In this document: positions 1-64,000 of the stretch, one piece after another
How positions within the stretch are numbered: position 1 is the stretch's first letter
How the letters are laid out: each line of letters begins with the position of its first letter
Assembly: GCA_048263945.1 (NCBI GenBank)
Contig: JBLXDQ010000004.1
Coordinates: 229,975 to 293,974, forward strand
Direction of reading: 5' to 3'
DNA length: 64,000 nt
From: Epibacterium sp.
GTDB taxonomy: Bacteria > Pseudomonadota > Alphaproteobacteria > Rhodobacterales > Rhodobacteraceae
Program-made: the position numbers and the translations under genes
The notes under the pieces: generated by a model
Seen by the model: only the letters and a program-made list of their open reading frames with translations
Told to the model about the DNA's origin: nothing
Database searches by the model: none

Positions 1-212
1 CCTTGATTTTGGCTGGATCGCGGCGAAAGGCACGCTAAGTATGGTGAATTGATCGTTCTGATCTCCGATGAGCTCCTGTGTTTTGGCCCGTCGGACATCC
101 TCTGAAATAGTGAGCTTGGTCTTGCCCTTGTTACGCGGGGCAGTCATCAAGAGCAGGCTGCTAACGGAACGAGAACCGAGGCCTCGTATGAATAGGTCTC
201 ACTTTGGTAGCG

Positions 213-956
213 ATGACGCAGGCGGTGAGTAGTTACATGTTAAGACGGCAGAACCTGAATGCGATCCTCGAAATGATTGAGGGGGCGGCGAACCTTGAAG
301 AGGTGGCCGACATTCTCCACCGCTTTCGCGAACTTCTGGACATTGAACATGTAATTTACCGCTGGGTAGACCGCTCGGGCAGTATCAGTGGCTGTTCAAC
401 CCTGCCGACCGCCTGGCAAGACCGCTATAACGCGATGAGCTATCACCGGATCGATCCGGTGGTGATTGGCTGCTATACCGCATTTCATCCCGTCGATTGG
501 CGCGATCTCGATTGGTCGTCGCGGATGGCCTCGGCCTTTCGCAAGGACTCGCTGGCCTTTGGCGTTGGCTCGCAGGGCTATAGCGTGCCGGTGCGCGGGC
601 CGAATGGGCAATATGCCGTCTTTTCGATCACCAAGACCTGCGATGGCGAGACTTGGGACAAGTTCACCCGCAAGAACAGCCGCGATCTGATCCTGGTGGC
701 GCATTACGTGAACCGCCGGGCGCTGGATTTCGAGATGTCGTTTTATCCCCTGCCGGAACAGCCCCTGTCGATGCGCGAGACCGAGGCGATTTCGCTATTG
801 GCCGAGGGGCACAGTCGCGCCCGCGTCGCCGAGATGCTGGAGATTTCCGAGCATACGCTTCGGGTCTATATCGAAGGCGCGCGCGGCAAGTTGCAGGCGC
901 AGAACACCACCCATGCGGTCGCCCGCGCGGTGGCGATTGGCCTGATCTCGCTCTAG
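213..956 (+). CDS. luxR: LuxR-family transcriptional regulator (autoinducer-binding domain + HTH), no adjacent luxI
   Basis: ORF 204..956, ATG at 213 taken as start. AHL-pocket residues are present (W..RY, DPVV, VDW, QGYSVP), as is a C-terminal LuxR HTH (LSMRETEAISLLAEG...ISEHTLRVYIEGARGKL). Confidence 0.9.
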   Translation: MTQAVSSYMLRRQNLNAILEMIEGAANLEEVADILHRFRELLDIEHVIYRWVDRSGSISGCSTLPTAWQDRYNAMSYHRIDPVVIGCYTAFHPVDWRDLDWSSRMASAFRKDSLAFGVGSQGYSVPVRGPNGQYAVFSITKTCDGETWDKFTRKNSRDLILVAHYVNRRALDFEMSFYPLPEQPLSMRETEAISLLAEGHSRARVAEMLEISEHTLRVYIEGARGKLQAQNTTHAVARAVAIGLISL

Positions 957-1022
957 CGGTTTTGGGCGGCGGGGATGCGCTTGCCACTGGTGCCTTTTGG
1001 CGCCCCGCTATAGGGTCGCGCC

Positions 1023-2567
1023 ATGACAGAGACAGCTGCCCTCCAACTCTCCGATGATCAGGTCCATGCCTTTGATGCGCTGACAGAACAGCTGCGTCAG
1101 GCGGGGATCGACTTGGGCGAGGAGCTCCTGCATCCGCCGCGTGGTGAGACCGGTGTTTCGGCCGTGATCGGCAAGGCGGGCTCGGGCAAGACGCTCTTGC
1201 TGGCGGAGTTCTACAAGGCCCTGGCGGCCGCTGGGGTCGAGGTGGTTTCCGGCGATTACGAGAGCCGCAAAAAGAGCGAGGACAAGCGCACGCTGGCGAT
1301 CCTGGCGCCCACCAACAAGGCGGCGAGCGTGCTGCGCCTGCGCGGGGTGCCCGCGACCACCATTCACCGCATTCTTTATACCCCCGTCTATGACCCGGAG
1401 TTCGAGCGCATCGCCGAATGGCTGGCGGGCGAGGGGGAGCAGCCCTCGATCGAGGGGCTGACCGAGGAGGCCTTGGCCCGGGCGCAGGCCTTTTACGAGA
1501 AGAACAAGTCGATGCCCGGCGCGCTGGCGGCGGCGGGGCTGCGTGGGTCGGACTTCATCACCGGTTGGAAGCGGCGCGAGGAGCCGTTGGATATCGGCTT
1601 TGTCGATGAGGCCTCGATGCTGGACAATCGCCAGTTTGAGGACCTGAAGGAGATTTTTCCGACGCTGGTTCTGTTTGGCGACCCGGCGCAGCTGGCTCCG
1701 GTGAACCAGTCGGGCTCGATGGTGTTTGAGGACCTGCCGGAGGAACGCAAGCTGATCCTCAACCGCATTCACCGGCAAGAGGCGGATAACCCGATCCTCG
1801 ACCTCGCCCATGCGCTGGCGGACCCCCAACTGGGGTTCGAGGATTTTGAGCGCATGGTCGAAGAGGTCGCCCGCCGGGATGAGCGAGTGGTCTGGGGTCA
1901 AAGGGTCGAGGTCGACCTGATGGCGCGTTCCCCCGTACTAGTCTGGCGCAACAACACCCGCATCCGGCTGATCAACGCCTTTCGCGCGGTGCATGGCGCC
2001 CCCGAGGACGAGCTGTTGCCCGGCGAGCCTTTGATTTGCGACGGGTTGGAGCTGCCGCTGAAGCACCGCAAGAAACGCCTCGATCTGGAGGCGCGCGGGC
2101 TTATTAAGGGCGCGCAGGTGATCTACCTCGGGCCCGGTCGCAAGCCCGGGTTTTCGCGGCTGCATGTGATGGGGGCGGAGGACCCGCAGGTCTCTGCCGC
2201 CTCGATTGTGAAGATCGAAAAGCCGGAGGAGGAAGAGCCGTTTATCCCCTTTGCCGCGCGGATGGGGGCGACGTTTCTGCATGGGGCGGCGGTGACGATC
2301 CACAAGGCGCAGGGCTCCCAATGGGAGACCGCGCAGGTCTTTGCCCCCGATATTTACGCCGCCGCCCGGATGGGGCGGGTGGAGGCCGGCCAGCCCCTGT
2401 GGAAGCGGCTTGCTTATGTGGCAATCACCCGCGCGCAGGAGCGGCTGATCTGGGTGGTGCGCAATCGACTGGCGAAACCCACCGGCCCGCTGCCGGTGGA
2501 TGATCTGCGTCAGGTGGCGGCCCCGACCCTGACTTTGGAGGCGCAGGAAGAGGAGCCGAGCCTATGA
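1023..2567 (+). CDS. RecD-like/Dda-type superfamily 1B ATP-dependent helicase
   Basis: Walker A GKAGSGKT, APTNKAA, TIHR, Walker B DEASM, FGDPAQL, IHRQ, TIHKAQGSQW, YVAITRA. Confidence 0.88.
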   Translation: MTETAALQLSDDQVHAFDALTEQLRQAGIDLGEELLHPPRGETGVSAVIGKAGSGKTLLLAEFYKALAAAGVEVVSGDYESRKKSEDKRTLAILAPTNKAASVLRLRGVPATTIHRILYTPVYDPEFERIAEWLAGEGEQPSIEGLTEEALARAQAFYEKNKSMPGALAAAGLRGSDFITGWKRREEPLDIGFVDEASMLDNRQFEDLKEIFPTLVLFGDPAQLAPVNQSGSMVFEDLPEERKLILNRIHRQEADNPILDLAHALADPQLGFEDFERMVEEVARRDERVVWGQRVEVDLMARSPVLVWRNNTRIRLINAFRAVHGAPEDELLPGEPLICDGLELPLKHRKKRLDLEARGLIKGAQVIYLGPGRKPGFSRLHVMGAEDPQVSAASIVKIEKPEEEEPFIPFAARMGATFLHGAAVTIHKAQGSQWETAQVFAPDIYAAARMGRVEAGQPLWKRLAYVAITRAQERLIWVVRNRLAKPTGPLPVDDLRQVAAPTLTLEAQEEEPSL

Positions 2568-3301
2568 CGAAATCCATTCTTGTGACCGGCGCCAGCTCCG
2601 GTATCGGCCGGGCGGTGGCGGAGCTGTTCCTCGCGCGCGGCTGGACGGTCGGCCTGTTGGCACGGCGCGCGGATATGCTCTCGGAGATCGCGGCGGGTCA
2701 ACGCCGTGCCGTCGTGCTGCCTGCGGATGTCACTGACCCGCATGCGGTGGAGGCGGCATTTGATCGTTTCTGCGCCGAGGCCGGTCGGATTGATGTCCTG
2801 TTCAACAATGCGGGCATTTTCACCAGCCCCGGCACGATTGACGAAATCGCGCTCGAAGACTGGTATGCTTCGGTCAATGTGAACCTCACGGGCATGTTCC
2901 TCTGTGCGCGGGCCGCTTTTGCTCGGATGCGCCATCAGGACCCGCGCGGCGGGCGGATCATCAACAATGGCTCCATCGCGGCTCATGTGCCGCGCCCCAA
3001 TTCCGCGCCCTATGCGGCGACCAAATCGGCGATCACCGGCCTGACAAAATCCATCTCGCTGGATGGCCGCGCCTTTGACATTGCCTGCGGGCAGATCGAC
3101 ATCGGCAATGCGCGCACCCCGATGGTGGAGGATCTGGCCTATCGCCATGCGGAGGCCAATCCAGACGCTGCACCGATGGAGAGTTTCGACGTGGCGGATG
3201 CGGCGCGCTCGGTTCTGCATATGGCGGAGCTACCGCTTGAGGCCAATGTGCAGTTCATGACGGTAATGGCGACCAAGATGCCCTATATCGGGCGCGGCTG
3301 A
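2564..3301 (+). CDS. Short-chain dehydrogenase/reductase
   Basis: TGASSGIG, NNAG and YAATK motifs; ATGA overlap with the helicase stop. Confidence 0.9.
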   Translation: MTKSILVTGASSGIGRAVAELFLARGWTVGLLARRADMLSEIAAGQRRAVVLPADVTDPHAVEAAFDRFCAEAGRIDVLFNNAGIFTSPGTIDEIALEDWYASVNVNLTGMFLCARAAFARMRHQDPRGGRIINNGSIAAHVPRPNSAPYAATKSAITGLTKSISLDGRAFDIACGQIDIGNARTPMVEDLAYRHAEANPDAAPMESFDVADAARSVLHMAELPLEANVQFMTVMATKMPYIGRG

Positions 3302-3321
3302 TCCGACTGTCGGCATAGAGC

Positions 3322-3430
3322 AGGGCGGGGGGATCCCGCCGATCGGCCCGGCGCGGGCGGATGCCCACGCGAGCGCCGCTCGCCGGGCCGGGCGCCGCCC
3401 TTTGCGGGTCGGCGCGGCGGCGCTCCGCCC
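3322..3430. repeat. GC-rich multi-hairpin REP-like element between convergent genes
   Basis: GGCGGG-GGAT-CCCGCC hairpin (3324-3340) and inverted repeat CGGCCCGGCG (3344-3353) / CGCCGGGCCG (3381-3390). Confidence 0.5.
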
Positions 3431-4195
3431 TTAGCGGTCGCGCAGCATTTGGAACAGAGCGGCAGCGCCCCAGCCGGAGATCATCGCGATCACCAGTGCC
3501 AAGAGGCCATAAAGCGCGGGCTGTTCGCGGGACAGGTTGAACAGGAACCGCTCCATGCCGACCTTGTTCACCTCGATCATCGTTTCATAGTCCGAGACCA
3601 CCTCGCCGCCGCGTGTGAGGAAAATACGGGTGCGATAATGGCCTTCGATCAGGTCGGCAGGCATTCGCATGGCGGTGCGGAACAGGGTCTGTTCATCGAG
3701 CGCCACTGCCTCTTCCTGCAGGCTGTAAAACCCGTTGTCCTCGCGAATGCGGATCAGGGCTTCGGTAAAGGCCTCGGTGCCTTCGACCGTTGCCCCGACA
3801 GAGCGGATCGCGCGGTTGATCGAGATCTTGTGGCGCAGATCTTCGGTGTCGGTCAGCACATCCTCAAATGGGGCAGAGGTGGCGACCGCATAAAAGCTGG
3901 GCGCGGCATCCACCGCGACGCTGTCCTTGTTTACCCAGATGCCAAAATCGCGTTCCTTGCGGCGCACCATCACCGGTTCCTTGGGGCCGGAGACGGTGAC
4001 GATCACCTCGAGCGGTGGTTCCACCGCGATGGGGCTTTCGCGCTTCACCGCGCCAAAGATCAGGATTTCCGAGCCGTCAAAGGTCGCGGTGATGGCGACG
4101 CGGTCTTGGCTGAGGCCCAGCACGACTTCTTCGGCACTGGCCGCAGAGGTGAGCCACAGGAGGGCGATGGGCAGGAGGCGAAGGAGCGCGCGCAT
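3431..4195 (-). CDS. TIGR02186-family membrane protein
   Basis: Signal peptide, EEVVLGLSQDRVAITATFDGSEILIFGA and a C-terminal TM helix; coupled to the upstream TSUP gene, the usual pairing. Confidence 0.8.
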   Translation of the reverse strand: MRALLRLLPIALLWLTSAASAEEVVLGLSQDRVAITATFDGSEILIFGAVKRESPIAVEPPLEVIVTVSGPKEPVMVRRKERDFGIWVNKDSVAVDAAPSFYAVATSAPFEDVLTDTEDLRHKISINRAIRSVGATVEGTEAFTEALIRIREDNGFYSLQEEAVALDEQTLFRTAMRMPADLIEGHYRTRIFLTRGGEVVSDYETMIEVNKVGMERFLFNLSREQPALYGLLALVIAMISGWGAAALFQMLRDR

Positions 4196-5118
4196 CAGTG
4201 GGCCGCCTTGCGAATAACGCTGAGGGAGTAGACCTCGTTCGGTTCGAGCAAGAGATCAAAGCCCAGCTTGACGCAGACCAAAAGCACGAGCAGCGCGAGC
4301 AGGATGCGCAATTGTTCCGCCTTGAGGCGGGTGCCGATCCTTGTGCCGAATTGCGCGCCCACCACACCTCCGACCAGCAGAAGGATCGCCAGCACGATGT
4401 CCACCGTCTGGTTGGTGATCGCGTGCATCATGGTGGTGGCGGCTGTCACGATAATGATCTGAAACAGCGAGGTGCCGATCACCACTTTGGTGGGCATCCC
4501 CAGAAGGTAGATCATCGCCGGTACCATGATGAAGCCGCCGCCGACCCCCATGATCGCGGTCAGCATCCCCACGAAGAGCCCCACCAAGACCGGCGGGATG
4601 ATCGAGATATAGAGGCCAGAGGTGCGGAAGCGGACCTTGAAGGGCAGGCTGTGCACCCAGCCGCGATGGTGTTTGCGCACCGGCGCGCCGCCGCGTTTGG
4701 ATTTGCGCAGGGCGTTGAGGCTCTCGACCAGCATTAGGCCGCCCACGATGCCAAGGAAGACCACGTAGCAAAGGGTAACGAAGAGGTCGATTTGGCCCAG
4801 AGATTTCAGATAGTTAAAGATCGCCACACCGATGGTCGCACCGATGAGGCCGCCAATTTGCAGCACTGCGCCCATCTTGAGGTCCACCGTGCGGCGCTTC
4901 AGGTGCGCCAGCACGCCCGACACGGACGACGCCACGATCTGGTTCGCGCCGGTCGCCACAGCCACCGCAGGCGGGATGCCGATAAAGAACAGGAGGGGCG
5001 TGAGCAAGAAGCCTCCGCCGACGCCGAACATGCCCGAAAGCACGCCGACCATGCCGCCAAGCCCGAGAACGACAAAGGCGTTCACGGCGACTTCGGCGAT
5101 GGGGAGATAGATGTTCAT
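4195..5118 (-). CDS. Sulfite exporter TauE/SafE (TSUP) family membrane protein
   Basis: Start MNIYLPIAE at 5118; duplicated GVGGGF motifs (SGMFGVGGGFLLTP, AIMGVGGGFIMVP) and multiple TM helices. Confidence 0.88.
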   Translation of the reverse strand: MNIYLPIAEVAVNAFVVLGLGGMVGVLSGMFGVGGGFLLTPLLFFIGIPPAVAVATGANQIVASSVSGVLAHLKRRTVDLKMGAVLQIGGLIGATIGVAIFNYLKSLGQIDLFVTLCYVVFLGIVGGLMLVESLNALRKSKRGGAPVRKHHRGWVHSLPFKVRFRTSGLYISIIPPVLVGLFVGMLTAIMGVGGGFIMVPAMIYLLGMPTKVVIGTSLFQIIIVTAATTMMHAITNQTVDIVLAILLLVGGVVGAQFGTRIGTRLKAEQLRILLALLVLLVCVKLGFDLLLEPNEVYSLSVIRKAAH

Positions 5119-5238
5119 GTCCCTGACTAGTCTTTTATTGGCTGGTGAATCAATAAAAATGCTGCCGCGCAGCATGACCCGGCTGAGGTTTCATAAAGCT
5201 TAGATCAGGCTTTTTGGGAAAGCGACCATCATGCGCAG

Positions 5239-5275
5239 AAAAACGCCCCCGCACTCAGCAAGTGAGGCGGGGGCG
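5239..5275 (-). terminator. Intrinsic terminator of the BMP-ABC operon
   Basis: Stem CGCCCCCGC (5244-5252) / GCGGGGGCG (5267-5275) next to AAAAA at 5239-5243, a U-tract on the minus strand. Confidence 0.7.
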
Positions 5276-5305
5276 CTACAGAGGCAAAGAGCGGAGAGGT
5301 GCGAC

Positions 5306-6313
5306 TCAGCGCTCTTTCACATAGGGTTCGCCGCCGGCGCGGGGCGGGATCGCCTTGCCGACAAAACCGGCGAGGATCACCACGGTCAGGATGTAGGGCA
5401 GGGCGTCCATGACCTGAACCGGGATGGTGACGCCGCCAAGCTGGATGCTTTGGAACCGCAGGGCGATGGCTTGCAAGAGGCCGAACAGCAGGCAGGCGCC
5501 AAGCGCGTGCCACGGGCGCCATTTCGCAAAGATCAGGGCCGCCAGCGCGATATAACCACGACCGGAGGTCATTTCCTTGACGAAGCCAGCTTGCAGGCCG
5601 GTGGCGAGATAGGCGCCGGCAATGCCGCAGAGCAGGCCGCAGATGGCAATCGCGGCAAAGCGCAGGCGCACCACGGAAATACCCGCCGTATCCACCGCCG
5701 CGGGGTTTTCCCCCACCGCGCGCAAGCGCAGGCCAAAGCGGGTGCGGAACAGCACCCACCAGGTGAGCGGCACCGCCAGCAGCGAGACATAGACGAGGAT
5801 CGAATGGCCGGAGATCAGCTCGGACCAGATCTGTTGCACTACATTGGCCTCGGCGATCATCTCGTTCAGCGAGCGGCCAGCGGCTTCGGCATCGGAGGGG
5901 CCAATGGCGAAGGGCAGTTCGATCCCGTTGAAGCGGCCTTCGGTCAGGAGCGACGGTGTGCGTCCCCCTTGCTGGAACCAGCTTTCGGCGATCAGCACCG
6001 TCAGACCGGAGGCGAGGAAGTTCAACGCCACGCCGGAAATCAGCTGGTTGCCGCGGAAGGTGATCGAGGCGAGGCCGTGCAGGCCGGAGAGCGCCATGGA
6101 GGCGGCAATCCCGCTTAGGAGGCCGAGCCAGACATTGCCGGTCACCGCAGCCACGGCGGCAGAGAAGAAGGCCGCCATCAGCATCTTGCCTTCAAGGCCG
6201 ATGTCGAAGATGCCCGCCCGTTCCGAGAACAGGCCCGCAAGACAGGCCAGCAAGAGCGGGGTCGCCATCCGAACGGTGCTGTCGAGCACCTGGATCAGGG
6301 TCAGCATATCCAT
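5306..6313 (-). CDS. ABC transporter permease (BMP/nucleoside-type)
   Basis: Start MDMLTLIQ at 6313 (TGATG overlap); SERAGIFDIGLEG, GLRLRAVGENP and GRGYIALAALIFAKW motifs. Confidence 0.9.
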   Translation of the reverse strand: MDMLTLIQVLDSTVRMATPLLLACLAGLFSERAGIFDIGLEGKMLMAAFFSAAVAAVTGNVWLGLLSGIAASMALSGLHGLASITFRGNQLISGVALNFLASGLTVLIAESWFQQGGRTPSLLTEGRFNGIELPFAIGPSDAEAAGRSLNEMIAEANVVQQIWSELISGHSILVYVSLLAVPLTWWVLFRTRFGLRLRAVGENPAAVDTAGISVVRLRFAAIAICGLLCGIAGAYLATGLQAGFVKEMTSGRGYIALAALIFAKWRPWHALGACLLFGLLQAIALRFQSIQLGGVTIPVQVMDALPYILTVVILAGFVGKAIPPRAGGEPYVKER

Positions 6314-7407
6314 CAGGCGTTCTCCTTCCGGAAGGCGAGGAAGATCTTCTCGATCGGCATCCGCACCATATTGTCGAGCGCGCCGGTGAAGAGGATCACG
6401 AGGGCCTGAATGACCACGATCAGCTCGGAGGGGATATTGGTCCACAGCGCGAGTTCAGCGCCGCCCTGATAGAGGAAGCCAAAGAGGATCGCGGCAAGGA
6501 AGACGCCAAAGGGATGGTTGCGGCCCATCAACGCCACGGCGATGCCGATAAAGCCCGCGCCTTCGGTGGCGTTCAGCACCAAGCGTTCCGCCTCGCCCAT
6601 CACGTTGTTGATCGCCATCAGACCGCAGAGCGCGCCGGAGATCAGCATGGTGATCATGATGATCCGCACCGGCGAGATGCCGGCATAGACCGCACCGCGT
6701 TCAGATTTGCCAAGTGCGCGGATCTCGTGGCCCAGCGGCGTGTGCCAGATCAGGGCCCAGATCAGCACACAGGCGGCGATGCCCACAAAGAGGGTCACGT
6801 TGGCCGGGGCGGATTTGGAAAACTCGATCCCGATGGGGGCGAGGATTTCATGCAGGGAGGGCAGTTGGGCGCTCTCTGGGAATTTCGCGGTGGCGGGATC
6901 CATCGCGCCTTTGGGTTTCAGCGCATTCACCAGCATGTAGTTCAGCACCGCAGCGGCGATGAAGTTGAACATGATGGTGGTGATGACGATATGGCTGCCC
7001 CGTTTGGCTTGCAGATAGGCCGGGATTGCGGCCCAAGCGGCCCCGAAAAGGCCTGCGCCAAGCGCGGCAAAGACCAACGCGATCGTCCAATGCGGGAAGG
7101 GGATGTAGAGGCAGACCAAGGCCAGACCCAGCCCTCCCAGCATCGCCTGACCCTCGCCACCGATGTTGAACAGCCCGGCATGGGCGGCAATCGCCACCGC
7201 AAGCCCGGTGAAGATAAAGTTGGTGGCGTAATAGAGCGTATAGCCCCAGCCATAGGTGGACCCCAGCGCGCCATTGACCATCAGGGTCAGCGCCTCGATC
7301 GGGCTTTCGCCGATGAAGAGGATCACCAGCGCGGAAATGAGGGCGGCCAGCAGGAGGCTGATCACCGGGATCAGCACCACATCGGCCCATTTAGGCATCT
7401 TATCCAT
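6313..7407 (-). CDS. ABC transporter permease (BMP/nucleoside-type)
   Basis: AGLFNIGGEGQ, GHEIRALG and GFIGIAVALMGRNHP motifs. Confidence 0.9.
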   Translation of the reverse strand: MDKMPKWADVVLIPVISLLLAALISALVILFIGESPIEALTLMVNGALGSTYGWGYTLYYATNFIFTGLAVAIAAHAGLFNIGGEGQAMLGGLGLALVCLYIPFPHWTIALVFAALGAGLFGAAWAAIPAYLQAKRGSHIVITTIMFNFIAAAVLNYMLVNALKPKGAMDPATAKFPESAQLPSLHEILAPIGIEFSKSAPANVTLFVGIAACVLIWALIWHTPLGHEIRALGKSERGAVYAGISPVRIIMITMLISGALCGLMAINNVMGEAERLVLNATEGAGFIGIAVALMGRNHPFGVFLAAILFGFLYQGGAELALWTNIPSELIVVIQALVILFTGALDNMVRMPIEKIFLAFRKENA

Positions 7408-8937
7408 TTACGCGGCCTCCCCCGCGACGCCGGCCATCAGGAGGCCGAGTTCTTTTTCGTTGGTCTCGGCAGCGGGGCGTTCGCCCATGATCTTGCCGTC
7501 AAACATCACCGCAACCCGGTCGCTGAGCGACAGGATCTCTTCCAGCTCCACCGAGACCAAGAGGATGGCCTTGCCCTGATCGCGCAGTTCCACGATCTGC
7601 TGGTGGATGAATTCGATGGCGCCGATGTCGACGCCGCGGGTCGGCTGGCCGATCAGCAGAAGGTCGGGGTTGCGCTCGATCTCGCGGGCCACGACGATTT
7701 TCTGCTGGTTGCCGCCGGAGAAGCTCTTGGCGGCGAGCCAAGGGTTCGGCGGGCGCACATCGAACTTCGCCATTTTGGCTTCGGTATCGGCGCGCAGGCG
7801 GGCGTTGTCGAGCAGCAGACCCTTTTGGTAATCGGGTTCGCGGTGATAGCCAAAGGCGACGTTTTCCCAAGCGTGGAAGTCCATGATGAGACCTTCGCGC
7901 TGGCGATCTTCGGGCACATGGGCGATGCCAGCGTGGCGACGCGACCGCGCATCAGAGCCTTGACCCGAGAGGGGCAGCGGCGCGCCATTGATGCGGATGG
8001 TGCCGGTGCCGGGGCGCATACCGCCCAAGACTTCCAACAGCTCCGACTGGCCATTGCCCGCAACCCCGGCGATCCCGAGAATTTCGCCCGCGCGCACGGT
8101 GAGGTCGATGCCCTTCACGCGCTGCACACCGGCGCCGTCCACCACCGAGAGGTTCTCGATCTCGAGGATCGGCTTGCCGGGAGTGGCAGGGACTTTATCC
8201 ACGCGCAACAACACCTTACGGCCCACCATCAGCTCGGCCAGCTGTTCGGGGCTGCTTTCGGCAGTTTTCACCGTGGCGGTCATCTGGCCGCGGCGCATCA
8301 CCGAAACCGTGTCGGTATATTCCATGATCTCGCGCAGTTTGTGCGTGATCAGGATGATGGTTTTGCCTTCAGAACGCAGACGGTCGAGAATGCGGAACAG
8401 CTGGTCGGCCTCGGCGGGGGTCAGCACCCCGGTGGGCTCGTCCAGAATGAGGATCTCGGCCTTGCGGTAGAGCGCCTTCAGGATCTCCACCCGCTGCTGC
8501 ATCCCGACGCCAATCTCGTCGATGCGCTTATCCGGGTCGACATAAAGCTCGTACTCTTCCTCCAGCTCTTTCAGCTCCTTACGGGCGCGTGAGAGCGAGG
8601 GCATCAGAAGACCGGAGTCCTCGGCGCCGAGCACGATGTTTTCCAGAACGGTGAAGTTTTCGACCAGCTTGAAGTGCTGGAAGACCATGCCGATGCCCGC
8701 CGCGATGGCGGCCTGGCTGTCGGGGATCTCGGTCTTTTGACCCTTGATCCAGATCTCGCCTTTGTCGGCTTTGTAAAATCCGTAGAGAATGCTCATCAGC
8801 GTGGATTTGCCCGCGCCGTTTTCCCCGATGATCCCATGGATCGTGCCGGGCTGGACGCTGATAGAGATGTCCTTGTTTGCCTGGACGGGGCCAAAGGCCT
8901 TGGAAATGCCTTTGAGTTCGATTGCTGGTGCCGTCAT
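7408..8937 (-). CDS. ABC transporter ATP-binding protein (double NBD, sugar/nucleoside type)
   Basis: [32 protein letters not shown]. Confidence 0.93.
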
Positions 8938-9025
8938 CGGGCCTCCCCTGTCACCTCATCGCCGGTTCATGCGCGCGAGACTGAGGCCCACGCATTATGA
9001 TCATGTTAAGAAGGACCGGGACGGG

Positions 9026-9066
9026 AAAAACCAAACCCGGAGGCCACGCAAAACGCGCCCTCCGGG
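9026..9066 (-). terminator. Intercistronic hairpin with U-tract after the binding-protein gene
   Basis: CCCGGAGG / CCTCCGGG stem followed on the minus strand by TTTGGTTTTT; typical of substrate-binding-protein mRNA stabilisation or partial termination. Confidence 0.5.
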
Positions 9067-9133
9067 CCATAAGGAAACGCCCCGGCCCGCCGGGCAAATA
9101 GCCTGTGGCGGAACGGGGCGCAGATCATGTCGA

Positions 9134-10129
9134 TCAGAAGTTCAGAGCCGGGCAGCTGTCGTCGCTGGTGTAGTCATGCACGCTCAGCTCGCCGGAGATG
9201 ATCTTGGCTTTTGCGTCCTCGACAGAGGCTTGCATTTCAGCGGTGACCAGATCGGCGTTGTTTTCGTCCATGGCGTAGCCCACACCGTCGTCAGACAGGT
9301 TCAGCGTGACTTTGCCCACTTCCAGATCTTCGCCTGCGGTCAGGATGTTGTAGACCGCAACGTCCACGCGCTTGAGCATGGAGGTCAGGACTTTGCCCGG
9401 GTGCAGGTGGTTCTGGTTGCTGTCGACGCCGATGGAGAGGATGCCCTCGTCCGCGGCGGTCTGCAGAACACCAACGCCGGTGCCGCCTGCTGCGGCGTAG
9501 ACCACATCAGCGCCTTGGGAGATCTGAGCTTTGGTCAGCTCGGAGCCTTTTACCGGGTCGTTCCATGCCGACGGGGTGGTGCCGGTCATGTTGGAGATCA
9601 CGGTTGCGTCCGGGTTCACCGCTTTGACGCCTTGGGCATAGCCACAAGCGAATTTGCGGATCAGCGGCACGTCCATGCCACCGATGAAGCCAACGGTGCC
9701 GGATTTGGAAGCTTCGGCTGCCAGCATACCAACGAGGTAGGAGCCTTCGTGCTCGGAGAAGCCCACAACGTGGACGTTCGGCGCGTCAACCCAGCCGTCG
9801 ATGGTGACGAATTTGGTGTCCGGGTAGTCAGCGGCCACTTCGGCCAGCGGAGCGGACATGGCAAAGCCGGTGGTGATGATCGGGTTTGCACCGGATTCAG
9901 CGAAGCGACGCAGCGCCTGCTCGCGCTGGGCTTCGGACTTCATTTCGATCTCGAGGTATTTGCCGCCGGTTTCATCCGCCCAACGCTTCGCACCGTTATA
10001 GGCCGCTTCGTTGAAGGATTTGTCGAATTTGCCGCCGAGGTCGAAGATCAGCGCCGGGTTTGCCAGAGCCGCGCCAGAGGTCAGCGCAAGGGCTGCTGCG
10101 GCGCCCATGAGCGATTTCATCAGGGTCAT
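9134..10129 (-). CDS. BMP-family ABC substrate-binding protein (purine/nucleoside-like)
   Basis: Signal peptide ending ALA; FDLGGKFDKSFNEAA, GFIGGM and IGVDSNQ motifs. Confidence 0.9.
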   Translation of the reverse strand: MTLMKSLMGAAAALALTSGAALANPALIFDLGGKFDKSFNEAAYNGAKRWADETGGKYLEIEMKSEAQREQALRRFAESGANPIITTGFAMSAPLAEVAADYPDTKFVTIDGWVDAPNVHVVGFSEHEGSYLVGMLAAEASKSGTVGFIGGMDVPLIRKFACGYAQGVKAVNPDATVISNMTGTTPSAWNDPVKGSELTKAQISQGADVVYAAAGGTGVGVLQTAADEGILSIGVDSNQNHLHPGKVLTSMLKRVDVAVYNILTAGEDLEVGKVTLNLSDDGVGYAMDENNADLVTAEMQASVEDAKAKIISGELSVHDYTSDDSCPALNF

Positions 10130-10198
10130 TCAGATACTCCCAGTTTTTCTTTTTCTGCCCCGCGTGGCGGGCGTGTCCATTTCAAAAAGGTGGAGCGA

Positions 10199-10240
10199 TT
10201 TAGCCTGCTGTGGCGCGGCGGGGTCAATCAAATTTTGACC
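10199..10240 (-). promoter_or_regulatory. Putative sigma70 promoter of the BMP operon with an overlapping palindrome
   Basis: Minus strand TTGACC (10227-10222)-N17-GCTAAA (10204-10199); palindrome GGTCAA-N7-TTGACC at 10222-10240. Confidence 0.5.
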
Positions 10241-10267
10241 ACCCGGTCCAAAAAACATGTATTTCCC

Positions 10268-10693
10268 TTAGGGAAACTGTCGTTTCATCAGCAAAGCGTC
10301 GACCGCGGCCTCCTTTTGGCGCGGATAATAGGCCTTTCGAATCCCGACAAGGCCGAATCCACAGGTCAAGTATAACGCCCGTGCTGCGGCATTGTCTTCT
10401 GCGACCTCGAGAAAAGCTGTCGTTGCGCCACGTTGTGCGGCGTTTCTCATCCATTCGTCCATGATGCGGCGGCCGTGGCCCTGGCGTTGGTGGTCGGGAT
10501 GGGTTGCGATGGTCAGCAGTTCCGCCTCTCCGGCGATCTCGCGCACGAGTGCAAAGGCGCGGGCATCGCCGGTCAGGTGCGTGAAGCGATCGTCGAGGAA
10601 GGCGGCGATTTCAGTGGCCGTCCAGGGGCGGGACTGGGTGAAGGCCGCCGCGTGAGTCGCGGCGAGGGCTTCGGGGGAGGTATCCTCAGTCAT
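10268..10693 (-). CDS. rimI: RimI-like GNAT N-acetyltransferase
   Basis: Start MTEDTSPEAL at 10693; EAELLTIATHP..QRQG, FLEVAEDN..ARALY and R.AYY motifs; overlaps tsaB, the conserved tsaB-rimI pairing. Confidence 0.85.
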   Translation of the reverse strand: MTEDTSPEALAATHAAAFTQSRPWTATEIAAFLDDRFTHLTGDARAFALVREIAGEAELLTIATHPDHQRQGHGRRIMDEWMRNAAQRGATTAFLEVAEDNAAARALYLTCGFGLVGIRKAYYPRQKEAAVDALLMKRQFP

Positions 10694-11327
10694 CCAGCAG
10701 GGCCGGGGGCAGGTCGCGTGCCGGGGCGGCATCCGCTTCGCGCAGGTAGAGCGGCGCGGGGGCGGGCAGGTCCGGTTGGTCGAGGCGGGTTGCGGCGATG
10801 CGGGCGATGGCTTCGGCCACTGAATAGCGCGGCTCTGCCGGGGTGCCGCAACAGCGCTGGGCGAGGTCAGCGGCCAGATGGCCGATGCAGGTCGCGCCCT
10901 GCGGCAGCGCGGGCAGGCTGTCGAGGGTGCAAAACTGCGGCGCGCTCGCGCCTTGTACATAAAGATGGTCCCGACGCGCATCGAGGCTGGCCACGGTCGG
11001 CCCCGCTTGCCCCGCCGCCAAGGCCTCCAGGGCGGAGACACCGATGGCGGGCACGTCCAACCCCAGCGCAAGGCCGCGCGCGGCAGAGACAGAGATGCGG
11101 ATGCCGGTGAAATTGCCGGGGCCAATGCCCACGGCGAGGGCATCTAGATCGGCCCAAGTCGCGTCGGCGGCGCTGAGGGTTTCCTCCAAGAGGGGCATCA
11201 GCCGTTCGGCTTGGCCCTTGGCCATTTCCTCTTGGCTTTGGACGAGGATCTGATCGCCGCGCAGCAAAGCGGCCGCGCAATGCGCGGCCGAGGTGTCAAA
11301 CGCCAGAATCAGCGAGGAAGACTGCAT
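10686..11327 (-). CDS. tsaB: tRNA threonylcarbamoyladenosine biosynthesis protein TsaB
   Basis: LAFDTS, GQAERLMP, GIGPGNFTGIRI, LDARR. Confidence 0.92.
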   Translation of the reverse strand: MQSSSLILAFDTSAAHCAAALLRGDQILVQSQEEMAKGQAERLMPLLEETLSAADATWADLDALAVGIGPGNFTGIRISVSAARGLALGLDVPAIGVSALEALAAGQAGPTVASLDARRDHLYVQGASAPQFCTLDSLPALPQGATCIGHLAADLAQRCCGTPAEPRYSVAEAIARIAATRLDQPDLPAPAPLYLREADAAPARDLPPALLDD

Positions 11328-11348
11328 AGTGTCAGCAGGTCCGAAGGG

Positions 11349-11912
11349 TCAGACCGCAACCGGGCGGACTTCGGTCACTTCCGGGATGTAGTGACGCAGC
11401 AGGTTCTCGATGCCCATCTTCAGGGTCAGCGTCGAGGAGGGGCAGCCCGCGCAGGCGCCCTGCATATGCAGGTAAACCACGCCGCGATCAAAGCCGTGGA
11501 AGGTGATGTCGCCGCCATCCTGAGCCACCGCCGGACGCACGCGGCTGTCGAGCAGTTCTTTGATCTGGTTGACGATTTCGCCATCCTCGCCGGAGTGCTC
11601 GGCATGGCCGGAGGCCTGCTGGCCGCCTTCGTCGATCACCGGTTGGCCGGATTGGTAATGCTCCATCACCGCTCCGAGGATGGCGGGTTTGATGTGGTCC
11701 CAATCGATGGCGTCGTCTTTGGTCACGGTGACAAAGTCATTGCCAAAGAACACGCCGGTGACGCCCGCGACCGCAAAGATGCGGGTGGCTAGGGGAGACT
11801 TCGCTGCCGCCTCGGCGGAGGGGAAATCGGCAGTGCCCAGTTCCAGAACCGTCTGGCCGGGCAGGAATTTCAAGGTCGCCGGGTTCGGCGTGGATTCGGT
11901 CTGGATAAACAT
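11349..11912 (-). CDS. nfuA: NifU/Nfu-family Fe-S cluster carrier
   Basis: MFIQTESTPNPATLKF N-domain; VRPAVAQDGGDI and GACAGCPSS (CxxC) Nfu domain. Confidence 0.93.
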   Translation of the reverse strand: MFIQTESTPNPATLKFLPGQTVLELGTADFPSAEAAAKSPLATRIFAVAGVTGVFFGNDFVTVTKDDAIDWDHIKPAILGAVMEHYQSGQPVIDEGGQQASGHAEHSGEDGEIVNQIKELLDSRVRPAVAQDGGDITFHGFDRGVVYLHMQGACAGCPSSTLTLKMGIENLLRHYIPEVTEVRPVAV

Positions 11913-11951
11913 CTCGGCTCTCCGTCAGGCTGGAGCGGTGGGTCGCGCTGG

Positions 11952-11980
11952 ATATGCGCCTTGAGCCCGGGGCCTGTCAA
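11952..11980 (-). promoter_or_regulatory. Putative sigma70 promoter of nfuA
   Basis: Minus strand TTGACA (11980-11975)-N17-GCATAT (11957-11952), about 40 bp upstream of the ATG. Confidence 0.6.
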
Positions 11981-12033
11981 GATTTGGACCTGTCAAGATT
12001 GAGGTCGGCAAGATTGGGGCGGGCAAGATTGGA
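11973..12033. repeat. Four tandem 15-16 bp units with core CAAGATT
   Basis: CAAGATT at 11978, 11994, 12009 and 12024 (spacing 16, 15, 15). Confidence 0.8.
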
Positions 12034-12044
12034 ACGGTTCTAAA
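12028..12044. promoter_or_regulatory. Candidate Irr iron control element (ICE) upstream of nfuA
   Basis: ATTGGAACGGTTCTAAA matches the rhizobial ICE consensus TTTRGAAYNRTTCYAAA at 16 of 17 positions. Confidence 0.6.
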
Positions 12045-12091
12045 TTAGGCGCTTTGCGGCGGATTGCAAGGTGTGTGGTGCGGAAGAGCGA

Positions 12092-12547
12092 TTATGTGAT
12101 CGCTTCGAGCTTTTCCTTGGACATATCGCCGGGAACGATGGTGATCGGAAAGGGGAGCGTGCCGGCGGTGCGGGTCAGCTGGGTGACGATGGGGCCGGGG
12201 CCCTTGCGATCGCTGGCGGCGCCAAGGACGAGCACGCCGACCTCCGGGTCCGCGTCGATCTGGGCAAGGATTTCCGGCACGATCTCGCCTTCACGGACGA
12301 CGAGTTCGGGGTCGACCCCCTGACGGTCGCGCATCCATTTGGCGAAGACCTCGAAATGGGCGTGAATGCGTTCGCGGGCCTCTTCGCGCATCACTTCGCC
12401 GACGCCGATCCAGTGGTTGAATTCATCTGGCGGGATGACGGAGAGGATGACCACGCCGCCCCCTGTGTTGGCGGCGCGCATGGCGGCAAAGCGCATGGCG
12501 TTGAGGCATTCGCGGCTGTCGTCGAGCACCACTAGAAACTTACGCAT
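12092..12547 (-). CDS. Universal stress protein
   Basis: MRKFLVVLDDSRECLNAMRFAA, VVREG, LVLGA and PITIVPG; alphaproteobacterial USP type. Confidence 0.88.
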   Translation of the reverse strand: MRKFLVVLDDSRECLNAMRFAAMRAANTGGGVVILSVIPPDEFNHWIGVGEVMREEARERIHAHFEVFAKWMRDRQGVDPELVVREGEIVPEILAQIDADPEVGVLVLGAASDRKGPGPIVTQLTRTAGTLPFPITIVPGDMSKEKLEAIT

Positions 12548-12635
12548 GGGATCCCCTGTCCTCCGTGTTTGCGCATATTGGCCGATGCAACCAAGGCGCG
12601 CAATAGAGCGATGTGGTGGCTATGGTCTCGCGCAA

Positions 12636-12885
12636 GGCAGAGGCAGGGGGCTCCCGCCCGTCGGGGATGCATCTTAGATGCACCGCCCTCCCGTTGGGCC
12701 CGGCAGCGCAGCCTACCGGCTGCGCTGCCTGTTGCGCGGACCTGCGGGCGGAGGCTTGCAATCTGAAAGGGCGGTTGGCGGCAAGGTGCGACCCGCGCGC
12801 CCGACAGGGCGCGCGCTGGGCCCAACGCGGCCAAGGGTCAACAGGCGCAGCCTGTGATCCTGCCGGGGCGGGAGCTCCCCGCCCG
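12636..12885. repeat. MITE/REP-like modular hairpin element (copy A)
   Basis: Terminal inverted motif GGGGCTCCCGCCC ... GGGCGGGAGCTCCCC with several perfect internal hairpins; shares modules with 45389-45579. Confidence 0.7.
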
Positions 12886-12933
12886 CCGCAGGCGCAGAGC
12901 TGGATGGGAGACGCGCAGCCGTCAGGGCAGCTC

Positions 12934-13797
12934 TCAGGCCGCCGACTTGGCCCAGTCCCAATACATTTCGCGTACCCGCTTGGTCACCGGGCCGTGCTGG
13001 TAGCTCACCTCGTCAAAGGCGGTCACCGGCGTCACCTTGGACATATTGCCGGAGAGGAAAATCTCATCCGCCGCCTCAAAATGCGCGTAAGACAGCACCG
13101 CCTCATGCACCACGATCCCCTCGGCTCGCATATTCTCGATATGGCGCGCGCGGGTGATGCCGGACAGGAAGGTGCCATTGGCGATCGGGGTGAAGACCTC
13201 GCCATCCTTGACCATAAACACGTTCGACGTCGCGGTTTCCGCCACATTGCCCATCGCGTCGCAGGTCAGCGTATTGGTGAAGCCCTTGGCCCGCGCCTCG
13301 CGCAGCATCCGGGCGTTGTTGGGATAAAGACAGCCGGCCTTGGCGTTCACCACCGAGGATTCGAGCAGCGGACGGCAAAAGCGCGTGCGGGTCAGCGTCG
13401 CCGAAGCCGCCTCGGGCGCCATGGCGATTTCCTCAAGGCAGAGGGCAAATTGCGTCGCCTCGGGCGAGGGGGCGATCATCGTCTGATCGCCATCGGTGGC
13501 CCAGTACATCGGGCGGATATAAACCGCGGCATCGGGCGCGAAACCTTTCAGCCCCTCGAGCGCGATCTCCACCATCTGATCGGCGGGCACGGTGGCGGCC
13601 ATCAGAAGCGCCTCGGCCGAGGCATTGGCCCGGGCGCAGTGTTTGTCGAGATCGGGGCTCACCCCATCGAAATAGCGCGCACCGTCAAAGACCGAGGAGC
13701 CGAGCCAGGCGGCATGGTCCGCCGCCTTCATGATCGGCACATTGCCGTCGTGCCATTCGCCATTGAAATAGGTGCGGATATTGGTGCTGGCGGCCAT
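12934..13797 (-). CDS. ilvE: Class IV PLP aminotransferase (branched-chain amino acid aminotransferase-like)
   Basis: SSVFDGAR, VYIRP, KAGCLYPNN (PLP lysine), ETATSNVF, LSGITR. Confidence 0.8.
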   Translation of the reverse strand: MAASTNIRTYFNGEWHDGNVPIMKAADHAAWLGSSVFDGARYFDGVSPDLDKHCARANASAEALLMAATVPADQMVEIALEGLKGFAPDAAVYIRPMYWATDGDQTMIAPSPEATQFALCLEEIAMAPEAASATLTRTRFCRPLLESSVVNAKAGCLYPNNARMLREARAKGFTNTLTCDAMGNVAETATSNVFMVKDGEVFTPIANGTFLSGITRARHIENMRAEGIVVHEAVLSYAHFEAADEIFLSGNMSKVTPVTAFDEVSYQHGPVTKRVREMYWDWAKSAA

Positions 13798-13908
13798 CGG
13801 GAACCTCAAGGTCTGGTCAGATTGGATACGATCCGGACGTTAGGGGGCGGCTGGCGCAAGGTCCAGCCCCAAGCCCCCTTGGGGTACACCGTCCGGCAAT
13901 GTATCGAC

Positions 13909-14979
13909 TTATTCGTCGTAGCTCACGACCAGCCGATCGGTCAGCGGATAGGACTGGCAGGAGAGGATAAAGCCCTTGGCGACCTCGTCATCCTCCAGCG
14001 CGTGGTTGGCGGCCATTTCCACCTCGCCCTCGATCACCCGGCAACGGCAGGTCGAACAGACCCCGGCGCGGCAGGACCAGGGCGCGTCCATCGCATTCTC
14101 AAGCGCCGCTTCCAGCACGGTGGTATTGCGGTCGAGCGTGACGGTGCGGGTTGCCCCATCCAGCGTGATCGAAGCGGTGACCGGCGCGCTGGCACTTGCC
14201 GCGCTGCTGGCGGCTTTTTGCGCCGCGCGGCCCGGCTGATTGGAGGCGAAAAGCTCGAATTTGATCTGCTCCTCCGCGAGGCCCGCCGTGCGCAGGGCGG
14301 CGGCGATGCCGAGCATCATCGGCTCTGGCCCGCAGATAAACGCGGTGTCGATACTCGCGATGGGGATCCAACGCTCAAACAGCTGGGCGCATTTCTCCTC
14401 GGTCACGAGGCCGGTGAACAGGTCCACCTCCTGCGCGTCCGCTTCCAGCACGTGGATCACCGAGAGGCGGCCCATGTAGCGGTTCTTCAAGTCCTCGATC
14501 TCCTCGCGGAACATGATCGTGTTGACGCCCTTGTTGGCGTAAACCAGCGTGAAGCGGGACTGCGGCTCGGCCTGAAGCGTGGTTTTCAGGATCGACAGGA
14601 CGGGGGTGATGCCCGATCCACCGGCAAAGCCGAGGTAGTGTTTCTCCGCCGCCGCATCGAGGGGGGTGAAAAAGCGCCCCTGTGGCGGCATGGCCTCGAC
14701 CGTGTCGCCCACCTTGAGGTCGGTATTGGCCCAGGTGGAGAAAGCACCGCCCTCGACCCGTTTGATGCCCACTTGCAGAAGGCCCTCGTCCTTGCCCGCG
14801 CAGATCGAATAGCTGCGGCGCAGCTCGGTGCCGTCAAAGTCGCGGCGGAAGGTCAGGTATTGGCCTTGGGTAAAGTCGAACTCGGCTGCCGCGCCATTCA
14901 GGGGCTTTAGCGTGACGACCACCGCATCGCGGATGGTGTGCTTGATGTCAGTGACTTCGAGCGGGTGAAAGCGGGCCAT
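13909..14979 (-). CDS. paaE: Phenylacetyl-CoA epoxidase reductase subunit (FAD/NAD(P)H/2Fe-2S)
   Basis: RSYSIC, AGGSGITP, ICGP and C-terminal WSCRAGVCSTC...LSCQ ferredoxin; last gene of paaABCDE. Confidence 0.93.
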   Translation of the reverse strand: MARFHPLEVTDIKHTIRDAVVVTLKPLNGAAAEFDFTQGQYLTFRRDFDGTELRRSYSICAGKDEGLLQVGIKRVEGGAFSTWANTDLKVGDTVEAMPPQGRFFTPLDAAAEKHYLGFAGGSGITPVLSILKTTLQAEPQSRFTLVYANKGVNTIMFREEIEDLKNRYMGRLSVIHVLEADAQEVDLFTGLVTEEKCAQLFERWIPIASIDTAFICGPEPMMLGIAAALRTAGLAEEQIKFELFASNQPGRAAQKAASSAASASAPVTASITLDGATRTVTLDRNTTVLEAALENAMDAPWSCRAGVCSTCRCRVIEGEVEMAANHALEDDEVAKGFILSCQSYPLTDRLVVSYDE

Positions 14980-14992
14980 GTGCCGTGCCTCC

Positions 14993-15469
14993 TCAGATAC
15001 ACTTGAAATAGTCGAAGGGCTCGAGGCAGCTGTTGCAGCGCCAATGGGCCTTGCAGGGGGTGGAGCCGAATTGGCTCACCCGGGTGAGGTCGGGGCTGCC
15101 GCAGCGCGGGCAATGGTCGGGGCCGCCGGCGGGGGAGGGCGGCGCGATGCCGTATTCCTCGAGCCGGGCGCGGCCCTTTTCCGACAGCCAGTCGGTTGTC
15201 CAAGGCGGCGCGATCTGGGTCTTGATCTGGAGCCGGTCGATGCCGCGGGCGGCCAGCGCGGTTTCCACGTCGAGGCGAATGACTGAAGTGGCGGGGCAGC
15301 CGGAATAGGTCGGGGTCAGGGTGACGATGAGGCCCCCGTCGCTCCATTCTACGTTGCGCACGATGCCAAGGTCGACGAGGGAGATTACCGGGATCTCCGG
15401 ATCGGGCACCGCGTCGAGCCATTCCCAGATCTGCGCGAGGGAGGGCTGGTTGGATTGGGTGTCGACCAT
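14993..15469 (-). CDS. paaD: Phenylacetyl-CoA epoxidase subunit PaaD
   Basis: VPDPEIPVISLVDLGIVR, TPTYSGCPAT, CPRCGS, FGSTPCKAHWRCNSCLEPFDYFKCI. Confidence 0.93.
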   Translation of the reverse strand: MVDTQSNQPSLAQIWEWLDAVPDPEIPVISLVDLGIVRNVEWSDGGLIVTLTPTYSGCPATSVIRLDVETALAARGIDRLQIKTQIAPPWTTDWLSEKGRARLEEYGIAPPSPAGGPDHCPRCGSPDLTRVSQFGSTPCKAHWRCNSCLEPFDYFKCI

Positions 15470-15479
15470 TTAGGCACCT

Positions 15480-15575
15480 CGCCCGGACGAAGGCCGGGCA
15501 GCCCCCGTCCGCCCCGTTTTGCCGAAGGCAAACCTGCGGTTTGACGGGCGGGGGCTACACCCCCACCCGCGGACG
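15480..15575. repeat. REP-like hairpin element inside the paa operon (paaC-paaD gap)
   Basis: GCCCGG-N-CCGGGCAGC head, TTTGCCGAAGGCAAA hairpin and GACGGGCGGGGG motif. Confidence 0.6.
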
Positions 15576-15594
15576 GGATCTGCCCTCAGCGGTT

Positions 15595-16356
15595 TCACCA
15601 CGTCGCTCCCGGATAGGCGCGCTGCATCCATTGCATGGTGGTCAGCAGATGGCCGAGGTGCTCGGTGTGCATCTTGCCATTGCGACCGCCACCCCGGGCG
15701 CGGTTGGCCTCGGGCAGGGTCAGCGTCGCCTCGCCCAGCACGCGGGCGAGGGTGGCGTCAAACTCTGCCCGCAGGGAGGCCGGATCGGGGGCGATGCCGG
15801 CCTCGACCAGGGCGGCATCCACCGCGTCGCTCAGGAACATCTCGCCCACGTAGGGATAGAGGTAATCGAGCGCCGCCTGCATCCGGGCGTGGCTTTCCTC
15901 GGTGCCGTCGCCAAGGCCAATCACCGTCTCGGCGGAGCGGTCGAGGTGATAGGTCGCTTCCTTCACCGCCTTGGCGGCAATCGCGGCAACCCGCGTGTCG
16001 GAGGAGGCGGTCAGCGCCTTGAGTTGCAGCACATGCCAAGCGTCGAACAGGAATTGCCGCATCAGGGTCTGGCCAAAATCGCCATTCGGCATCTCGACCA
16101 GCAGCAGGTTGCGAAAGTCCCAGGCATCGCGCAGGAAGGCGAGGTCGTCGGCGGTTTTGCCCGCACCCTGCACCTCAGCCGCGAGGCCAAGCCACATCTG
16201 GGTCTGGCCGATCAGATCAAGCGCGGTATTGGCGAGGGCGATGTCCTCCTCCAGCACCGGCGCATGGCCGCACCATTCGCTGACGCGATGGCCGAGGATC
16301 AGTGTATTGTCCCCCATCCGAAGCAGGAATTCGTAAAAAGCAGCCTCCCGCGCCAT
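15595..16356 (-). CDS. paaC: Phenylacetyl-CoA epoxidase structural subunit PaaC
   Basis: GDNTLILGHRVSEWCGHAPVLEEDIALANTALDLIGQ, PNGDFGQT, KEATYH. Confidence 0.93.
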   Translation of the reverse strand: MAREAAFYEFLLRMGDNTLILGHRVSEWCGHAPVLEEDIALANTALDLIGQTQMWLGLAAEVQGAGKTADDLAFLRDAWDFRNLLLVEMPNGDFGQTLMRQFLFDAWHVLQLKALTASSDTRVAAIAAKAVKEATYHLDRSAETVIGLGDGTEESHARMQAALDYLYPYVGEMFLSDAVDAALVEAGIAPDPASLRAEFDATLARVLGEATLTLPEANRARGGGRNGKMHTEHLGHLLTTMQWMQRAYPGATW

Positions 16357-16640
16357 CACATCGCCCCCACGTCATCGGGGATGTCGTAGAAGGACGGGTG
16401 GCGGTAGACCTTGCTCTCCGACGGCTCATACATCGGCCCCTTGTCGGAGGGCGAGGAGGCGGTAATGGCCGCAGCCTCGACCACCCAGATTGACACGCCT
16501 TCGTTGCGGCGGGTGTAGACGTCGCGGGCGTTCTTGATCGCCATTTCCGCGTCCGGCGCATGCAGGCTGCCGACGTGACGGTGGCTGAGACCATGCTGGC
16601 CGCGGATGAAGATTTCCCAGAGGGGCCATTCGGTTTTCAT
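16356..16640 (-). CDS. paaB: Phenylacetyl-CoA epoxidase subunit PaaB
   Basis: Start MKTEWPLWEIF at 16640; HVGSLHAPDAEMAIKNARDVYTRRNEGVSIWVV. Confidence 0.93.
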   Translation of the reverse strand: MKTEWPLWEIFIRGQHGLSHRHVGSLHAPDAEMAIKNARDVYTRRNEGVSIWVVEAAAITASSPSDKGPMYEPSESKVYRHPSFYDIPDDVGAM

Positions 16641-16666
16641 ATGTGGTCCTTTCGGTGCTGGGGTCA

Positions 16667-16750
16667 TGCCCGGCCTTAGCCGGGCAGCGCCCGACCCTCC
16701 CCCACAGGGAGGGCGCTTCTCGCCCACCCTGAGTGTCGGGCGCCGGGGGC
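16667..16750. repeat. REP-like hairpin element inside the paa operon (paaA-paaB gap)
   Basis: GCCCGGC-CTTA-GCCGGGCAGCGCCCGAC ... GTCGGGCGC nested inverted repeats. Confidence 0.65.
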
Positions 16751-16778
16751 CGCCAGACGTGGTGTTTCCCTAATGCGG

Positions 16779-17771
16779 TTACTCTGCCGCCATCTTGCGG
16801 GCGCGTTTCTTCTCTGCATGGGCCATCAGCCCCTCGCGCACCCAGGCGCCGTCGTCCCAGGCCTTGTTGCGGGCGGCGAGGCGGTCGGTGTTGCAGGGTC
16901 CGTTGCCTTTGATCACCTCAAAGAACTCTTCCCAATCGGGTTCGGAGAAGTCGTAGCCGCCTTTCTCCTCGTTCCATTTGAGGTTCTCGTCCGGCACGCT
17001 AAGGCCGAGGAACTCCGCCTGCGGCACGGTCTGGTCGACGAATTTCTGGCGCAGCTCGTCATTGGTGTTCATCTTGATCTTCCACGCCATCGACTGCGCG
17101 GAATGCACCGAGTCCTTGTCCGAGGGGCCGAACATCATCAGCGCCGGATACCAGAAGCGATTGAGCGCATCCTGAGCCATCGCCTTTTGCTGGGCGTTGC
17201 CCTTGGCCATTTTCATCATGATGTCAAAGCCTTGGCGCTGGTGGAAACTCTCTTCCTTGCAGACGCGGATCATGGCGCGGGAGTAGGGGCCAAAGGAGGT
17301 GCGCTGCAGCGGCACCTGATTCATGATCGCCGCGCCATCGACCAGCCAGCCGACCGCGCCCATATCGGCCCAAGTGAGCGTCGGGTAGTTGAAGATGGAG
17401 GAATACTTCATCCGCCCGTCGAGCAGCATCTCGGTCATCTCGTCGCGGCTGACGCCCAGCGTCTCGGCCGCGCAATACAGGTAGAGCCCGTGGCCGGCCT
17501 CGTCCTGCACCTTGGCCAAAAGGATCGCCTTGCGCTCCAGCGTCGGCGCGCGGGTGATCCAATTGCCCTCGGGCAGCTGGCCGACGATCTCGGAATGGGC
17601 GTGCTGGCCGATCTGGCGGATCAGGGTCTTGCGATAGCCCTCGGGCATCCAGTCCTTGGGCTCGATCTTTTCGCCCGCGTCGATGCGGGCCTGAAAGGCG
17701 GCCTCCTCGGGGCTCATCTCCTCGCGGGATTTGACCCTGGTCCCGGTCGATTTGACCATCTGCGCGTACAT
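16779..17771 (-). CDS. paaA: Phenylacetyl-CoA epoxidase catalytic di-iron subunit PaaA
   Basis: Start MYAQMVK at 17771; [39 protein letters not shown]. Confidence 0.95.
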
Positions 17772-17862
17772 TGCTGGCTCCTCCGGTCTGGCGTGGCGCG
17801 CGTCCAAAACGCGGCCTGCGCCCTTGCAGTCTAGGCGCAGCAGCGATTCGGCTCAATCCAAA

Positions 17863-17900
17863 TGTAACACAAAAATTCACGTATGGAATATTGTGTAACG
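17863..17900. promoter_or_regulatory. AT-rich imperfect palindrome in the paaA/atuA divergent region (candidate operator)
   Basis: TGTAACACAA-aa-ATTC-acgtatg-GAAT-a-TTGTGTAACG; outer arms match at 8 of 10 positions as inverted repeats. Confidence 0.45.
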
Positions 17901-18092
17901 TATCGTGGCCATCCGGTCGCGCAACAAATGGTATCGCAAGCCCACCGTAAGAATAGGAAAATTGCGACGAATGCGAGACAGAACGAAAAAACTGCGGCAT
18001 GATGGAGGGGCTAGGGTCGGAGTCGCTGCTGACTGAGACCCCAGCCAACCAGGGTCACGAGCAAAGCAGAAAGGACCAACAGGCTGCCGAAC

Positions 18093-19901
18093 GTGAAAGA
18101 CGTCCTGCGTATAGGAGGTGCCTGCGGCTATTGGGGCGACGCGGCACAATCTACCCCGCAACTGCTTGCTGCGGGAGATGTGGACGTTCTGGTCTACAAC
18201 TACCTTGCCGAGATCACGATGGCGATTATGGCCCGGGCCAAGGCCCGCGATCCCAAGGCGGGATTTGCCAATGATTTCCTGACAGATGTCCTTGTTCCCA
18301 ATCTGCGCAAAATCGCCGACCAGCGGGTGAAGATCATCACCAATGCAGGGGGCGTCAATCCGCGTGCCTGTGCGGCGGCGGCAGAGGCCGCGATCGCGCG
18401 GGCCGGGCTGAAGCTGAAGGTGGCCGTGGTCACCGGGGACGATCTGATCCAGAAGGCGCCCGATATGGCCAAGGCCGCGCCCAAGGATATGGCCACCAAC
18501 GCGCCGTTCCCGCCTGCCGAACATATTGCCAGCATCAATGCCTATATCGGCGCCTTCCCGATTGCCGCAGCCTTGGACGAGGGGGCGGATATTGTCATCA
18601 CCGGACGCTGTGTCGACAGCGCGATGGCACTGGGCGCGGCGATCCACCGGTTCGCGTGGCAGGATACCGACGTCAAATGGCTGGCGGGAGGATCTCTTGC
18701 CGGGCATGTGCTGTCCTGCGGGGTGCAGGCGACGGGCGGCAATTTCACGGATTGGGAGGCGGTCGAGGGCGATCTGGACAGCCTCGGCTATCCGATTGCG
18801 GAAATCGCGGGGGACGGCAGCTTTGTGGTGACAAAGCCCGAAGGCACCAGCGGTCTGGTCAGCCGGGGCACCGTGGGCGAACAGATCCTGGCCGAGATTG
18901 CCAATCCGCAGGCCCATGTGTTGCCGGATGTGGTTTGTGACTTCAGCCAGGTCACTCTGGAAGAGGTCGGGGTGAACCGGGTGCGGGTGACGGGCGCTGT
19001 CGGCTCCGTGCCGCCGGATCACTACAAGACCGGGGTGGCGTGGATCGACGGGTTCCGCATCGGTCAGTATTTCTCCTTTTATGGCACCGATGCCGAACGC
19101 AAGGCCGAGCGCTTTGCCGATGCGGTGCTGACGAAATCCGAAGCTCAGCTTGAGGCGCGCAATATGCAGCCTTTCCGCGGCACCAACGTGGAAATCCTCG
19201 GGTCTGAGGCGCAGTTTGGCGTGTTGCGGGAAAGCGAAGCCGCCCGCGAGGTGGTAGCCAAGATTGCCGTGCGCCATCAGGAGGCGGCGGGCACGATGGT
19301 GTTCCTCAAGGTGGCCAATGGGCTGAGCTATGCGGCCCCGCCGGGGCTGAGTGGGTACGCCGCGCCGCGCCCGCAGCCCAGCCCGGTTCTGTCGGTGTTC
19401 ACCTGCCTGACGCCGAAGTCCGAGGTGCCGCTGACCCTGCGGATGGGGGCAGACGTCGAACGCAAGATGGTCGCCAAAAAGACCGCTCTGCCTGCCGAGG
19501 TCAAACCGCCCAAACCGCATGAGCCGCCCCGAGATCCGATGGCGCGCGGGCCGGTGGTCTCGGTCCCGCTGGTGCGGCTGGCGTTTGCGCGCAGTGGCGA
19601 CAAGGGCGATCTGGTCAATATCGGCGTGATGGCGCGGCGGCCGGAACAATTGCCGTGGATCTGGGCGGGTCTGAACGAGACCCATCTGGAGCGCGTCTTT
19701 GGCCACTTTATGGAACAGGGTGTGATCCGGCGCTATTTGCTGCCGGGCTTTCACGCGATGAATATTACGCTCTCGGGTGCGTTGAAGGGAGGCGGATCGG
19801 CCTCTCTGCGCAATGACCCGCAGGGCAAGGGGTTCGCGCAGCTTCTGCTTGCTGCGCCGATCATGGTGGATTGGTCTCTGCTGGGGAGTGGCGGCCAATG
19901 A
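18093..19901 (+). CDS. atuA: Acyclic terpene utilisation AtuA-family protein (DUF1446)
   Basis: RIGGACGYWGD, YLAEITM, NAGGVNP, ADIVITGRCVD, AGHVLSCG.QATGGNF, ARSGDKGD, DPQGKGFAQ. Confidence 0.88.
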   Translation: MKDVLRIGGACGYWGDAAQSTPQLLAAGDVDVLVYNYLAEITMAIMARAKARDPKAGFANDFLTDVLVPNLRKIADQRVKIITNAGGVNPRACAAAAEAAIARAGLKLKVAVVTGDDLIQKAPDMAKAAPKDMATNAPFPPAEHIASINAYIGAFPIAAALDEGADIVITGRCVDSAMALGAAIHRFAWQDTDVKWLAGGSLAGHVLSCGVQATGGNFTDWEAVEGDLDSLGYPIAEIAGDGSFVVTKPEGTSGLVSRGTVGEQILAEIANPQAHVLPDVVCDFSQVTLEEVGVNRVRVTGAVGSVPPDHYKTGVAWIDGFRIGQYFSFYGTDAERKAERFADAVLTKSEAQLEARNMQPFRGTNVEILGSEAQFGVLRESEAAREVVAKIAVRHQEAAGTMVFLKVANGLSYAAPPGLSGYAAPRPQPSPVLSVFTCLTPKSEVPLTLRMGADVERKMVAKKTALPAEVKPPKPHEPPRDPMARGPVVSVPLVRLAFARSGDKGDLVNIGVMARRPEQLPWIWAGLNETHLERVFGHFMEQGVIRRYLLPGFHAMNITLSGALKGGGSASLRNDPQGKGFAQLLLAAPIMVDWSLLGSGGQ

Positions 19902-19965
19902 GGGTAATGCAGCTGTTAACGGCAGCTCGGTGGGGGCCGAGACATCACTCTGAGAGGAGGCTGTT

Positions 19966-21582
19966 ATGAACGCCGTCTACAGCAGGATCACCCCCACCGA
20001 CACCGGCCTGTCGCAGAATAAGGCCGAAATGGAAGCGCTTATTGCCCGAATGAGACGGCTGGAAGCGCGGGCCACCGAGAAGAGCGAGGCCAAAAGACCG
20101 ATTTTTGAAAAACGCGGCCAGCTCTCACCCCGGGACAGGCTGGCCGCGCTTCTGGACCCGGGCCTGCCATTTCTCGAACTCTTCAACATGGCGTCGTATT
20201 TGGTCGATGACCCGGACCCGAAATCCTCGGTTCCTGGTGCCTCGATCATAGCGGGCATCGGCTTTGTCGCCGGTGTGCGGGTGATGGTCTATGTCGATGA
20301 CGCAGGGATCAATGCGGGCGCCATGACCGGTAAGTCGGTGGACAAGGCGCTGGGGGTTCTGGCGATTGCCGAACGCCAGCGGCTGCCCTTTATCCATCTG
20401 ATCGAGAGCGCCGGGGCGGATCTGACGCGCTATTCTGTCGAGCTTTGGGCGCAGGGGGGCGCGATGTTCGCGGGGCTGGCGCGCCTGTCGGCTGCGGGCA
20501 TTCCGGTGGTGTCGGTGTTGCATGGTCCGGCCACGGCGGGCGGGGCCTATCATCCGGGCCTGTCGGACTATGTGATCGGCGTGCGGCGCAAGGGGATGGC
20601 GATGCTGGCCGGGGCCGCATTGGTGCAGGCAGCGACGGGCGAGGAGGCCTCGGATGCGGCGCTGGGCAGTGTCGATATGCATGCGGCGGTCACCGGTCTG
20701 GTTGACTACGTCGCCGAGGATGATGCCGAAGCGTTGGAGGTTGCGCGGGGGGTCCTGAGGGATCTGGATTGGCCGCGCGCAACGCTGCCGCGCCGCGACT
20801 ACACCGCGCCCGCCTATCCGGCGGATGACATCCTGAACGTGGTCCCTGCCGACTATCGCTGCCCCTATGACATGGTCGAATTGGCGCTGCGTCTGGTGGA
20901 TGGCGGCAGCCTGCGAGCGTTCAAGCCGGAATATGGCGCCAGCACCCCCTGTTGGCAGGCGCGCCTCATGGGCCATGCCATCGGCCTTGTTGGCAGCAAC
21001 GGACCTGTGGACCCGGAGGGGGCGGCCAAGACGACGCATTTCCTGCAGCTGATGGAGCAAGCCGGAAATCCGGTGATCTTCCTCAGCAATACCACCGGCC
21101 ATATGGTCGGCACCGAGGCTGAGCGCGCCGGTATGATCAAGGCGGGCGCCAAGCTGATCCAAGTGGTGACCAACCTGCGGGTGCCGAAAATCGCGCTCTA
21201 TGTGGGGGCCAGTTTTGGCGCTGGAAATTACGGCATGTGCGGCTATGGGTTCGGCGCGGATTTCCTCTTTACCTGGCCCAACGCGCGCACCGGCGTGATG
21301 GGCGGCGGGCAGGCGGCCCTGACGCTGGAGCAGGTCGCGCGCCGTGTTGCCCGGCGCCGCGCCATGGAGGTGGACGAGGGCAAGCTGTCGTCCCAGCGAG
21401 AGCGGATCATCGACCATTTCGACGGCCAATCGGACGCGTTCTACACCTCTGGGCGGGCGCTCGACATGGGGATGATCGATCCGCGCGACAGCCGCCGGGT
21501 GATCGGGTTCTGCATCGATACCTGTCTTGAGGGGCGCGCCCGGACCCCAATTTGCAACAGTTTTGGAGTGGGTCGGACATGA
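19966..21582 (+). CDS. Acyl-CoA carboxylase carboxyltransferase (beta) subunit, AtuC/MCC-beta-like
   Basis: RGQLSPRDRL..LLD, ESAGADL, AGGAY, NTTGHMVG and GASFGAGNYGMCG motifs are intact. Confidence 0.9.
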   Translation: MNAVYSRITPTDTGLSQNKAEMEALIARMRRLEARATEKSEAKRPIFEKRGQLSPRDRLAALLDPGLPFLELFNMASYLVDDPDPKSSVPGASIIAGIGFVAGVRVMVYVDDAGINAGAMTGKSVDKALGVLAIAERQRLPFIHLIESAGADLTRYSVELWAQGGAMFAGLARLSAAGIPVVSVLHGPATAGGAYHPGLSDYVIGVRRKGMAMLAGAALVQAATGEEASDAALGSVDMHAAVTGLVDYVAEDDAEALEVARGVLRDLDWPRATLPRRDYTAPAYPADDILNVVPADYRCPYDMVELALRLVDGGSLRAFKPEYGASTPCWQARLMGHAIGLVGSNGPVDPEGAAKTTHFLQLMEQAGNPVIFLSNTTGHMVGTEAERAGMIKAGAKLIQVVTNLRVPKIALYVGASFGAGNYGMCGYGFGADFLFTWPNARTGVMGGGQAALTLEQVARRVARRRAMEVDEGKLSSQRERIIDHFDGQSDAFYTSGRALDMGMIDPRDSRRVIGFCIDTCLEGRARTPICNSFGVGRT

Positions 21583-23627
21583 CAGAAGTTCCAAAAACAC
21601 CAAGGCCGCCGAAAACCGGCCCCTTTACCCGCCTGCTGGTTGCGGATCGAGGGGCGGGGGCGATGCGGATCATCAAAAGCGCGCGGGCCATGGGGCTGAC
21701 CTGCGTGGCGGTCTACACCCGAGCCGATTTCGACAGCCCGCATGTGGCCTTTGCGGATGAGGCGATCTGCATCGGTGATGACAACTATCAGGCGGTCGAT
21801 CGGCTGGTGCAGGCGGCGCGCGACAGCGGCGCACAGGCGGTGCATCCCGGGACCGGCCCGCTGGCCGAGAGCGCAGCCTTTGCCAAGGCCTGCGCCAAGG
21901 CCAAGCTGATCTTTATCGGTGCCTCTGCCGAAACGCTGGCGCAGGTGGGCGACAAGGCGGTGACGCGGCGGGTGCTGACGGCGGCCAAAGTGAGCTGTCT
22001 GCCGGGCTATGACGGTGCGGATCAATCGCTTGAGACGCTCTCGCAAGAAGCGGAGCGGATCGGCTATCCGGTGATGATCAAGTCGGCCTGTGGCACGGAA
22101 GGGCGGGCAATGCGGCTGGTCGAGGGCGCCTATGCCCTTGAAATCGCGTTAAAAGACGCACAGGAAGCCGCCACCGCACAGGTCGGATCGAAAGAGGTGG
22201 TTTTGGAGGCGGCCCCGGATGAGCCCTGCCATATCGAGGTCGCCCTTTTGGCGGATGCGCAGGGCGGGTTGGTGCATCTGGGCGAGCGGGACTGTTCGAT
22301 CCAGCGCCGCAATCAAGCACTGATCGCCGAGGCCCCAGCGCCGGGCTTGAAGCCAAAACAGCGCGACAAGATCCTTGAGACCGCGCTCCTGGCCGCGCGC
22401 ACTGTCGGCTTTGTCGGGGTGGGCAGCGTCGAGTTTCTGCTGGATGGCGAGGGCAAGGCGCATGTGCTGGAGATCACCTCTGGCCTGCAATTTTCCGCCC
22501 GGGCGACCGAGGCGGTCTGCGGTCTTGATCTGGTACAAGAGCAATTGCGCATTGCGCAGGGCGATCCCTTAGGGCGGGAACAGGGGGACATCCGCTTTGA
22601 CGGCTTTGGCATCGCGGCGCGGCTTGCTGCGGAGGATGCGGGCGAAGCCTTTCAGCCGCAGGCCGGGCGTCTGGTCCTGTGGCAGGCAGGCGAGGGTGTT
22701 CAGGCGGAGGTTGGCGTGACCAGCGGACAGGCGATTTCGCCGCTCTATGATCCGGTTCTGGCGCTCTATGCGGCCCAAGGCCATTCGCGCGAGGCGGCGC
22801 GTTTGCGGCTGCGCTGGGCCATGCAGCAAACCTTGGTGCTGGGGCTTGCCACGACGCGGGATCTGCTGGTCGAGATCCTCAGCCATGAGGCCTTTAAGAC
22901 CGCGGCGCTCAATACCGGGTTCCTGCGCGAGCATTTCCCCCGCCCCAGTGCGGGACCGCTGACGACGGCAGAGATCGCGGTGGCGGCCGCGTTGTTCTAT
23001 TGGCGCGAGGCGGATGCTGCGGCGCTGAGCGTGCCGGAGGTGCCAGAAGAGCTGTTGAGTTGGTCGAACCAAGGTGTGCTGTTGCGTCGGATGCGCCTGC
23101 GGGCGACGCTTGGCGGGTTTGATCGGGCGATGGCGGGGCGCGATGGCGTTTTGACCGCCCGGCTGGAGGATCGCGGCGGGCAAGTGCGGGTCTTTATTGG
23201 CGAAATGCTGCATGTGGTGACCCGTAGCGCACAGGGTCAGGTGCTGTTGGACGGGGTGCCGCAAACGCTGCGGGCGCAGATGTTCGAGGGGGCGCAGTTG
23301 CATCTTGCGACAGAGACCCGCGTGCTGTCGCTGATGCTGGAGCCTGTTCGGCGCAACCTTCGGGCCACGCAGGCGCAGGGCGAAATCCTCGCGCCGCTGC
23401 ATGGTCGCCTCAAGGGGCTGCAACGCCGCGAGGGCGATCTGGTGCAGGAGGGCGACCTTTTGATGGTGATCGAGGCGATGAAAATCTCGCATCAGATCCG
23501 CGCGGCCACCACAGGCCGCATCGTGGCCTTGCCGGTGATTGCGGGTGATCAAGTCTCGCGCGGGGATCTTTTGGTGCGGATCGAGGCCACCGAAAGCGCG
23601 CTGGAGGTTACAGCCGAACCCGTGTGA
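21579..23627 (+). CDS. Biotin carboxylase-BT-BCCP (alpha) subunit, AtuF/MCC-alpha-like, with degenerate catalytic motifs
   Basis: Colinear with the BC fold (GDK, GYPVMIK, ERDCSIQRR, VEFL, RLAAED, YDP), but ANRGE reads ADRGA, GGGGRGM reads CGTEGRAM, RRHQK reads RRNQA and EMNTRIQVEH reads EITSGLQFSA. BCCP EAMK is retained at 23472-23483. ATGA-coupled to the beta subunit. Confidence 0.85.
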   Translation: MTEVPKTPRPPKTGPFTRLLVADRGAGAMRIIKSARAMGLTCVAVYTRADFDSPHVAFADEAICIGDDNYQAVDRLVQAARDSGAQAVHPGTGPLAESAAFAKACAKAKLIFIGASAETLAQVGDKAVTRRVLTAAKVSCLPGYDGADQSLETLSQEAERIGYPVMIKSACGTEGRAMRLVEGAYALEIALKDAQEAATAQVGSKEVVLEAAPDEPCHIEVALLADAQGGLVHLGERDCSIQRRNQALIAEAPAPGLKPKQRDKILETALLAARTVGFVGVGSVEFLLDGEGKAHVLEITSGLQFSARATEAVCGLDLVQEQLRIAQGDPLGREQGDIRFDGFGIAARLAAEDAGEAFQPQAGRLVLWQAGEGVQAEVGVTSGQAISPLYDPVLALYAAQGHSREAARLRLRWAMQQTLVLGLATTRDLLVEILSHEAFKTAALNTGFLREHFPRPSAGPLTTAEIAVAAALFYWREADAAALSVPEVPEELLSWSNQGVLLRRMRLRATLGGFDRAMAGRDGVLTARLEDRGGQVRVFIGEMLHVVTRSAQGQVLLDGVPQTLRAQMFEGAQLHLATETRVLSLMLEPVRRNLRATQAQGEILAPLHGRLKGLQRREGDLVQEGDLLMVIEAMKISHQIRAATTGRIVALPVIAGDQVSRGDLLVRIEATESALEVTAEPV

Positions 23628-23705
23628 CTGAGCAATCCGTCACGCCCGCCGTTGCCAAGTCCGCCATGGCTGCCGTAAGCAGAGAGGCGGAAACAGGAGG
23701 CGCTT

Positions 23706-24356
23706 ATGGCCGGGCAGACAGACACGCTGATCGCGGCGATCCTTGAGGATATCGACGCAGGTCGCCTTGCGCCGGGGCAAGAGATTGACGAGACCGCGCT
23801 GGCCGCGCGTCATGGTGTCTCGCGCACGCCGATCCGCGAGGCCTATATCCAGCTTGAAGCCTCCGGTCTGATCCGCCGCCTGCCAAGGAAAGGCGCGGTG
23901 CTATTCAAGCCGAGCCTTGAGGAATTCCTCGCCATCCAAGAGGTCCACGCCCGGCTTGAGGGGCAGGCGGCCGGCCTTGCCGCCCGGCGCATCTCGCCCG
24001 AGTTGCGCGCGCGGCTCGAGGCGGCGGTCCTCGCCTGCGAGGCCCATGCGGCAGAGCAGGGCGACGGCGACCCGGATGGCTATTACCAAAAGAACCTTCG
24101 CTTTCACGAGGCGGTGGCCTTGGGGGCCGGCAATCCGGTGCTTTTGGAGATGATCAAGACCAATGCGCGCAAGCTGATGGCCTATTACCGCGCCCGCTAC
24201 CGCTATCCCGGCGCCATTGCGCAATCGGCGCTGGAGCATCGGGCGATTGCTGACCTGATCCTGACCCATGACCGCGACGGCGCCGAGGCCACGATGGAGG
24301 CGCATGTGCTGTTTGATCAGGTCACGGTGATGGACCTCTTGGCGGCGCTGGGTTAG
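23706..24356 (+). CDS. GntR-family regulator (FCD domain)
   Basis: GRLAPGQEIDETALAARHGVSRTPIREA wHTH; FHEAVALGAGNPVL and EHRAIADLI FCD motifs. Confidence 0.9.
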   Translation: MAGQTDTLIAAILEDIDAGRLAPGQEIDETALAARHGVSRTPIREAYIQLEASGLIRRLPRKGAVLFKPSLEEFLAIQEVHARLEGQAAGLAARRISPELRARLEAAVLACEAHAAEQGDGDPDGYYQKNLRFHEAVALGAGNPVLLEMIKTNARKLMAYYRARYRYPGAIAQSALEHRAIADLILTHDRDGAEATMEAHVLFDQVTVMDLLAALG

Positions 24357-25054
24357 CGGGCTTCAAAAAACCGCGCGATGGCCTCAGCCAAGGCGGGCTG
24401 GTCGGCGGGCTCCTCTAGGGTTGCGATGGCGCGGGCGTAGACCTCTGGCCCCAGCTCGGCGCGCATCTCCTCGGTCAGGGCACAGATGAAGGCGTGGGTC
24501 ATCTCCGGGTGGTGCTGGGTGGTGGCGATATGGTCGCCAAGGGTGAAGCCGGTGTTGACCTCCGCCCGTGTCATCAGGGGCAGGGCGCCTGCGGGCAGGT
24601 CGCGCACATATTCCACATGGGAGCCGTAGATCGAGACCACATCCGGCAGGTCACGCGCCCAATCCGGGCGGGCGAGAAGGTGATTCTCGGTCCGGCCATG
24701 CACCCAACCGCCGGGCAGGTTATCGACGCTCCCGCCCAAGGCCAGCGCAATCGCCTGATGGCCGAAACAACAGCCAAACAGCGGCAGTTTCCGCGCGTGC
24801 ATCTGGCGTATCAGCTCCAAAAGCTGCACCACCCAAGCCGCGCCAGAGCGGGTGGAGGCCGGGCTGCCGGTGATCATCACCCCATCGTAAGCACTTATAT
24901 CCAGAGGGAATTCGCCATCCTTCACCGCATAGACCGTGGTGCGCCAATCGGGGCGCGCCATCTGCAACAGGGCGGTGAATTTTTCGCCATCCTTGGGATG
25001 CGCCTCAGCAAAGGCGCTCTCGTCGGTATTGGTCATCAAAATGGCGATGTGCAT
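24353..25054 (-). CDS. Class I glutamine amidotransferase-like protein (candidate gamma-glutamyl-amide hydrolase)
   Basis: ITGSP oxyanion strand, GCCFGHQ nucleophile elbow, TQHHPE His-Glu; start MHIAIL at 25054. Confidence 0.85.
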   Translation of the reverse strand: MHIAILMTNTDESAFAEAHPKDGEKFTALLQMARPDWRTTVYAVKDGEFPLDISAYDGVMITGSPASTRSGAAWVVQLLELIRQMHARKLPLFGCCFGHQAIALALGGSVDNLPGGWVHGRTENHLLARPDWARDLPDVVSIYGSHVEYVRDLPAGALPLMTRAEVNTGFTLGDHIATTQHHPEMTHAFICALTEEMRAELGPEVYARAIATLEEPADQPALAEAIARFFEAR

Positions 25055-25090
25055 ATTTAGGCTTTCCATAAACATAAATCAGGTGCTTAA

Positions 25091-25100
25091 TAGTATACAT
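25091..25100. promoter_or_regulatory. Candidate GntR/FadR-type operator in the GATase/P450 divergent promoter
   Basis: TAGTATACAT (palindromic GTATAC core) in a 73 bp AT-rich gap. Confidence 0.35.
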
Positions 25101-25127
25101 GTGAAGCAGTTCAAAGGAAGCCCCGCG

Positions 25128-26387
25128 ATGACGATCTGGACCCCGAGTGACGATGGTTTTGCGGATCTGTCGAGCCACGACACCTTTGCCAAGGGCGCGC
25201 CGCATAACACCTTTGCCCGGCTGCGCCGCGAGGACCCGCTGCATTGGACCGAATATGCGGATGGGCAGAATTTCTGGTCGGTGACCCGCTACGAGGACAT
25301 CACCCAGATGAACAAGAACACTGAGGTGTTTTCCTCCGCGCGCGGCATTCGGATGGAGGATCAAACCTACGAGGAATACCTCGCGCGGCGCACCTTTCAG
25401 GAGACCGATCCGCCGGAGCATTCCCAAGTGCGGATGAAGCTGCTGAAGGCGTTTTCCAAGACCACAATGGCACAATATGAGGCGGACATCCGCACGCTCT
25501 GCGCCGAGATTTTGGACGCAGCACTGGCCAAGGGAACCTTTGATGCGACCAAAGAGATCGCCCGGCAATTGCCGATGCGGATGCTCGGTCGTGTGGTGGG
25601 CTTGCCCGATGCGGACCTGCCGTGGCTGGTGGAAAAGGGCGATGCGCTGATCGCCAATACGGACCCGGATTTCACCTCCCATGTGCTCGACAAGATGAAC
25701 ACGGACGAGTTCCGCATGATGCCCTTCAACTCGCCCGCCGGGGCGGAATTATACATCTATGCCAAGGAGTTGATGGAGGCGAAGGCGCGGGCGGGCGATA
25801 CTTCGGGCGTGCTCAACCTGATACTCGAGCCTGCCAAGGATGGCTCCACCATCACCGAAACCGAGTTCCGCAATTTCTTCTGCCTTCTGGTGGCCGCGGG
25901 CAATGACACCACGCGCTATTCCATCGCGGCGGGGCTACAAGCCCTGTGTCATCAGCCGGAACTGTTGGCGCAGATGCAGGCGGGCGGCGCGGTCTGGGAG
26001 ACGGCGGCGGATGAGATCATCCGCTGGGCAACGCCCGCGCTCTATTTCCGCCGCACCGCGACGCGCGATGTGGAGATGCACGGCAAGACGATCCGCGAAG
26101 GCGATAAGGTGCTCTATTGGTTCATCTCCGCCAACCGCGACGAGAGCTATTTTGACGACCCCTTCCGGGTGAACCTGATGCGCAGTCCCAACCGGCATCT
26201 GTCCTTTGGCCAGTTTGGCCCGCATGTCTGTCTGGGCATGTGGCTGGCGCGGCTGGAGGTGACGGTGCTGTTTCAGGAGCTTGCCAAGCGGATCAAGTCG
26301 ATCTCGCCGGCGGGCGAGCAGAAATTCCTGCGCTCGAACTTCGTCGGCGGCATCAAGGAATTGCCCGTGCGTATCGAGGCCGCTTAG
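25128..26387 (+). CDS. Cytochrome P450
   Basis: Start MTIWTPSDD at 25128; I-helix LLVAAGNDTT, EIIRW (ExxR) and heme motif HLSFGQFGPHVCLG. Confidence 0.95.
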   Translation: MTIWTPSDDGFADLSSHDTFAKGAPHNTFARLRREDPLHWTEYADGQNFWSVTRYEDITQMNKNTEVFSSARGIRMEDQTYEEYLARRTFQETDPPEHSQVRMKLLKAFSKTTMAQYEADIRTLCAEILDAALAKGTFDATKEIARQLPMRMLGRVVGLPDADLPWLVEKGDALIANTDPDFTSHVLDKMNTDEFRMMPFNSPAGAELYIYAKELMEAKARAGDTSGVLNLILEPAKDGSTITETEFRNFFCLLVAAGNDTTRYSIAAGLQALCHQPELLAQMQAGGAVWETAADEIIRWATPALYFRRTATRDVEMHGKTIREGDKVLYWFISANRDESYFDDPFRVNLMRSPNRHLSFGQFGPHVCLGMWLARLEVTVLFQELAKRIKSISPAGEQKFLRSNFVGGIKELPVRIEAA

Positions 26388-26417
26388 GCTGGGTTTGAAC
26401 GGATGAAGACTGGGACT

Positions 26418-26465
26418 CCCGGGCAATTGCCCGGGCAGCGCCCACCCTAGGCTCGGGCGCTGCCC
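26418..26465. repeat. REP-like hairpin element (same head as the paa intergenic copies)
   Basis: CCCGGGCAATTGCCCGGGCAGCGCCC...GGGCGCTGCCC. Confidence 0.6.
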
Positions 26466-26548
26466 TCTCCGAGGTGACGCGCCACAGATGATTAAGGCCA
26501 GCCGCACGGCAAAGATGCGCGCGGCCTCCAACAGGAAAGGAAGACCCG

Positions 26549-27838
26549 ATGAAGCCCCGCCTGCGCGCGCTGTTCTGCGATCATCTCAGCATTCTGCGGG
26601 GGAAATACCTGCCGCATTCCAAGATCGGCGATGGCGATACGCGCTTTTGCCGCTCGGTCTTTGGCACCCATTACGACCGCGATCTGTTGGACGCGCCGGG
26701 GTCCATGGTGAAACAGGGCCTGCCGGATATGGAGCTGCGCTGGCTCGGTGACGAGATCCGCGACAGCTGGCATGCTTCGACCAAGATCGTGCTTGGCGAT
26801 CTCTATGACGATGCGGGCGAGCCTTTGTCCCTGTGTCCGCGCGGCGCCCTGAAGCGCGCGGTGGCGGCCTGGCAGGCCAAGGGGCTGACGCCCAAGGTCG
26901 GGATCGAGCTGGAAGCCTATGCGCTGCAACCGGATGAATACGGGCGGCTGGTGCCCTATGACGCGCCGGGCGGAGTGGTCTATGGCACCGGCCCTTTTGC
27001 TGATCCTTTGCGGTTCAACGACCGGATCTGGGCGATGGCGGATGAGATGGGTTTCTCCCTCGATATGATCACCGCCGAGTTTGACACGCCTCAGTTTGAA
27101 TACACGCTGACCTTTGACGACGCGGTGAAGGCGGTGGACGATATCGTGCTGTTCCGCTTGATGGCGCGGGAGATCGCGCTGGAATATGGCATCGTGCTGA
27201 CCTTTATGCCGAAACCCGTGGCAGGGGGCGGTGGCTCGGGGATGCATGTGAACATGTCCTTCACGGATGAGGCCGGGGGCAATGCGCTCTCCTCTGGGCC
27301 GCGCGGCGGGCCGGAACATATGAACGATCTGGTGCGGGGCTGTCTCGCGGGATTTCTGCATCACCACAAGGGCTTGGCCGGTCTGATCGCGCCGACCGCC
27401 AATAGCTATATGCGGCTGCAACCGGGGAGCCTCTCGGGCTTTTGGCAGAACTGGGGCGGCGATCATCGCAATGTCACCACGCGGATCAGCTCGGAAGGCG
27501 GTGCCAAGGCGCGGCTGGAGCATCGGATGGCGGATGCGTCATCAAACCCCTATACCACCGTGGCGGCTCTGTTGCAGGCAGCGCGGCTCGGGATGGAGCA
27601 GGGCTATGCCTTGCCGCCGATGGAGACCGGCGACGGGTTTGACCGCACGGATACCCGCGAGAGCACCGCGATGACCTTGAAGGGCGCGATTGCTGATCTG
27701 GAAAAGGATACCGCTCTGGCGGAGGCGGTGGGGCGCGAGCTGGTCGCCAACCATGTGTTTATGAAACAGAAAGAGGTCCGCAAGACCCGCGATCTGGAAG
27801 GCGATGCCTTGCGGGATTTCTACGTGCATTTCGTCTGA
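26549..27838 (+). CDS. Glutamine synthetase-like protein (gamma-glutamyl-amine ligase, PuuA/IpuC-like class)
   Basis: GIELEAY, AEF..PQFE, PKP...GSGMH, NSYMRL, WGGDHR and RLEHR.AD..SNPY; 429 aa with a reduced N-domain, unlike housekeeping GlnA. Confidence 0.85.
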   Translation: MKPRLRALFCDHLSILRGKYLPHSKIGDGDTRFCRSVFGTHYDRDLLDAPGSMVKQGLPDMELRWLGDEIRDSWHASTKIVLGDLYDDAGEPLSLCPRGALKRAVAAWQAKGLTPKVGIELEAYALQPDEYGRLVPYDAPGGVVYGTGPFADPLRFNDRIWAMADEMGFSLDMITAEFDTPQFEYTLTFDDAVKAVDDIVLFRLMAREIALEYGIVLTFMPKPVAGGGGSGMHVNMSFTDEAGGNALSSGPRGGPEHMNDLVRGCLAGFLHHHKGLAGLIAPTANSYMRLQPGSLSGFWQNWGGDHRNVTTRISSEGGAKARLEHRMADASSNPYTTVAALLQAARLGMEQGYALPPMETGDGFDRTDTRESTAMTLKGAIADLEKDTALAEAVGRELVANHVFMKQKEVRKTRDLEGDALRDFYVHFV

Positions 27839-27952
27839 TCCCGGCCACAGGCTGACCCTGTTGCGCGCGCCTCAACCGGCGCGCGCTTGCGTTTTGGGCG
27901 GCGGCTGCGTCAGAGTGGAGAAAAGCCCTCAGTAGAGCAAAGAGCAGCACAA

Positions 27953-28690
27953 ATGGCCGAGACAGAGCAGGACAGCGGCGCCCCCCGCATGGAATTGAGC
28001 GAAGAGGTCGCGGCGGTCTGCCTCGGCCTCAAGGTGCCGCAGTCGCCCTTTTTGAACGCAAACCGGATCCAGCGGATCGAGGCGGCGCGCTACGAGGGGC
28101 AGGAGATCAAAGGGGCCTTGCATGTGGTGCAGGCAAGCGACCGGGTGCTTGAAGTCGGCGCCGGGATCGGCGTGGTGAGCGGCGTGGTGGCGCTGAACGC
28201 CAAGCCGGAAAAGGTGCTGTCCTTTGAGGCCAATCCAGGCTTGGTGCCGACGATCCAGATGCTGCATAAGATCAACGGGTTGGAGGGGCGGATCGAGCTG
28301 CGCAACCAGGTGCTCTATGCGGGCGAGGGGCGACCGGAGACGATGCCCTTTTATGTGCATGAAAGCTACCTCGGCTCTTCGCTAATCGAGCGTAAGGGGC
28401 GATCCGCGCAAACCGTTGACGTGCCGACCGCAGCGATGGAAGAGGTGATCGCCGAGCTGAACCCCACCGTGCTGATTATGGATATCGAGGGCGGCGAGCT
28501 GGCGCTTTTGGAGGTGATGCCGCTTGATCCCTTCCGCGCCATCGTGATCGAGTTTCACCCCGGCGCCTATGAGGTCGCGGGGATGCGCCGCTGCAAGACG
28601 ATCCTGCGCGAGGCGGGGTTTCAGAAGGTGGAGGAGGTCTCCACCCGCAATGTCTGGACCTGTGTGCGGGGTGAAGGGGCCACTTCTTAA
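27953..28690 (+). CDS. FkbM-family SAM-dependent methyltransferase
   Basis: VLEVGAGIG, SFEANP and LIMDIEGGE motifs; ATG at 27953. Confidence 0.8.
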   Translation: MAETEQDSGAPRMELSEEVAAVCLGLKVPQSPFLNANRIQRIEAARYEGQEIKGALHVVQASDRVLEVGAGIGVVSGVVALNAKPEKVLSFEANPGLVPTIQMLHKINGLEGRIELRNQVLYAGEGRPETMPFYVHESYLGSSLIERKGRSAQTVDVPTAAMEEVIAELNPTVLIMDIEGGELALLEVMPLDPFRAIVIEFHPGAYEVAGMRRCKTILREAGFQKVEEVSTRNVWTCVRGEGATS

Positions 28691-28703
28691 GCGACAAGCG
28701 GGA

Positions 28704-28830
28704 CCGCGCCGCGTCAGCGGCGCCACCGAAGGACGCGCGCCCGAAGCCTTTGGCTTCGGGCGCGCTTTGCTTCTGGTAGCCTGCGGCCCCCGGAGCGGTG
28801 GCCACAGGCACCCGCGCTCCGCCGCAAATG
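28704..28830. repeat. REP-like multi-hairpin element between convergent genes
   Basis: GCGCCGC-GTCA-GCGGCGC and GCGCGCCCGAAGCC-TTT-GGCTTCGGGCGCGC hairpins. Confidence 0.55.
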
Positions 28831-30186
28831 TCAGCTCACTGCCGCAAAGCCTGCATCGAGCGCGTCGAGGATCTGGGTCACATCCGCCTCGGTCAGCACC
28901 AGCGGCGGCGACAGGATGATATTTGGACCAGAGACCCGCACCATGGCGCCGCTCTGATAGGCGACCTCTTGCACGGTGCCGATGGTCTTTTTGTCGATGG
29001 CGGCCTTGGTGGCGCGGTCGCTGACCAGTTCCAGCGCGCTCATCAGCCCGTGGCCGCCGCGCACATCGCCGATCAACGCGTATTTCGCCTGCAGCGCCAA
29101 GAGCCCCTCGTAGAGTTGCGCCCCGCGCGCCGCCGCATTGGTTGGCACGTCGAGCCGTTTGGTCTCCGCCAGACAGGCCAGCGCCGCTGCCGCGCCAACC
29201 GGGTGGCCGGAGTAGGTATAGCCATGGCCAATCGCCGCCTTGCCGGTTTCGTCTTTCTCAAACACCTCCACCAGCCGTTCGGAGATCATCAGCGCGCCAA
29301 AGGGGAAATAGCCATTGGTGATCGCCTTGGCGGTGCACATCATATCGGGCTCTACCCCCCAATGGCGCGAACCGGTCCAGGAGCCGGTGCGGCCAAAGGC
29401 GGTGATCACCTCGTCGGCGATCAGCAAGATGCCGTTCTTGCGGCAAATCTCCGCCACGCCGGGCATAAAGCTTTTGTGCGGCGGGATCACGCCGCCTGCG
29501 CCCAGGATCGGCTCCATGATGAAGGCGGCGATGGTGCCCGCCCCCTGAAAGGCGATATCATCCTCAAGCGCCGCAAGGCAGAGCTGCGCCAGACGTTCCG
29601 GATCGTTTTCGTTGAAGGGGTTGCGATAGGTATAGGGCGCGGGGATGTGGTGGCAGCCGGCCAAAAGCGGCTCGTATGCGGTGCGGAAATTGGCGTTGCC
29701 ATTCACCGAGGCGCCACCGAAATGGGTGCCGTGGTAGCCCTTCTTCAGGCTGAGGTATTTCACCCGCGCAGGCTCGCCGCGCACCTTATGATACTGGCGC
29801 GCCAACCGCAGGGCGCTTTCCACCGAATCCGAGCCGCCGGAGGTGAAAAACGCCCGCGAAAGCCCATCGGGGGCGAAGAAGTCGCGCAGCTCCTCGGCCA
29901 GTTGGATCACCTGATCATTGGTGGTGCCACGGAAGGTGGAATAATAGGGCAGCACGTCGAGCTGGGCCGCGATGGCGTCCTTGACCGGCTGGCAGGAGAA
30001 CCCGAGGTTGACGTTCCACAGGCCGCCCACGGCGTCCACCACCTCATGCCCGTCGATATCCTTGATCCGCACGCCCGAGGCGCCGGTCACGATGGTCGGC
30101 GGATTGGCGAGACTGTCGGCGGGATGCGCCATTGGGTGCCAGAGGCTGCGGGCGTTGTGCTCTTTGAGGAAATTCGCGTCTTTCAT
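28831..30186 (-). CDS. Class III PLP aminotransferase (omega-amine/diamine transaminase-like)
   Basis: DAVGGLWNVNLG, TSGGSDSVE, YHG, FIMEPILGAGG, DEVITAFGRTG, TAKAITNGYFP. Confidence 0.9.
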   Translation of the reverse strand: MKDANFLKEHNARSLWHPMAHPADSLANPPTIVTGASGVRIKDIDGHEVVDAVGGLWNVNLGFSCQPVKDAIAAQLDVLPYYSTFRGTTNDQVIQLAEELRDFFAPDGLSRAFFTSGGSDSVESALRLARQYHKVRGEPARVKYLSLKKGYHGTHFGGASVNGNANFRTAYEPLLAGCHHIPAPYTYRNPFNENDPERLAQLCLAALEDDIAFQGAGTIAAFIMEPILGAGGVIPPHKSFMPGVAEICRKNGILLIADEVITAFGRTGSWTGSRHWGVEPDMMCTAKAITNGYFPFGALMISERLVEVFEKDETGKAAIGHGYTYSGHPVGAAAALACLAETKRLDVPTNAAARGAQLYEGLLALQAKYALIGDVRGGHGLMSALELVSDRATKAAIDKKTIGTVQEVAYQSGAMVRVSGPNIILSPPLVLTEADVTQILDALDAGFAAVS

Positions 30187-30244
30187 CTCGGGGTCTCCAA
30201 ATGCGCGGCCGCTCAGGTGGCTGCGGTGGGAAAATCGGGGAAAA

Positions 30245-31012
30245 TCAGGTTGGGTATTCCGGCGGGCAAACCCCGCCGATACGTTGGGTGAGGGCGAGGC
30301 CCGCCGCGCGCAGCGCCTCTGGGATCGCCTGTTTCTGCGCCTCGCTCATCCGCGAGGTGGGGGCGGCCACGGCCAGCGCGCCGATCACCGCCCGGTCGGG
30401 GCCAAAGATCGGCACCGCGTGGGAATGCACCTCGGCCTCATAGCCGCCAACGGATTGCGCCATGCCAGAGGCGCGCACGTCAGCGATCAGCGCGCGGATC
30501 GCAGCGGGGTCGGTTTGCGTGTGGGCGGTGCGGGCCTCTAGCGGGCCGTTTAGCACGCGTTCTGCAAAGCCGGGCTCGGCAAAGCCCAGCACCGCAAGGC
30601 CGGAGGCGGTGCCGTGAAAGGTCAGCACCTCGGCATCCTCCATCATCACCTTGGTCGCGTGCTGTGGCGCATAGGCGTGGCTGAGCGAGGCCAACTGATC
30701 GCCTTGCAGCAGCGAAAGGTGGGTGGTCTCGCCCGTTTCCTCCGACAGCTCCCGCAGCACCCGACGCGAGGCGGAGAGAATCGGCACGCTCGCCTCGCGC
30801 AGCGCGGCCAGCCGCAAAACCTGCGGCCCCAGGCGGTAGGAGCGGGCGTCATCAAGCTGTTCGACGAATCCCACCTCCTGCAATTCGCTCATCAGGCGAT
30901 AGACGGTGGCCTTGTTCATGCCCGACAGCCGGGTGAGGTCGCTGAGGCCGATCTCCAACCGCCCATGGTTGAAATGGGTCAACAAACTCAAGGCTTTGGC
31001 GGTGGTTCCCAT
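30245..31012 (-). CDS. IclR-family transcriptional regulator
   Basis: Start MGTTAKALSLL at 31012; N-terminal HTH, YRLGP, LSEETGET and HGTASGLAVL. Confidence 0.9.
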   Translation of the reverse strand: MGTTAKALSLLTHFNHGRLEIGLSDLTRLSGMNKATVYRLMSELQEVGFVEQLDDARSYRLGPQVLRLAALREASVPILSASRRVLRELSEETGETTHLSLLQGDQLASLSHAYAPQHATKVMMEDAEVLTFHGTASGLAVLGFAEPGFAERVLNGPLEARTAHTQTDPAAIRALIADVRASGMAQSVGGYEAEVHSHAVPIFGPDRAVIGALAVAAPTSRMSEAQKQAIPEALRAAGLALTQRIGGVCPPEYPT

Positions 31013-31086
31013 GGGTGGTGACATTCCCCGGTGGCTGAAATTCTGGACGCGGATGATCGTGAGTGATCGGCGCCCTTTCATTTTTG

Positions 31087-31147
31087 TTGACAGATATCCC
31101 CCATGGCTGTCAATCTAAATTCAAACCAATGGTTCACATAATGAACC
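31087..31147. promoter_or_regulatory. Divergent iclR/tctC promoter region with palindromes
   Basis: TTGACAG (31087-93) / CTGTCAA (31107-13) inverted pair with a TTGACA -35 on each strand; GGTTCA-CATAA-TGAACC palindrome at 31131-31147. Confidence 0.5.
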
Positions 31148-31233
31148 GATGGGGAATTTCAATACTGCGAGCGGCGGGAAACGTCGCCACCTCACCAACG
31201 GCAACTCGAATGGCGAACAGGGAGAGACAGCCA

Positions 31234-32178
31234 ATGACCGTGACTTCAGTACTCAAAGGATGCGTGGCCGCAGCGGGCCTCGTGCTGGCGGCGGGGGCCG
31301 CACTTGCGGATTACCCCGAAAAGCCGGTGAATTTTATCGTGCCCTGGCCGCCGGGCGACCTTGAGGACGTGCTGACCCGCATGATCGCCGAGGATTTCCA
31401 GACCAAATACGGTGTCGCGGCGGCGGTGGTGAACAAGCCCGGTGGCGGCGGTGGTCCCTTCCCCGGGGCGATCGAGGTCGCCAATTCGCCGGCCGATGGT
31501 TACACCGTGGGGTCGTTTGTGATCGGGGTGCCGGTGATGGGGCATCAGATCGACATTCCGCCGCTCACGCCGGCGAAGTTCGACCCGCTCGGCATCTTCC
31601 TCACCTATCCCTTTGTCATCGCGACCTCGGGCGATGCGCCCTATAGCTCCATGGCGGAGCTGGCGGCCTATGCGAAGGACAATGACGTGGTGCTGGGCCA
31701 CTTTGGCGACGTGCTGACGCCGACGCAGGTGACCAAGGCCTTTGCCAAGGCGGAGGGGTTCGAATGGGGCTCTGATGCGGCCTTTGACGCGCTGGATTGC
31801 AACACGCTGGCCTCGGGCGATGCGGATGTGATCAACACCACGTTGCAGCTGATCCTGCCCTGCATCGATCAGGTCAAGGTGCTGGTCTCCATCACCGATG
31901 AGCGGATCCCGCTGGTGCCGGATGCGCCCGCGATTGGCGAGCTGAACCCGGATCTGAACATCGCCCTGTGGAACGGTCTGTTTGTGACCAAGGACACCCC
32001 GCAGGACGTGCGCGACAAGATCATTGAGGTGGCGCAGGAGACTGTCTTCTCGGAACGTGCACAAGCGGTGGCGGCCGAGACCGGCGCGCTGGTCTATTGG
32101 CAAAACGCCGATGAGAGCGCGGCCCGGATTGCCAATGATATCGAGACCATGGCGCGGATTGGCGCTGCGCTGGAGTAA
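31234..32178 (+). CDS. tctC: Tripartite tricarboxylate transporter substrate-binding protein (TctC/Bug family)
   Basis: Signal peptide; YPEKPVNFIVPW, VVNKPGGGG, PADGYT, PDAPAIGE and WNGLFVTKDTP. Confidence 0.85.
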   Translation: MTVTSVLKGCVAAAGLVLAAGAALADYPEKPVNFIVPWPPGDLEDVLTRMIAEDFQTKYGVAAAVVNKPGGGGGPFPGAIEVANSPADGYTVGSFVIGVPVMGHQIDIPPLTPAKFDPLGIFLTYPFVIATSGDAPYSSMAELAAYAKDNDVVLGHFGDVLTPTQVTKAFAKAEGFEWGSDAAFDALDCNTLASGDADVINTTLQLILPCIDQVKVLVSITDERIPLVPDAPAIGELNPDLNIALWNGLFVTKDTPQDVRDKIIEVAQETVFSERAQAVAAETGALVYWQNADESAARIANDIETMARIGAALE

Positions 32179-32286
32179 TCCTCCCCGAGCCTGTCGCCGG
32201 TGCCATGTCTTGTGGCCCGGCGGCCTTTTCGACTTCTTGGGGGCCAAGACCCCAAGCCGCGACGACCTTCCCAGTCAGAGAAGCAT

Positions 32287-32817
32287 ATGCAAAGCGAACG
32301 CGAACGCAGATTTGTTGGCCCGCGCCGGGGGCAGCTTCTGTTTGTCCTGACCTTCCTTGTCCTGTCGGTGCTGCTGCTGAGCCAGATCGGCACGCAGACC
32401 GCATGGGTGAAAAAGACCGCAGTCTTTGCTCAGCCGCGGTTCTGGCCTGCGGTGGGCGTCGGCGGCATGGTGCTATTTACAGCGCTGCATCTGTGGAAAC
32501 TGCCGTTTCGCCGGTTTGAGCGGACGGATTTTCGCGAGGCGCTGCGCTGGGCCTCGGCGCTGGAATTTGCCCTTTGGTTTATGGGGTATGTGACGTTGGT
32601 GCCCATCGTTGGCTACCTGCCAGTGACGCTGGCCTTTGTGCTCTTGCTCTCTCACCGCATGGGCTATCGCGGCCGCAAGATGCAGATCATCGGCGTGCTC
32701 TTTGCCATTGCGATTGTGGTGATCTTCAAGGGTCTTTTGGCGGTGCGCATCCCGGGTGCTGCGCTTTATGAATACTTTCCGGATGGCCTGCGCAGCTTTG
32801 CCATCCTCTATCTCTGA
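32287..32817 (+). CDS. tctB: TTT small membrane subunit TctB
   Basis: Four hydrophobic segments, PRFWP motif, located between tctC and tctA. Confidence 0.8.
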   Translation: MQSERERRFVGPRRGQLLFVLTFLVLSVLLLSQIGTQTAWVKKTAVFAQPRFWPAVGVGGMVLFTALHLWKLPFRRFERTDFREALRWASALEFALWFMGYVTLVPIVGYLPVTLAFVLLLSHRMGYRGRKMQIIGVLFAIAIVVIFKGLLAVRIPGAALYEYFPDGLRSFAILYL

Positions 32818-32832
32818 GACCGAGGTGCCCTC

Positions 32833-34452
32833 ATGGACCTGATCCTTTCCGCCCTCGATATTCTGATGCGCTGGGACGTGGCGCTGGCGTTGCTTGCGGG
32901 CTCTGTCGGCGGTGTGCTGATCGGTGCCATTCCGGGCGTGGGGCCTGCTGTCGCCATCGCGATCCTGCTGCCTGCGACCTTTTCCATGGACCCGATTGTG
33001 GGGCTCACGGTGCTGTTGGGCATTTATGGCTCGTCGATGTATGGCGGGTCTATTCCGGCGATCCTGATCAATACCCCCGGCACAGCGGTCAATGCGCTAA
33101 CCACCTATGACGGCTTTCCGATGACCGCGCGGGGCGAGCCGCGCCGGGCCTTGAGCCTTGCCTATTCGTCGAGCTTTTTTGGCGGCATCTTCTCGGTCAT
33201 CTGTCTGATCCTCTTTGCCCCCGTGCTGGCCAAGGTGGCGCCACTGTTTGGCGCGCGGGAGATTTTTCTAGCCGCTCTGTTGGGGTTGATCCTCGTGGTG
33301 GTGGCACACCGGGGGCAGGCTTTGATTGCCGGGGCGCTGGCGTGTCTTGGCATCTTCCTCAACACCATCGGCATGGAGCCGGTGAAATACACCCAGCGCT
33401 ACACCTTTGGCACCGATGCTTTGGGCTCGGGCGTAAACCTCATCGTGGTGGTGCTGGGGCTATTTGCGATTTCCCAAGCCTTTGTGCTGCTGACCGAAGA
33501 AGACGAGAAAGTGCGCCTGACCAAGCTGCGTGGCGGGCTATTCCAAGGCCTGCGCGAGCTGGCGCGGCATCCGCGGGTGGCCTCTGTGTCGGCGGGCTTT
33601 GGCGTGATCATGGGGATGATCCCCGGCGTGGGCGAGTTCACCGCGCAGTTCATGTCTTATACTTACGCGCAGAAGACCTCGAAACGGCCGCAGGATTTTG
33701 GCAATGGCTCCTCCGAGGGGCTGATCGCGGCGGAGACCTCGAACAACGCGGTGCCGGCCGCCGCTATGGTGCCCCTCTTGGCGTTGGGCATCCCGGGCGA
33801 GGCGCTGACGGCGATGATGCTCTCGGTGTTTTACGTGCATAACGTGGTGCCGGGGCCGGGGCTGTTTCAGAACGACATGGACTTTGTCGTGGCGCTTTAT
33901 CTCGCGCTGCTGATCCTGAACGTGCTGGTCTTGCTGTTCCTTCTCTGCGCCACCAATGCGCTCATTCAGGTGGTGCGCATCCCCAATCGGTTTCTCGGGG
34001 TGGCGGTGCTGACCCTGAGCTTTGTTGGCGTCTACTCGCTGCGCAATTCCGCGACAGACTGCCTGATGGCGGCAGGGTTTGGGGTCTTTGGCTTTGTGCT
34101 GAAACGCCTCAACCTGCCGGCGGTGCCGATCATCCTCGGCATGGTGCTGGGCGGCATTATGGAGGTCAAACTGCGCGCGGCCATGGCGCGGGTGAAGACC
34201 CCTTTTGATTTCATTGACCGCCCGGTGGCGTTCATCCTGTTCTCTATCATCTTGATCGTGCTTGCCGCCCATATCCTGCGGATCCGCAAGGAGGCGCGCG
34301 AGCTGAAGGAGGCCGAATGGCAGACCAAGACCTCATCAACGCGCTTCGGAGCACTACTGTTGCGCCGCAGAACCTCTTTCTTGAAGGAGCATGGACGCCG
34401 GGTGCGGGATCGCCATGCGAAGTTACTTCGCCGATTGACGGATCTGTTCTGA
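32833..34452 (+). CDS. tctA: TTT large membrane subunit TctA (apparent C-terminal read-through into the ALDH gene)
   Basis: GAIPGVG, YGGSIPAILINTPGT, AAETSNNA and LALGIPG motifs; the ORF runs 136 bp into the next gene. Confidence 0.9.
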   Translation: MDLILSALDILMRWDVALALLAGSVGGVLIGAIPGVGPAVAIAILLPATFSMDPIVGLTVLLGIYGSSMYGGSIPAILINTPGTAVNALTTYDGFPMTARGEPRRALSLAYSSSFFGGIFSVICLILFAPVLAKVAPLFGAREIFLAALLGLILVVVAHRGQALIAGALACLGIFLNTIGMEPVKYTQRYTFGTDALGSGVNLIVVVLGLFAISQAFVLLTEEDEKVRLTKLRGGLFQGLRELARHPRVASVSAGFGVIMGMIPGVGEFTAQFMSYTYAQKTSKRPQDFGNGSSEGLIAAETSNNAVPAAAMVPLLALGIPGEALTAMMLSVFYVHNVVPGPGLFQNDMDFVVALYLALLILNVLVLLFLLCATNALIQVVRIPNRFLGVAVLTLSFVGVYSLRNSATDCLMAAGFGVFGFVLKRLNLPAVPIILGMVLGGIMEVKLRAAMARVKTPFDFIDRPVAFILFSIILIVLAAHILRIRKEARELKEAEWQTKTSSTRFGALLLRRRTSFLKEHGRRVRDRHAKLLRRLTDLF

Positions 34453-35801
34453 CCACATTGGCCACCGCCACGGGGGCGGATGTCGACCGGGCGGTGGCCT
34501 CGGGGCGGCGGGCCTTTGAGGATGGGCGCTGGTCGCGGCTGGCCCCGGCGGCGCGCAAGAAGGTGCTGCACCGGATCGCGGATCGGATCGAGGCGGAGGC
34601 GGTTGCGCTGACGGTCCTCGGCGTGCGCGACAATGGCACCGAGTTCAATATGGCGCTGAAGGCGGAGGCCGGATCGGCGGCGGGCACTTTCCGTTACTAC
34701 GCCGAGGCCTTGGACAAGGTGGCGGGCGAAGTGGCCCCCACCGCGCCGGATGTGCTGGGGCTGGTGCATCGCACCCCCGTTGGCGTGGTGGCGGCGATTG
34801 TGCCGTGGAATTTCCCGCTGATGATCGGCGCCTGGAAACTGGCGCCCGCGCTGGCGATGGGCAATTCGGTGGTGCTGAAGCCGGCCGAGACGGCCTCGCT
34901 GTCGCTGTTGCGGCTCGCCGAGATTTGCGCCGAGTGTGGTCTGCCGGATGGGGTGCTGAATGTGGTGACCGGGCCGGGGGCGGTCACGGGCGCGGCGCTG
35001 GCCGAGCATATGGACGTGGACGTGATGGTCTTCACCGGCTCTGGCGCGACGGGGCGGCGGCTGCTGGAGGCTTCGGCGCGCACGAACCTCAAGCGGTGCT
35101 ATCTGGAGTTGGGCGGCAAATCCCCCAACATCGTCTTTGCGGATGCCAAGGATCTGGATCAGGCCGCCAAAGTCTCGGCCATGGGGATCTTCCGCAACTC
35201 GGGTCAGGTCTGTGTTGCGGGCTCGCGCCTGTTGGTCGAAGCCTCGACATACGAGGAATTTGTGGCGCGGATGGTGGCCCATGCCGAGGCCTTGCGGGTG
35301 GGCGATCCACTGGATTTGGCCTCGGACGTGGGCGCGGTGAATTCTGAAGTGCAGCTGGCGGCGAACCTTGCCCATGTGGAGCGCGCAGTGGCCGAGGGCG
35401 GCGAGCTGCGCTGTGGCGGTGGGCGCATTTTGGCGGAAACCGGTGGCAGCTATATGGCGCCGACCGTGGTGACTGGGGTGACGCAAGAGGCGAGCCTGTT
35501 CCAGAAGGAGGTCTTTGGCCCGGTTCTGGCGGTGACGCCCTTCGAGACAGAGGAGGAGGCGCTGCGGCTTGCCAATGCCACCGACTATGGCCTTGCGGCG
35601 GCGGTCTGGACCCGCGACCTGTCGCGCGCCCATCGCTGCGTGGCGGGCATTCGGGCCGGCGTTGTGCATGTGAACACCTATGGCGGCGCGGATAATACGG
35701 TGCCCTTGGGCGGCGTGGGGCAATCCGGAAATGGGCATGACAAGTCGTTGCATGCTTTGGAGAAATACGTCGATCTGAAGACGGCTTGGATCCAGCTGTG
35801 A
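34317..35801 (+). CDS. NAD-dependent aldehyde dehydrogenase, PuuC-like
   Basis: IVPWNFP, KPAE, FTGSG, LELGGKSP, catalytic Cys in GQVCVAGSR, EVFGP; C-terminal GNGHDKSLHALEKY..LKTAWI resembles PuuC; AGGAGG RBS. Confidence 0.88.
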   Translation: MADQDLINALRSTTVAPQNLFLEGAWTPGAGSPCEVTSPIDGSVLTTLATATGADVDRAVASGRRAFEDGRWSRLAPAARKKVLHRIADRIEAEAVALTVLGVRDNGTEFNMALKAEAGSAAGTFRYYAEALDKVAGEVAPTAPDVLGLVHRTPVGVVAAIVPWNFPLMIGAWKLAPALAMGNSVVLKPAETASLSLLRLAEICAECGLPDGVLNVVTGPGAVTGAALAEHMDVDVMVFTGSGATGRRLLEASARTNLKRCYLELGGKSPNIVFADAKDLDQAAKVSAMGIFRNSGQVCVAGSRLLVEASTYEEFVARMVAHAEALRVGDPLDLASDVGAVNSEVQLAANLAHVERAVAEGGELRCGGGRILAETGGSYMAPTVVTGVTQEASLFQKEVFGPVLAVTPFETEEEALRLANATDYGLAAAVWTRDLSRAHRCVAGIRAGVVHVNTYGGADNTVPLGGVGQSGNGHDKSLHALEKYVDLKTAWIQL

Positions 35802-35808
35802 GGAGAGC

Positions 35809-35870
35809 GGGGTCTTGGGCACGCCAAGACCCCGCGGCCTCCGGCGGGAGTATTTTAGGAAAGATGAAGA
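35809..35870. repeat. REP-like element
   Basis: GGGGTCTTGG-GCACG-CCAAGACCCC hairpin, then GGCCTCCGGCGGGAGTATTTTAGGAAAGATGAAG; the CCAAGACCCC core recurs near 32243 and at 45438. Confidence 0.55.
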
Positions 35871-35900
35871 GGGGCGCATGGGCGACCCGGGGAGGTTGTG

Positions 35901-37133
35901 ATGAGCGCGGACAAGACCATTCTGGTGGCGGGGACCTGGGACACCAAGGACGACGAGCTGTCCTATCTGGCGGAGGTGATCCGTGGGCAAGGCGGGCATG
36001 TGCTGAGCATGGATGTGAGCGTGCTGGGCGAGCCGCATCTGCCGGTGGATGTGTCCAAACATCAGGTGGCGGAGGCGGCGGGCAGCTCCATTCAGGCGGC
36101 GATCGACAGTGGCGATGAGAATACCGCGATGCAGATCATGGGCGCGGGTGCGGCCAAGCTGGCGCTGGATCTCTGGCGGGCGGGTCGCATTCACGGCGTG
36201 ATCGTGCTGGGGGGCACCATGGGCACCGATCTGGCGCTCGACCTTTGTGGGGCGCTGCCTTTGGGGGTGCCGAAGTATATCGTCTCGACCGTGGCCTTCT
36301 CGCCCCTGTTGCCGCCGGAGCGCATTCCGGCGGATGTGCAGATGATCCTTTGGGCCGGTGGGCTCTATGGGCTGAACGATATCTGCAAGGCCTCGTTGAG
36401 CCAGGCGGCGGGGGCGGTTCTAGGGGCGGCGCGCGCGGTGGAGGCACCCCGGTTTGAGCGGCCGATGGTGGGGATGACCTCCTTTGGCAAGACGGTGCTG
36501 CGTTACATGGTGACCCTGAAGCCTGAGCTGGAGCGGCGTGGCTTTGACGTGGCGGTGTTTCATGCCACCGGCATGGGCGGGCGCGCCTTTGAGAGCCTTG
36601 CGGGCGAGGGGGCCTTTGCCGCGGTGATGGATTTTGCGCCGCAGGAGGTGAGCAATCATCTCTTTGGTGGGCTTTCAGCCGGTGAGGGGCGGATGACCCA
36701 TGCGGGGCGCGCCGGGGTGCCACAGATGGTGGCGCCGGGCTGCTATGATCTCGTCGATTTTGTCGGCTGGCATGCGGTGCCGAAGGCGCTGGAGGGGCGG
36801 GAGTGTCATGCGCATAACCGCCTGTTGACCTCGGCGATGCTGGAGGGCGAGGAGCGGCGGGCGGTGGCGCGGGAGATTTGCCAAAAGCTGGCTGGCGCGA
36901 CGGGGCCGGTGACCTTGTTCCTACCGGTGATGGGCTGCAATGAATGGGATCGCGACGGCGGGCCCCTGCATGATGGCGCAGCCTTGGCGGGGTTTTGCGA
37001 GGAGATCCGGCGTGCGGTGCCGACCTCAGTCACGCTGCAGGAACTCGATTGCCACATCAACGACGCGGCCTTTTGCACGGCGGTTCTGGCGCAGTTTGAC
37101 GCTTGGGTCGCTGAGGGCGTGATTGCGCGCTGA
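35901..37133 (+). CDS. UPF0261 / Tm-1-like ATP-binding domain protein
   Basis: ILVAGTWDTKDDEL, MDVS, GGTMGT, LPLGVPKYIVST, GMTSFG, VFHATGMGGRAFE, PG..D.VDF, HAHN. Confidence 0.82.
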   Translation: MSADKTILVAGTWDTKDDELSYLAEVIRGQGGHVLSMDVSVLGEPHLPVDVSKHQVAEAAGSSIQAAIDSGDENTAMQIMGAGAAKLALDLWRAGRIHGVIVLGGTMGTDLALDLCGALPLGVPKYIVSTVAFSPLLPPERIPADVQMILWAGGLYGLNDICKASLSQAAGAVLGAARAVEAPRFERPMVGMTSFGKTVLRYMVTLKPELERRGFDVAVFHATGMGGRAFESLAGEGAFAAVMDFAPQEVSNHLFGGLSAGEGRMTHAGRAGVPQMVAPGCYDLVDFVGWHAVPKALEGRECHAHNRLLTSAMLEGEERRAVAREICQKLAGATGPVTLFLPVMGCNEWDRDGGPLHDGAALAGFCEEIRRAVPTSVTLQELDCHINDAAFCTAVLAQFDAWVAEGVIAR

Positions 37134-37211
37134 GGGGGCTCTGGACCTTCTACGCGGATTGGGCAACAGTCCACCAGACGTTTGGAACTGAGGCTGAAGG
37201 ACCGCGCGCCG

Positions 37212-37637
37212 ATGAGATTTGAACCCGACCCGCAGGACCCTGAAACGCTGATGATCCATGATCCCGGCTGTCAGCAGCTGGTCGGCTATGAGACGCGGAT
37301 TGATGCGGCGGGCGCTTGCACGGTGAGCCTTGATGTGGGGCCGCAGCATCTCAACCGGCATGGCATCCTGCATGGCGGCATGGTGGCGACGGTGCTCGAC
37401 GTGGTTTGCGGCAATACCGCCTCGCGCTATTTCGACCCCGAGGGGCACGCGGCCTTGGTGACCGTGGCGCTGAACCTGTCCTATATCGCGGCGATGGGGC
37501 CGGGGCGGATCACCGCGACGGCGCGGGCGACGGGTGGTGGCAAAAGCACGGCCCATGTGATGGGCGAGTTGCACGACGTGGACGGGCGTTTGCTCGCCAC
37601 TGCGACGGGGATTTTCCGCCGGATCACCAAGCGCTGA
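37212..37637 (+). CDS. PaaI-family hotdog-fold thioesterase
   Basis: HLNRHGILHGGMVATVLD motif; VTVALNLSYI. Confidence 0.85.
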   Translation: MRFEPDPQDPETLMIHDPGCQQLVGYETRIDAAGACTVSLDVGPQHLNRHGILHGGMVATVLDVVCGNTASRYFDPEGHAALVTVALNLSYIAAMGPGRITATARATGGGKSTAHVMGELHDVDGRLLATATGIFRRITKR

Positions 37638-37653
37638 GGCGCGGTCTGGACGC

Positions 37654-37686
37654 AAAAAATGGCGGGAGATACTCCCGCCCTTTTTG
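37654..37686. terminator. Bidirectional intrinsic terminator between convergent thioesterase and rpe
   Basis: AAAAAA-T-GGCGGGAG-ATA-CTCCCGCC-C-TTTTTT. Confidence 0.85.
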
Positions 37687-37703
37687 TTGCGGCTCAGGCT
37701 CGA

Positions 37704-38384
37704 TTAGCCCGAGGCCGCCGCGCGGATGGCGCGGATGTTGTCGCCGTAGACGCTGGGGTTGGAAACCGAGCCCCCCCGGAACACGGCAGAGCCTGCAACC
37801 AGCACGTCCGCCCCGGCGGCAGCCACCAGCGGCGCGGTGGTCGGGTCAACGCCGCCGTCAATCTCGATATGCACCGGGCGGTCGCCGATCATCTCGCGCA
37901 GGCTGCGGATCTTGGCGGTCATGTCGATGAACTTCTGCCCGCCAAAGCCCGGGTTCACCGTCATCACGCAGATCAGGTCGGTGAGGTCGAGGAGATGCGC
38001 CACCGCCTCGGCCGGGGTGCCGGGGTTGAGGGCGACGCCCGCCTTCATGCCAGCGCCACGGATCGCTTGCAGGGTGCGGTGGATATGCGGGCCGGCCTCC
38101 ACATGGGCGGTCAGCACATCGGCACCCGCATCGGCATAGGCGTCGATGTAGGGATCGACCGGCGCGATCATCAGGTGCACGTCCATCACGGTCTTTACAT
38201 GCGGGCGGAAGGCTTTGACCGCCATCGGGCCGAAGGTCAGGTTCGGCACGAAGTGACCGTCCATCACGTCCACATGGACCCAATCGGCGCCCTCGGCCTC
38301 GATGGCTTGGATCTCCTGCCCAAAGTTGGCGAAATCCGCCGACAGGATGGAGGGGGCGATCTTGATGGAACGGTCAAAGGTCAT
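37704..38384 (-). CDS. rpe: Ribulose-phosphate 3-epimerase
   Basis: IAPSILSADF, HVDVMDGHFVPN, DVHLMI, MTVNPGFGGQKF, IEIDGG, LVAGSAVF. Confidence 0.96.
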   Translation of the reverse strand: MTFDRSIKIAPSILSADFANFGQEIQAIEAEGADWVHVDVMDGHFVPNLTFGPMAVKAFRPHVKTVMDVHLMIAPVDPYIDAYADAGADVLTAHVEAGPHIHRTLQAIRGAGMKAGVALNPGTPAEAVAHLLDLTDLICVMTVNPGFGGQKFIDMTAKIRSLREMIGDRPVHIEIDGGVDPTTAPLVAAAGADVLVAGSAVFRGGSVSNPSVYGDNIRAIRAAASG

Positions 38385-38502
38385 GGCGCGGGCTCCTTGG
38401 CAGAGAGAGGCGGTGAGTCTGGTGTCTGGCGCCCCTATAGCGCCTCTTGCCTGCGCTGCACAGGGTTGCTGTTGGGGCTGCGATGCTGTGTCGTCATGTC
38501 AT

Positions 38503-39276
38503 TTACGGTGTTAGCCCTACCATGTGCTTGGCTTCTTCGGATTTCAGCGAGAAATCCTGTCCCAGCCATGCATCCCCTGCGCGGCTGGCGAGGTATAGCA
38601 GCGCTTTTGCCACCCATTCCGGCGGAATATGCAGGGATGGATTGAGGGCAGCGACGGGATTGATGCCGGATCTGCGGATCTGGACCTGCATCTCGGTCGC
38701 CACGGTGCCGGGGCTGAGGCCGATAACACGGAGGCCCAAGTCCCCCACCTCGCGATGGGCGCAGCGGGTGAGGGCGAGGACCGCCGCTTTGGAGGCGCAA
38801 TAGTGGCTCCAGCCTTCGAGGGCGCTGGTCGCCGCGCCGGACGAGAGGTTCAGCACAGTGCCGCGCCCGCGCGCCACCATGCCGGGCAAGACAGCGCGCA
38901 AGCCGTGATAGACACCCTTGAGGTTGACATCGAGCATCTGCCCCCAGCTGGCGGGGTCGCTGTCGGTCAGGCGGGCAATCGGGTCGATTTGGCCTGCGTT
39001 GTTGATGAGGATCTCAATGGGGCCAAGGGATGTTTCTGCCTCGGCGACGCAGGCGGCGAGCTCTGCGAAATCTGTGATGTCACAGGGCAGGGCGAGGGCC
39101 TGGCCCCCCGTTTCGGTGATCTCTTCGGCCAGGGCAGAGAGGGCCACAACATTGCGGGCGACAAGCGCCACTTTGGCGCCTTGCGCGGCAAAGGCGCGGG
39201 CACTGGCGGCGCCGATGCCGCGGCTGGCCCCAGTGATAAGGACGGTTTGGCCGGAGAGGTCAGGGAGAGAGGACAT
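38503..39276 (-). CDS. Short-chain dehydrogenase/reductase
   Basis: TGASRGIG, NNAG and YCASK motifs; divergent from LysR. Confidence 0.88.
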   Translation of the reverse strand: MSSLPDLSGQTVLITGASRGIGAASARAFAAQGAKVALVARNVVALSALAEEITETGGQALALPCDITDFAELAACVAEAETSLGPIEILINNAGQIDPIARLTDSDPASWGQMLDVNLKGVYHGLRAVLPGMVARGRGTVLNLSSGAATSALEGWSHYCASKAAVLALTRCAHREVGDLGLRVIGLSPGTVATEMQVQIRRSGINPVAALNPSLHIPPEWVAKALLYLASRAGDAWLGQDFSLKSEEAKHMVGLTP

Positions 39277-39376
39277 GGGAGAAACTCCTGTAGGTGGGTG
39301 TCCCCCCCTCTCTATTGATGCGAGATTTGCGCAGACATGCTTGATCCGCCGGTATGGTCATGTGCATCCTGCATGA

Positions 39377-40306
39377 ATGGACCTCCTTCAGCTCAAGACC
39401 CTTTTGGCCGTTGCCCAACACGGCAGCTTTGCCGCTGCGGCGCGGGCTTTGGATCAGGACCCCTCGGCGATCTCGCGCACGGTGGCGGGGGCAGAGGCGC
39501 ATCTCGGCGTGCGGCTGTTTGAGCGCAGCACCCGGCGGTTGGCGGTAACGGGCGTCGGGCAGGCCTATCTCGACCGCATCGCCCCCTTGTTGGAGGAGTT
39601 GCAGCAGGCCGAGGAAGAGGCGCGCTCCGCCCGGCGCAATCCAAGCGGCACCTTGAGGATTACCGCCTCGGTTGCCTGGGGCCAGGAGTGTCTGGTGCCG
39701 CTCTTGCCCGCGTTTCGTGCGAAATTTCCCGAGATTGCGCTGGATCTGCGCCTCACTGATGCAAATCTTGATTTACTGGCGGAGGGGATCGACCTTGCCA
39801 TTCGGTTGGCGCCCGCGCCGGAGGGGGATCTGATCAGCACGCGATTGCAGCGCACCACCTATCAGGTTGTCGCCGCGCCCTCTTATATAGAGGCGCAGGG
39901 TCGGCCCGCCGATCCGCAGAACCTGCGCAAACATGATTGTCTGCGAATGCCATTGCCCGGACGGGATGGCAGTTGGCATTTCCGCACGGGATTGGGCGAA
40001 GAGGTGCACGTGCCGGTCACGGGATCTGTCACCATCTCGAGCCCCTTGGCGCTGCGCGCGGCGGCACGGGCCGGATTGGGACCTGCGCTTCTGGCGGATT
40101 GGCTGATCTCTAAGGACTTGGTCGAGGGGCGATTGGTGCCGCTGTTGACGGGATGGGAGGTGACGGCGACGGGGTTTGATACCGGGGCCTGGGCGCTTTA
40201 TCCCAGTCGGAGCTATATGCCTGCGCGATTGCGCGCGATGCTCGACTTTTTGAAAACCCACATGCGGGCGCCCATGTTGGCGGAGGGGAAGTCTGAGGGA
40301 AAGTGA
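39377..40306 (+). CDS. LysR-family transcriptional regulator (CrgA/PtxR-like)
   Basis: GSFAAAARAL...S.ISR, LGVRLFERSTRRL, GTLRITAS, DLAIR. Confidence 0.92.
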   Translation: MDLLQLKTLLAVAQHGSFAAAARALDQDPSAISRTVAGAEAHLGVRLFERSTRRLAVTGVGQAYLDRIAPLLEELQQAEEEARSARRNPSGTLRITASVAWGQECLVPLLPAFRAKFPEIALDLRLTDANLDLLAEGIDLAIRLAPAPEGDLISTRLQRTTYQVVAAPSYIEAQGRPADPQNLRKHDCLRMPLPGRDGSWHFRTGLGEEVHVPVTGSVTISSPLALRAAARAGLGPALLADWLISKDLVEGRLVPLLTGWEVTATGFDTGAWALYPSRSYMPARLRAMLDFLKTHMRAPMLAEGKSEGK

Positions 40307-40325
40307 GCGCTAACCGGGCAGGACT

Positions 40326-40370
40326 GACCGTTTTGCACCGGAAATGAGACCGTTTTACAAAAGTTTTACG
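40326..40370 (+). promoter_or_regulatory. 11/22-bp phased direct repeats upstream of phnC (candidate Pho boxes)
   Basis: GACCGTTTTGCA (40326) and GACCGTTTTACA (40348) are 22 bp apart; GTTTTAC recurs 11 bp later (40363). The match to the CTGTCAT consensus is weak. Confidence 0.35.
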
Positions 40371-40433
40371 ACTCCGACACAAATGATTTGAGCGAAATGC
40401 GTAAGCCAGCGCGGAACCAAAGGGGGTCGCCAC

Positions 40434-41261
40434 GTGCTGCGCATCAACAAACTGACCAAGAGATTCGGCGATAAGACGGCTGTTGAGGCCGCCACGCTTG
40501 AGATCGACAAACCCTGTATGCTGGGCATCATCGGACGCTCGGGTGCGGGCAAGTCCACATTGCTGCGGATGATCAACCGCCTTGGCGATGCGACCGAAGG
40601 GTCGATCACCTTTGAGGGTCGTGAAATCACCACGCTGAAAGGCCGCGACAAACGCGCCTGGCAGTCTGAATGCGCGATGATCTTTCAGCAGTTCAACCTG
40701 GTGCCGCGCATGGATGTGGTGTCGAACGTGCTGCATGGCACGCTCAACCGCCGCTCCACCTTCTCGACCCTGTTCAACCTTTATCCGATGACGGACATCC
40801 ACAAGGCGATCGACATTCTCGACCGTCTGGGCATTGCCGAACATGCGCCGAAACGCGCCGAAGCCCTGTCCGGTGGCCAGCAGCAGCGGGTGGCGATTGC
40901 GCGCGCGCTGATGCAGGACCCGAAGATCATCCTCGCCGATGAGCCCATCGCCTCGCTTGATCCGATGAACGCGCAAACCGTGATGGAAGCGCTGCGCCGC
41001 ATCCACGAGGAAGACGGCCGCACCGTGATCGCCAACCTGCACACGCTGGACACTGCGCGTCGCTATTGTGACCGCGTCGTGGGGATGCGCGATGGCCGTA
41101 TCGTGTTCGACGGCCTGCCCGAGCAGCTGACCACCGGCGTGGCCCGCGAAATCTATGGCGCGGGGGATGATTTCTCCGAAGCCGCCACATCGACCGAAAT
41201 CGAAACCCTCGACCGTTCGGATGCCGAGAAGGCCATCCAAGAGGCCGAGGCCTTCGTCTGA
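40434..41261 (+). CDS. phnC: Phosphonate ABC transporter ATP-binding protein
   Basis: [47 protein letters not shown]. Confidence 0.93.
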
Positions 41262-41327
41262 GACCGACCCTCTTTCATCATCTCGGGGCCGGAGTGGCCT
41301 CGGGCCATCAAAACCGGAGTGTATGAG

Positions 41328-42230
41328 ATGAAAAACCTGATCCTTGCCGCACTGGCCACCACCGCCCTGACCACCCCGGTCCTGGCAGAAGACATCACCG
41401 AGTTCCGCATCGGCATCCTCGGCGGCGAAAACGCCCAGGACCGTCTGAACTCCAACGAGTGCCTGCGCGCCAAAACCGAAGAGCTGCTCGGCGTTGAAAC
41501 CAAGCTGTTTGCTCCGGCTGACTACGACGGCGTGATCCAGGGCCTGCTGGGCGGCACCATCGACATGGCATGGCTGGGCGCATCCGGCTACGCGAAAACC
41601 TACCTCTCCGACCCGGAAGCGGTTGAGCCGGTTCTGGTCAAAGTGAACGTGGACGGCGGCTACGGCTACCACTCCATCGGTTTTGCCCGCAAAGACAGCG
41701 GCATCACCTCGCTGGAAGACGTCAAAGGCAAAGTGTTTGGTTTCGGTGACCCGAACTCCACCTCTGGCTTCCTGATCCCCTCCATCGAGATCCCGCAGCA
41801 GACCGGCGCGACCATGGAATCCGGCGCTTACTTCGGTGAAGTGAAATTCACCGGTGGCCACGAGCAGACCATCGTTGCAGTGAACAACGGCGACATCGAC
41901 GCAGGCGTGACCTGGGCCGACGGTCTGGGCAACTGGGAAGACGGCTACAACTCTGGCGCGCTGCGTCGTGCGGTTGATGCAGGTCTCGTTGACATGAACG
42001 ACCTGACCCAGATCTGGATGTCCAAGCCGATCCCGGAAGGCCCGGTTGTTCTGCGTAAGGCTCTGCCGGAAGCGGTCAAAGTCAAAATGACCGGTCTGAT
42101 GGCCTCCCTGCCGGCGATGGACTACGACTGCTACTACGGTGTGGCTGCGGGCGACTCCAAAGGCTTCATGCCGATCTCCCACGACGCCTATGAAGTGATC
42201 GTCGAAGCGCGCAAGCTGAAGTCCAACTAA
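41328..42230 (+). CDS. phnD: Phosphonate ABC transporter substrate-binding protein
   Basis: Signal peptide; DYDGVIQGL, FGDPNSTSG, GGHEQ and IPEGP motifs. Confidence 0.92.
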   Translation: MKNLILAALATTALTTPVLAEDITEFRIGILGGENAQDRLNSNECLRAKTEELLGVETKLFAPADYDGVIQGLLGGTIDMAWLGASGYAKTYLSDPEAVEPVLVKVNVDGGYGYHSIGFARKDSGITSLEDVKGKVFGFGDPNSTSGFLIPSIEIPQQTGATMESGAYFGEVKFTGGHEQTIVAVNNGDIDAGVTWADGLGNWEDGYNSGALRRAVDAGLVDMNDLTQIWMSKPIPEGPVVLRKALPEAVKVKMTGLMASLPAMDYDCYYGVAAGDSKGFMPISHDAYEVIVEARKLKSN

Positions 42231-42249
42231 GCGCTGACGTTTGAATATG

Positions 42250-42283
42250 CGGGGTTCGGATCTGCGGTCCGAGCCCCGTTTTT
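42250..42283 (+). terminator. Hairpin with U-tract after phnD
   Basis: CGGGGTTCGGA-N7-TCCGAGCCCCG (one G-U pair) followed by TTTTT. Confidence 0.6.
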
Positions 42284-42352
42284 GGCACATGGAGCACCGC
42301 CGGGTCTTTGGCCTGATATCGGGCTCCGCCAGTTTACTTTCAGGACGAACCT

Positions 42353-43270
42353 ATGGCTGATCAGACCGCTCAGGCTCCGCGCACCGTTGCGGAGATCCGG
42401 GACGCGTATACCGACCTCACCCGACGCAAGCGCCTTTATGGCGGCATGTTGCTGGTGGTGTTCATCGCGTTGATGGCGGCGGGTTTCCGCACCGCCGATG
42501 ACCGCAATGCGGGCTCTTTTGTGGATGGCTGGTATCGGATGCTGGACTATCCTGCAGAGGTGCTGTCGGAAGCGGCAGAGAAAGCCGTGCAGCTGCCCGG
42601 CCATATCGTCCATTTCGCACCGGCCTTGTTTGAGACGCTGAATATCGCGGCGGCCTCGACCCTGATCGGGGCGATCTTTGGGATTTTCCTGTCCCTGATG
42701 TCCACCCGTGGCATGGCGCGTTGGCCCATGCTGATCCCGCTGTTCCGCCGCATCGCTGATATCTGCCGTGCGATCCCGGAGATCGTGATTGCGCTGGTGC
42801 TGATCTTCCTTTTGGGCGGCGGGCCGGTGCCTGCGATGATCGCCATTGCGATCCATACCGCCGGCGCGCTGGGCAAGCTGTTTTCCGAGGTGAACGAGAA
42901 TGTCTCTCTGAAACCGGTTGAGGGGCTCACCTCGGTCGGCGCCTCCTGGGCGCAGCGGATGTGGCTCGGGGTGATACCGCAGGTGGGGCCGAACTATGTC
43001 TCCTATGCGCTGTTGCGGTTTGAGATCAACATTCGTGCCTCTGCAATCCTCGGTTTTGTTGGAGCAGGCGGCATCGGCTACGAGCTGAAGAACGCCATGT
43101 CCTGGGGGCAGGGGCGTTACGACGAGGCCGCTGCGATCTTTGTTCTGTTGTTCCTGACCATCGTAGTGGTCGACCAAATCTCCGGCGCGTTGCGTGACCG
43201 GCTGACCCATGGCGCGCGGTCTGGCGCTCAGAAGACAGGCGCGCGTCCGGCCGCCAAAGCGGGGGCGTGA
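42353..43270 (+). CDS. phnE: Phosphonate ABC transporter permease
   Basis: RAIPEIVIAL, GKLFSEVNE, RFEINIRASAILGFVGAGGIG. Confidence 0.92.
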   Translation: MADQTAQAPRTVAEIRDAYTDLTRRKRLYGGMLLVVFIALMAAGFRTADDRNAGSFVDGWYRMLDYPAEVLSEAAEKAVQLPGHIVHFAPALFETLNIAAASTLIGAIFGIFLSLMSTRGMARWPMLIPLFRRIADICRAIPEIVIALVLIFLLGGGPVPAMIAIAIHTAGALGKLFSEVNENVSLKPVEGLTSVGASWAQRMWLGVIPQVGPNYVSYALLRFEINIRASAILGFVGAGGIGYELKNAMSWGQGRYDEAAAIFVLLFLTIVVVDQISGALRDRLTHGARSGAQKTGARPAAKAGA

Positions 43271-44592
43271 GCATGACGACTTGGGATATCAATTCCGGCC
43301 CGCTGAAGGGCGAAATGGAGCAGCTGTTCGTCCGCAAGCGGATCATGAACTTTGCTGTGCCTGCGCTGGTGCTGGCCTATCTGACCTATGTGTTCTTTGC
43401 CTTTGACGTGCTGGGCCTGTGGGAACGCGCCTCGATCGACAATGCCAAGACGCTGGTGTCGGACACCTATAGCTACAAAACCCATGTGACGCGCGACAAT
43501 CGGTCGGGCGAGGTGAACTTTGCCGTCGAAGGTGAGCGCAAGGGCGAATATCCCGAGGGCATGTCGCCTGCTTGGGTGACGCCGGGCGAGACCACTGTGA
43601 TCGACCTTGAGGACGGTCATGTGGTGCGTTTTGGTCCCGAAAGCATCGAATATGACATTCCCGGCTACGGTCTGGTGACGGCGACGCCGACGCGCAGCCA
43701 AGGGGTGGTGACAACCCTGCCCGACGGCGATGTGCCGGAGTGGATCAACATCTCCAAGAACCGTTTGGCGATCACCACTGATGCGGGCCGCCTGACCGTG
43801 ACCCGCAACCGGGCCGAGGTCTTCCGCTATTTCCTCGGCTGGGAGCTGTTCTTCTTTACTCTCGACAGCCCTTATCACGGCATGGGGCCGGGCGAGTTGC
43901 TGTCCCATGCGGTCTCGGGCGAGGCCGGGGCGATCTGGAATGACTTCTGGACCAACAAGATGTGGCGTCATTCCGATGTGGCCTGGGCCATTGGCGAGAC
44001 GATCCTGATGGCCTTTCTCGGCACCTTTGGGGCTGGCATCGTGGCGCTGCCCTTGGCCTTCTTGGGCACGCGGAACTTCATGCCGGTGCGTGTGGTGCGG
44101 TTTGTGGCGCGGCGGTTCTTTGACTTTGTGCGCGGCGTGGACTCGCTGATCTGGACCGTGGTTTTGGCGCGTGCCTTTGGGCCGGGTCCGCTGACCGGCG
44201 CGCTGGCGATCCTGATTACGGACACTGGCACCTTTGGCAAGATCTTCTCCGAGGCGCTGGAAAACGTCGATGAAAAGCAGATCGAGGGCATCACCTCGAC
44301 CGGGGCGAAACCGGTGCAGCGCTACCGCTTTGGGGTGATCCCGCAGATCACGCCGGTCTTGCTGTCGCAGTTGCTGTACTTCCTTGAGTCCAACACACGC
44401 TCGGCGACCATCATCGGTGCGATCACCGGCGGCGGCATCGGTCTGTTGCTGACACAAGCGATCATCACCCAGAAGGACTGGGAAGAGGTGGCCTATTACA
44501 TCGTGCTGATCATCCTGATGGTGATGCTGATGGATTGGTTCTCCGGCTGGCTGCGCCGCCGCCTGATCAAAGGCGACGAAGGCGGGCACTGA
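43267..44592 (+). CDS. phnE: Second phosphonate ABC permease with a large extra N-terminal extracytoplasmic domain
   Basis: C-terminal PhnE core (GKIFSEALE, ESNTRSATIIGAITGGGIG); about 170 aa of soluble sequence after the first TM. Confidence 0.88.
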   Translation: MSMTTWDINSGPLKGEMEQLFVRKRIMNFAVPALVLAYLTYVFFAFDVLGLWERASIDNAKTLVSDTYSYKTHVTRDNRSGEVNFAVEGERKGEYPEGMSPAWVTPGETTVIDLEDGHVVRFGPESIEYDIPGYGLVTATPTRSQGVVTTLPDGDVPEWINISKNRLAITTDAGRLTVTRNRAEVFRYFLGWELFFFTLDSPYHGMGPGELLSHAVSGEAGAIWNDFWTNKMWRHSDVAWAIGETILMAFLGTFGAGIVALPLAFLGTRNFMPVRVVRFVARRFFDFVRGVDSLIWTVVLARAFGPGPLTGALAILITDTGTFGKIFSEALENVDEKQIEGITSTGAKPVQRYRFGVIPQITPVLLSQLLYFLESNTRSATIIGAITGGGIGLLLTQAIITQKDWEEVAYYIVLIILMVMLMDWFSGWLRRRLIKGDEGGH

Positions 44593-44612
44593 AGCCCTCT
44601 TGGATTGACAAG

Positions 44613-44652
44613 AAAGCCCCCTGTCGCGGCCGCGACAGGGGGCTTTTTGTTT
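44613..44652 (+). terminator. Intrinsic terminator of phnCDEE
   Basis: Perfect 34 bp palindrome AAAGCCCCCTGTCGCGG/CCGCGACAGGGGGCTTT followed by TTGTTT. Confidence 0.85.
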
Positions 44653-44703
44653 CTACTCGGGCGCGGCTTTGATGGCGCTTGCGCGCTGAAAATGCTAAAT
44701 TAA

Positions 44704-44717
44704 GTCTAGTTGTCTAC
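44704..44717. promoter_or_regulatory. Candidate PhnF operator (copy 1)
   Basis: GTCTAGTTGTCTAC upstream of the hexapeptide transferase; near-identical to GTCTAGTTGTATAG at 46424. Confidence 0.5.
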
Positions 44718-44738
44718 TGAATCACGACAGGTCCATTG

Positions 44739-45356
44739 ATGCCCAAACTTTCCAGCGTAGAGCCGCTTATCCACCCCGGGTGTAGCCTCACCAACAGCAC
44801 CTTTGGCGCCTATGTGGAGATCGGCGCAGACACCCGCGTCGCCAATAGCAGCTTTGGCGATTACAGCTATTGCGACCGGATGTGCGACATCGCCAATGCC
44901 AAGGTCGGCAAGTTCGCCAATATCGCCAGTTCCGTGCGGATCGGGGCGACAGATCACCCGATGGAGAAGGCGTCATTGCATCACTTCCTCTATCGTTCGG
45001 CCAGCTATTGGGAGGATGTGGAAGATGACGCTGATTGGTTCGCCCACCGCAAGAGCCGCAGGGCGACGATCGGCCACGACACCTGGATCGGCCATGGCGC
45101 GCTGATCAAACCGGAGGTGACGATAGGCCATGGCGCGGTCGTGGCCTCGGGTACGGTGGTGACCAAGGACGTGGCGCCCTACACGATTGTCGGCGGCAAT
45201 ACCGCGCGGCTGATCCGCCGCCGCTACCCGGAGGAGGTGGCCGAGCGGATGATGGCGTTGGGCTGGTGGGACTGGGACCATGCTGCCTTGCGGGCGGCCC
45301 TGCCTGATTTTCGTGCGCTCAAGGCCGAGGCGTTTCTCGAGAAATACGCGGAATAA
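44739..45356 (+). CDS. Hexapeptide-repeat (left-handed beta-helix) acyltransferase, phosphonate-operon-associated family
   Basis: GDYSYC, VGKFANIASSVRIGATDHP, TIGHDTWIGHGA, GAVVASGTVVTKDVAPYTIVGG. Confidence 0.85.
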   Translation: MPKLSSVEPLIHPGCSLTNSTFGAYVEIGADTRVANSSFGDYSYCDRMCDIANAKVGKFANIASSVRIGATDHPMEKASLHHFLYRSASYWEDVEDDADWFAHRKSRRATIGHDTWIGHGALIKPEVTIGHGAVVASGTVVTKDVAPYTIVGGNTARLIRRRYPEEVAERMMALGWWDWDHAALRAALPDFRALKAEAFLEKYAE

Positions 45357-45388
45357 TAGACTCTACTTCAGCTCATAGGTGGGTGCCC

Positions 45389-45579
45389 GGCAGAGGCGGG
45401 GGGCTCCCACCCCTGCAGGTGCCTTAGGCCCTTTGGGCCAAGACCCCTTGGCGGAGTTGGGCCCGGCCGCGCGTCCCCTTTGGGGACGCGCGGCGCGCCG
45501 TCGACCCGATGGGTCGACGGCGCCACGCCCAACGGGAGCGGATCGTGAAAGCGATCCAGCGACGGGCGGGAGCGCCCCC
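45389..45579. repeat. MITE/REP-like modular hairpin element (copy B)
   Basis: Left end is 22/24 identical to 12636-12659; internal modules are reverse complements of 12651-12699 and 12818-12839. Confidence 0.7.
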
Positions 45580-45630
45580 GTCTTGAGTAAAATGCGACCC
45601 TATCGGGGGGGGGGCGTAATCGCTGAAGGG

Positions 45631-46353
45631 TCAGTCGTCGCCGACGGTCAGCGTTACGCGATCCCCGGCAAACCAGGTGCGTCCAAACTCGATGGGTACA
45701 CCATTGAGGTCGTCGGAAATACCCGTGGTGCGTAGGATCGGCGCGCCCTCGGAGGTTCTGAGATGCAGCGCCTGCGTTGCGGTGGCGAGTTTCGCGGTGA
45801 TCCGGGTTTCGCGGCGGGTGTAATCCTCCACCCCGCAGGCCCCGAGCGCGGCGGTGATTGAATCATGCGCGTCCAGCGCCTCGAGGATGCCGGGCAGGCG
45901 GTCGGCTGGGAACACCGTGCGGGCCAGCGCGACCGGGTGGTCATCGGCGTAAGACAGCCCTTCGTAGACCACCACCGGGTCGCCGGGGGCGAGGTCGAGG
46001 GCATCGGCCTCGCGCGCGTCAGCGGCCAGCACCTCCAGCCGCAGGATCTTTTTGCTCGGCACCCGACCGGCGCGGCGGATGTTCTGATGAAAGCGAATGC
46101 GCTTGCCCACCGGATAGTCGGTTGGTTTCGCAGCGACAAAAACACCCGCCCCGCGCCGCGCATGGACCAGGCCTTGTTCTGCCATATCCGCCAGCGCGCG
46201 GCGCACCGTGTGGCGGTTGACGCCGAACCGCTCCGCCAATTGCGCCTCGGCGGGCAGTTTCGAGCCGGTCTCATAGCGCCCCTGCGCGATGTCATCCGTG
46301 AGGGTGATCGCGATGGATTTCCAAACCGGGGTGCGGGTGGCGGATTTTGGCAT
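45631..46353 (-). CDS. phnF: Phosphonate metabolism regulator PhnF (GntR/HutC, UTRA)
   Basis: LPAEAQLAERFGVNRHTVRRAL, RGAGVFV, RIRFHQN, YTRRETRITA, FAGDRVTL. Confidence 0.92.
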   Translation of the reverse strand: MPKSATRTPVWKSIAITLTDDIAQGRYETGSKLPAEAQLAERFGVNRHTVRRALADMAEQGLVHARRGAGVFVAAKPTDYPVGKRIRFHQNIRRAGRVPSKKILRLEVLAADAREADALDLAPGDPVVVYEGLSYADDHPVALARTVFPADRLPGILEALDAHDSITAALGACGVEDYTRRETRITAKLATATQALHLRTSEGAPILRTTGISDDLNGVPIEFGRTWFAGDRVTLTVGDD

Positions 46354-46362
46354 CTTGGACCT

Positions 46363-46450
46363 CTGTCACCAAAGCTTCACGTTTGCACGGCTTGCGCAGT
46401 CACAACCGACTCATGTAGTATTTGTCTAGTTGTATAGGACATGTAGACAA
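46363..46450. promoter_or_regulatory. phnF/phnG divergent control region: Pho-box-like repeats plus candidate PhnF operator (copy 2)
   Basis: CTGTCAC-caaa-GCTTCAC (46363-80) and CAGTCAC-aacc-GACTCAT (46397-414) have 11 bp phasing; TTGTCTA...TAGACAA inverted repeat contains GTCTAGTTGTATAG. Confidence 0.5.
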
Positions 46451-46474
46451 TCCTGCCAAGAGGCGACACACGAT

Positions 46475-46939
46475 ATGACACAAGACATGACGTCGGATCA
46501 GGCGACTGCGGCGCGCAAGGCTTGGATGAGCCTGTTGGCGACCGCGTCCGAAGACCGGCTCGCTGCGCTTTTCGACACGTTGGGCGCTTGCCCGGAGCAT
46601 GACACGCTGCGCGCCCCGGAAACCGGGGGTGTGATGGTGCGGGGTCGTGCGGGCGGCACCGGTGCGCCCTTTAACCTTGGTGAGATGACCGTCACCCGCT
46701 GCACGTTGAAACTCGCCACTGGTGTGGTGGGCCACGGATATGTGCAGGGGCGCAGCAAGCGGCAGGCGGAACTCGCGGCCAAGCTTGATGCGATGATGCA
46801 GACGGAGGCGGCGGAAGAGGTGGAGGCAAAGGTCCTCACGCCGCTGCGCGCCGAGCGCATTTTGGCGCGTGACGATCGCGCGGCCAAGGCGGCGGCCACC
46901 AAGGTCGATTTCTTCACCATGGTGCGAGGAGAAGACTGA
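46475..46939 (+). CDS. phnG: C-P lyase complex subunit PhnG
   Basis: PETGGVMVRGRAGGTGAPFNLGEMTVTRC, ATKVDFFTMVRGED. Confidence 0.94.
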   Translation: MTQDMTSDQATAARKAWMSLLATASEDRLAALFDTLGACPEHDTLRAPETGGVMVRGRAGGTGAPFNLGEMTVTRCTLKLATGVVGHGYVQGRSKRQAELAAKLDAMMQTEAAEEVEAKVLTPLRAERILARDDRAAKAAATKVDFFTMVRGED

Positions 46940-47514
46940 TGAGCATGACCAATATCTATTCCGGCGGTTTCGCCGATCCCGCTGTGGCGGCGGCGCATGG
47001 ATTTCGCGCCGCGATGGACGTGATGGCGCGGCCCGGCACGCGGCGCGAGATCACCGGCGGCATCGCCCCAGAGGGTCTGAGCCCGGCGGCGGCGAGCCTG
47101 ATCCTGACGCTCTGTGATCCGGAAACCGGCATCTACCTCGCGCCCGACGTGGACAGCGAGGCGCTTCGCGGGTGGATCACCTTCCACACCGGCGCGCCGC
47201 TGGTTTCGGCGGATAAGGCCGATTTCGCGGTGGGCGGCTGGGAGGCGCTGATGCCGATGGATCAATATCGCATTGGCACCACGGAATATCCCGACCGCTC
47301 GGCGACTTTGGTGGTTGAGCTGGCGGAATTTGCCGCCCCCAACGCCACCCTGACCGGCCCCGGCATCAAGGATACCGCGCGGATGTATCTGCCGGACCTC
47401 GCGCTCTTGCAGCGCAATGCCATTCTCTACCCGCTTGGGGTCGATCTGTTCTTTACCTCTGGGTCCGAGGTTGCGGCGCTGCCGCGTTCCACCCAGATCC
47501 AACCGGAGGGCTGA
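46939..47514 (+). CDS. phnH: C-P lyase complex subunit PhnH
   Basis: FRAAMDVMARPG, LTLCDPET, FHTGAP, GTTEYPDRSATL, LTGPGI, LPRST. Confidence 0.94.
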   Translation: MSMTNIYSGGFADPAVAAAHGFRAAMDVMARPGTRREITGGIAPEGLSPAAASLILTLCDPETGIYLAPDVDSEALRGWITFHTGAPLVSADKADFAVGGWEALMPMDQYRIGTTEYPDRSATLVVELAEFAAPNATLTGPGIKDTARMYLPDLALLQRNAILYPLGVDLFFTSGSEVAALPRSTQIQPEG

Positions 47515-47518
47515 TCGC

Positions 47519-48622
47519 ATGTATGTAGCCGTTAAAGGTGGCGAGCGCGCCATCGACAATGCCCATGCCTGGCTCGCCGAGGAGCGCCGGGGTGACACCA
47601 GCATCGCCGAGATGACGCTGGCGCAGATCCGCGAACAGTTGAAGCTGGCGGTCAATCGCGTGATGGCGGAAGGCTCGCTTTATGATCCGGACCTCGCGGC
47701 GCTGGCGATCAAACAGTCGCGCGGCGATCTGATCGAGGCGATCTTTCTGATTCGCGCCTATCGCACCACCCTGCCGCGTTTTGGTAACTCGCGCCCCGTC
47801 GAGACGGCGGAGATGGCCTGCGACCGGCGCATCTCGGCGACGTTTAAGGACGTGCCGGGCGGGCAGGTTCTGGGGCCGACCTTTGACTACACGCACCGCT
47901 TGCTGGATTTCAAACTGGCGGCAGAAGGCGAAGTGACCGAGGCCGCCAAGGCAGAGCCGCGCCGCGAGCCGACGCCGCATGTGACCTCGTTCCTGCGGGG
48001 GGAGGATATCATCCAGACCGAGGAGGCCTCTGAGGCGACGCCCAAGGATATCACCCGCGAGCCGATGTCCTTTCCCGCCGACCGCGCCACGCGGTTGCAG
48101 ACCCTAACGCGAGGCGATGAGGGCTTTGTGCTCGGCATGGCCTATTCGACCCAGCGCGGCTATGCGCGCAACCACGCCTTTGTCGGCGAGTTGCGCATTG
48201 GCACCGTGGCGGTGGAGATGGACATTCCTGAGTTGGGCTTTGCCATCGAGATCGGCGAGGTGGAGCTGACGGAATGCGAGACGGTGAACCAGTTCAAAGG
48301 CTCCAAAACCGAGCCGCCGCAGTTCACCCGAGGCTATGGGCTGGTCTTCGGCCAGACCGAGCGCAAGGCGATCTCCATGGCGCTGGTCGATCGGGCTTTG
48401 CGTTGGAAGGAATTGGGCGAGGACAATCTGGGGGCTGCCGCGCAGGATGAGGAATTTGTCCTTAGCCACTGTGACAACATTCAGGCGACCGGGTTCCTCG
48501 AACATATCAAGCTGCCGCATTACGTCGATTTCCAGTCCGAGCTGGAACTGGTGCGCAAGCTGCGCCGCGAGGCAGAGGCCGCGCGGATTGCGGCGGCGCA
48601 GGCGCGGGAGGCGGCGGAATGA
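47519..48622 (+). CDS. phnI: C-P lyase subunit PhnI (nucleosidase)
   Basis: MYVAVKGGERAI, RRISATFKDVPGGQ.LGPTFDYTHRLLD, GFLEHIKLPHYVDFQSEL. Confidence 0.95.
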   Translation: MYVAVKGGERAIDNAHAWLAEERRGDTSIAEMTLAQIREQLKLAVNRVMAEGSLYDPDLAALAIKQSRGDLIEAIFLIRAYRTTLPRFGNSRPVETAEMACDRRISATFKDVPGGQVLGPTFDYTHRLLDFKLAAEGEVTEAAKAEPRREPTPHVTSFLRGEDIIQTEEASEATPKDITREPMSFPADRATRLQTLTRGDEGFVLGMAYSTQRGYARNHAFVGELRIGTVAVEMDIPELGFAIEIGEVELTECETVNQFKGSKTEPPQFTRGYGLVFGQTERKAISMALVDRALRWKELGEDNLGAAAQDEEFVLSHCDNIQATGFLEHIKLPHYVDFQSELELVRKLRREAEAARIAAAQAREAAE

Positions 48623-48778
48623 GGCCTTCCAACACAAGGGCAGCGACTGCCTGGGCGGGCGCGCATGCGCCTGCCGGGGGGCAGGCAGGCGCAGCCCGGG
48701 CCGCAAGCGCCCCGGGCGAGAAAGCCGCACCCGTCTTCACCCCTTCCCGATCCCTTCGAGCGACCGAAAGGACTCGAT
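48623..48778. repeat. Hairpin-rich spacer between phnI and phnJ
   Basis: GCCTGCC-GGGG-GGCAGGC and GCCCGGG-N10-CCCGGGC hairpins in a 156 bp gap. Confidence 0.5.
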
Positions 48779-49660
48779 ATGTCTGACTACAATTTCGCCT
48801 ACCTTGACGAGCAGACCAAGCGGATGATCCGCCGCGCGATCCTCAAAGGCCTCGCCATTCCCGGCTATCAGGTGCCCTTTGCCAGCCGCGAGATGCCGAT
48901 GCCCTATGGTTGGGGCACCGGCGGGGTGCAGGTCTCTGCTGCGGCGCTGACGCCCGAGGACACGCTGAAGGTCATCGACCAAGGCGCCGATGACACCACC
49001 AATGCGGTCTCGATCCGCAAGTTCTTTGAGCGCACGGCGGGGGTCGCCACCACCGAGGAGACCGAGAAGGCCTCGATCATCCAGACCCGCCACCGCATCC
49101 CCGAAGCCGATCTGCGCGAGGATCAGATCCTTGTCTACCAAGTGCCGATCCCGGAGCCCTTGCGGTTCCTCGAGCCGCGCGAGACCGAGACCCGCAAGAT
49201 GCACGCGCTGGAGGAATATGGCCTCATGCATGTGAAACTCTATGAGGACATCAGCCAACACGGCGCGATTGCCACCTCCTACGCCTATCCGGTGAAGGTG
49301 GAGGGGCGCTATGTGATGGACCCGTCGCCCATTCCGAAATTCGACAACCCCAAGATGGAAATGGCGGCGATCCAGCTCTTTGGTGCGGGGCGGGAGCAGC
49401 GGATTTACGCGGTTCCCCCCTACACCAAAGTGGTCTCCCTCGATTTCGAGGATTACCCCTTTGAAGCCACCAAGGCCGACCATCCTTGCGACCTTTGTGC
49501 TGCCGAGGACAGCTATCTCGACGAGGTGATCCTTGATGACCAAGGCGGGCGGATGTTCGTCTGCTCGGACACTGATTATTGCCGCACCCGGCGCGAGGCG
49601 GGGCATGTGGGGCGTTTGGGTACCGAGGCTCCCCTACAAACCGGACCGGAGGCCGCGTGA
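48779..49660 (+). CDS. phnJ: C-P lyase radical-SAM subunit PhnJ
   Basis: YNFAYLDEQTKRMIRRA, PYGWGTGG, DQGADDTTNA; CDLC...VCSDTDYC cysteine cluster. Confidence 0.96.
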   Translation: MSDYNFAYLDEQTKRMIRRAILKGLAIPGYQVPFASREMPMPYGWGTGGVQVSAAALTPEDTLKVIDQGADDTTNAVSIRKFFERTAGVATTEETEKASIIQTRHRIPEADLREDQILVYQVPIPEPLRFLEPRETETRKMHALEEYGLMHVKLYEDISQHGAIATSYAYPVKVEGRYVMDPSPIPKFDNPKMEMAAIQLFGAGREQRIYAVPPYTKVVSLDFEDYPFEATKADHPCDLCAAEDSYLDEVILDDQGGRMFVCSDTDYCRTRREAGHVGRLGTEAPLQTGPEAA

Positions 49661-50430
49661 TGCATCCCCTGCTTAAAGTTAACAATATCAAAAAGATGTA
49701 CGGCAACCGCATCGGCTGCACCGATGTGTCCTTTGACCTATACCCCGGTGAGGTGATGGGCATCGTGGGCGAGTCTGGCTCCGGTAAATCCACGCTTCTG
49801 AACTGCCTTGCGGGGCATCTGGAGGCGGATGGCGGCGAGGTGATCTTTGATACCCGCGACCGGGGGCCTGTGGATACGCTCACAATGTCGGAGCCCGAAC
49901 GGCGGATGCTGGGGCGTACCGATTGGGCCTTTGTCCACCAACACGCCCGCGACGGCTTGCGCATGTCGGTTTCGGCCGGCGGCAATATCGGCGAGCGGCT
50001 GATGGCGGTGGGTGATCGGCACTACGGCAATATCCGCGACCGAGCCATTGATTGGCTCGACCGGGTGGAGATTGACGAGAGCCGGGTGGATGACCGCCCC
50101 ACCGCCTTTTCCGGCGGGATGCAGCAGCGTTTGCAGATCGCCCGCAATCTGGTGACCGGCCCGCGACTGGTGTTCATGGACGAACCCACGGGGGGGCTGG
50201 ACGTCTCGGTGCAGGCGCGGCTGTTGGATCTGTTGCGCGGACTTGTGCGCGAAATGGGCCTGTCGGCGATCATCGTCACCCATGACCTTGCGGTGGTGCG
50301 CCTGCTGGCGGATCGCCTGATGGTGATGAAATCCGGCCACGTGGTGGAAACCGGTCTGACGGATCAGGTGCTTGATGATCCGCAACATGCCTATACTCAG
50401 CTTCTGGTCTCTTCAGTGCTGCAGGTGTGA
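49660..50430 (+). CDS. phnK: C-P lyase ABC-type ATPase PhnK
   Basis: GESGSGKS, FVHQHARDGL, FSGGMQQRLQIARNL, DEPTGGLDVSVQARLLDL. Confidence 0.95.
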   Translation: MHPLLKVNNIKKMYGNRIGCTDVSFDLYPGEVMGIVGESGSGKSTLLNCLAGHLEADGGEVIFDTRDRGPVDTLTMSEPERRMLGRTDWAFVHQHARDGLRMSVSAGGNIGERLMAVGDRHYGNIRDRAIDWLDRVEIDESRVDDRPTAFSGGMQQRLQIARNLVTGPRLVFMDEPTGGLDVSVQARLLDLLRGLVREMGLSAIIVTHDLAVVRLLADRLMVMKSGHVVETGLTDQVLDDPQHAYTQLLVSSVLQV

Positions 50431-50433
50431 CGC

Positions 50434-51378
50434 ATGCTCTTTGCCTATACGATGGAAAATACTTCCCTGACCCGCCTTCCCGAGGGTGCCCCGCTGGAGG
50501 AGGCCCATTGGGTCGACCTCTACCGGCCGCAGCCCGAGCAGGTGGCGCGGGTCAAGGCGCTGGGGTTCGAAGTGCCGACCCTTGCGGATATGGAGGAGAT
50601 CGAGATCTCCAATCGGTTCTATCGTGCGGGCAAAGTGGATGTACTGACCGTTTCGCTCCCGGGGCTTGATCCCGACAAGCACCGCACCTTTGGCCCCGTT
50701 GCCTGCCTTCTGGGGCCGGACCGACTGGTTACTGTGCGCTACCACGCGCCGCGCCCGTTCGAGACGCTGCCTTCCCATGTGGAAGGCAGCAATGCCGGTT
50801 GCAAGACCGTCTCGCATCTCTTCCTCACCCTGATGGAGGAGATCGTGGCGCGGATGGCGGACCTGTTGGAAACCGTCGGGCGCGAGCTTGACGACAGCGC
50901 GGCCAAACTCTTTGACGACAAGGGCGTTTGGGGCGACGGGCTGGAGGTGATGCTCAGGGACGTGGGCCGCGCGGGCGAGATGTTGGCCAAGTATCGCCAA
51001 TGTTTGCTGACGCTGGAGCGGGCGCTTTCAACCTTTGGCGTCACCCATGATGCCAAGGACCTGCGCAGCTACACCAAGGCGACGGGCCGCGACATTCAGG
51101 CGCTCTTGGTCCATGCGGATTTCCTCTCTGGCCGGATCGCGCATCTCACGGATGTGATCCTCGGCATGGTCACGCTGGAACAGGGCATCACCGGGCGCAT
51201 CGTCTCGGTGGTGGCCGTGATCTTCCTGCCGCCGACGCTGGTGGCCTCTGTCTATGGCATGAACTTTGAATATCTGCCCGGCCTGCATTCCGATTACGGC
51301 TGGATGATCGCCACCGGCCTGATGGGGCTGTCGGCGCTGGGCACGCTTCTCTTCTTTCGTTGGAAAGGCTGGCTATGA
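50434..51378 (+). CDS. corA: CorA-family Mg2+/Co2+ transporter inserted in the phn operon
   Basis: [36 protein letters not shown] (GMN signature) and two C-terminal TMs. Confidence 0.9.
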
Positions 51379-52079
51379 CCGCTTCTCAGACCCCTATGAT
51401 CGACATCCGCGATGTCGCTAAAACCTTCACCCTGCACAACCAAGGCAGCGCGCTGATCCCGGTGATGGAGGGGGCGACCCTTTCTGTTTCGCCCGGCGAA
51501 TGCGTTGGGCTGATCGGTGCCTCGGGCGCGGGGAAATCGACCCTGATGCGGCTGATCTACGGCAATTACCTTGCCGCCTCCGGCCAGATCCTCATTGGCG
51601 ATGTGGACGTCGCCCGCGCCGAGCCGCGCGAGATTTTGGAACTGCGCCGCAAGACGCTGGGCTATGTCAGCCAGTTTTTGCGGGTGGTGCCGCGGGTCTC
51701 GACCCTTGATGTGGTGGCGGAGCCTTTGCTGGCGGTCGGCACGCCCTTGGAGGCCGCCCGGGATCGCGCCGCCACGCTTCTGGCGCAGCTCAACATTCCG
51801 GAGCGTCTGTGGACCCTCAGCCCCACCACCTTTTCCGGTGGCGAGCAGCAGCGGGTGAACATCGCGCGCGGCTTTGCCTATGACTATCCCGCGATGCTCT
51901 TGGATGAGCCGACCGCCAGTCTGGATGCGCAGAACCGCGCCACGGTGCTCGGGCTGATCGAAAGCGCCAAGGCGCGCGGGGCCGCGATCATCGGCATCTT
52001 CCACGACGAGGCCGCGCGCGAACAGGTCTGTGACCGTTTCGTCGATGTTTCGGCCTTCTCGCCCAAGGCCGCCGCATGA
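51375..52079 (+). CDS. phnL: C-P lyase ABC-type ATPase PhnL
   Basis: [54 protein letters not shown]. Confidence 0.94.
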
Positions 52080-52648
52080 GTGCGCTTGCCGACAAGACCC
52101 AGCACAAAGGGCCGGTGATCGCCGTTGTCGGCCCCTCGGGTGTCGGCAAGGACAGCCTGATGAGCGGGCTTTCGGTGGCGGACCCTCGGCTGCGGTCGAT
52201 GCGCCGGGTGATCACCCGCGCGCCAGAAGCGGGCGGCGAGGATTACCAACCGGTCAGCGAGGCGGAGTTCGCTGCGCTGGTCGAGGCGGATGTCTTTGCC
52301 CTGCATTGGCAGGCGCATGGGCTCCACTACGGTGTCCCGCGCGACATTGAAAAGCTGCGTATCGGCGCCTCGGGCGTTTTGGTGAACCTGTCGCGGGCGG
52401 TGCTTTTGCAGGCGCAGGAGGTGTTTGACGACTTCCGCGTGATCTCGGTCATCGCGCGGCCTGAGGTTCTGGCAGCGCGTCTTGCGGGACGTGGGCGTGA
52501 GGATGCGGCGGAGGTGGAGCGGCGTTTGGCGCGGGCCAGCCTCGCCTTACCGAGCGGTCTGGAACAGGTCTATGAGGTGGACAACAGCGGCGCACTTGGC
52601 GCCGCCATTGCCCAGGCTCAAGCCATTATTCAGGCGGCGAGGGGGTAG
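52076..52648 (+). CDS. phnN: Ribose 1,5-bisphosphokinase PhnN
   Basis: [39 protein letters not shown]. Confidence 0.92.
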
Positions 52649-53313
52649 CGTTGGATCAGGTGAAACCGTCCTTCGGCATCCTCGCCCATCAACGCCAGAT
52701 CGGTGATCACAAAGGGCTGCGGCAGGAGCGGCGCCAGCTCGCTCGCCAGATAGTCTTCGACCGCGGGCAAATCCCCCTTGGGCAGCTTGCCCGTCAGGGT
52801 GATGTGGAAGCGGAACTGGTCGAGCACGTAAGGATAGCCCCATTGCAACAGATGGGCGTCCTGTTCGGGGCTGAGGCCTCCAGCGCGGCGCTTTTCGATC
52901 TCTGCCTCGGGGGCGGGCGCGCGGAACGGGTCCAGCTCGGTCACGCAGGTCGCCGCCAGCGCATTGAGCGCGGTCACGTCACCAATCGGGCGCAGGGCCA
53001 GAAACCGTCCCAAACGCTCGATCTGCAAACCGTCGAGCACGACTGGCGCTCGGGTTGCGACGAGAGCCGCACAGGCAGCGCGCAACGCGCCTTCGTCAGT
53101 GCCCTCCGCCAGTCGCATCGGCGGTTTCATCGTCGCATGCAGGCCGTATTTGCGCGGGGTTGCGGTGATCGCCGCCACGTCAAGCGTCCCACCCTCGGGA
53201 TGCGCGACCTCAGCGCCCGTTTCCATGTCCCAACCCAACCATTGGGTTGCCCATTTGCTCCACGCCGCATCGGCGGGTGGCGCGTAGTAAATCGCATATC
53301 GCGTAAATGTCAC
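52630..53313 (-). CDS. DUF1045 phosphonate metabolism protein (2H phosphoesterase-like)
   Basis: RYAIYYAP, PRKYGLHATMKPP and FRFHITLTG (two HxT motifs), WGYPYV. Confidence 0.85.
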   Translation of the reverse strand: MTFTRYAIYYAPPADAAWSKWATQWLGWDMETGAEVAHPEGGTLDVAAITATPRKYGLHATMKPPMRLAEGTDEGALRAACAALVATRAPVVLDGLQIERLGRFLALRPIGDVTALNALAATCVTELDPFRAPAPEAEIEKRRAGGLSPEQDAHLLQWGYPYVLDQFRFHITLTGKLPKGDLPAVEDYLASELAPLLPQPFVITDLALMGEDAEGRFHLIQRYPLAA

Positions 53314-53365
53314 ATTGGCCTCCTAAGACGTGGGCCTTCCCTATCCCGAAAGATGTGAACTCCAG

Positions 53366-54508
53366 ATGACACAAGAGTTGATCCTTGCCAATGCCACGCT
53401 GATCCTTGCAGGCGAGACCCGCACAGGCTCTGTCAAAATTTCCGATGGCGTGATTGCCGATATCTCCGACGGGGCGGCGGTGCCTGCCGGTGCGCTGGAC
53501 CTTGGCGGCGATTATCTGAGCCCCGGTCTGGTGGAGCTGCACACCGACAATCTGGAACGCCATATCGAGCCGCGTCCCGGTGTCGACTGGCCGCATGCGG
53601 CGGCCCTGGTGGCGCATGATGCGGAGCTGGCCTCGACCGGGATCACCACGGTGTTTGACGCGATGCGCGTGGGCTCGATCCAACGTGGCAAGGGACGCTA
53701 CATCAAATATGCGCGCCAGTTGGCGAGTGAGATGTTGGAGCTGCGGGCTAAGGACATGTTGAAGATCAGCCATTTCCTGCATCTGCGGGCCGAGGTCTGC
53801 TCGGAAACGCTGGCGGAGGAGCTGTCGGAATTCACAGCTGAGGACCGCGTGGGTCTGGTCAGCCTGATGGATCACACGCCCGGCCAGCGCCAGTTCCGCG
53901 ATATCGCGAAGCTGGAGCAATATGTGAAGTCCAAGCGAGGCATGTCCGATGAGGAATTCATCGAGCATGTGGCCACGCTGAAAGAACTGCGCGAAGAGTT
54001 TGGCGACATGCATGAGGTTGCGACCGTAGCAGAGGCTGCCCGCTTTGGCGCGGTGCTGGCGAGCCATGATGACACGACCGAGGCGCAGGTGGTGACGTCG
54101 GCCGGGCACGGCATTCGTCTGGCGGAGTTCCCGACCACGGTGGAGGCGGCGCGTGCCTGTCATGCTCATGGGATCAAGGTTATGATGGGGGCGCCGAACC
54201 TGATCCGCGGCGGCTCGCATTCTGGCAATGTGGCGGCCAGCGAACTGGCGGAACTGGAGCTTCTGGACATCGTGTCGTCGGACTATATCCCGGCCGCGCT
54301 GTTGCAGGCTGCGGTGAAGCTTGGCGACATCTGGGGCGATTTGGCACGTGGTATGGCGACGGTCACCTCCGCACCCGCGGCGGCTGTCGGGCTTGAGGAC
54401 CGTGGTGTTCTGGCCGTGGGCAAGCGGGCCGATGTGATCCGCTTCCGCATTGCCGAAGGTACCCCGATGCTGCGCGCCGTTTATTCGCGCGGAGAGCGTG
54501 TCGCCTGA
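53366..54508 (+). CDS. phnM: Alpha-D-ribose 1-methylphosphonate 5-triphosphate diphosphatase PhnM
   Basis: PGLVELHTDNLE, GITTVFDA, MDHTPGQRQF, ASHDD, AEFP, GAPNLIRGGSHSGN, SSDYIP. Confidence 0.95.
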   Translation: MTQELILANATLILAGETRTGSVKISDGVIADISDGAAVPAGALDLGGDYLSPGLVELHTDNLERHIEPRPGVDWPHAAALVAHDAELASTGITTVFDAMRVGSIQRGKGRYIKYARQLASEMLELRAKDMLKISHFLHLRAEVCSETLAEELSEFTAEDRVGLVSLMDHTPGQRQFRDIAKLEQYVKSKRGMSDEEFIEHVATLKELREEFGDMHEVATVAEAARFGAVLASHDDTTEAQVVTSAGHGIRLAEFPTTVEAARACHAHGIKVMMGAPNLIRGGSHSGNVAASELAELELLDIVSSDYIPAALLQAAVKLGDIWGDLARGMATVTSAPAAAVGLEDRGVLAVGKRADVIRFRIAEGTPMLRAVYSRGERVA

Positions 54509-54742
54509 CCTCAGCTCGATCGACTGTTACAAAGCGGAGCGCGGCCCCTCGATGAGGGGCCGCGCGCTGGTTTAGTGGAAAGGCAAGGCCGAGAGGCGCT
54601 ACTGCCGCATGCAAAGACTGCGTTTGGGGAGAGGGCAACACGGGGTGGGCCGCAGGCGCGCCCCGTGCCACGGGCGACTTGCATCGCAAGGCGCAAAGCC
54701 TGTGAGCCACGTCAGTGGCTCTCCGCTGAGATCAGGCTAAGC
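54509..54742. repeat. Modular multi-hairpin REP-like element between convergent operons
   Basis: GCGCGGCCCCTC-GAT-GAGGGGCCGCGC, CACGGGG...CCCCGTG, CTTGC-ATC-GCAAG and GAGCCAC-GTCA-GTGGCTC hairpins. Confidence 0.55.
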
Positions 54743-55222
54743 TCAGTCGGCGCGGTAGAACATGTAGCGGCCTTCGGGGATACCCGCAGGGCCGTCGATC
54801 TCGGTGAGGCCGACCAAGGGCTGGCCGGAGATCACAATGCCTCCCGGCGCCATCACACGCGCCAGCGCGGGGGAGAGTTTCGCCGCCTCGGCCACATCCT
54901 TTTCCTTCACGCCAAAGCCGAGGTCGTAGTGGGCCAGCGCCAGTTGGTGACCGTCTTGGGAAAGCCGCGCCAGCATCGGTTCTGCTTCGCCTTGCAGGAA
55001 GTTCTCCTCCGGCGGCACGCAGGAGGGGTGACATTGCAGCACCCGGTCGATGACCCAGACGCGGCGGTCTAGCAGTACTTCGCGCAAATGGTCATAGGTG
55101 CGCCCATTGCCGAGCCCGAGGTCCAGCACGTCACCCTTAACCTCGGCAATCGCCGAAGCGGCCCAGTTCAACCCGTCTCGTTGGGCGGTCAGGCGGCGCA
55201 GCATGCTGTCCAGTCGGCTCAT
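54743..55222 (-). CDS. Small class I SAM-dependent methyltransferase-like protein
   Basis: Start MSRLDSMLRRL at 55222; VLDLGLGNGRTYDHLRE motif I; resembles the Methyltransf_17-type family. Confidence 0.75.
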   Translation of the reverse strand: MSRLDSMLRRLTAQRDGLNWAASAIAEVKGDVLDLGLGNGRTYDHLREVLLDRRVWVIDRVLQCHPSCVPPEENFLQGEAEPMLARLSQDGHQLALAHYDLGFGVKEKDVAEAAKLSPALARVMAPGGIVISGQPLVGLTEIDGPAGIPEGRYMFYRAD

Positions 55223-55223
55223 C

Positions 55224-55982
55224 TCAGGCAATCCTTTCATTGTAACGCCACGGCGTCGAGGGGCCTGCAAGCAGGCGGGAGAGCAGGCGCTCGGAGAAGT
55301 CCCAAATCGCTGCATCATGCACCAGATGGTGGGTCAGATACCCCAAGGGTTCGGCCCGGTCCTCTTGTCCCAAGCGCCGTGCCTGCAAGCGGAGAACCAG
55401 TGTGGCGAGGATTTGTTCCTCGGCCAACAGCCCGCGAGAGCCCTTCCAGTCGATCGGGTCGATATGGGTGTTGATCTGAACCAATCCCGGCGCCGCATTC
55501 ACACGTTTGCGTGGCCCGAAGGTCGATAGTGCGGAGAAATCCAATCCGGCCAGCCAGGGCAGAAGCGCCGGCGACACGCGGTTCCAAGGCGGCACGAACA
55601 TCGGTTGCAGGCGGGAACCAAACATCTGCTTGAGGCGGGCCATACCTGCCTCGGCCTCATTCAGCGCCTCATCAACCGGGCGGGTACTGCCAAACTCGCA
55701 TTTCTTCTTGTCGGCAGGCGCGTGGTTTTCATGCGCCCATCCATGCACCACCGGGACCAGATGGGCGGAGTGTTGAACCACATCCGCCAGCTCCGGCGTT
55801 GCCTCTTTGGGGATCACCGCAAGGTGCACCGGCATATCGAGGGTTCGGGCCAGGGCCTCCAGCCGGGTGAGCGCTTCGGACGGGGCGACGGCATCGTCAT
55901 CGCGCCACCACAAGGGCAGATGCAAAGCCTGCGCGGCCCAAAGCTCCAGTTCCGCGTCAAGCGCGTCCCAGCCGTTTGTCAT
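55224..55982 (-). CDS. Polysaccharide deacetylase (CE4/NodB-like) family protein
   Basis: WWRDDD, HGWAH, FVPPWNR and LTHH motifs. Confidence 0.75.
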   Translation of the reverse strand: MTNGWDALDAELELWAAQALHLPLWWRDDDAVAPSEALTRLEALARTLDMPVHLAVIPKEATPELADVVQHSAHLVPVVHGWAHENHAPADKKKCEFGSTRPVDEALNEAEAGMARLKQMFGSRLQPMFVPPWNRVSPALLPWLAGLDFSALSTFGPRKRVNAAPGLVQINTHIDPIDWKGSRGLLAEEQILATLVLRLQARRLGQEDRAEPLGYLTHHLVHDAAIWDFSERLLSRLLAGPSTPWRYNERIA

Positions 55983-57139
55983 GAATGTCTCCCCCGAGCG
56001 TGGCGCTGCACCTCCCCGTGCAACGTTTGCGCAATCTCCACACTTCGGGTGGCTCCGTCAAATTCGAAACCGTCAAGGCTGCGTTGCGGCTCTTGCATGA
56101 CTTTACGCAGGGCGGCGCAGAGCCGGTCCGGGGTCAAGCTGCTGGCGGCCTCAACTGCAAAGCCCGATAGGGACTTCAGGCTTTCGGCCCGCAGGGATTG
56201 CTCGACTTCCTTGCCTGCATCAAAGGGAACCAACACGGCCGGAGTGCCAGATTGCAAGAGGTCCAGCGCGGTGTTGTAGCCACAGAGGCTCACTGAGGCG
56301 GCGGCATGGGGCAGCATGGCGCGGAACTCTGGCCGGGCGGGTTCCAGTTGAGCAGGGGAGGCCGGATCGCGCAGGCGGTCGATCCGCTGGGCCGCGTCGC
56401 TGCCGCCGATCAACAGGCGCCAAGGGTAGTCGGGCATCTGCTTTGCTGCTTCGATCGCGCAGGCATAAAGCGCATCGCCCACGCTGCCACCACCCGCGCT
56501 GACAAGGATTTCGCCCTTGCCCAACCCCTCCGGGTGGGGGGCTGCAGCGGGGGGCGCGACATAGCCTGTGTAGTGCAGCTTGGCCGCCAGCGCCTCGGTC
56601 ACCGGCCAGCTGATGTCGAGCGTGGTGGCTTTGGGGTCTGAATGCACCAAAACGCCGTCGTAATAGGCGGTGATCACGGCCTCCGCCTCTGTGGCCTTTT
56701 TCGGCTTTGAGGGGGGGGCGAGAATATCGCGAATGGAGGAGAGGATCAGCGGGCGTTTGGGCTGCGCATGCGCGGCCTCGAGAAGGGCGTGGAACTCTGC
56801 CTTCAACGTGCGACGGCCAAAGGGGTAGAGTTCAGTGATCAGCACATCCGGCGCACTATCCTCAAGGAGGGTGATGAGCACGGCACGCCGGGCGCTGAGA
56901 TATCTTTCATCCACCGGCGTGCCCTCTGGGCCAAGCAGGCGCGCAAAATCCACCCCGTCCGAGCGCAGCGGCGGCAGCTGCACCAGCGTGATGCCGTCGG
57001 TCGAGAGTTGCGGTGCCGGAAATCCGCCTGAGGCGACGGTGACGAGATGCCCCTTGGCGACAAAAGCGCGTCCCAGCGTGAGAGCGCGGGACAGATGCCC
57101 AGTACCAAGGAGATGGGTGACGACAATCAGAACCTTCAT
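55979..57139 (-). CDS. GT-B glycosyltransferase (GT28 C-terminal-like)
   Basis: MKVLIVVTHLLGTGH, ELYPFGR, HSDP, YTGYV, VSAGGG, SLCGYNT, EQSLRA; ATGA overlaps at both ends. Confidence 0.82.
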   Translation of the reverse strand: MKVLIVVTHLLGTGHLSRALTLGRAFVAKGHLVTVASGGFPAPQLSTDGITLVQLPPLRSDGVDFARLLGPEGTPVDERYLSARRAVLITLLEDSAPDVLITELYPFGRRTLKAEFHALLEAAHAQPKRPLILSSIRDILAPPSKPKKATEAEAVITAYYDGVLVHSDPKATTLDISWPVTEALAAKLHYTGYVAPPAAAPHPEGLGKGEILVSAGGGSVGDALYACAIEAAKQMPDYPWRLLIGGSDAAQRIDRLRDPASPAQLEPARPEFRAMLPHAAASVSLCGYNTALDLLQSGTPAVLVPFDAGKEVEQSLRAESLKSLSGFAVEAASSLTPDRLCAALRKVMQEPQRSLDGFEFDGATRSVEIAQTLHGEVQRHARGRHS

Positions 57140-57720
57140 GGGGCGCGTTTTAACAGACGTATCGGTTCTGGCCATGGGGTCAATTGATCGCCCGCGATCT
57201 CGACCACAAAGAGGCGGTTGCGTTTGATCTGAAACGGGGCGGGGCTGTCGAAGTTCCAGCCATAGGCGCGGGCAAGGATCATCCGCATGATGCCGATATG
57301 GCAGACGGCGACGGTGTCGCGGGTGAGGATGGCGATCCAAGGGGCGATGCGGGTCCAGACCTCCGCCGGGCTCTCGCCGCCGGGGGGGCGGTAGTCCCAG
57401 CCCCACTGTTCGATGTCGCGAAAGCCAGAGGTCGGATCGGCGCGCAAGGTGATGCCGTGCTGGCCTTCCCAATCGCCCCAGTTCATCTCGATCAGGGCCT
57501 TGGTGGTCTGGGGCTCTTGGTCGGTGATCAGTCGAGCGGTCTCTGCCGCGCGCAATAGTGGGCTCGACCAGAGGTGGGCACCGCGCCAACCCTCGGGCAA
57601 GCATTGGGCGGCAAGTTCGGCGCGGGCGGCGGCGTCAAGCGGGATATCGCTGCGCCCCTGGATGCGGCCTGCGCGGTTCCATTCGGTATGGCCATGGCGC
57701 AAGAGGGCGAGGCGGATCAC
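57136..57720 (-). CDS. Histidine phosphatase (phosphoglycerate mutase-like) family protein
   Basis: GTG start; LRHGHT (RHG), SSPLLRA, EMNWGDWEG, GESP, VCHIG. Confidence 0.88.
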   Translation of the reverse strand: MIRLALLRHGHTEWNRAGRIQGRSDIPLDAAARAELAAQCLPEGWRGAHLWSSPLLRAAETARLITDQEPQTTKALIEMNWGDWEGQHGITLRADPTSGFRDIEQWGWDYRPPGGESPAEVWTRIAPWIAILTRDTVAVCHIGIMRMILARAYGWNFDSPAPFQIKRNRLFVVEIAGDQLTPWPEPIRLLKRAP

Positions 57721-58811
57721 GCAGAGCGCTCCAGCAGCGGCGTCAGCGCAGCCCAAAGCGTGGCGCGGGCGGCGGGGCGCAGGTGGCGCGTGGCGATATG
57801 ATCGCGCACCCGCCGTCCGAGAGCTTCGCGTTCATCCGCACTGTCGCGCAGGCGTGCCACCGCTGCCGCAAGCGCCTTGGCGCCGGCTTCGGGGGGCGGG
57901 TAGTCGCCGGGCAAGAGCACGTCGCGCAGGCCGGGACGGTCTTGCGCCACCACCGGCAGGCCGTGGGCCTGCGCCTCAAGGTAGACCATGCCGTAAGCCT
58001 CGTTCACACCGGGCCAGAGGAACAGCGAGGCGCGCTGATAGGCCGCCGCCAAGCCCTCGGCATCGAGCTGACCGAGGAAGGTCACGCGCCCCTCATAGGG
58101 TGCCACAAGCGCCTCCACCTCGGCGCGCGCGGGGCCGTCGCCCGCGATCTCGAGGTGCCAGTCGACCGCGCGCTCTGCCTCGGCGTCGAGATGGCGCAGC
58201 GTCTCGGCGATGAGGGCATAGGAGGCCAGCTTGTCGCCTTGCCGCATCATGCCCACCGCCAGCATAGGCCCCTGCAGCGCACTCGGCTCGGGCAGATCGG
58301 CGCGCGGCAGATAGGGGCGCAGATGCACCAGTTGTTGGCCCTCGGCGCGGTCACGCTCCAGCGTCTCGCGGTCTTGGTCGGTCAGATAGAAGATCACCGC
58401 CGCCTGATCGGCCGCCGCATGGGCCGCTTGTGCGAAATCCGACCAAGGCCCGATCAGTCGCTTGCTCGCACGGGTGCTTTCAATCTGCACGTAAGGGATA
58501 TCCCGCGCGGCCGCCACTTCGGGGCCGATCAGATCGGGGGCCTTGTAGTAATTGTGATAGCTGACCCAGAGGTCGATCTCCGGCAGCTCTTCCAGCAGGC
58601 GTCCCACCTCGCGCGAGGCGCGTTGTTGCAACAATGCCTGCTGGTCGCGGTCGCCCAAGGGTTCGTGCAGGCGCAGCTCAGAGGCCAGCACCACATCCGC
58701 ATCCTCTGCCAGAAGCGCCATCAGGCTCTGCGCCATGGCGCGATCACCGGAGGGGGTCGGATGGGTCGGGGCCTTCATCGGCGCGTAAAAGGCAATCCTC
58801 GGGCGGCTCAT
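57717..58811 (-). CDS. Glycosyltransferase family 4
   Basis: RIAFYAPMK.P.HP.PSGDR, YHNYYKAPD, GMMRQGDK and EAYGMVYLEA (E-x7-E). Confidence 0.85.
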   Translation of the reverse strand: MSRPRIAFYAPMKAPTHPTPSGDRAMAQSLMALLAEDADVVLASELRLHEPLGDRDQQALLQQRASREVGRLLEELPEIDLWVSYHNYYKAPDLIGPEVAAARDIPYVQIESTRASKRLIGPWSDFAQAAHAAADQAAVIFYLTDQDRETLERDRAEGQQLVHLRPYLPRADLPEPSALQGPMLAVGMMRQGDKLASYALIAETLRHLDAEAERAVDWHLEIAGDGPARAEVEALVAPYEGRVTFLGQLDAEGLAAAYQRASLFLWPGVNEAYGMVYLEAQAHGLPVVAQDRPGLRDVLLPGDYPPPEAGAKALAAAVARLRDSADEREALGRRVRDHIATRHLRPAARATLWAALTPLLERSA

Positions 58812-60055
58812 GCGGGCTCCTTTAGCATCGCGGTCAGGCGCGCGTTCAGCTGTGCGATGCCGGGCGCCATGCCAAAATCGGCGCGCAAGCGGTGGAGCGC
58901 GGCCTTGGCCATGGATCTAGCCCCTTCGGGGTCCTGCGCAAGGTGCAGCATCGCGGCGGCCAGCGCCTCGGGCGCGTCCTCGGACAAAAGCCCATGGGTG
59001 CCGCTCTCGATGAACTCCGGGATGGCGGAGACCGGGGTGGAGAGGATCGGCAGGCCCTGCGAGGCGGCCTCCATCAGCACATTGGGCAGCCCGTCGCGGT
59101 CACCATCCGCCGCCACCCGCGAGGGCAGCACAAAGAGGTCGGCGGCGCGCATCGCGGCGATCACCTCAGGCTGATCACAAGCGCCGCGCCAGGTGATGCG
59201 AGGGGCGACACCGGAGTCCTCGGCCATGCCTTGCAGCAGATCGCCAAGGCCGCCGCCACCGATATGGGTCCAGTGCCAGTCGAGATCCGCAGGCAGCAGC
59301 GCCAGCGCGGCGATCAGCCGATCAAAGCCCTTTTTCTCCACCAGACGCCCCACCGACATCATGTGGAACGGGTCTTGTGGTGCGCGGAGTTTACGCTCTG
59401 GCGGGGAGGGAAAGCGGCTGAGGTCGAGCCCGTGGTAGATCAGATCGACCGGGGTGCCTTGGGCCAAATCCTGCAGGTGCTTGGCGCCAAACCCGGTGCA
59501 GGTGGCACCAAAACAGGCGCCATGGCTTTGGTCGGAGAGCTTTTCGCGCAGCTCCCAATCGGGCGAGGTCCAGATGTCCTTGGCATGGGCAGAAAAGCTC
59601 CACGGCAGGTCGCGCATGATGGCGGCATAGCGCGCAACCGAGGCCGGAGTGTGCAGGAAATGCGCGTAAAGGCCGCGCACCTCGGGCGGCAGTTCGGCGG
59701 CCAGCACGCAGGCCTGACCAAAGCGGCGGATGCGGTTGTGGGTCGGATCGCGGCGCAGGTCTGCCCGCCAGATGCGGTAGGCCTCGGCATAGCCCGGCAG
59801 GCGCTGCGCGATGTGGCGCGCGCGATCTAGGCGGGCGGGGTCGTCGTAGAGGTATTCCGGCAGATAATGCACCGGTGCCTGTAGCCTGTCGTGCAGCGGA
59901 TGCGTCTTTTTGTCGGTCGGATGGCGCAGCGACCAGATTTCAAACGGCTGGCCAGCTTCTTCCAGAGCGACGAGTTCCTGCGCAATGAAGGTTTCGGACA
60001 GGCGCGGCCAGCCCTTGACCAGAACCGCCAGCGCGGGCCGCGCGGATGATGTCAT
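58808..60055 (-). CDS. Glycosyltransferase family 4
   Basis: Start MTSSAR at 60055; KGWPRLSETFI, AHFLHTP, SAHAKDIW, VGRLVEKKG, DRDGLPNVLMEA. Confidence 0.88.
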   Translation of the reverse strand: MTSSARPALAVLVKGWPRLSETFIAQELVALEEAGQPFEIWSLRHPTDKKTHPLHDRLQAPVHYLPEYLYDDPARLDRARHIAQRLPGYAEAYRIWRADLRRDPTHNRIRRFGQACVLAAELPPEVRGLYAHFLHTPASVARYAAIMRDLPWSFSAHAKDIWTSPDWELREKLSDQSHGACFGATCTGFGAKHLQDLAQGTPVDLIYHGLDLSRFPSPPERKLRAPQDPFHMMSVGRLVEKKGFDRLIAALALLPADLDWHWTHIGGGGLGDLLQGMAEDSGVAPRITWRGACDQPEVIAAMRAADLFVLPSRVAADGDRDGLPNVLMEAASQGLPILSTPVSAIPEFIESGTHGLLSEDAPEALAAAMLHLAQDPEGARSMAKAALHRLRADFGMAPGIAQLNARLTAMLKEPA

Positions 60056-61272
60056 TCTGCCGCCTCGCGCGGGAGTTGCTGCAGCAGGCTGTTGACGCGG
60101 GTGGTCACGTAATCGAGCCCGTCCAACAAGCCGTCGGAAATGGCTTTCGAGGGGTTTGGCTGTCGGTCTAGCGCGCGAATGGCGCCGATCATCGCCTCCG
60201 GCGTCCAGCCGTCGCGGGTTTCGTCCAGCATGGTCACAAGGCCCAGTTCCTCGGCGCGGCTGGCGCGAATCCATTGCTCGAGCCGGGGCGAGGTGCGCGG
60301 AACGATCACGGCAGGTTTGTCAAAGGATAGAACCTCGCAGAATGTGTTGTAACCGCCCATGCAGATAACCCCCTGTGCGCCGGCAAAGAGGGTTTCGATC
60401 TGGCTCTCGAACCCCACAGCGGTCACCCGGCCATCCAGTTTCGCCACCCGCTCTTCAAAGGCGGCGCGGGTCTCGCCCGACAAGAAGGGGCCGTAGACCA
60501 GCATAGCACGGGGCGCGAGGCTTGGGTCCTGTTCATAGGCGGACAGGGCCAGATCCACCATCATGGCACCATCGCCACCGCCGCCCGGGGTGATCAGCAC
60601 ATAGGGTTGTTTCGGCGGCGGGCCGACTTCGCCCAGGTCCCGGCGCAAATAGCCGGTCCAATGCATCCGCTCTTGTGCGGCTTTGGAGAGGGCGAGACCT
60701 GCGGTGGGATCGTAGATGGAGCGCAGCCCATAGACCCAGATTTCGTCATAAAACTGTTCGGCAGCCTTCAGCGCGCCTTTGCGATCCCATTCGGCGCGCA
60801 GCACTTCGGGTTCGTCCAAAACGTCGCGCAGGCCGAGCACCAGTCGCGCTTTGCCGCGCTCTTGCAGCATCTCGAGTGTCGGCACCAATTCGCCACGAAA
60901 GCCGGTCGGCTCTTTGTCGACGATCAAAACATCAGGGTCGAATTGCTCGGCGGTGGAGCGGATTAGAGCGGCGCGCATCTCGGTGGTTTCTTCGATGCTC
61001 ATGCCCATCGTGCGGCTTGCATAAGAGCCGTCGGCGCGTTTGATGACACCGGGCAGGCGCATATGGTCGACCCGGTTGGGAAAGGCAAAGCGGCCCGCAA
61101 CCGGAGAGCCGGTCAGGATCATCGCTGAGGCCTTCGGGTCCGCAGAGGTCAGGGCCGCCGCCAGCGCGCGGGATCGCCGCAGATGACCAAGTCCAAAGGT
61201 GTCGTGGCTGTAGAACAGAATGCGAGGTCCGCGGGCCGAGGGGCCCATGCCTGGGGTGGTGCTGGCGCTCAT
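60052..61272 (-). CDS. GT-B glycosyltransferase (GT28 C-terminal-like)
   Basis: Start MSAST at 61272; FYSHDTFGLGHLRR, VDKEP, GLRDVLD, TGYL, TPGGGGDG, MGGYNTFCE, PR...RLEQ.IRA. Confidence 0.82.
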   Translation of the reverse strand: MSASTTPGMGPSARGPRILFYSHDTFGLGHLRRSRALAAALTSADPKASAMILTGSPVAGRFAFPNRVDHMRLPGVIKRADGSYASRTMGMSIEETTEMRAALIRSTAEQFDPDVLIVDKEPTGFRGELVPTLEMLQERGKARLVLGLRDVLDEPEVLRAEWDRKGALKAAEQFYDEIWVYGLRSIYDPTAGLALSKAAQERMHWTGYLRRDLGEVGPPPKQPYVLITPGGGGDGAMMVDLALSAYEQDPSLAPRAMLVYGPFLSGETRAAFEERVAKLDGRVTAVGFESQIETLFAGAQGVICMGGYNTFCEVLSFDKPAVIVPRTSPRLEQWIRASRAEELGLVTMLDETRDGWTPEAMIGAIRALDRQPNPSKAISDGLLDGLDYVTTRVNSLLQQLPREAAE

Positions 61273-61695
61273 GCGGGGGCTCGCTTGCTTTGGTCGAGAG
61301 GGGCGACGGAGAGGGGAGATGAGGCGCAAGGAATGAGGCCGGATGCCCGACCTTGCGAGAGGCCCGGTGTCTGATACGACAGGGGGCATGTGCAGCGCCT
61401 GGATCGGGTGGCGCTTTGCGTCTTGGCCATATTCCGCCCCAACGTCCCTGCGGGCGCGCTCCCATTTTGGTTGAACGCGTCCGGATTTCCCATTTCCTCC
61501 GCCCGGTTTTCGCTATGGCTGCGCGGACACGCGGGGCCAGTAACGCGGGCTGTTAAACATCCGTGATATAGCCTGCGCGGCAAGGTCATGCAATCAAACC
61601 CATAAGGTCGCGAGGCGATCAAGCGGCGAAAATCGACATTTGGGCATCGTTTTGGCATATGCTGGCGGGAAAATGCCAAGAGGGAAGGAAAGCCT

Positions 61696-64000
61696 GTGCG
61701 GGGTCTGACACTGGTTCTGCGGCTATGGATGGCCGTGTTTGCACTGAGTCTTTTGACTGCGATCTTCCCGGTGGCGCCGGGTCTGGCGCAGAGTGCGGCG
61801 GCGGATGGTGCGTCCCCGGCGCCGGGGGAGGGGGACACTGTGCCGCAGGCCGGAGCAGAGGCGCTGGCCGCAGCCATCCGACACGCGGCGGAGGCTGGCG
61901 TTGGCGTGGTGATCCTGGATGCGCGCGGGCAGGTCGTCTCGGCTGAGGGTGCGATACCGCAAGCCGGGGCTAGAGAGGCCGCAACTCCCACCCATTCAGA
62001 TGGTGGGGGTATGACGGAGCATCAGGCTGCGTTGATGGGCGGTGCGTCCTCTATGATGAAGGCGCAATCCGAGGTGCGCGAGTTTCGATCCAAGCTGAAA
62101 GAGCGTTTGGAGATCCTGCCCAATTCGCTGATCGAGATGACCTATATCCTGCGGGCCACCAGCCCGGATGGCCGGATTATGACCTATGTGCAGGTCTTGG
62201 TCGTCACCACCATCCTGCTGCTGATCGGGCGCTGGCTGTCGGGGGAGATCTATGGCAAGCGATGGGTCAAGACATTCGTCACCAGTCGCATCGTCGACCG
62301 TCCCGAAGGCTATGCGGGCAAGATGCCTTTTCTGTTCATTCGCTTCGTGGCCGGGGTGGGGGCGACGCTCTTTGCGATGATCTTGTCGGTGCTGATCACC
62401 CTTTTGGTCTTTGGCCCCTCCGGCGATGTGTCGATCGAGTTCACTTCGCTTGCGATCTATACGACCTTCTTTGCGGCTAAGACGATCTCGGATTTGTGGC
62501 GCATGGTGCTGTCGCCCTATCTGCGCCAATACCGCATCCCACATCTGTCCGACCGCGATGCGCGCAGGCTCTATCTCTGGCTGTCGAGCCTTGCGACCTT
62601 TGATATCGCGGCTGTGATGTTTTCGACCTGGGTCCAAGACTTCGGGCTGAACTACAATATGTACGCGCTGACCTATGGCCTCTTGATGCTGGCCTCCTCG
62701 CTGGCCGGGATTCTTTTGGTTCTGGTCAATGCACGCGCTATCAGCGGGGCGATCTGCGACAAGAGCAACGGGCGCGTGGTGGCCTGGCCGAACCGGATCC
62801 TGTCGTGGATTTGGGCGCCGATGGTGATTGCCTATATCGTCTTTGGCTGGCTGGCTCTGGCCTTTGACCTCGTGTTGGAGCGCCCAAGTCCGGTGCCGCC
62901 GAACATCGGGCTCTTTGCCGTTCTGACCTCGATTATCGTGGTCTACGGGCTGATCAACTACGTGATCGAGCAGTTCTTCTCGCGCCCTGTGCGCAGAGTG
63001 CCCAAGCCAGAAGAGGCAGAGGCGGAGACAAAGCCGACGCGAGCTGCGCATCCGATCGCCACCTACAAGGATTTGGCACGCCGAGCGGCAGGTATTCTGG
63101 CCTTTTACGGCGGTTCGATGGCCCTGATCTATGTCTGGGATCCGGAGTTCGCGATCGAGCAGGACACAGTGCCGGACCGTATCGTGGATGTGCTGGTGAT
63201 CCTCTTTATCGGCTATCTGGTTTTCCACGTTGCGCGGATCTGGATTGATAGCAAGATCGAGGAAGAAGAGAGCGATACCGAGGTCGAAGGCGAGTTGGGC
63301 GACGAAGGCGGGGGCGCGAGCGCAAGCCGCTTGGCGACCCTCCTGCCGCTGTTCCGAGGGGCCATTCTTGCGGTGGTGATCGTGAGCATCATCCTCATCG
63401 TGCTGATGGAGCTGGGCATCAACGTGAGCCCGCTCTTTGCTGGCGCCGGCGTTGTGGGGCTGGCGGTTGGGTTCGGCTCGCAGACCCTGGTGCGGGATAT
63501 CTTCTCCGGCGCCTTCTTCCTGATCGATGATGCGTTTCGGCGCGGCGAGTATATCGACATCGGTAGCGTCAAAGGGACGGTGGAGAAGATCTCGGTGCGC
63601 TCCTTCCAGCTGCGGCACCATCTGGGTGCGCTGCACACCATCCCCTTTGGCGAAATCCAGGTGCTGACCAACTATTCGCGCGATTGGGTGATCATGAAGC
63701 TGCCCTTGCGGGTGACCTATGACACGGATGTGGAAAAGGTGCGCAAGTTGGTGAAGAAGCTGGGCCAAGAGCTGCTCGATGATCCGGTGATCGGTCACAA
63801 CTTTATCCAGCCGTTGAAGTCGCAGGGTGTGATCGAAATGCAGGATTCCGCGATGATCATCCGGGTGAAGTTCATGACCAAACCGGGCGATCAATGGCTG
63901 GTGCGCAAAAAGGTGTTTGAGGAAATCCGAGCGCTGTTTCATCGCGAAGGGATCAAATTTGCTCATCGCGAGGTGACAGTGCGTGTGGTCGATGACAGCA
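61696..64000 (+). CDS. Large MscS-family mechanosensitive channel (3' end beyond the window)
   Basis: Hand-translated open frame from GTG 61696 to the window end (over 768 codons): signal peptide, periplasmic region, multiple TMs, then AGAGVVGLAVGFGSQTLVRDIFSG, FRRGEYID, GTVEKISVRS and IPFGEI..LTNYSRDW. Absent from the ORF track because there is no stop in the window. Confidence 0.88.
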   Translation, partial: MRGLTLVLRLWMAVFALSLLTAIFPVAPGLAQSAAADGASPAPGEGDTVPQAGAEALAAAIRHAAEAGVGVVILDARGQVVSAEGAIPQAGAREAATPTHSDGGGMTEHQAALMGGASSMMKAQSEVREFRSKLKERLEILPNSLIEMTYILRATSPDGRIMTYVQVLVVTTILLLIGRWLSGEIYGKRWVKTFVTSRIVDRPEGYAGKMPFLFIRFVAGVGATLFAMILSVLITLLVFGPSGDVSIEFTSLAIYTTFFAAKTISDLWRMVLSPYLRQYRIPHLSDRDARRLYLWLSSLATFDIAAVMFSTWVQDFGLNYNMYALTYGLLMLASSLAGILLVLVNARAISGAICDKSNGRVVAWPNRILSWIWAPMVIAYIVFGWLALAFDLVLERPSPVPPNIGLFAVLTSIIVVYGLINYVIEQFFSRPVRRVPKPEEAEAETKPTRAAHPIATYKDLARRAAGILAFYGGSMALIYVWDPEFAIEQDTVPDRIVDVLVILFIGYLVFHVARIWIDSKIEEEESDTEVEGELGDEGGGASASRLATLLPLFRGAILAVVIVSIILIVLMELGINVSPLFAGAGVVGLAVGFGSQTLVRDIFSGAFFLIDDAFRRGEYIDIGSVKGTVEKISVRSFQLRHHLGALHTIPFGEIQVLTNYSRDWVIMKLPLRVTYDTDVEKVRKLVKKLGQELLDDPVIGHNFIQPLKSQGVIEMQDSAMIIRVKFMTKPGDQWLVRKKVFEEIRALFHREGIKFAHREVTVRVVDDS

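Follow-up and report, generated by a model that had tools for sequence, protein, structure and literature searches.

The AtuA-AtuC-AtuF core of a marine roseobacter (Epibacterium sp.) appears to retain an alpha subunit whose biotin carboxylase (BC) site is dead and whose gene is still under selection. The three genes, hereafter the trio, lie in the window, the whole 64,000-nucleotide stretch of DNA that was analysed. We put a probability of about 60% on the reading that the trio is the core as it occurs in roseobacters and that its carboxyltransferase half-reaction is still used, with the carrier of the alpha subunit being charged in trans. For two decades AtuA has stood as a protein that terpene and branched-chain catabolism require but whose function is undefined. 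The features of the locus are as follows.

16779-17807, minus strand: paaA, 1,2-phenylacetyl-CoA epoxidase subunit A (TIGR02156, 522 bits).
17845-17856: conserved box GATTCGGCTCAA, paaA-atuA intergenic region.
17860-17870: conserved box AAATGTAACAC, paaA-atuA intergenic region.
17891-17900: conserved box TTGTGTAACG, paaA-atuA intergenic region.
18093-19901, plus strand: AtuA, 602 aa (PF07287, 433 bits, and PF23544).
19966-21582, plus strand: carboxyltransferase (CT) beta subunit of AtuC/geranyl-CoA carboxylase (GCC) type (PF01039).
21579-23627, plus strand: alpha subunit BC-BT-BCCP, AtuF-like, 682 aa (BC, ATP-grasp and biotinyl Pfam domains all found).
21624-22961, plus strand: BC (ATP-grasp) domain with its catalytic residues lost, by alignment to solved chains.
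23472-23483, plus strand: biotinylation motif EAMK, residues 641-644 with the lysine at 644 (ORF numbering), by alignment.
23706-24356, plus strand: GntR/FCD regulator (PF00392 and PF07729).

Open reading frames and Pfam/NCBIfam matches bear out the initial annotation in its claim that atuA, the CT gene, the BC-BT-BCCP alpha gene and the GntR/FCD gene run head to tail on the plus strand, divergent from paaA. The paaA gene belongs to a conserved paaABCDE block upstream and is separated from atuA by 285 nt; a GATase, a P450 and a GS-like gene lie downstream. The reported lack of neighbouring pathway genes was found as well, in that ORF and domain calls placed no acyl-CoA dehydrogenase, enoyl-CoA hydratase, acyl-CoA ligase or alcohol dehydrogenase next to the trio. 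Genes for AtuB, D, E, G and H and for a TetR-type AtuR are likewise missing beside it.

The three boxes of the paaA-atuA intergenic region are invariant in an alignment of six loci, Leisingera included, and the segment 17845-17900 is a candidate operator or promoter region. The regulator gene had been counted as a member of the module and probably is not one. It adjoins the trio in five loci (G000, G010, G001, G017 and L026); in Leisingera it lies two unrelated genes away from the BC gene and still adjoins GATase-P450. The GntR protein is 97% identical to its counterpart in the related genome G010 and 94% to that in G001, which is like the downstream flank (94–97%) and unlike the diverged trio. 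Both the Leisingera linkage and this flank-like identity suggest that GntR goes with the GATase-P450-GS-like cluster downstream and not with the trio.

The trio adjoins paa genes in Leisingera, G001, G010, G017 and one metagenome contig, and its BC is normal in Leisingera and two close relatives. A minimal trio beside paaABCDE, with the other atu genes lacking, is thus the usual roseobacter arrangement, mostly with a canonical BC. Therefore the missing atuB/D/E/G/H genes are by themselves no sign of a new reaction, and the earlier argument from minimality to a non-canonical reaction fails. The conserved synteny with paaABCDE across genera, together with the divergent intergenic region and its invariant boxes, would be expected if the trio belonged functionally to phenylacetate catabolism or paa-derived tropone chemistry instead of isoprenoid-type catabolism. 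This reading is very improbable: the paa pathway has no use for a gamma-carboxylation at any step, and in Pseudomonas and G040 the trio is found inside full atu-like clusters that contain no paa genes. The trio has also had a history different from that of the paa flank, being far more diverged from G010 than its surroundings (69–84% DNA identity, with 69% and 84% as the individual values, against 95%); the PaaA proteins of the two genomes are 97% identical.

AtuA, the only one in the whole genome, is 45% identical over its full length to AtuA of Pseudomonas gingeri. Its AF2 model (pLDDT 94.5) matched chain A of 9evf, a citramalate lyase-ADP-pyruvate complex, with a Foldseek E of 1.4e-20 and, by VIA, a Z of 30.9 and an rmsd of 3.7 Å over 424 residues. 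Chain B of 9evf matched the C-terminal domain of AtuA with a TM of 0.69, and a profile search with AtuA recovered 9erq/9evf at E 8.8e-11. Depositors named chain A of 9evf 'AtuA family protein / citramalate lyase subunit A'. Residues 1–453 of AtuA correspond to CmlA and residues from about 488 to 593 to CmlB, both in one fused chain. Because the model matches CmlAB and AtuA-enoyl-CoA-hydratase (ECH) fusion proteins exist (P0274, P0284 and P0310), AtuA probably acts as the pathway's acetate-releasing lyase, with 3-hydroxy-3-alkylglutaryl-CoA as its likely substrate. The AtuA-type C-C lyase of the initial annotation is therefore backed as to fold, while the reaction itself is one that we infer. 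In P. aeruginosa the lyase step is reportedly credited to LiuE, and so the role given here to AtuA keeps that standing.

The CT subunit has intact catalytic motifs and its best match among solved structures is GCC beta (5ikl), at 516 bits compared with 380 bits for MCC beta. It does not contain the MCC-type three-residue insertion, and its selectivity position is a glycine that aligns with Gly162 of GCC in a mapping read from the alignment by eye. Judged from these features, CT is of the GCC type, clearly nearer GCC than MCC, with a predicted large substrate pocket like that of GCC.

The alpha ORF opens at TTG 21552. The true start codon is ATG 21579, in an ATGA overlap with the end of the CT gene; consistently, the protein P0001 of the same species begins MTEV, matching this start. 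The subunit has the BC-BT-BCCP domain order and the biotinyl-lysine motif, in which EAMK is followed by isoleucine in place of the usual methionine. Outside its own clade it is most similar to proteins that carry the name geranyl-CoA carboxylase alpha (∼40% identity). Comparison of the BC residues with solved MCC/BC chains and with seven paralogues and orthologues revealed replacements throughout the catalytic motifs. ANRGEIA has become ADRGAGA, HPGYGFLSEN has become HPGTGPLAES, the glycine loop GGGGRG reads CGTEGR (C180-R185, ORF numbering from 21552), RRHQK has become RRNQA, and EMNTRLQVEH has become EITSGLQFSA. In the same numbering, A256, N254, T309, G311 and S315 stand in the places of K238, H236, N290, R292 and E296 of E. 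coli BC. These changes support the view that the alpha subunit of the window is incapable of ATP-dependent carboxylation, and the '(pseudo)BC' remark made earlier was correct: the catalytic motifs are replaced and EAMK is kept. These five residues and the glycine loop are also replaced in P0001, P0002 and P0003. The window's alpha subunit shares many derived states with those three proteins, and EAMK is kept in all four of these BC-dead sequences. As judged from the alignment, the dead site is real and specific to a lineage made up of this species, Arenibacterium sp. LLYu02 and one more relative of metagenomic origin.

The dead alpha genes of the window and G010 have equal lengths and agree at 69% of 1996 bases, with no indel and no stop. 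Their proteins align with no gaps in 446 and 212 residues, the 446 being the BC domain, where identity is 60%. A dead alpha gene is very unlikely to be neutral DNA, since 31% of the bases differ at equal length with no stop. Identity to G010 is 87% in protein and 84% in DNA for AtuA, and 84% in both for CT; the CT protein of G001 is also 84% identical to that of the window. Rough hand estimates of dN/dS against G010 are ∼0.10 for AtuA, ∼0.14 for CT and 0.2–0.4 for alpha, and by these estimates the dead alpha genes, AtuA and CT all appear to be still under purifying selection. Alpha is the fastest-evolving of the three. The entire subunit, with BT-BCCP, outpaces AtuA more than it does in the canonical pair (68% identity against 87% for AtuA here, 70% against 77% there). 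This faster pace relative to AtuA could mean that the carrier role is weakening too.

Such a pace would also be expected if the carboxylase were being lost, the pathway having become dispensable in the clade, with BC hit first, alpha (perhaps also beta) a pseudogene not yet disrupted, and AtuA alone functional. Canonical, BC-dead and BCCP/CT-dead states all occur among six close alleles. In Tritonibacter horizontis the biotinyl-lysine motif is lost (HGVSG) and so are the CT motifs, and Phaeobacter sp. HF9A has kept AtuA alone; together these suggest that this group can do without the carboxylase. The module is also patchy, with an alpha orthologue in 3 of 19 other genomes of the genus and AtuA in 19 of 150 other genera of the family. 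Against this stand the two BC-dead allele groups, which have diverged as described above with no stop in either, the retention of EAMK in every BC-dead sequence, and a CT that has kept 84% protein identity and intact motifs despite a roughly estimated synonymous divergence of ∼0.6. Ongoing loss is hence quite unlikely.

The preferred reading is built on the acyclic-terpene pathway, in which a beta-methyl branch is removed. In its normal form a GCC-type enzyme would carboxylate a branched enoyl-CoA at its blocking 3-methyl group, hydration would follow, here most likely by a LiuC-type hydratase encoded apart from the trio in the liu cluster, and AtuA would then split off free acetate to leave a 3-oxoacyl-CoA for beta-oxidation. 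The complete liu cluster of this genome lies elsewhere, on contig C1, where IVD, an AMP-dependent ligase, a live MCC, HMG-CoA lyase and a hydratase are encoded, and this cluster can supply the hydratase. Searches of the genome with Pseudomonas AtuD and AtuE found no dedicated counterparts, the best matches being the liu isovaleryl-CoA dehydrogenase (34%) and the liu hydratase (42%). The ATP and bicarbonate site of alpha would have been destroyed once, in the common ancestor of this species and its closest allele group, and the gene would have survived under selection, its reading frame unbroken and its biotinyl-lysine motif in place. Alpha would now act only as scaffold and biotin carrier for the still-constrained CT, and its own biotin, presumably attached at the EAMK lysine, would not be chargeable by alpha itself. 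We infer that the CT half-reaction on BCCP-biotin is still used and that the carboxybiotin comes in trans from AccC or MCC alpha; live BC paralogues in the genome are MCC alpha, PCC alpha, AccC and pyruvate carboxylase. To our knowledge there is no precedent for trans-charging of a holoenzyme BCCP.

ATP-independent carboxyl transfer or decarboxylation would be the next closest explanation. The BC-less complex would then be a soluble biotin enzyme, either a decarboxylase of 3-alkylglutaconyl-type acyl-CoA or a transcarboxylase between two acyl-CoAs, with AtuA acting as a lyase on branched dicarboxylic CoA esters. In essence this is what the initial annotation proposed, and its carboxyl removal from a branched dicarboxylic acyl-CoA is one of several conceivable reactions. 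The explanation fits the loss of ATP and bicarbonate residues only, the conservation of CT and the biotinyl-lysine motif, the apparently strong purifying selection on AtuA and CT, and the match of CT to the glutaconyl-CoA decarboxylase alpha subunit (1pix, 3gf3), a member of the CT family. Such an enzyme is nonetheless unlikely. The Na+-pump beta subunit OAD_beta (PF03977) had no match in the genome, which is 99.55% complete, and the neighbourhood of the trio holds no other carboxybiotin decarboxylase and no second carboxyltransferase. Loss of the carboxyl group from an alkylglutaconyl-CoA would restore the beta-methyl block, and a decarboxylase upstream of the lyase therefore makes no catabolic sense; transcarboxylation would require one CT site to serve two different donor and acceptor CoA esters. 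A fuller version, in which alpha is a true pseudoenzyme, the complex a new soluble ATP-independent biotin decarboxylase or transcarboxylase coupled to the acetate-releasing lyase, and old live and dead BC alleles are kept as alternative forms between near-identical flanks, is similarly doubtful.

For AtuA, the fold link to CmlAB and the hydratase fusions point to an assayable reaction in which 3-hydroxy-3-alkylglutaryl-CoA gives up acetate, as in the classical HIHG-CoA acetate-lyase. The alpha subunit with its dead BC is a natural experiment, a biotin carboxylase holoenzyme from which the ATP half has been removed. Closely related strains have matched alleles in nearly identical surroundings, live in G001 and dead in this strain and Arenibacterium LLYu02, which suits allele swaps. 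Activity of the complex would demonstrate trans-charging of a holoenzyme carrier, as preferred here, or else a new soluble biotin decarboxylase; inactivity would document an unusually long-lived intact pseudoenzyme.

Among the closest known systems is the Pseudomonas atuABCDEFGH cluster, which has homologues of all three proteins, AtuA (45% identity), AtuC (516 bits against 5ikl) and AtuF (∼40%), in the same order and in one direction. The CT pocket features, a glycine at the selectivity position and no MCC insertion, are also common to both. The window differs in having no adjacent AtuB, D, E, G, H or AtuR, in the dead BC of its AtuF homologue, and in the placement of the trio between paa genes and a gamma-glutamyl/P450 cluster. 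The MCC enzyme of the Liu pathway has the same alpha6beta6-type subunit architecture, whereas the CT of the window is nearer GCC and its alpha, 38% identical to the genome's own MCC alpha, is catalytically degenerate. CmlAB of Raoultella planticola (PDB 9erq/9evf, Berg laboratory) has the Pfam family and fold of AtuA, and its small subunit CmlB is the counterpart of the C-terminal ferredoxin-like domain. Its chemistry, the release of free acetate from a 3-hydroxy-3-alkyl acid, is analogous to that proposed for AtuA. Sequence identity between the two is just 16%, however; CmlAB has two subunits where AtuA is a fusion of both, and the Cml substrate is a free acid where that of AtuA is presumably a CoA ester.

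The biotin-dependent decarboxylases of glutaconyl-CoA, methylmalonyl-CoA and oxaloacetate likewise combine a CT-family subunit with a biotin carrier and carry out no ATP-dependent carboxylation. They have no BC domain at all, though, and need the membrane Na+-pumping beta subunit that the genome does not encode. A precedent for dead biotin-enzyme components kept under selection is provided by the plant BADC proteins, which are BCCP-like, do not contain the biotinyl lysine and modulate acetyl-CoA carboxylase. The T. horizontis allele, with its lysine lost, resembles BADC; BADC is a stand-alone carrier-like protein, whereas the alpha subunit of the window is dead in its ATP-grasp domain and has kept its carrier motif.

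Open reading frames and domain matches confirmed the gene layout read in the initial annotation, with paaABCDE upstream of a trio (atuA, carboxyltransferase and alpha subunit) and genes for a GATase, a P450 and a GS-like protein downstream. The features are as follows.

16779–17807, minus strand: paaA, divergent from atuA, with a 285-nt gap to it
18093–19901: AtuA (PF07287 and PF23544)
19966–21582: carboxyltransferase (CT, beta subunit)
21579–23627: alpha subunit with biotin carboxylase (BC), BT and biotin carrier (BCCP) domains
23706–24356: GntR/FCD gene

The real start of the alpha subunit is ATG 21579, where a protein of the same species with 98% identity to it also begins; this start overlaps the CT stop codon as ATGA, which suggests translational coupling. 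By the same reading frames and domain matches, no dehydrogenase, hydratase, ligase or alcohol dehydrogenase gene adjoins the trio. The host is a roseobacter with a 4.67-Mb genome, the window lies on its contig 4, and its named close relatives are Arenibacterium sp. LLYu02 (G010) and Tritonibacter horizontis.

A promoter and terminator scan of 17500–25200 performed no better than on shuffled sequence. Upstream of atuA, at 17845–17900, the boxes GATTCGGCTCAA, AAATGTAACAC and TTGTGTAACG do not vary across six loci that span several genera and are a candidate shared operator of the divergent paa and atuA promoters. A dispersed repeat of ~85 nt lies between paaB and paaA (about 16660–16745); the G010 genome carries at least nine further copies at 78–90% identity, and the element may be REP- or MITE-like.

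CT scored 516 bits against the solved beta subunit of geranyl-CoA carboxylase (GCC; 5ikl) and 380 bits against that of 3-methylcrotonyl-CoA carboxylase (MCC). In alignments it lacks the three-residue MCC insertion and has a glycine at the position of the GCC selectivity residue Gly162, which is Phe191 in MCC (PMC4673880). AtuA shares 45% identity with its Pseudomonas gingeri counterpart over the whole length, and outside its own clade the alpha subunit best matches proteins annotated as GCC alpha, at about 40% identity. Taken together, these matches identify the trio as the AtuA/AtuC/AtuF set. Besides its single AtuA, the genome encodes four further BC paralogues, among them a complete liu cluster with IVD, an AMP-dependent ligase, MCC beta, MCC alpha, HMG-CoA lyase and a hydratase. 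Genome-wide matching with Pseudomonas proteins found no dedicated AtuD or AtuE; the best matches to these (34% and 42%, respectively) are liu enzymes. A hydratase for the pathway is plausibly present in the genome.

The paa genes are also divergent from AtuA-CT-BC in three congeners (G010, G001 and G017), in Leisingera and on a metagenomic contig. A bare trio beside paa is thus the normal roseobacter arrangement, and its minimality, taken earlier as a sign of unusual function, does not by itself carry that meaning. Fuller clusters containing ECH and acyl-CoA dehydrogenases occur in Pseudomonas and in G040, a more distantly related alphaproteobacterium. Of 150 other genera in the family, 19 yielded an AtuA; within the genus, an alpha subunit orthologue turned up in three of the 19 other genomes. 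The GntR gene, which had been counted into the module, probably belongs with the downstream cluster, because in Leisingera it stays beside GATase-P450-GS but is set apart from BC by genes for an acetyltransferase and a sulfatase, and because its identity (97% to G010, 94% to G001) resembles that of the other flank genes and not that of the trio. GntR was also considered as the regulator of the trio and judged unlikely. The GATase (minus strand), P450 and GS-like ligase genes (24353–27838 and beyond) are kept with GntR in Leisingera, G010, G001, G017 and the metagenomic contig; the set looks like a gamma-glutamylation/P450 amine pathway regulated by GntR.

The BC domain was aligned with solved MCC and BC chains, four orthologues, two atu/liu-type BCs, and the MCC alpha and AccC of the host genome. 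Residues follow the established numbering of E. coli BC. The losses below were seen in G010 as well.

Biotin carboxylase motifs and their state in the window
ANRGEIA: ADRGAGA
HPGYGFLSEN: HPGTGPLAES
GGGGRG lid: CGTEGR
H236 and K238: N and A
N290, R292 and E296: T, G and S

K116, K159, E276, E288 and R338 are still in place, and the biotinylation motif EAMK is retained, with Ile or Leu at the next position, where Met would be canonical. A wider motif survey, limited to 16 aligned homologues, distinguished three catalytic states within the clade of 56–98% identity. BC is dead and BCCP intact in the window, the same-species alpha subunit P0001, and the homologues P0002 and P0003; many derived states are common to both BC-dead subgroups, an indication that the domain was inactivated once, in a common ancestor. 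P0004 (from G001) and P0005 are fully canonical, as are all the aligned homologues beyond the clade. In T. horizontis (orthologous trio at 8251–11918 of its locus) BC is canonical and the biotinyl lysine is gone, EAMKM reading HGVSG; its CT motifs are degraded too (AGGAY to AAEAC). On these motifs, T. horizontis represents a second, independent route to disabling the same carboxylase. A literature search on dead BC domains returned nothing.

The independent lysine loss in T. horizontis keeps two alternatives in play: that the carboxylase function was lost while the alpha and beta subunits were kept for another reason, and that the module is in slow decay. Phaeobacter sp. HF9A does the same: its AtuA is solitary, with an aminotransferase on one side and a methyltransferase on the other, and genes for CT, BC, paa, GntR and P450 are all missing there, so that AtuA can be retained in the absence of the carboxylase.

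Comparison of the window with G010 bears on how far such decay has gone. The trio (18093–23627) forms an island of divergence between well-conserved flanks (15595–17807 and 23706–27838).

Identity between the window and G010
AtuA: protein 87%, DNA 84%
CT: protein 84%, DNA 84%
BC domain: protein 60%, 0 gaps in 446
BT-BCCP: protein 68%, 0 gaps in 212
Alpha gene: DNA 69% over 1996 bases, equal length
Flanks (paaA, GntR, GATase, GS-like): protein 94–98%, DNA 95%

G001 repeats the pattern (GntR 94%, trio 79/84/60%). The canonical pair of G001 and locus L026 shows identities of 77% for AtuA, 77% for the BC domain and 70% for BT-BCCP. By rough hand estimates from identities, synonymous divergence comes to about 0.17 for the flanks, against about 0.6 for AtuA and CT, so the trio alleles seem much older than the surrounding genome; the island points to allele replacement through recombination. 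Estimated in the same way, dN/dS is roughly 0.10 for AtuA, 0.14 for CT and 0.2–0.4 for alpha. A neutral 2-kb stretch at such divergence is expected to gather many indels and stops, and none were found in the 2-kb alpha gene between the window and G010. A purely neutral alpha gene had been considered, since the 60% protein identity of the BC domain would look neutral if judged by the flank value of about 0.17 alone; it was dropped in favor of older alleles under relaxed purifying selection, because synonymous divergence within the trio itself is about 0.6. On these rough estimates the alpha subunit appears to be a selected pseudoenzyme, relaxed mostly in its BC domain, and AtuA and CT appear fully constrained. 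Decay of the whole module was rejected as the main reading, the reading frame and the constraint on CT and AtuA being preserved.

An AlphaFold model of AtuA, built from 64 diverse homologues (pLDDT 94.5), matched chain A of the citramalate lyase-ADP-pyruvate complex 9evf over residues 1–453 (Foldseek E 1.4e-20; VIA Z 30.9, rmsd 3.7 Å over 424 residues). The C-terminal ferredoxin-like domain matched the 105-residue chain B. The depositors name the matched chain 'AtuA family protein / citramalate lyase subunit A (cmlA)'. The family profile also retrieves 9erq/9evf by sequence; a single-sequence search against solved structures gave noise only, so that these entries emerged from the profile and fold searches alone. 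Natural fusions of AtuA to enoyl-CoA hydratase are represented by three cluster representatives (P0274, P0284 and P0310). Another AtuA protein, P0260, has 1144 residues, and its C-terminal half of about 540 residues has no Pfam match. Citramalate and 3-hydroxy-3-alkylglutaryl-CoA share a HOOC-CH2-C(OH)(R)- unit. The fold match, the fusions and this shared unit favor the lyase activity guessed earlier for AtuA, which probably acts after the hydratase as an acetate-releasing lyase, namely the classical HIHG-CoA acetate-lyase. We infer this role and go no further, because the lyase step in P. aeruginosa is reportedly credited to LiuE. The literature on DUF1446 offered no functional account, save that the gene adjoins methylaspartate ammonia-lyase.

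With BC dead, the complex cannot charge its own biotin. AccC or MCC alpha could supply carboxybiotin in trans, in which case the pathway would still remove beta-methyl branches. Alternatively, the complex could be an ATP-independent decarboxylase or transcarboxylase; however, decarboxylation before a lyase makes little catabolic sense, for which reason supply in trans is ranked slightly above it, and the genome holds no subunit of a Na+-pump decarboxylase, which led us to reject that form. Overall, the initial interpretation stands in part, retaining the putative AtuA lyase and probably losing GntR as a component of the unit. Added interest comes from the link between AtuA and Cml, and from the pairing of live with dead alleles whose genomic surroundings are nearly identical. 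The trio itself is a variant of the already known atu-type system.

What the first reader, a model, noticed from the sequence alone, without database searches (positions are those of the whole stretch)
21579..23627. Intact but apparently catalytically dead biotin carboxylase that keeps its biotin carrier, coupled to a normal carboxyltransferase
Seen: a 682-codon uninterrupted ORF, ATGA-coupled to the beta subunit, aligns along its length with biotin carboxylase. Residues needed for chemistry are replaced (E. coli AccC numbering, aligned by eye). ANRGE reads ADRGA. The glycine T-loop GGGGGRGM reads ACGTEGRAM (from 22080). H236/K238 in RRHQK read RRNQA (22302). EMNTRIQVEH reads EITSGLQFSA (22470), i.e. 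N290T, R292G and E296S. K116, K159, E276, E288 and R338 are kept, as is the BCCP EAMK lysine (23472). Established: K238, R292 and E296 form the bicarbonate/carboxyphosphate site and N290 binds Mg. Inference: this subunit cannot carboxylate biotin but can still scaffold and carry biotin. The complex may therefore run as a soluble biotin-dependent acyl-CoA decarboxylase or transcarboxylase, or take carboxybiotin from another BC in trans. Losses concentrated in the active site without frameshifts argue against simple decay.
Basis: partly seen in the sequence, partly recalled or inferred. Interest (0 to 1): 0.82.

Follow-up and report, generated by a model that had tools for sequence, protein, structure and literature searches.

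The report
Dead biotin carboxylase kept by selection
A marine roseobacter keeps an intact, selectively maintained carboxylase alpha subunit whose ATP-using half has lost its catalytic residues while its biotin carrier and partner carboxyltransferase stay normal, so the enzyme must get or lose its CO2 by some other route.

Summary
ORF 21579-23627 (+) encodes a 682-aa BC-BT-BCCP alpha subunit. It is ATGA-coupled to a geranyl-CoA-carboxylase-type beta subunit and follows an AtuA gene.

Against E. coli AccC (numbering verified on 1bnc) it has lost K238, N290, R292, E296, Y82, E12 and two T-loop glycines. It keeps K116, K159, E201, E276, E288, R338 and the EAMK lysine. None of about 260 other homologs loses any of 14 key residues.

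The locus is syntenic in relatives:
- Two deep lineages (this one, and Arenibacterium sp. LLYu02) share the dead site and form one clade.
- Three orthologs are canonical.
- The Tritonibacter horizontis ortholog shows the reverse: intact BC, but dead biotin motif and carboxyltransferase.

The dead alpha is still under purifying selection (omega 0.12-0.18 on recent pairs; neutrality rejected). So are its beta subunit and AtuA (omega about 0.09). The window's beta subunit keeps 143 of 148 family-invariant positions.

The AtuA model matches citramalate lyase CmlA (9evf), an acetate-releasing lyase.

Verdict: a real, long-lived, selected pseudo-enzyme domain. Where carboxybiotin comes from (a BC in trans, or the substrate itself) is unresolved. 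It is a new variant of a known kind, of moderately high interest.

The parts
18093..19901 (+). AtuA-family protein (602 aa) with a fused C-terminal ferredoxin-like domain. First gene of the module and a likely acetate-releasing lyase.
   Evidence: Pfam PF07287 at 433 bits and PF23544. AF2 model pLDDT 88.9. Foldseek best hit 9evf_A, citramalate lyase, E 6.8e-21, with the C-terminal domain matching 9evf_B. The profile hits 9erq_A, 'AtuA family protein | citramalate lyase subunit A'. Omega is 0.09 in the lineages with a dead BC.
19966..21582 (+). Carboxyltransferase beta subunit (538 aa), geranyl-CoA carboxylase (AtuC) type, apparently catalytically intact.
   Evidence: PF01039 at 291 bits. Best solved relative is GCC beta 5ikl at 516 bits, above MCC beta at 380 bits. 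TAGGAY and GAGNYGMCG are kept, with 5/148 invariant positions changed, all conservatively. Omega 0.086.
21579..23627 (+). Alpha subunit (682 aa): degenerate BC domain, BT domain and BCCP domain. This is the finding.
   Evidence: AF2 model pLDDT 90.2. Purifying selection shown.
21624..22928 (+). BC domain (residues 16-450: N, ATP-grasp and C subdomains) with the dead active site.
   Evidence: Pfam envelopes. 38/147 family-invariant columns changed. Crown omega 0.13 with neutrality rejected, LRT 362.
21642..21656 (+). ADRGA in place of ANRGE (N9D, E12A in E. coli numbering).
21846..21872 (+). PGTGPLAES in place of PGYGFLSEN (Y82T, F84P, N88S); part of the biotin pocket.
22086..22112 (+). Degenerate glycine-rich T-loop, ACGTEGRAM (G164T, G165E, G168A).
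22305..22319 (+). RRNQA in place of RRHQK. K238A is the significant loss.
   Evidence: H236N also occurs in canonical paralogs of the same genome.
22470..22499 (+). EITSGLQFSA in place of EMNTRLQVEH (N290T, R292G, V295F, E296S, H297A). E288 is kept.
23427..23582 (+). BCCP (biotinyl) domain, residues 617-668. The EAMK motif lies at 23472-23483 and the lysine K635 codon at 23481-23483.
   Evidence: PF00364. All 6 family-invariant BCCP columns are kept.
23706..24356 (+). GntR/FCD regulator downstream, conserved in synteny with the module.
   Evidence: Pfam. Synteny.

Best explanation
Core claim (about 0.8). This alpha subunit is a true, long-standing pseudo-enzyme. Its BC domain cannot make carboxybiotin from ATP and bicarbonate. 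The whole protein is nevertheless kept by purifying selection as the biotin-carrying, beta-anchoring partner of a still-catalytic GCC-type carboxyltransferase. It sits in a conserved three-gene module with an AtuA-type acetate-releasing lyase.

History. The BC site died once, on the stem of a small clade within one roseobacter genus. That stem shows a burst of amino-acid change (omega about 0.5-0.6). The former active-site positions have kept drifting since, while the fold, the BT hook, the BCCP domain, the beta subunit and AtuA stayed constrained.

Open step and my lean (about 0.3-0.35 for the whole chain). The biotin on this BCCP is carboxylated in trans by one of the four canonical BCs of the same genome. 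The free-standing AccC is the most likely; the MCC-alpha-like or PCC-alpha-like subunits are alternatives. The module would then still carboxylate a 3-methyl-branched enoyl-CoA, whose carboxymethyl arm, after hydration, is removed as acetate by AtuA.

Shown: the residue losses, their rarity, synteny, monophyly, purifying selection, the intact beta-subunit and BCCP motifs, and the AtuA fold match.

Inferred: loss of activity, biotinylation, the scaffold role, the source of carboxybiotin and the substrate.
For: Dead site:
- K238A, N290T, R292G, E296S, Y82T, E12A and T-loop G164T/G165E.
- The NCBIfam accC equivalog scores 390 bits against a cut-off of 626.

Rarity: none of 114 + 149 homologs loses a catalytic one of the 14 key residues.

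Not an artefact or a single strain: the same state occurs in a 98% identical protein on three metagenome contigs, including a TARA contig. A differently degenerate form occurs in Arenibacterium sp. LLYu02 and on a Logan contig. All sit in the same locus, and the degenerate proteins form one clade with 100/100 support.

Selection on the alpha subunit:
- NG86 omega is 0.14 (window vs L030) and 0.18 (L033 vs L006).
- Binomial tests against neutrality give p = 1e-13 and 6e-26.
- My own GY94 branch model gives background 0.11, stem 0.5-0.6 and crown 0.12-0.14. Crown = 1 is rejected with LRT 237-525. The stem exceeds background with p = 1.5e-4.
- The BC domain alone has crown omega 0.13.

Partners stay constrained: AtuA 0.089 and beta subunit 0.086 in the same branches. 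The beta subunit keeps 143/148 invariant positions while alpha loses 44/148 (Fisher p = 4e-10). All BT and BCCP invariant columns are kept.

Canonical BCs available in trans: AccC, PCC-alpha-like, MCC-alpha-like and pyruvate carboxylase.

The module is conserved in other roseobacters, with canonical motifs.

AtuA resembles citramalate lyase CmlA.

Established knowledge (from memory): E. coli AccC acts in trans on BCCP, and actinobacterial alpha subunits serve several beta subunits.
Against: - No biochemical or expression data.
- A BC acting in trans on a BCCP tethered inside an alpha6beta6 complex has no precedent that I know of.
- A purely structural BC domain would be expected to relax more than observed. 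Even the ATP-grasp lid has omega 0.145. The nucleotide/Mg ligands are all kept, 0/9 lost against 8/12 bicarbonate, biotin and T-loop residues (post hoc).
- The Tritonibacter horizontis ortholog has lost its biotin lysine and its beta-subunit site but is still constrained. In this genus, therefore, the proteins can be kept without any biotin chemistry.
- Only 4 of about 20 species of the genus carry the operon, so it is dispensable.
- Deep-branch omega depends on saturated dS: 0.14 by ML, 0.31 by NG86, about 0.5 against 4-fold sites.
- My codon model is home-made, uses a fixed topology and has only 8 taxa.
Confidence: 0.35

Rival explanations
1. Same core (dead BC, live BCCP and carboxyltransferase), but no BC is needed. 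The complex runs only the carboxyltransferase half-reaction. It would be an ATP-independent, soluble, biotin-dependent decarboxylase of a 3-(carboxymethyl)enoyl-CoA (glutaconyl-type substrate), or an acyl-CoA:acyl-CoA transcarboxylase. AtuA might then run in the condensing direction. Killing the BC would stop futile re-carboxylation.
For: - The beta subunit and BCCP stay under strong constraint while BC is lost.
- The burst on the stem followed by renewed constraint fits an adaptive change of direction better than a neutral loss does.
- R338, which stabilises the biotin enolate, is kept in 3 of the 4 degenerate proteins.
- Carboxyltransferase-family decarboxylation of glutaconyl-CoA through biotin is known from GcdA (established knowledge).
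Against: - The locus holds no carboxybiotin-decarboxylating partner such as the GcdB/OadB pump, and no second carboxyltransferase of the 5S type.
- Uncatalysed loss of CO2 from carboxybiotin is slow.
- The former BC pocket is not conserved between the two degenerate lineages, so it is unlikely to be a new catalytic site.
- Canonical relatives of the module have an active BC, so the ancestral direction is carboxylation.
Confidence: 0.25
2. Carboxylase chemistry is no longer needed at all in this genus. Alpha and beta are kept only as non-catalytic structural partners, for example a platform for AtuA. Catalytic sites decay one at a time and at random: BC in this lineage, beta-subunit site plus biotin lysine in Tritonibacter horizontis.
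For: - The mirror-image decay in T. horizontis, where alpha, beta and AtuA still have omega 0.11-0.14.
- AtuA is the one component that stays intact in every lineage.
- The genus has lost the NMO gene of the ancestral operon, and most of its species lack the module.
Against: In the window lineage, none of the 30 beta-subunit positions that became free in T. horizontis has changed. Over the same time alpha lost 44/148 positions. If those beta-subunit positions were neutral, that retention would be very unlikely (rough estimate below 1e-8). No evidence exists that AtuA binds the carboxylase.
Confidence: 0.15
3. Slow pseudogenisation. The operon is on its way out and the ORF is intact only because too little time has passed.
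For: - The module is patchy within the genus.
- It evolves faster than its flanks: alpha is 62% identical between window and L006 where the flanks are 97-99%.
- There have been two independent inactivations in seven orthologs.
Against: - Neutrality is rejected on deep and on recent branches.
- No stop or frameshift occurs in any of 7 orthologs, despite synonymous divergence of about 0.6-1 since the site died.
- AtuA and the beta subunit are constrained as strongly as in canonical lineages.
Confidence: 0.08
4. The ATP-grasp domain has a new job. It still binds Mg-nucleotide and acts as a sensor or switch, or it activates a substrate other than bicarbonate.
For: - All nine nucleotide/Mg ligands are kept in the window protein, and eight of nine in the sister lineage. 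Two thirds of the bicarbonate, biotin and T-loop residues are lost.
- The lid subdomain is still constrained.
- Stem omega reaches or exceeds 1 in the N and C subdomains (wide error).
Against: - The residue split was chosen after seeing the data.
- The T-loop that clamps the phosphates is degenerate, and differently so in the two lineages.
- The remodelled pocket residues are not shared between lineages, which argues against a new defined substrate site.
Confidence: 0.07

Closest known systems
Geranyl-CoA carboxylase AtuC/AtuF of Pseudomonas (alpha6beta6; PDB 5ikl), and the related 3-methylcrotonyl-CoA carboxylase (3u9s)
   Same: - A beta subunit of the same type (516 bits to 5ikl).
- The same alpha architecture, BC-BT-BCCP.
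- An operon together with atuA.
- Translational coupling of beta and alpha.
   Different: - The BC active site lacks K238, N290, R292, E296 and the glycine T-loop.
- The rest of the Atu pathway (AtuB, D, E, G, H) is not in the locus.
- The module is a three-gene unit followed by a GntR regulator.
Biotin-dependent decarboxylases (glutaconyl-CoA, methylmalonyl-CoA and oxaloacetate decarboxylases) and Propionibacterium transcarboxylase
   Same: They use a PF01039 carboxyltransferase and a biotin carrier without ATP and without BC activity.
   Different: They have no BC domain at all. They need a membrane Na+ pump subunit or a second (5S) carboxyltransferase. Neither is present here.
Plant BADC proteins (biotin-attachment-domain proteins that lack the biotinyl lysine)
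   Same: A catalytically disabled paralog of a carboxylase component that is retained by selection.
   Different: BADC lacks the biotin lysine and acts as an inhibitor of ACC. Here the lysine is kept and the BC is dead. The Tritonibacter horizontis ortholog is the closer analogue of BADC.
Shared or in-trans BC components (E. coli AccC acting on AccB; the actinobacterial AccA3 alpha serving several beta subunits)
   Same: Precedent for BC activity being supplied by a separate or shared polypeptide.
   Different: In those systems no dead BC domain is carried along on the biotin-bearing subunit.
Citramalate lyase CmlA/CmlB (PDB 9erq, 9evf), an AtuA-family enzyme
   Same: The fold of the module's first gene product. 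The C-terminal ferredoxin-like domain matches the small subunit.
   Different: About 16% identity. Large and small subunits are fused here. The substrate here is probably a CoA ester and is untested.

Membership tests
Biotin carboxylase (ATP-grasp BC component: AccC, and the BC domain of MCC/GCC/PCC alpha) | Three-subdomain BC fold (Biotin_carb_N, ATP-grasp, Biotin_carb_C) | tested here: met
   Pfam E-values 5e-32, 1e-48 and 1e-20. PDB hits at 1e-111. AF2 pLDDT 90.
Biotin carboxylase (ATP-grasp BC component: AccC, and the BC domain of MCC/GCC/PCC alpha) | Catalytic residues K238, R292, E296 and the Mg ligand N290 | tested here: not met
   K238A, R292G, E296S, N290T. These residues are invariant in about 260 other homologs.
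Biotin carboxylase (ATP-grasp BC component: AccC, and the BC domain of MCC/GCC/PCC alpha) | Glycine-rich T-loop GGGG(R/K)GM | tested here: not met
   Reads CGTEGRAM.
Biotin carboxylase (ATP-grasp BC component: AccC, and the BC domain of MCC/GCC/PCC alpha) | Score above the curated equivalog cut-off | tested here: not met
   TIGR00514 scores 389.8 against a cut-off of 626.5. All other BC equivalogs are also below cut-off.
Biotin carboxylase (ATP-grasp BC component: AccC, and the BC domain of MCC/GCC/PCC alpha) | ATP- and bicarbonate-dependent carboxylation of biotin | not testable with these tools
   Needs an enzyme assay.
MCC/GCC-type alpha subunit (BC-BT-BCCP) | Domain order with a BT domain and a C-terminal biotinyl domain carrying the (E/A)AMK lysine | tested here: met
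   Full-length alignment to 3u9s alpha. IEAMKISH is present. All BT and BCCP invariant columns are kept.
MCC/GCC-type alpha subunit (BC-BT-BCCP) | Encoded next to, and coupled with, a PF01039 beta subunit | tested here: met
   ATGA overlap. The arrangement is conserved in all orthologs.
MCC/GCC-type alpha subunit (BC-BT-BCCP) | Actual biotinylation and assembly into alpha6beta6 | not testable with these tools
   Needs a streptavidin blot and a structure.
GCC beta subunit (AtuC-type carboxyltransferase) | Closest to GCC beta, with both oxyanion-hole motifs intact | tested here: met
   5ikl at 516 bits against MCC beta at 380 bits. TAGGAY and GAGNYGMCG are present, and 143/148 invariant positions are kept.
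GCC beta subunit (AtuC-type carboxyltransferase) | Geranyl-CoA as substrate | not testable with these tools
   Substrate unknown. The rest of the Atu pathway is not in the locus.
AtuA family / CmlA-type lyase | PF07287 plus the ferredoxin-like domain, and the fold of citramalate lyase | tested here: met
   433 bits. Foldseek 9evf_A at E 6.8e-21, TM 0.72. Profile hit to 9erq_A at E 0.003.
Na+-pumping biotin decarboxylases (Gcd, Oad, Mmd) | Membrane decarboxylase/pump subunit encoded with the carboxyltransferase and BCCP, and no BC domain | tested here: not met
   No such gene within 10 kb on either side in the window or in syntenic loci. A full BC domain is present.
Transcarboxylase (12S/5S/1.3S) | A second carboxyltransferase of the 5S (HMGL-like) type | tested here: not met
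   Not present in the locus.
Pseudogene | Frame disruption or neutral evolution | tested here: not met
   No stops or frameshifts in 7 orthologs. Omega is 0.12-0.18 with neutrality rejected.

The most novel reading that the evidence does not exclude
A geranyl-CoA-carboxylase-type enzyme caught in the evolutionary transition from ATP-driven carboxylase to ATP-independent biotin enzyme (a soluble decarboxylase or single-site transcarboxylase). It would carry a vestigial but still selected, possibly nucleotide-binding, BC domain, and would work together with an AtuA/CmlA-type lyase. The Tritonibacter horizontis ortholog would represent a second, opposite outcome of the same release of constraint.
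Probability: 0.25. Interest if true: 0.85.

Novelty: new variant of a known kind. Interest (0 to 1): 0.62.

Why it matters
Biotin-dependent carboxylases are textbook two-site enzymes. I found no report of a natural alpha subunit whose BC half is dead while its carrier and its carboxyltransferase partner are kept by selection (library searches; the library is incomplete).

If the complex is active, one of two things follows:
- BC activity can be borrowed across holoenzymes.
- A carboxylase can turn into an ATP-free decarboxylase or transcarboxylase while keeping its old domain as a scaffold.

Either result would inform how these enzymes evolve and how pseudo-enzyme domains persist. It would also warn against annotating such genes as carboxylases.

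Two further points have value of their own:
- The mirror-image ortholog in Tritonibacter horizontis gives a natural comparison.
- The link of AtuA to citramalate lyase gives a concrete hypothesis for a long-unassigned Atu protein.

Limits: the clade is tiny, with four sequence clusters in one genus, and nothing here has been tested at the bench.

Tried and rejected
- The look-up of sequencing runs, wanted for transcription evidence.
- The genome search, wanted to count BC paralogs in relatives and to inspect the empty locus in species that lack the module.
- The fetch from genomes, wanted to search the whole genome for BirA, AtuD/E or a pump subunit.

Literature:
- No paper on a dead BC domain.
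- None on roseobacter atuA modules.
- The citramalate lyase paper behind 9evf is not in the held library.

Searches that gave nothing:
- A plain phmmer of AtuA against PDB found nothing. Only the profile and the fold search did.
- The promoter and terminator scan gave no more than chance.
- Antisense ORFs across the operon have no Pfam match.

Explanations considered and rejected:
- Assembly or sequencing artefact. The same state occurs in independent assemblies.
- A compensated frameshift as the cause of the lost biotin motif in Tritonibacter horizontis. The DNA alignment shows substitutions only.
- H236N as evidence of inactivity. It also occurs in active paralogs.
- The 4-fold-site yardstick as an exact omega. 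It is saturated in this GC-rich DNA.

Full report
**1. What is there**

ORF 21579-23627 (+) gives 682 residues with no internal stop. Its ATG overlaps the stop of the upstream gene (ATGA at 21579-21582), and GGAG lies about 12 nt upstream. Pfam finds the three BC subdomains and a biotinyl domain. The best solved relatives are full-length MCC alpha subunits (3u9s, E 7e-111), aligned from residue 16 to 670. The architecture is therefore BC-BT-BCCP.

The neighbours on the same strand are:
- an AtuA-family protein, 18093-19901;
- a PF01039 carboxyltransferase, 19966-21582, whose best solved relative is geranyl-CoA carboxylase beta (5ikl, 516 bits, against 380 bits for MCC beta);
- a GntR/FCD regulator, 23706-24356.

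paaABCDE is transcribed divergently upstream. Antisense ORFs across the operon match nothing. Promoter and terminator scans give no more than chance.

**2.

The alignment to it shows the following.

| Status | Residues (E. coli numbering) |
|---|---|
| Lost | N9D, E12A, Y82T, F84P, G164T, G165E, G168A, K202A, L204P, H236N, K238A, E241A, N290T, R292G, V295F, E296S, H297A, H333F |
| Kept | K116, K159, M169, E201, H209, E211, Q233, E276, E288, R338 |

The IEAMKISH biotin motif is also kept.

- H236N is not diagnostic. The genome's canonical PCC-alpha-like and pyruvate carboxylase paralogs read QRRNQK.
- 44 of 148 family positions that are at least 95% conserved are changed. By the count over 14 canonical relatives, all changes lie in the BC domain and none in BT or BCCP.
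- The protein scores 390 bits on the accC equivalog, against a cut-off of 626.
- Among 114 other near homologs and 149 diverse representatives of a 1.84-billion-protein library, none loses a catalytic one of 14 key residues. The only exceptions are one Y82F and truncated ends. The state is far outside normal variation.

**3. Orthologs and history**

The homolog search found a small clade:

| Protein | Identity to P0001 | Source |
|---|---|---|
| P0002 | 98% | three metagenome contigs, one from TARA |
| P0003 | 64% | Logan contig |
| P0004 | 63% | Arenibacterium sp. LLYu02 |
| P0005 | 61% | metagenome contig |
| P0006 | 57% | metagenome contig |
| P0007 | 56% | Tritonibacter horizontis |

Identity then drops to 45% for the next relatives. 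All of the clade members on contigs long enough to show it lie in the same locus: paaABCDE, then atuA-CT-BC-gntR, then GATase, P450 and a GS-like gene; P0003's contig is too short.

- P0003 and P0004 are also degenerate, but differently: ADRGAS/AERGAA, AFG(I/V)AGQGM, RHHQV, EVTPRLSAGF.
- P0005, P0006 and P0007 are canonical in BC.
- The degenerate proteins form one clade (100/100) on a long stem.
- Losses shared by both degenerate lineages are N9, E12A, Y82, G164, G165, K238, E241A, N290T, T291, V295, E296 and H297. The site therefore died once, on that stem, and each lineage has drifted further since.
- In the one search of relatives that ran, only 4 of about 20 species of the genus had the gene.
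- The same three-gene module, with canonical motifs, occurs in Pseudophaeobacter (same locus, plus an NMO-like gene), Leisingera (same locus) and Pukyongiella (a different locus).

**4. Is it decaying?**

Pairwise NG86 within the degenerate clade gives omega 0.14 (window vs L030) and 0.18 (L033 vs L006). Simple binomial tests reject neutrality, including for the BC domain alone (p = 4e-10 and 2e-16).

I wrote a GY94-F3x4 branch model. Its estimates for alpha are:

| Branch class | Omega |
|---|---|
| Background | 0.11 |
| Stem of the degenerate clade | 0.5-0.6 |
| Deep crown | 0.14 |
| Recent tips | 0.12 |

- The stem is higher than background (p = 1.5e-4) and not different from 1.
- Omega = 1 is rejected on the crown with LRT 237-525.
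- Each subdomain, the ATP-grasp lid included, has crown omega 0.11-0.17.
- In the same branches AtuA has 0.089 and the beta subunit 0.086, the same as their backgrounds.

Caveats:
- The model is home-made, uses a fixed topology and has 8 taxa.
- Deep synonymous divergence is saturated. For window vs L006, omega is 0.14 by ML, 0.31 by NG86 and about 0.5 against 4-fold sites.
- All estimates are below 1, and the recent pairs are not affected by saturation.

The pattern is a burst followed by continued constraint. It is not neutral decay.

**5. What else changed**

- The window's beta subunit keeps TAGGAY and GAGNYGMCG. It has 5 conservative changes in 148 invariant positions; L006 has 8.
- AtuA has 4 changes in 110.
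- Tritonibacter horizontis is the mirror image. Its BC is nearly canonical. Its biotin motif EAMKMQH has become HGVSGPQ through seven consecutive substituted codons with no indel. Its beta subunit has lost 30/148 invariant positions, including both oxyanion motifs. Omega on that branch is still 0.11-0.14.
- None of those 30 positions has changed in the window lineage. This argues that beta-subunit chemistry, or at least ligand binding, is still selected here.
- The whole module is far more diverged than its flanks. Between window and L006, alpha is 62% identical, beta 84% and AtuA 86.5%, against 97-99% for the flanking genes. Four-fold-site divergence is 0.41-0.60 in the module and 0.11-0.19 in the flanks. 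This points to a mosaic history or old alleles.

**6. AtuA**

The AF2 model (pLDDT 88.9) matches 9evf_A, 'citramalate lyase - ADP - pyruvate complex' (E 6.8e-21, TM 0.72). Its C-terminal domain matches the small chain 9evf_B. A profile of AtuA homologs hits 9erq_A, named 'AtuA family protein | citramalate lyase, subunit A'.

Citramalate lyase splits a tertiary hydroxy-acid into acetate and a ketone. This is the chemistry long proposed for the lyase step of the Atu pathway. Two papers label AtuA-like genes 'acyl-CoA:acetate lyase' (PMC6849830), and DUF1446 lies next to methylaspartate-pathway genes (PMC4682846).

The module therefore reads as: carboxylate a methyl branch, then remove it as acetate after a hydration step that is encoded elsewhere.

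**7. How it most likely works**

Shown:
- The BC site lacks the residues for bicarbonate activation.
- The carrier, the BT hook, the beta subunit and AtuA are intact and constrained.
- The protein folds confidently (pLDDT 90.2).

Inferred: alpha cannot make carboxybiotin in cis, and it serves as biotin carrier and anchor for the beta-subunit core.

The genome has four canonical BCs: AccC, PCC-alpha-like, MCC-alpha-like and pyruvate carboxylase. My ranking of the mechanisms:

| Mechanism | Probability |
|---|---|
| Carboxylation of this BCCP in trans | about 0.3-0.35 |
| ATP-free decarboxylase or transcarboxylase | 0.25 |
| Scaffold only, no biotin chemistry | 0.15 |
| Slow decay | 0.08 |
| New nucleotide-dependent role for the domain | 0.07 |

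The last option is prompted by a post hoc observation: all nine nucleotide/Mg ligands are retained, while 8 of 12 bicarbonate, biotin and T-loop residues are lost.

**8. Comparison and novelty**

The beta subunit and the overall alpha architecture pass the tests for a GCC/MCC-type enzyme. The BC domain fails three defining features of an active BC. The system is not a member of the Na+-pump decarboxylases or of transcarboxylase, because their defining extra subunits are absent.

I found no description of a BC-dead, carrier-intact alpha subunit. I rate it a new variant of a known kind. It is interesting to specialists in biotin enzymes and pseudo-enzymes, but it is confined to a tiny clade and has no bench data.

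Noticed in passing
L008:8388-12055 (Tritonibacter horizontis, syntenic ortholog): Mirror-image degeneration. Alpha keeps a canonical BC, but its biotin motif EAMKMQH has become HGVSGPQ through seven consecutive substituted codons with no indel. The beta subunit has lost 30/148 invariant positions (TAGGAY to TAAEAC, GAGNYGMCG to GVGNSGMGG). Omega on the branch is still 0.11-0.14.
   Followed up: partly
window 18093-23627 compared with flanks 16779-17807 and 23706-27838: The atuA-CT-BC module has 3-4 times the 4-fold-site divergence of its flanking genes between closely related species (0.41-0.60 against 0.11-0.19 for window vs L006). This points to recombination or old alleles, or to a locally raised rate.
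   Followed up: partly
window 18093-19901: The AtuA model matches citramalate lyase CmlA (9evf_A/9erq_A). Its fused C-terminal ferredoxin-like domain matches the separate small subunit 9evf_B. This gives AtuA a concrete candidate chemistry: acetate-releasing cleavage of a tertiary hydroxy-acid.
   Followed up: partly
L036:11980-13116 (Pseudophaeobacter sp. TrK17); L037:13650-15954 (Leisingera): In the same locus of other genera, extra genes sit between BC and gntR. Pseudophaeobacter has an NMO/FabK-like FMN oxidoreductase. Leisingera has an acetyltransferase plus a sulfatase. The window's genus has none.
   Followed up: no
window about 23109-23147 (alpha residues about 511-523): A 13-residue insertion in the BT domain (LGGFDRAMAGRDG) is shared by all seven orthologs of this genus-level clade and is absent from other GCC/MCC alpha subunits. 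The whole clade sits on a long stem of 0.58 changes per column.
   Followed up: no
L006:9986-10001 and L033:573-588: In the Arenibacterium-type lineage the CT-BC ATGA overlap is replaced by a 14-nt gap. The beta subunit is 6 residues shorter and alpha has a longer N-terminus (701 or 691 aa).
   Followed up: no
own genome and genus: Only 4 of about 20 species genomes of the same genus carry the module, so it is accessory.
   Followed up: no
window 24353-27838: Downstream lie a class I GATase, a P450 and a GS-like ligase, followed by an aminotransferase, IclR and TctCBA. These are 90-99% conserved across the same species and evolve much more slowly than the module. This looks like a gamma-glutamylation-type amine pathway, as another first-stage note suggests.
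   Followed up: no

Follow-up and report, generated by a model that had tools for sequence, protein, structure and literature searches.

The gene cluster of the marine roseobacter Epibacterium sp. at 23706-37637 of the stretch of DNA analysed here (64,000 nt, hereafter the window) probably encodes, with a likelihood that we put at about 0.6, an upper pathway leading from a phenolic arylethylamine of the tyramine or dopamine type to 3,4-dihydroxyphenylacetate (homoprotocatechuate) via two linked catabolic modules. Module 1 would comprise a GntR regulator, a GATase-fold hydrolase, a cytochrome P450 and a GS-like ligase, in many relatives also a ferredoxin, and module 2 an omega-transaminase, an IclR regulator, the TctCBA transporter, an aldehyde dehydrogenase (ALDH) and a UPF0261 kinase homolog. 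We infer each chemical step, the order of the steps and the precise substrate, as well as any part played by the kinase homolog; the scheme would run as follows. The TTT system would probably import a carboxylate-bearing precursor, e.g. L-tyrosine or L-DOPA, from which a DOPA-decarboxylase-like enzyme would form the amine. The ligase would join the gamma-carboxyl of glutamate to this amine at the expense of ATP, and the P450 would oxidise the now neutral amide, most likely by ring 3-hydroxylation to a catechol, since the genomes lack the HpaB hydroxylase. The hydrolase would then take off the glutamate, the omega-transaminase would turn the catechol amine into the aldehyde and the ALDH the aldehyde into the arylacetate, and the hpa meta-cleavage genes would provide for ring opening of 3,4-dihydroxyphenylacetate. 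Such a design would be a new variant of the Ipu/Pip scheme, and no description of a glutamate-tag P450 arylethylamine route was found in the literature searched.

Every gene named in the original prediction was recovered at its position with Pfam and NCBIfam profiles (Table 1), together with an FkbM gene between the ligase and AT genes that was absent from its list. The P450 start was corrected to the ATG at 25128, leaving a gap of 52 bp to the divergent GATase gene, and the true start of the IclR gene, which is co-directional with the AT gene, probably lies near 31024. The hairpin behind the ligase gene points to a bicistronic transcript of P450 and ligase.

Table 1. Features of the Epibacterium sp. 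cluster, in window positions.
Feature	Position	Strand	Support
GntR/FCD-family regulator	23706..24356	+	Pfam GntR + FCD
Class I GATase-fold protein, proposed gamma-glutamyl-amide hydrolase	24353..25075	-	PF00117, 1.9e-16
GATase/P450 divergent promoter region, putative	25076..25127	.	conserved TTTACATATTTA-like and TAATATACAT-like elements
Cytochrome P450, 419 aa	25128..26387	+	PF00067
GS-like ligase, proposed ATP-dependent gamma-glutamyl-amine synthetase	26549..27838	+	PF00120, 1e-71
Terminator-like GC-rich hairpin followed by T-run, 3' of ligase gene	27863..27886	+	
FkbM-family methyltransferase, start uncertain	27887..28690	+	TIGR01444, 64.7 vs cut-off 37.7
Class III omega-aminotransferase (AT)	28831..30186	-	NF005683, 740 vs cut-off 575
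IclR-family regulator	30245..31081	-	Pfam HTH_IclR + IclR_C
IclR/tctC intergenic conserved elements	31087..31147	.	phylogenetic footprint
TctC, with signal peptide	31234-32178	+	Pfam TctC
TctB	32200-32817	+	Pfam TctB
TctA	32833-34452	+	Pfam TctA; TTT transporter as a whole 31234..34452
PuuC-like NAD(P)-dependent ALDH	34317..35801	+	PF00171, 2e-160
UPF0261 (Tm-1-like) ATP-binding protein, MarK homolog	35898..37133	+	PDB 9mpy, 5.6e-52
Hotdog-fold (PaaI-like) thioesterase	37182..37637	+	PF03061
Bidirectional terminator-like hairpin, 3' of thioesterase gene	37661-37679		

The cluster is widely and strongly conserved. The original prediction had called for a comparison of its genes across related genomes, and among 80 species-level loci carrying a ligase ortholog the GATase, P450 and ligase genes do stay together in 78-80 (GATase 80/80, P450 78/80). 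The GntR gene, which is convergent with the GATase gene and overlaps its 3' end, is counted as a member because it adjoins GATase in 72/80 loci, whatever lies upstream. Module 2 is represented by IclR in 65, TctC in 64, AT in 61 and ALDH and UPF0261 in 54 of the 80 loci each, and the complete nine-gene set occurs in 49, an arrangement far beyond chance. The two modules remain linked despite inversion or relocation (loci L008 and L075), and the whole set is found in Oricola and Ahrensia, which we read as transfer to another order. The R. pomeroyi cluster is devoid of AT, ALDH and UPF0261; a close relative within Ruegeria carries these three genes at another place in its genome.

Phylogenetic footprinting identified conserved elements in both divergent promoter regions. 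Those between GATase and P450 (TTTACATATTTA-like and TAATATACAT-like) are conserved in roseobacters, Oricola and Ahrensia and may represent a promoter or a GntR operator, either being a candidate. The IclR/tctC region holds TTGACAG-N13-CTGTCAA at 31087-31113 and the palindrome GGTTCACATAATGAACC at 31131-31147, both shared by roseobacters, Oricola, Ahrensia and one Rhizobiaceae MAG, and together these constitute a candidate IclR operator. A comparison of the two regions revealed no common operator motif, and in a whole-genome search, hpa locus included, neither candidate motif recurred. Separate regulators and separate conserved promoter elements for the two modules would fit two unrelated neighbours, or a biosynthetic module 1 making, for instance, a gamma-glutamyl catechol metabolite with the help of the FkbM methyltransferase, an enzyme type typical of biosynthesis; the presence of module 1 without nearby AT, ALDH and UPF0261 genes in R. 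pomeroyi and some other taxa points the same way. We consider this highly improbable, as module 2 genes are present in 24/24 P450-carrying genomes, the adjacency survives inversions and transfer to another order, the genes next to the modules are those of catabolic ring cleavage, and FkbM is found in only 20/80 loci. In the Epibacterium clade the FkbM gene sits where other clades carry a ferredoxin gene, a 2Fe-2S ferredoxin being encoded directly 3' of the ligase in 39/80 loci. The window contains no ferredoxin or ferredoxin reductase gene; redox partners are encoded in trans in the same genome, as a P450-Fd-FdR set on contig C24 and a ferredoxin on contig C8.

The residues conserved in module 1 fit the protect-oxidise-deprotect logic originally proposed for it. 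The ligase scores far under the NCBIfam cut-offs for GlnA, type III GS and PuuA, and keeps all GS metal, ATP and glutamate residues, the catalytic ones being invariant, while the ammonium-site residues Asp50/Ser53 and Glu327 are lost exactly as in PuuA. The Cys-His-Glu motifs of the GATase are intact (nucleophile motif GCCFGHQ, HPE motif), the protein being only distantly like PuuD, and in the P450 the haem loop (FGQFGPHVCLG), the I-helix (AGNDTT) and EIIR are all intact. The GS-like gene always lies 3' of the P450 gene, Novosphingobium (57% identity) included; in a Streptomyces pair (40% identity) the order is reversed, with the ligase gene preceding the P450. Compared to the E. coli Puu pathway (PuuA, PuuB, PuuC, PuuD, PuuE), the cluster shares this logic, the loss of the ammonium site and a class III transaminase that follows. 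It differs in that its ligase is only ~27% identical to PuuA and far under the PuuA equivalog cut-off, its hydrolase falls outside the C26 peptidases of the PuuD type, and a P450 takes the place of the PuuB flavin oxidase.

Of similar design is the isopropylamine (Ipu) pathway of Pseudomonas sp. KIE171, with ipu-like clusters in Arthrobacter aurescens TC1 (PMC6776027). Both have, by prediction in the case of Epibacterium, a GS-like ligase forming a gamma-glutamyl amide, an amide-hydroxylating P450, an amidotransferase-fold hydrolase and a downstream ALDH, with IpuC, IpuD and IpuF being compared by role. Unlike Ipu, the Epibacterium cluster appears to act on an aromatic substrate with homoprotocatechuate as the sink, adds a transaminase, a TTT transporter and the UPF0261 kinase homolog, and is without a ferredoxin reductase, the window also being without a ferredoxin. 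In the piperidine/pyrrolidine (Pip) pathway of Pseudomonas sp. KU43P and the mycobacterial CYP151 clusters, GS-like gamma-glutamylation of the amine likewise precedes P450 hydroxylation, but the known substrates are cyclic secondary amines, whereas the hpa context of the Epibacterium cluster points to an aromatic amine. Both a ferredoxin and a reductase are encoded within the known Pip clusters themselves. The aniline and 1-naphthylamine dioxygenase systems AtdA1/A2, TdnQ/T and NpaA1 (PMC11335346) also rely on GS-like gamma-glutamylation of an aromatic amine to enable an oxygenase, with a GATase-like partner. These, however, use a Rieske dioxygenase and remove the nitrogen from the ring, while the Epibacterium cluster uses a P450 and would act on a side-chain nitrogen, removed later by transamination.

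The hpa meta-cleavage pathway and the DOPA-decarboxylase-like enzyme are the real partner of the module. In a phylogenetic profile of 151 genera, 24 of them P450 carriers, HpaD (homoprotocatechuate 2,3-dioxygenase) is present in 21/24 carriers (odds ratio 32, p 9e-11), and the decarboxylase, AT and UPF0261 orthologs in 24/24 each; the UPF0261 and HpaD profiles also match (p 3e-21), all these statistics ignoring shared ancestry. The PaaA control gave an odds ratio of 3.5 (p 0.013, shared ancestry likewise ignored) and paa adjacency is confined to one clade, so that the link to the nearby paa operon drawn in the original prediction finds little backing. Nor can the hotdog thioesterase serve as the substrate hint it was taken for: its gene is found in only 9/80 loci and is probably a lineage-specific addition outside the core set. 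The guess of an aryl-alkyl amine was nevertheless right in spirit, and the view that sequence does not reveal the substrate holds for the exact compound but not for its class, which the context indicates to be a phenolic arylethylamine.

The module lies beside hpaD/hpaE/hpaG in five alphaproteobacterial lineages. In Oricola the region upstream of GntR encodes an FAH-family protein and a group II decarboxylase along with two dioxygenases, one VOC-fold (78.5% identical to Epibacterium HpaD) and the other LigB, and an ALDH of the HpaE type. Four other genera have hpaE-hpaD-(DC)-hpaG-hpaH directly beside the module 1/2 genes present, which vary in set, GATase not being seen in one; in one of the four nearly all genes are on the same strand. 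On a Streptomyces plasmid the GS-P450 pair adjoins an annotated 3,4-dihydroxyphenylacetate 2,3-dioxygenase, and a Novosphingobium plasmid carries P450-GS-ALDH beside FAH- and ADC-family genes and a dioxygenase annotated as catechol 1,2-dioxygenase, which is 33-37% identical to the Oricola LigB-fold enzyme. The best solved relatives of the P450 are CYP125, CYP126, CYP124 and CYP153, and the proximity to CYP125, CYP124 and CYP153, which hydroxylate alkyl groups at the terminal carbon and not aromatic rings, speaks against our main reading. It would suit an Ipu/Puu-like aliphatic pathway, in which an alkylamine is glutamylated, hydroxylated at a terminal carbon, turned into an omega-amino acid and finally transaminated and oxidised, with the hpa proximity being incidental; the ALDH (49% identical to PuuC) and the AT family, which includes polyamine and omega-amino-acid transaminases, would be compatible with this. 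Such a pathway is nonetheless quite improbable given the independent arrangements, in Rhodobacterales and Rhizobiales, in which hpa and DOPA-decarboxylase-like genes adjoin the module, the P450-ligase pairs beside ring-cleavage genes on the two plasmids, the nested profile and the phenol-binding residues kept in the UPF0261 protein.

In Epibacterium the hpa meta-cleavage genes lie on another contig (C7:204335-211833), where HpaD, HpaE and HpaH score over curated cut-offs; HpaB was not found in this genome. The known aromatic-amine route into Hpa metabolism relies on an enzyme that oxidises the amine, on an aldehyde dehydrogenase and on HpaBC, which hydroxylates 4-hydroxyphenylacetate. According to the 2010 work as cited in PMC10606097, biogenic aromatic amines yield 3,4-dihydroxyphenylacetate, the ring of which the Hpa meta-cleavage enzymes then open. 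The proposed pathway would share this intermediate and its cleavage but differs in the absence of HpaB, in a transaminase replacing the oxidase and in the glutamyl-tag/P450 module as the candidate hydroxylase. As the hpa link fixes only the end product, a 3,4-dihydroxyphenylacetate-type catechol, the P450 might within the same design perform another oxidation on another aromatic amine (O-demethylation of methoxylated arylethylamines, e.g. 3-methoxytyramine, phenylethylamine hydroxylation or benzylic hydroxylation). This is a minor but real possibility, to which the O-methyltransferase-like FkbM gene (20/80 loci) and a second P450 with its own ferredoxin in the Streptomyces cluster, hinting at more than one oxidation, lend some weight; among solved structures, however, known aromatic O-demethylase P450s are not close relatives of this enzyme, benzylic hydroxylation does not lead to homoprotocatechuate, and without HpaB the role left vacant for the P450 is most simply that of the missing 3-hydroxylase.

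The decarboxylase is encoded inside the hpa operon (best solved relative DOPA decarboxylase 7xin, 2e-117), in several genera ~3 kb from the P450. Many P450-free genomes carry module 2 together with the hpa genes and the decarboxylase, so the P450 step is an add-on. This nesting would also fit a route for L-DOPA later extended by an entry from tyrosine: the alpha-amino group of L-tyrosine would be tagged, the P450 would yield gamma-glutamyl-L-DOPA and the hydrolase L-DOPA, and decarboxylase, transaminase and ALDH would lead on to homoprotocatechuate, module 1 thus being a tyrosine 3-hydroxylase upstream of the decarboxylase. The affinity of the decarboxylase to DOPA decarboxylase and a TTT importer suited to a carboxylate-bearing amino acid agree with such a route. 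It is still unlikely, because characterised GS-like ligases use amines (polyamines, alkylamines, ethanolamine, anilines) and are not known to act on alpha-amino acids. The ~3 kb spacing is compatible with either order of steps.

As for module 2 under the arylethylamine reading, the best solved relatives of the AT are amine omega-transaminases (5lh9, 1.6e-131), and the ALDH, at 49% identity to E. coli PuuC and 40% to FeaB, stays under the PuuC equivalog cut-off (524 vs 850). Among solved structures TctC has no more than distant relatives, namely TctC/Bug proteins. The usual ligands of TTT binding proteins are carboxylates and not amines, a preference that counts against our main reading and makes the proposed import tentative. 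The UPF0261 protein, a putative kinase, resembles MarK, an aromatic kinase of Novosphingobium aromaticivorans (PDB 9MPY; PMC12624787), in fold (5.6e-52), in the DTK ATP motif, in the phenol-oxygen ligands Gly195/His219 and in the stacking His304. The contacts to the acetyl side chain are changed (T196K, F283L, I285D and H348W), the new residues being nearly invariant among 59 UPF0261 orthologs of this clade. Its conserved partners are the transaminase, ALDH and TTT transporter, whereas those of MarK are a biotin carboxylase and a phosphatase.

The best-supported reading of the cluster, to which we give a probability of roughly 0.6, is a two-module upper pathway for phenolic arylethylamines with 3,4-dihydroxyphenylacetate (homoprotocatechuate) as its end product. 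Pfam and NCBIfam scans recovered all genes named in the original prediction, which had proposed gamma-glutamylation and P450 oxidation of an amine, as well as an FkbM-family methyltransferase gene that had been overlooked. The aldehyde dehydrogenase (ALDH) frame opens 136 nt ahead of the tctA stop (34317-34452), an overlap of about 45 codons in different frames, and this early start looks real because the alignment to PuuC begins at ALDH residue 11. A similar overlap is suggested by the gene positions in related loci (e.g. L004 and L012), and in Ruegeria sp. TM1040 it amounts to 118 nt in the RefSeq annotation.

Features of the cluster (window coordinates) and of the homoprotocatechuate genes on contig C7 of the same genome, with the number of the 80 related loci in which a gene was detected
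Feature	Position	Strand	Arrangement or model score	Loci (of 80)
GntR/FCD regulator	23706-24356		overlaps 3' end of amidotransferase gene	72
Class I amidotransferase-fold gene	24353-25075	minus	divergent from P450	80
P450	true start ATG at 25128	plus	52-bp gap to amidotransferase gene	78
GS-like gene (ligase)	26549-27838	plus	after P450	
Terminator-like hairpin	27863-27886		after GS-like gene	
FkbM-family methyltransferase	27887-28690		after hairpin	20
Class III aminotransferase	28831-30186	minus		61
IclR regulator	30245-31081	minus	with aminotransferase, divergent from tctC	65
tctC	31234-32178		then tctB and tctA (tctA end 34452)	64
ALDH	34317-35801		after tctA	54
UPF0261 gene	35898-37133		after ALDH	54
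Hotdog thioesterase	37182-37637		after UPF0261	9
Bidirectional terminator-like hairpin	37661-37679		with ribulose-phosphate epimerase gene marks cluster end	
HpaD, 3,4-dihydroxyphenylacetate 2,3-dioxygenase	C7:204335-211833		NCBIfam 423, cut-off 321	
HpaE	C7:204335-211833		NCBIfam 794, cut-off 638	
HpaH	C7:204335-211833		NCBIfam 370, cut-off 351	

The cluster is widely conserved, and its description in the original prediction is confirmed both by the domain scans and by co-conservation in 80 loci. These were obtained with one genome per species, carry a ligase 73-98% identical to that of the window, and were scored for gene presence by tblastn of the window proteins. The two halves remain joined where the second is inverted (L008) or shifted upstream (L075, L076 and L080), and the complete set is carried by Oricola and Ahrensia, members of another order. 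In Ruegeria sp. TM1040 the cluster sits on a megaplasmid. The R. pomeroyi locus holds the genes for GntR, amidotransferase, P450, ligase, ferredoxin, methyltransferase, IclR and TctCBA and is without aminotransferase, ALDH and UPF0261 genes at the site; in a close Ruegeria relative these three are found elsewhere, beside a second aminotransferase gene and an APH-type kinase gene. From this pattern, including the R. pomeroyi split, it follows that the core falls into two modules, the first with GntR, amidotransferase, P450 and ligase, with or without a ferredoxin, and the second with aminotransferase, IclR, TctCBA, ALDH and UPF0261. One rival explanation is that the modules are unrelated, or biosynthetic; the split in R. 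pomeroyi speaks for it and the persistence of the joined halves through rearrangement against it. In Novosphingobium, Streptomyces and Embleya, too, the P450 and ligase genes are neighbors. On their low locus counts, the methyltransferase and the hotdog thioesterase were rejected as core parts.

Some loci are disturbed. In one genus-representative genome (G090) the P450 ortholog (C27:6803-8054) is interrupted by one in-frame TGA and the UPF0261 ortholog, also on C27 (19280-20509), by four, and in another (G045:C2:54087-54931) the P450 is broken into two pieces. The pathway genes may be decaying together, or the assembly may be at fault (G090 is only 56% complete). In a Paracoccaceae locus (L081, about 3500-8700) the amidotransferase and P450 genes lie about 4.8 kb apart, compared to about 70 bp in related loci, and the extra DNA may be an inserted mobile element that parts the divergent pair.

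Aligned with E. coli GlnA and PuuA, the GS-like ligase keeps Glu129, Glu131, Glu212, Glu220, Glu357, His269, Arg339, Arg344 and Arg359 (usual GS numbering), that is every metal, ATP and glutamate ligand. Like PuuA, it has lost the FDGS motif (Asp50 and Ser53) and the flap Glu327, through which true glutamine synthetase binds ammonium and removes a proton from it. The same combination characterizes ligases of the Ipu/Pip type, as does a P450 gene that adjoins the ligase gene and is co-inherited with it. A further shared feature is a class I amidotransferase-fold hydrolase with a Cys-His-Glu triad, a function here proposed from the PF00117 match and the GCCFGHQ nucleophile and HPE motifs. The P450 carries the haem loop FGQFGPHVCLG, the I-helix motif AGNDTT and EIIR. 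Among solved structures, amine omega-transaminases come closest to the aminotransferase (5lh9, 1.6e-131), and a phospho-lyase assignment was set aside on the same ground. The ALDH shares 49% identity with PuuC and 40% with FeaB. Judged by their sequences, the amidotransferase, P450, aminotransferase and ALDH all look functional. The mechanism of the original prediction is supported in outline, with the catalytic residues of the ligase and the motifs of hydrolase and P450 intact. Gamma-glutamylation would render the amine acceptable to the P450, and the gamma-glutamyl tag would be removed after the oxidation; the Ipu, Pip and aniline/naphthylamine systems likewise place a glutamate tag ahead of an oxygenase.

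The cluster differs from E. coli Puu in several respects. The ligase scores far under the curated cut-offs of GlnA, type III GS and PuuA and below all GS equivalog cut-offs (161 against 650 for the PuuA model NF045547), the ALDH reaches 524 against a PuuC cut-off of 850, PuuD can be aligned to the cluster hydrolase over 70 residues only (23% identity), and no PuuB-like oxidase gene was found in the cluster. Nor does the cluster contain a Rieske oxygenase gene, in contrast to the aniline-dioxygenase type (AtdA1-A5), in which a Rieske dioxygenase acts on the gamma-glutamyl anilide.

The original prediction had further hinted at a connection to the neighboring paa operon; this was not borne out, and a link to the homoprotocatechuate meta-cleavage (hpa) genes takes its place. 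Just upstream of GntR, Oricola has genes for two dioxygenases, one a VOC-type extradiol enzyme and one of LigB type, together with a fumarylacetoacetate-hydrolase (FAH)-family protein, a group II PLP decarboxylase, an aldehyde dehydrogenase and a MarR regulator. The orthologous set in the window's genome lies on C7, where genes for HpaI and an HpaG-like protein adjoin hpaD, hpaE and hpaH; HpaD also exceeds its cut-off in five named species with the cluster. Inside this hpa operon lies the decarboxylase gene, whose product has a DOPA decarboxylase as its best solved relative (7xin, 2e-117), with aromatic amino acid decarboxylases of plants and animals next in line. A phylogenetic profile was made from one genome of each of 151 genera of the family, as plain counts in which kinship between genomes is ignored. 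It shows a P450 ortholog in 24 genera, all of which also carry UPF0261, aminotransferase and decarboxylase orthologs. HpaD is present in 21 of these 24 and in 23 of the 127 others (odds ratio 32, p 9e-11, kinship ignored), and UPF0261 and HpaD occur together in 39 genomes, UPF0261 alone in 10 and HpaD alone in five (p 3e-21, kinship ignored). The PaaA control gave an odds ratio of only 3.5 with the P450 (p 0.013, kinship ignored), and PaaA is missing from seven P450 carriers; on this weak association the paa link was rejected.

Gene order gives independent support for the hpa link. In four further genera hpaE-hpaD-(decarboxylase)-hpaG-hpaH directly adjoin whichever module 1 and 2 genes the locus carries: two of these loci have both modules, one shows no amidotransferase or decarboxylase gene, and the fourth has amidotransferase, P450 and ligase only, within the stretch fetched. 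In one of these genera nearly all genes are on the same strand. On a Novosphingobium plasmid a P450 (57% identical), a ligase (49% identical) and an ALDH follow one another, flanked on one side by a dioxygenase gene (annotated as catechol 1,2-dioxygenase, the product 33-37% identical to the LigB-fold dioxygenase of Oricola) and on the other by acetoacetate-decarboxylase (ADC)-family, FAH-family, ALDH and ferredoxin genes. On a Streptomyces canus plasmid the ligase-P450 pair is divergent from genes for a ferredoxin, an FAD-dependent oxidoreductase, an ADC-family protein, an ALDH, an annotated 3,4-dihydroxyphenylacetate 2,3-dioxygenase and a FAH-family protein. Association of the P450-ligase pair with homoprotocatechuate-type cleavage is thus a recurrent pattern, seen in actinomycetes as well as in three orders of Alphaproteobacteria.

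Classically, tyramine or 4-hydroxyphenylacetate is converted to homoprotocatechuate by a route that depends on HpaB (HpaBC hydroxylase). As in the known tyramine/dopamine catabolon, hpaD, hpaE and hpaG/H/I are present in the window's genome, whereas the HpaBC-type 4-hydroxyphenylacetate 3-hydroxylase is not: neither HpaB model (TIGR02309 or TIGR02310) matches this genome at E 0.001. Across the 151 genera, HpaB exceeds its curated cut-off in a single genus, whereas HpaD is present in 44. Many genomes combine module 2, the decarboxylase and the hpa genes without the P450. Together with the absence of HpaB, this leads us to infer that module 2 suffices for an existing catechol, such as dopamine, or L-DOPA through the decarboxylase, and that module 1 is an add-on which raises a non-catechol precursor to the catechol level. 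That marine roseobacters, Rhizobiales, sphingomonads and actinomycetes reach the catechol without HpaBC, through glutamylated tyramine (or tyrosine), ring hydroxylation by the P450 and removal of the tag, is a tentative proposal. Similarly, conversion of gamma-glutamyl-tyramine to gamma-glutamyl-dopamine as the specific step is conceivable, if somewhat doubtful. With L-DOPA among the compounds that may enter module 2, a rival is that L-tyrosine is tagged, not tyramine; another is that the P450 performs a different aromatic oxidation, the missing HpaB being the observation on the side of ring hydroxylation. The main points against the favored detail are the kinship of the P450 with alkyl-terminal hydroxylases (its closest solved relatives are CYP125, CYP126, CYP124 and CYP153) and the preference of TTT transporters for carboxylates. 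The former would agree with an aliphatic Ipu-like pathway, a rival to be set against the association with HpaD.

The UPF0261 protein has MarK as its best solved relative (9mpy, 5.6e-52). MarK, the sole member of this family with a demonstrated activity, uses ATP to phosphorylate acetovanillone and related aromatics at the phenolic hydroxyl (PMC12624787). When the residue roles and contacts of MarK (PMC12624787) are mapped onto an alignment of 59 orthologs, including a paralog on contig C22 of the window's genome, the ATP-site Asp-Thr-Lys, the phenolic-oxygen ligands Gly195 and His219 and the stacking His304 are invariant. In contrast, the contacts to the acetyl side chain (Thr196, Phe283, Ile285 and His348 in MarK) are swapped for Lys, Leu, Asp and Trp (T196K in 57 of 59; F283L, I285D and H348W in all 59). 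This pattern fits a phenolic substrate whose side chain is different and may be cationic. The genomic context also differs, since MarK co-localizes with an acvCDEF-type carboxylase and a phosphatase, while the conserved neighbors of UPF0261 here are aminotransferase, ALDH and TctCBA. A module of atuA, carboxyltransferase and biotin carboxylase genes (18093-23627) does lie upstream of the cluster, between paaA and the GntR gene, in the window lineage only (window and L004-L006); in TM1040 the GntR gene directly adjoins paaA. With a UPF0261 kinase homolog close to a biotin carboxylase, the arrangement resembles the kinase-plus-carboxylase logic of acetovanillone catabolism, but the pairing is not conserved.

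The cluster contains no ferredoxin or ferredoxin reductase gene, and the window as a whole no ferredoxin gene, in contrast to the Ipu/Pip type, in which a dedicated ferredoxin and reductase are encoded with the P450. A 2Fe-2S ferredoxin gene (11301-11615 in locus L001) lies directly 3' of the ligase in 39 of the 80 loci, among them R. pomeroyi, Leisingera and Oricola, and none of the roseobacter-type loci with listed gene content showed a reductase gene. The window (27838-27887) and the rest of the Tritonibacter clade lack the ferredoxin gene and the ligase is followed by the hairpin and the FkbM methyltransferase gene, so that the P450 must rely on partners encoded elsewhere. A full class I system, with P450, 2Fe-2S ferredoxin, a putidaredoxin-reductase-like flavoprotein and a LysR regulator, is encoded on another contig of the same genome (C24:9746-12636), its ferredoxin being 49.5% identical to that of the R. 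pomeroyi cluster; a second ferredoxin is available in trans on contig C8. C24, a 39-kb contig which also carries a ParB-like gene, is probably a plasmid. The two divergent promoter regions differ in their strongly conserved elements: the one between the amidotransferase and P450 genes has TTTACATATTTA-like and TAATATACAT-like boxes, and the one between IclR and tctC has TTGACAG-N13-CTGTCAA and the palindrome GGTTCACATAATGAACC. A genome search gave no operator motif common to both promoters and the hpa locus, each candidate palindrome occurring once in the genome, and no common regulon is therefore claimed.

Roseobacters are major consumers of compounds like tyramine, dopamine and L-DOPA, which come from algae, animals and decaying protein. 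If true, the glutamyl-P450 route would be an undescribed route of marine biogenic-amine recycling, and UPF0261 kinases would gain a place in a defined pathway and, with phenolic-amine catabolism, their first natural physiological function. It would also assign functions to a GS-like and a P450 family found in about one in six of the roseobacter genera sampled. Should module 1 fill the HpaBC gap, glutamate-protecting-group chemistry would reach catecholamine precursors, beyond alkyl, cyclic and aniline-type amines. Tractable model strains that carry the cluster are Ruegeria sp. TM1040, Tritonibacter mobilis and R. pomeroyi. Full-text literature on gamma-glutamyl-tyramine or gamma-glutamyl-dopamine catabolism, on roseobacter tyramine genes and on these genes in R. 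pomeroyi yielded no description of such a pathway, and gamma-glutamyltyramine came up solely in the context of methanofuran/methylofuran biosynthesis, in which another enzyme family makes it. Phaeobacter inhibens respires tyramine and P. gallaeciensis does not, as reported without a link to genes (PMC4148982, PMC5730936).

Related gene sets are found elsewhere in the window's genome. A separate puu-like set on C8 (25272-28629; GS-like, amidotransferase-fold, GS-like) implies that the glutamyl-tag strategy is used at least twice. On C22 (32675-43370) a paralogous module encodes a DMG-dehydrogenase-like fusion protein, UPF0261 (57% identity), TctCBA, ALDH (68% identity), a PRK06148-type class III aminotransferase-fold protein (a phospho-lyase-type paralog of the aminotransferase) and an APH-like kinase, and may act on phenolic amines with N-methyl or beta-hydroxyl groups, for example octopamine or synephrine.
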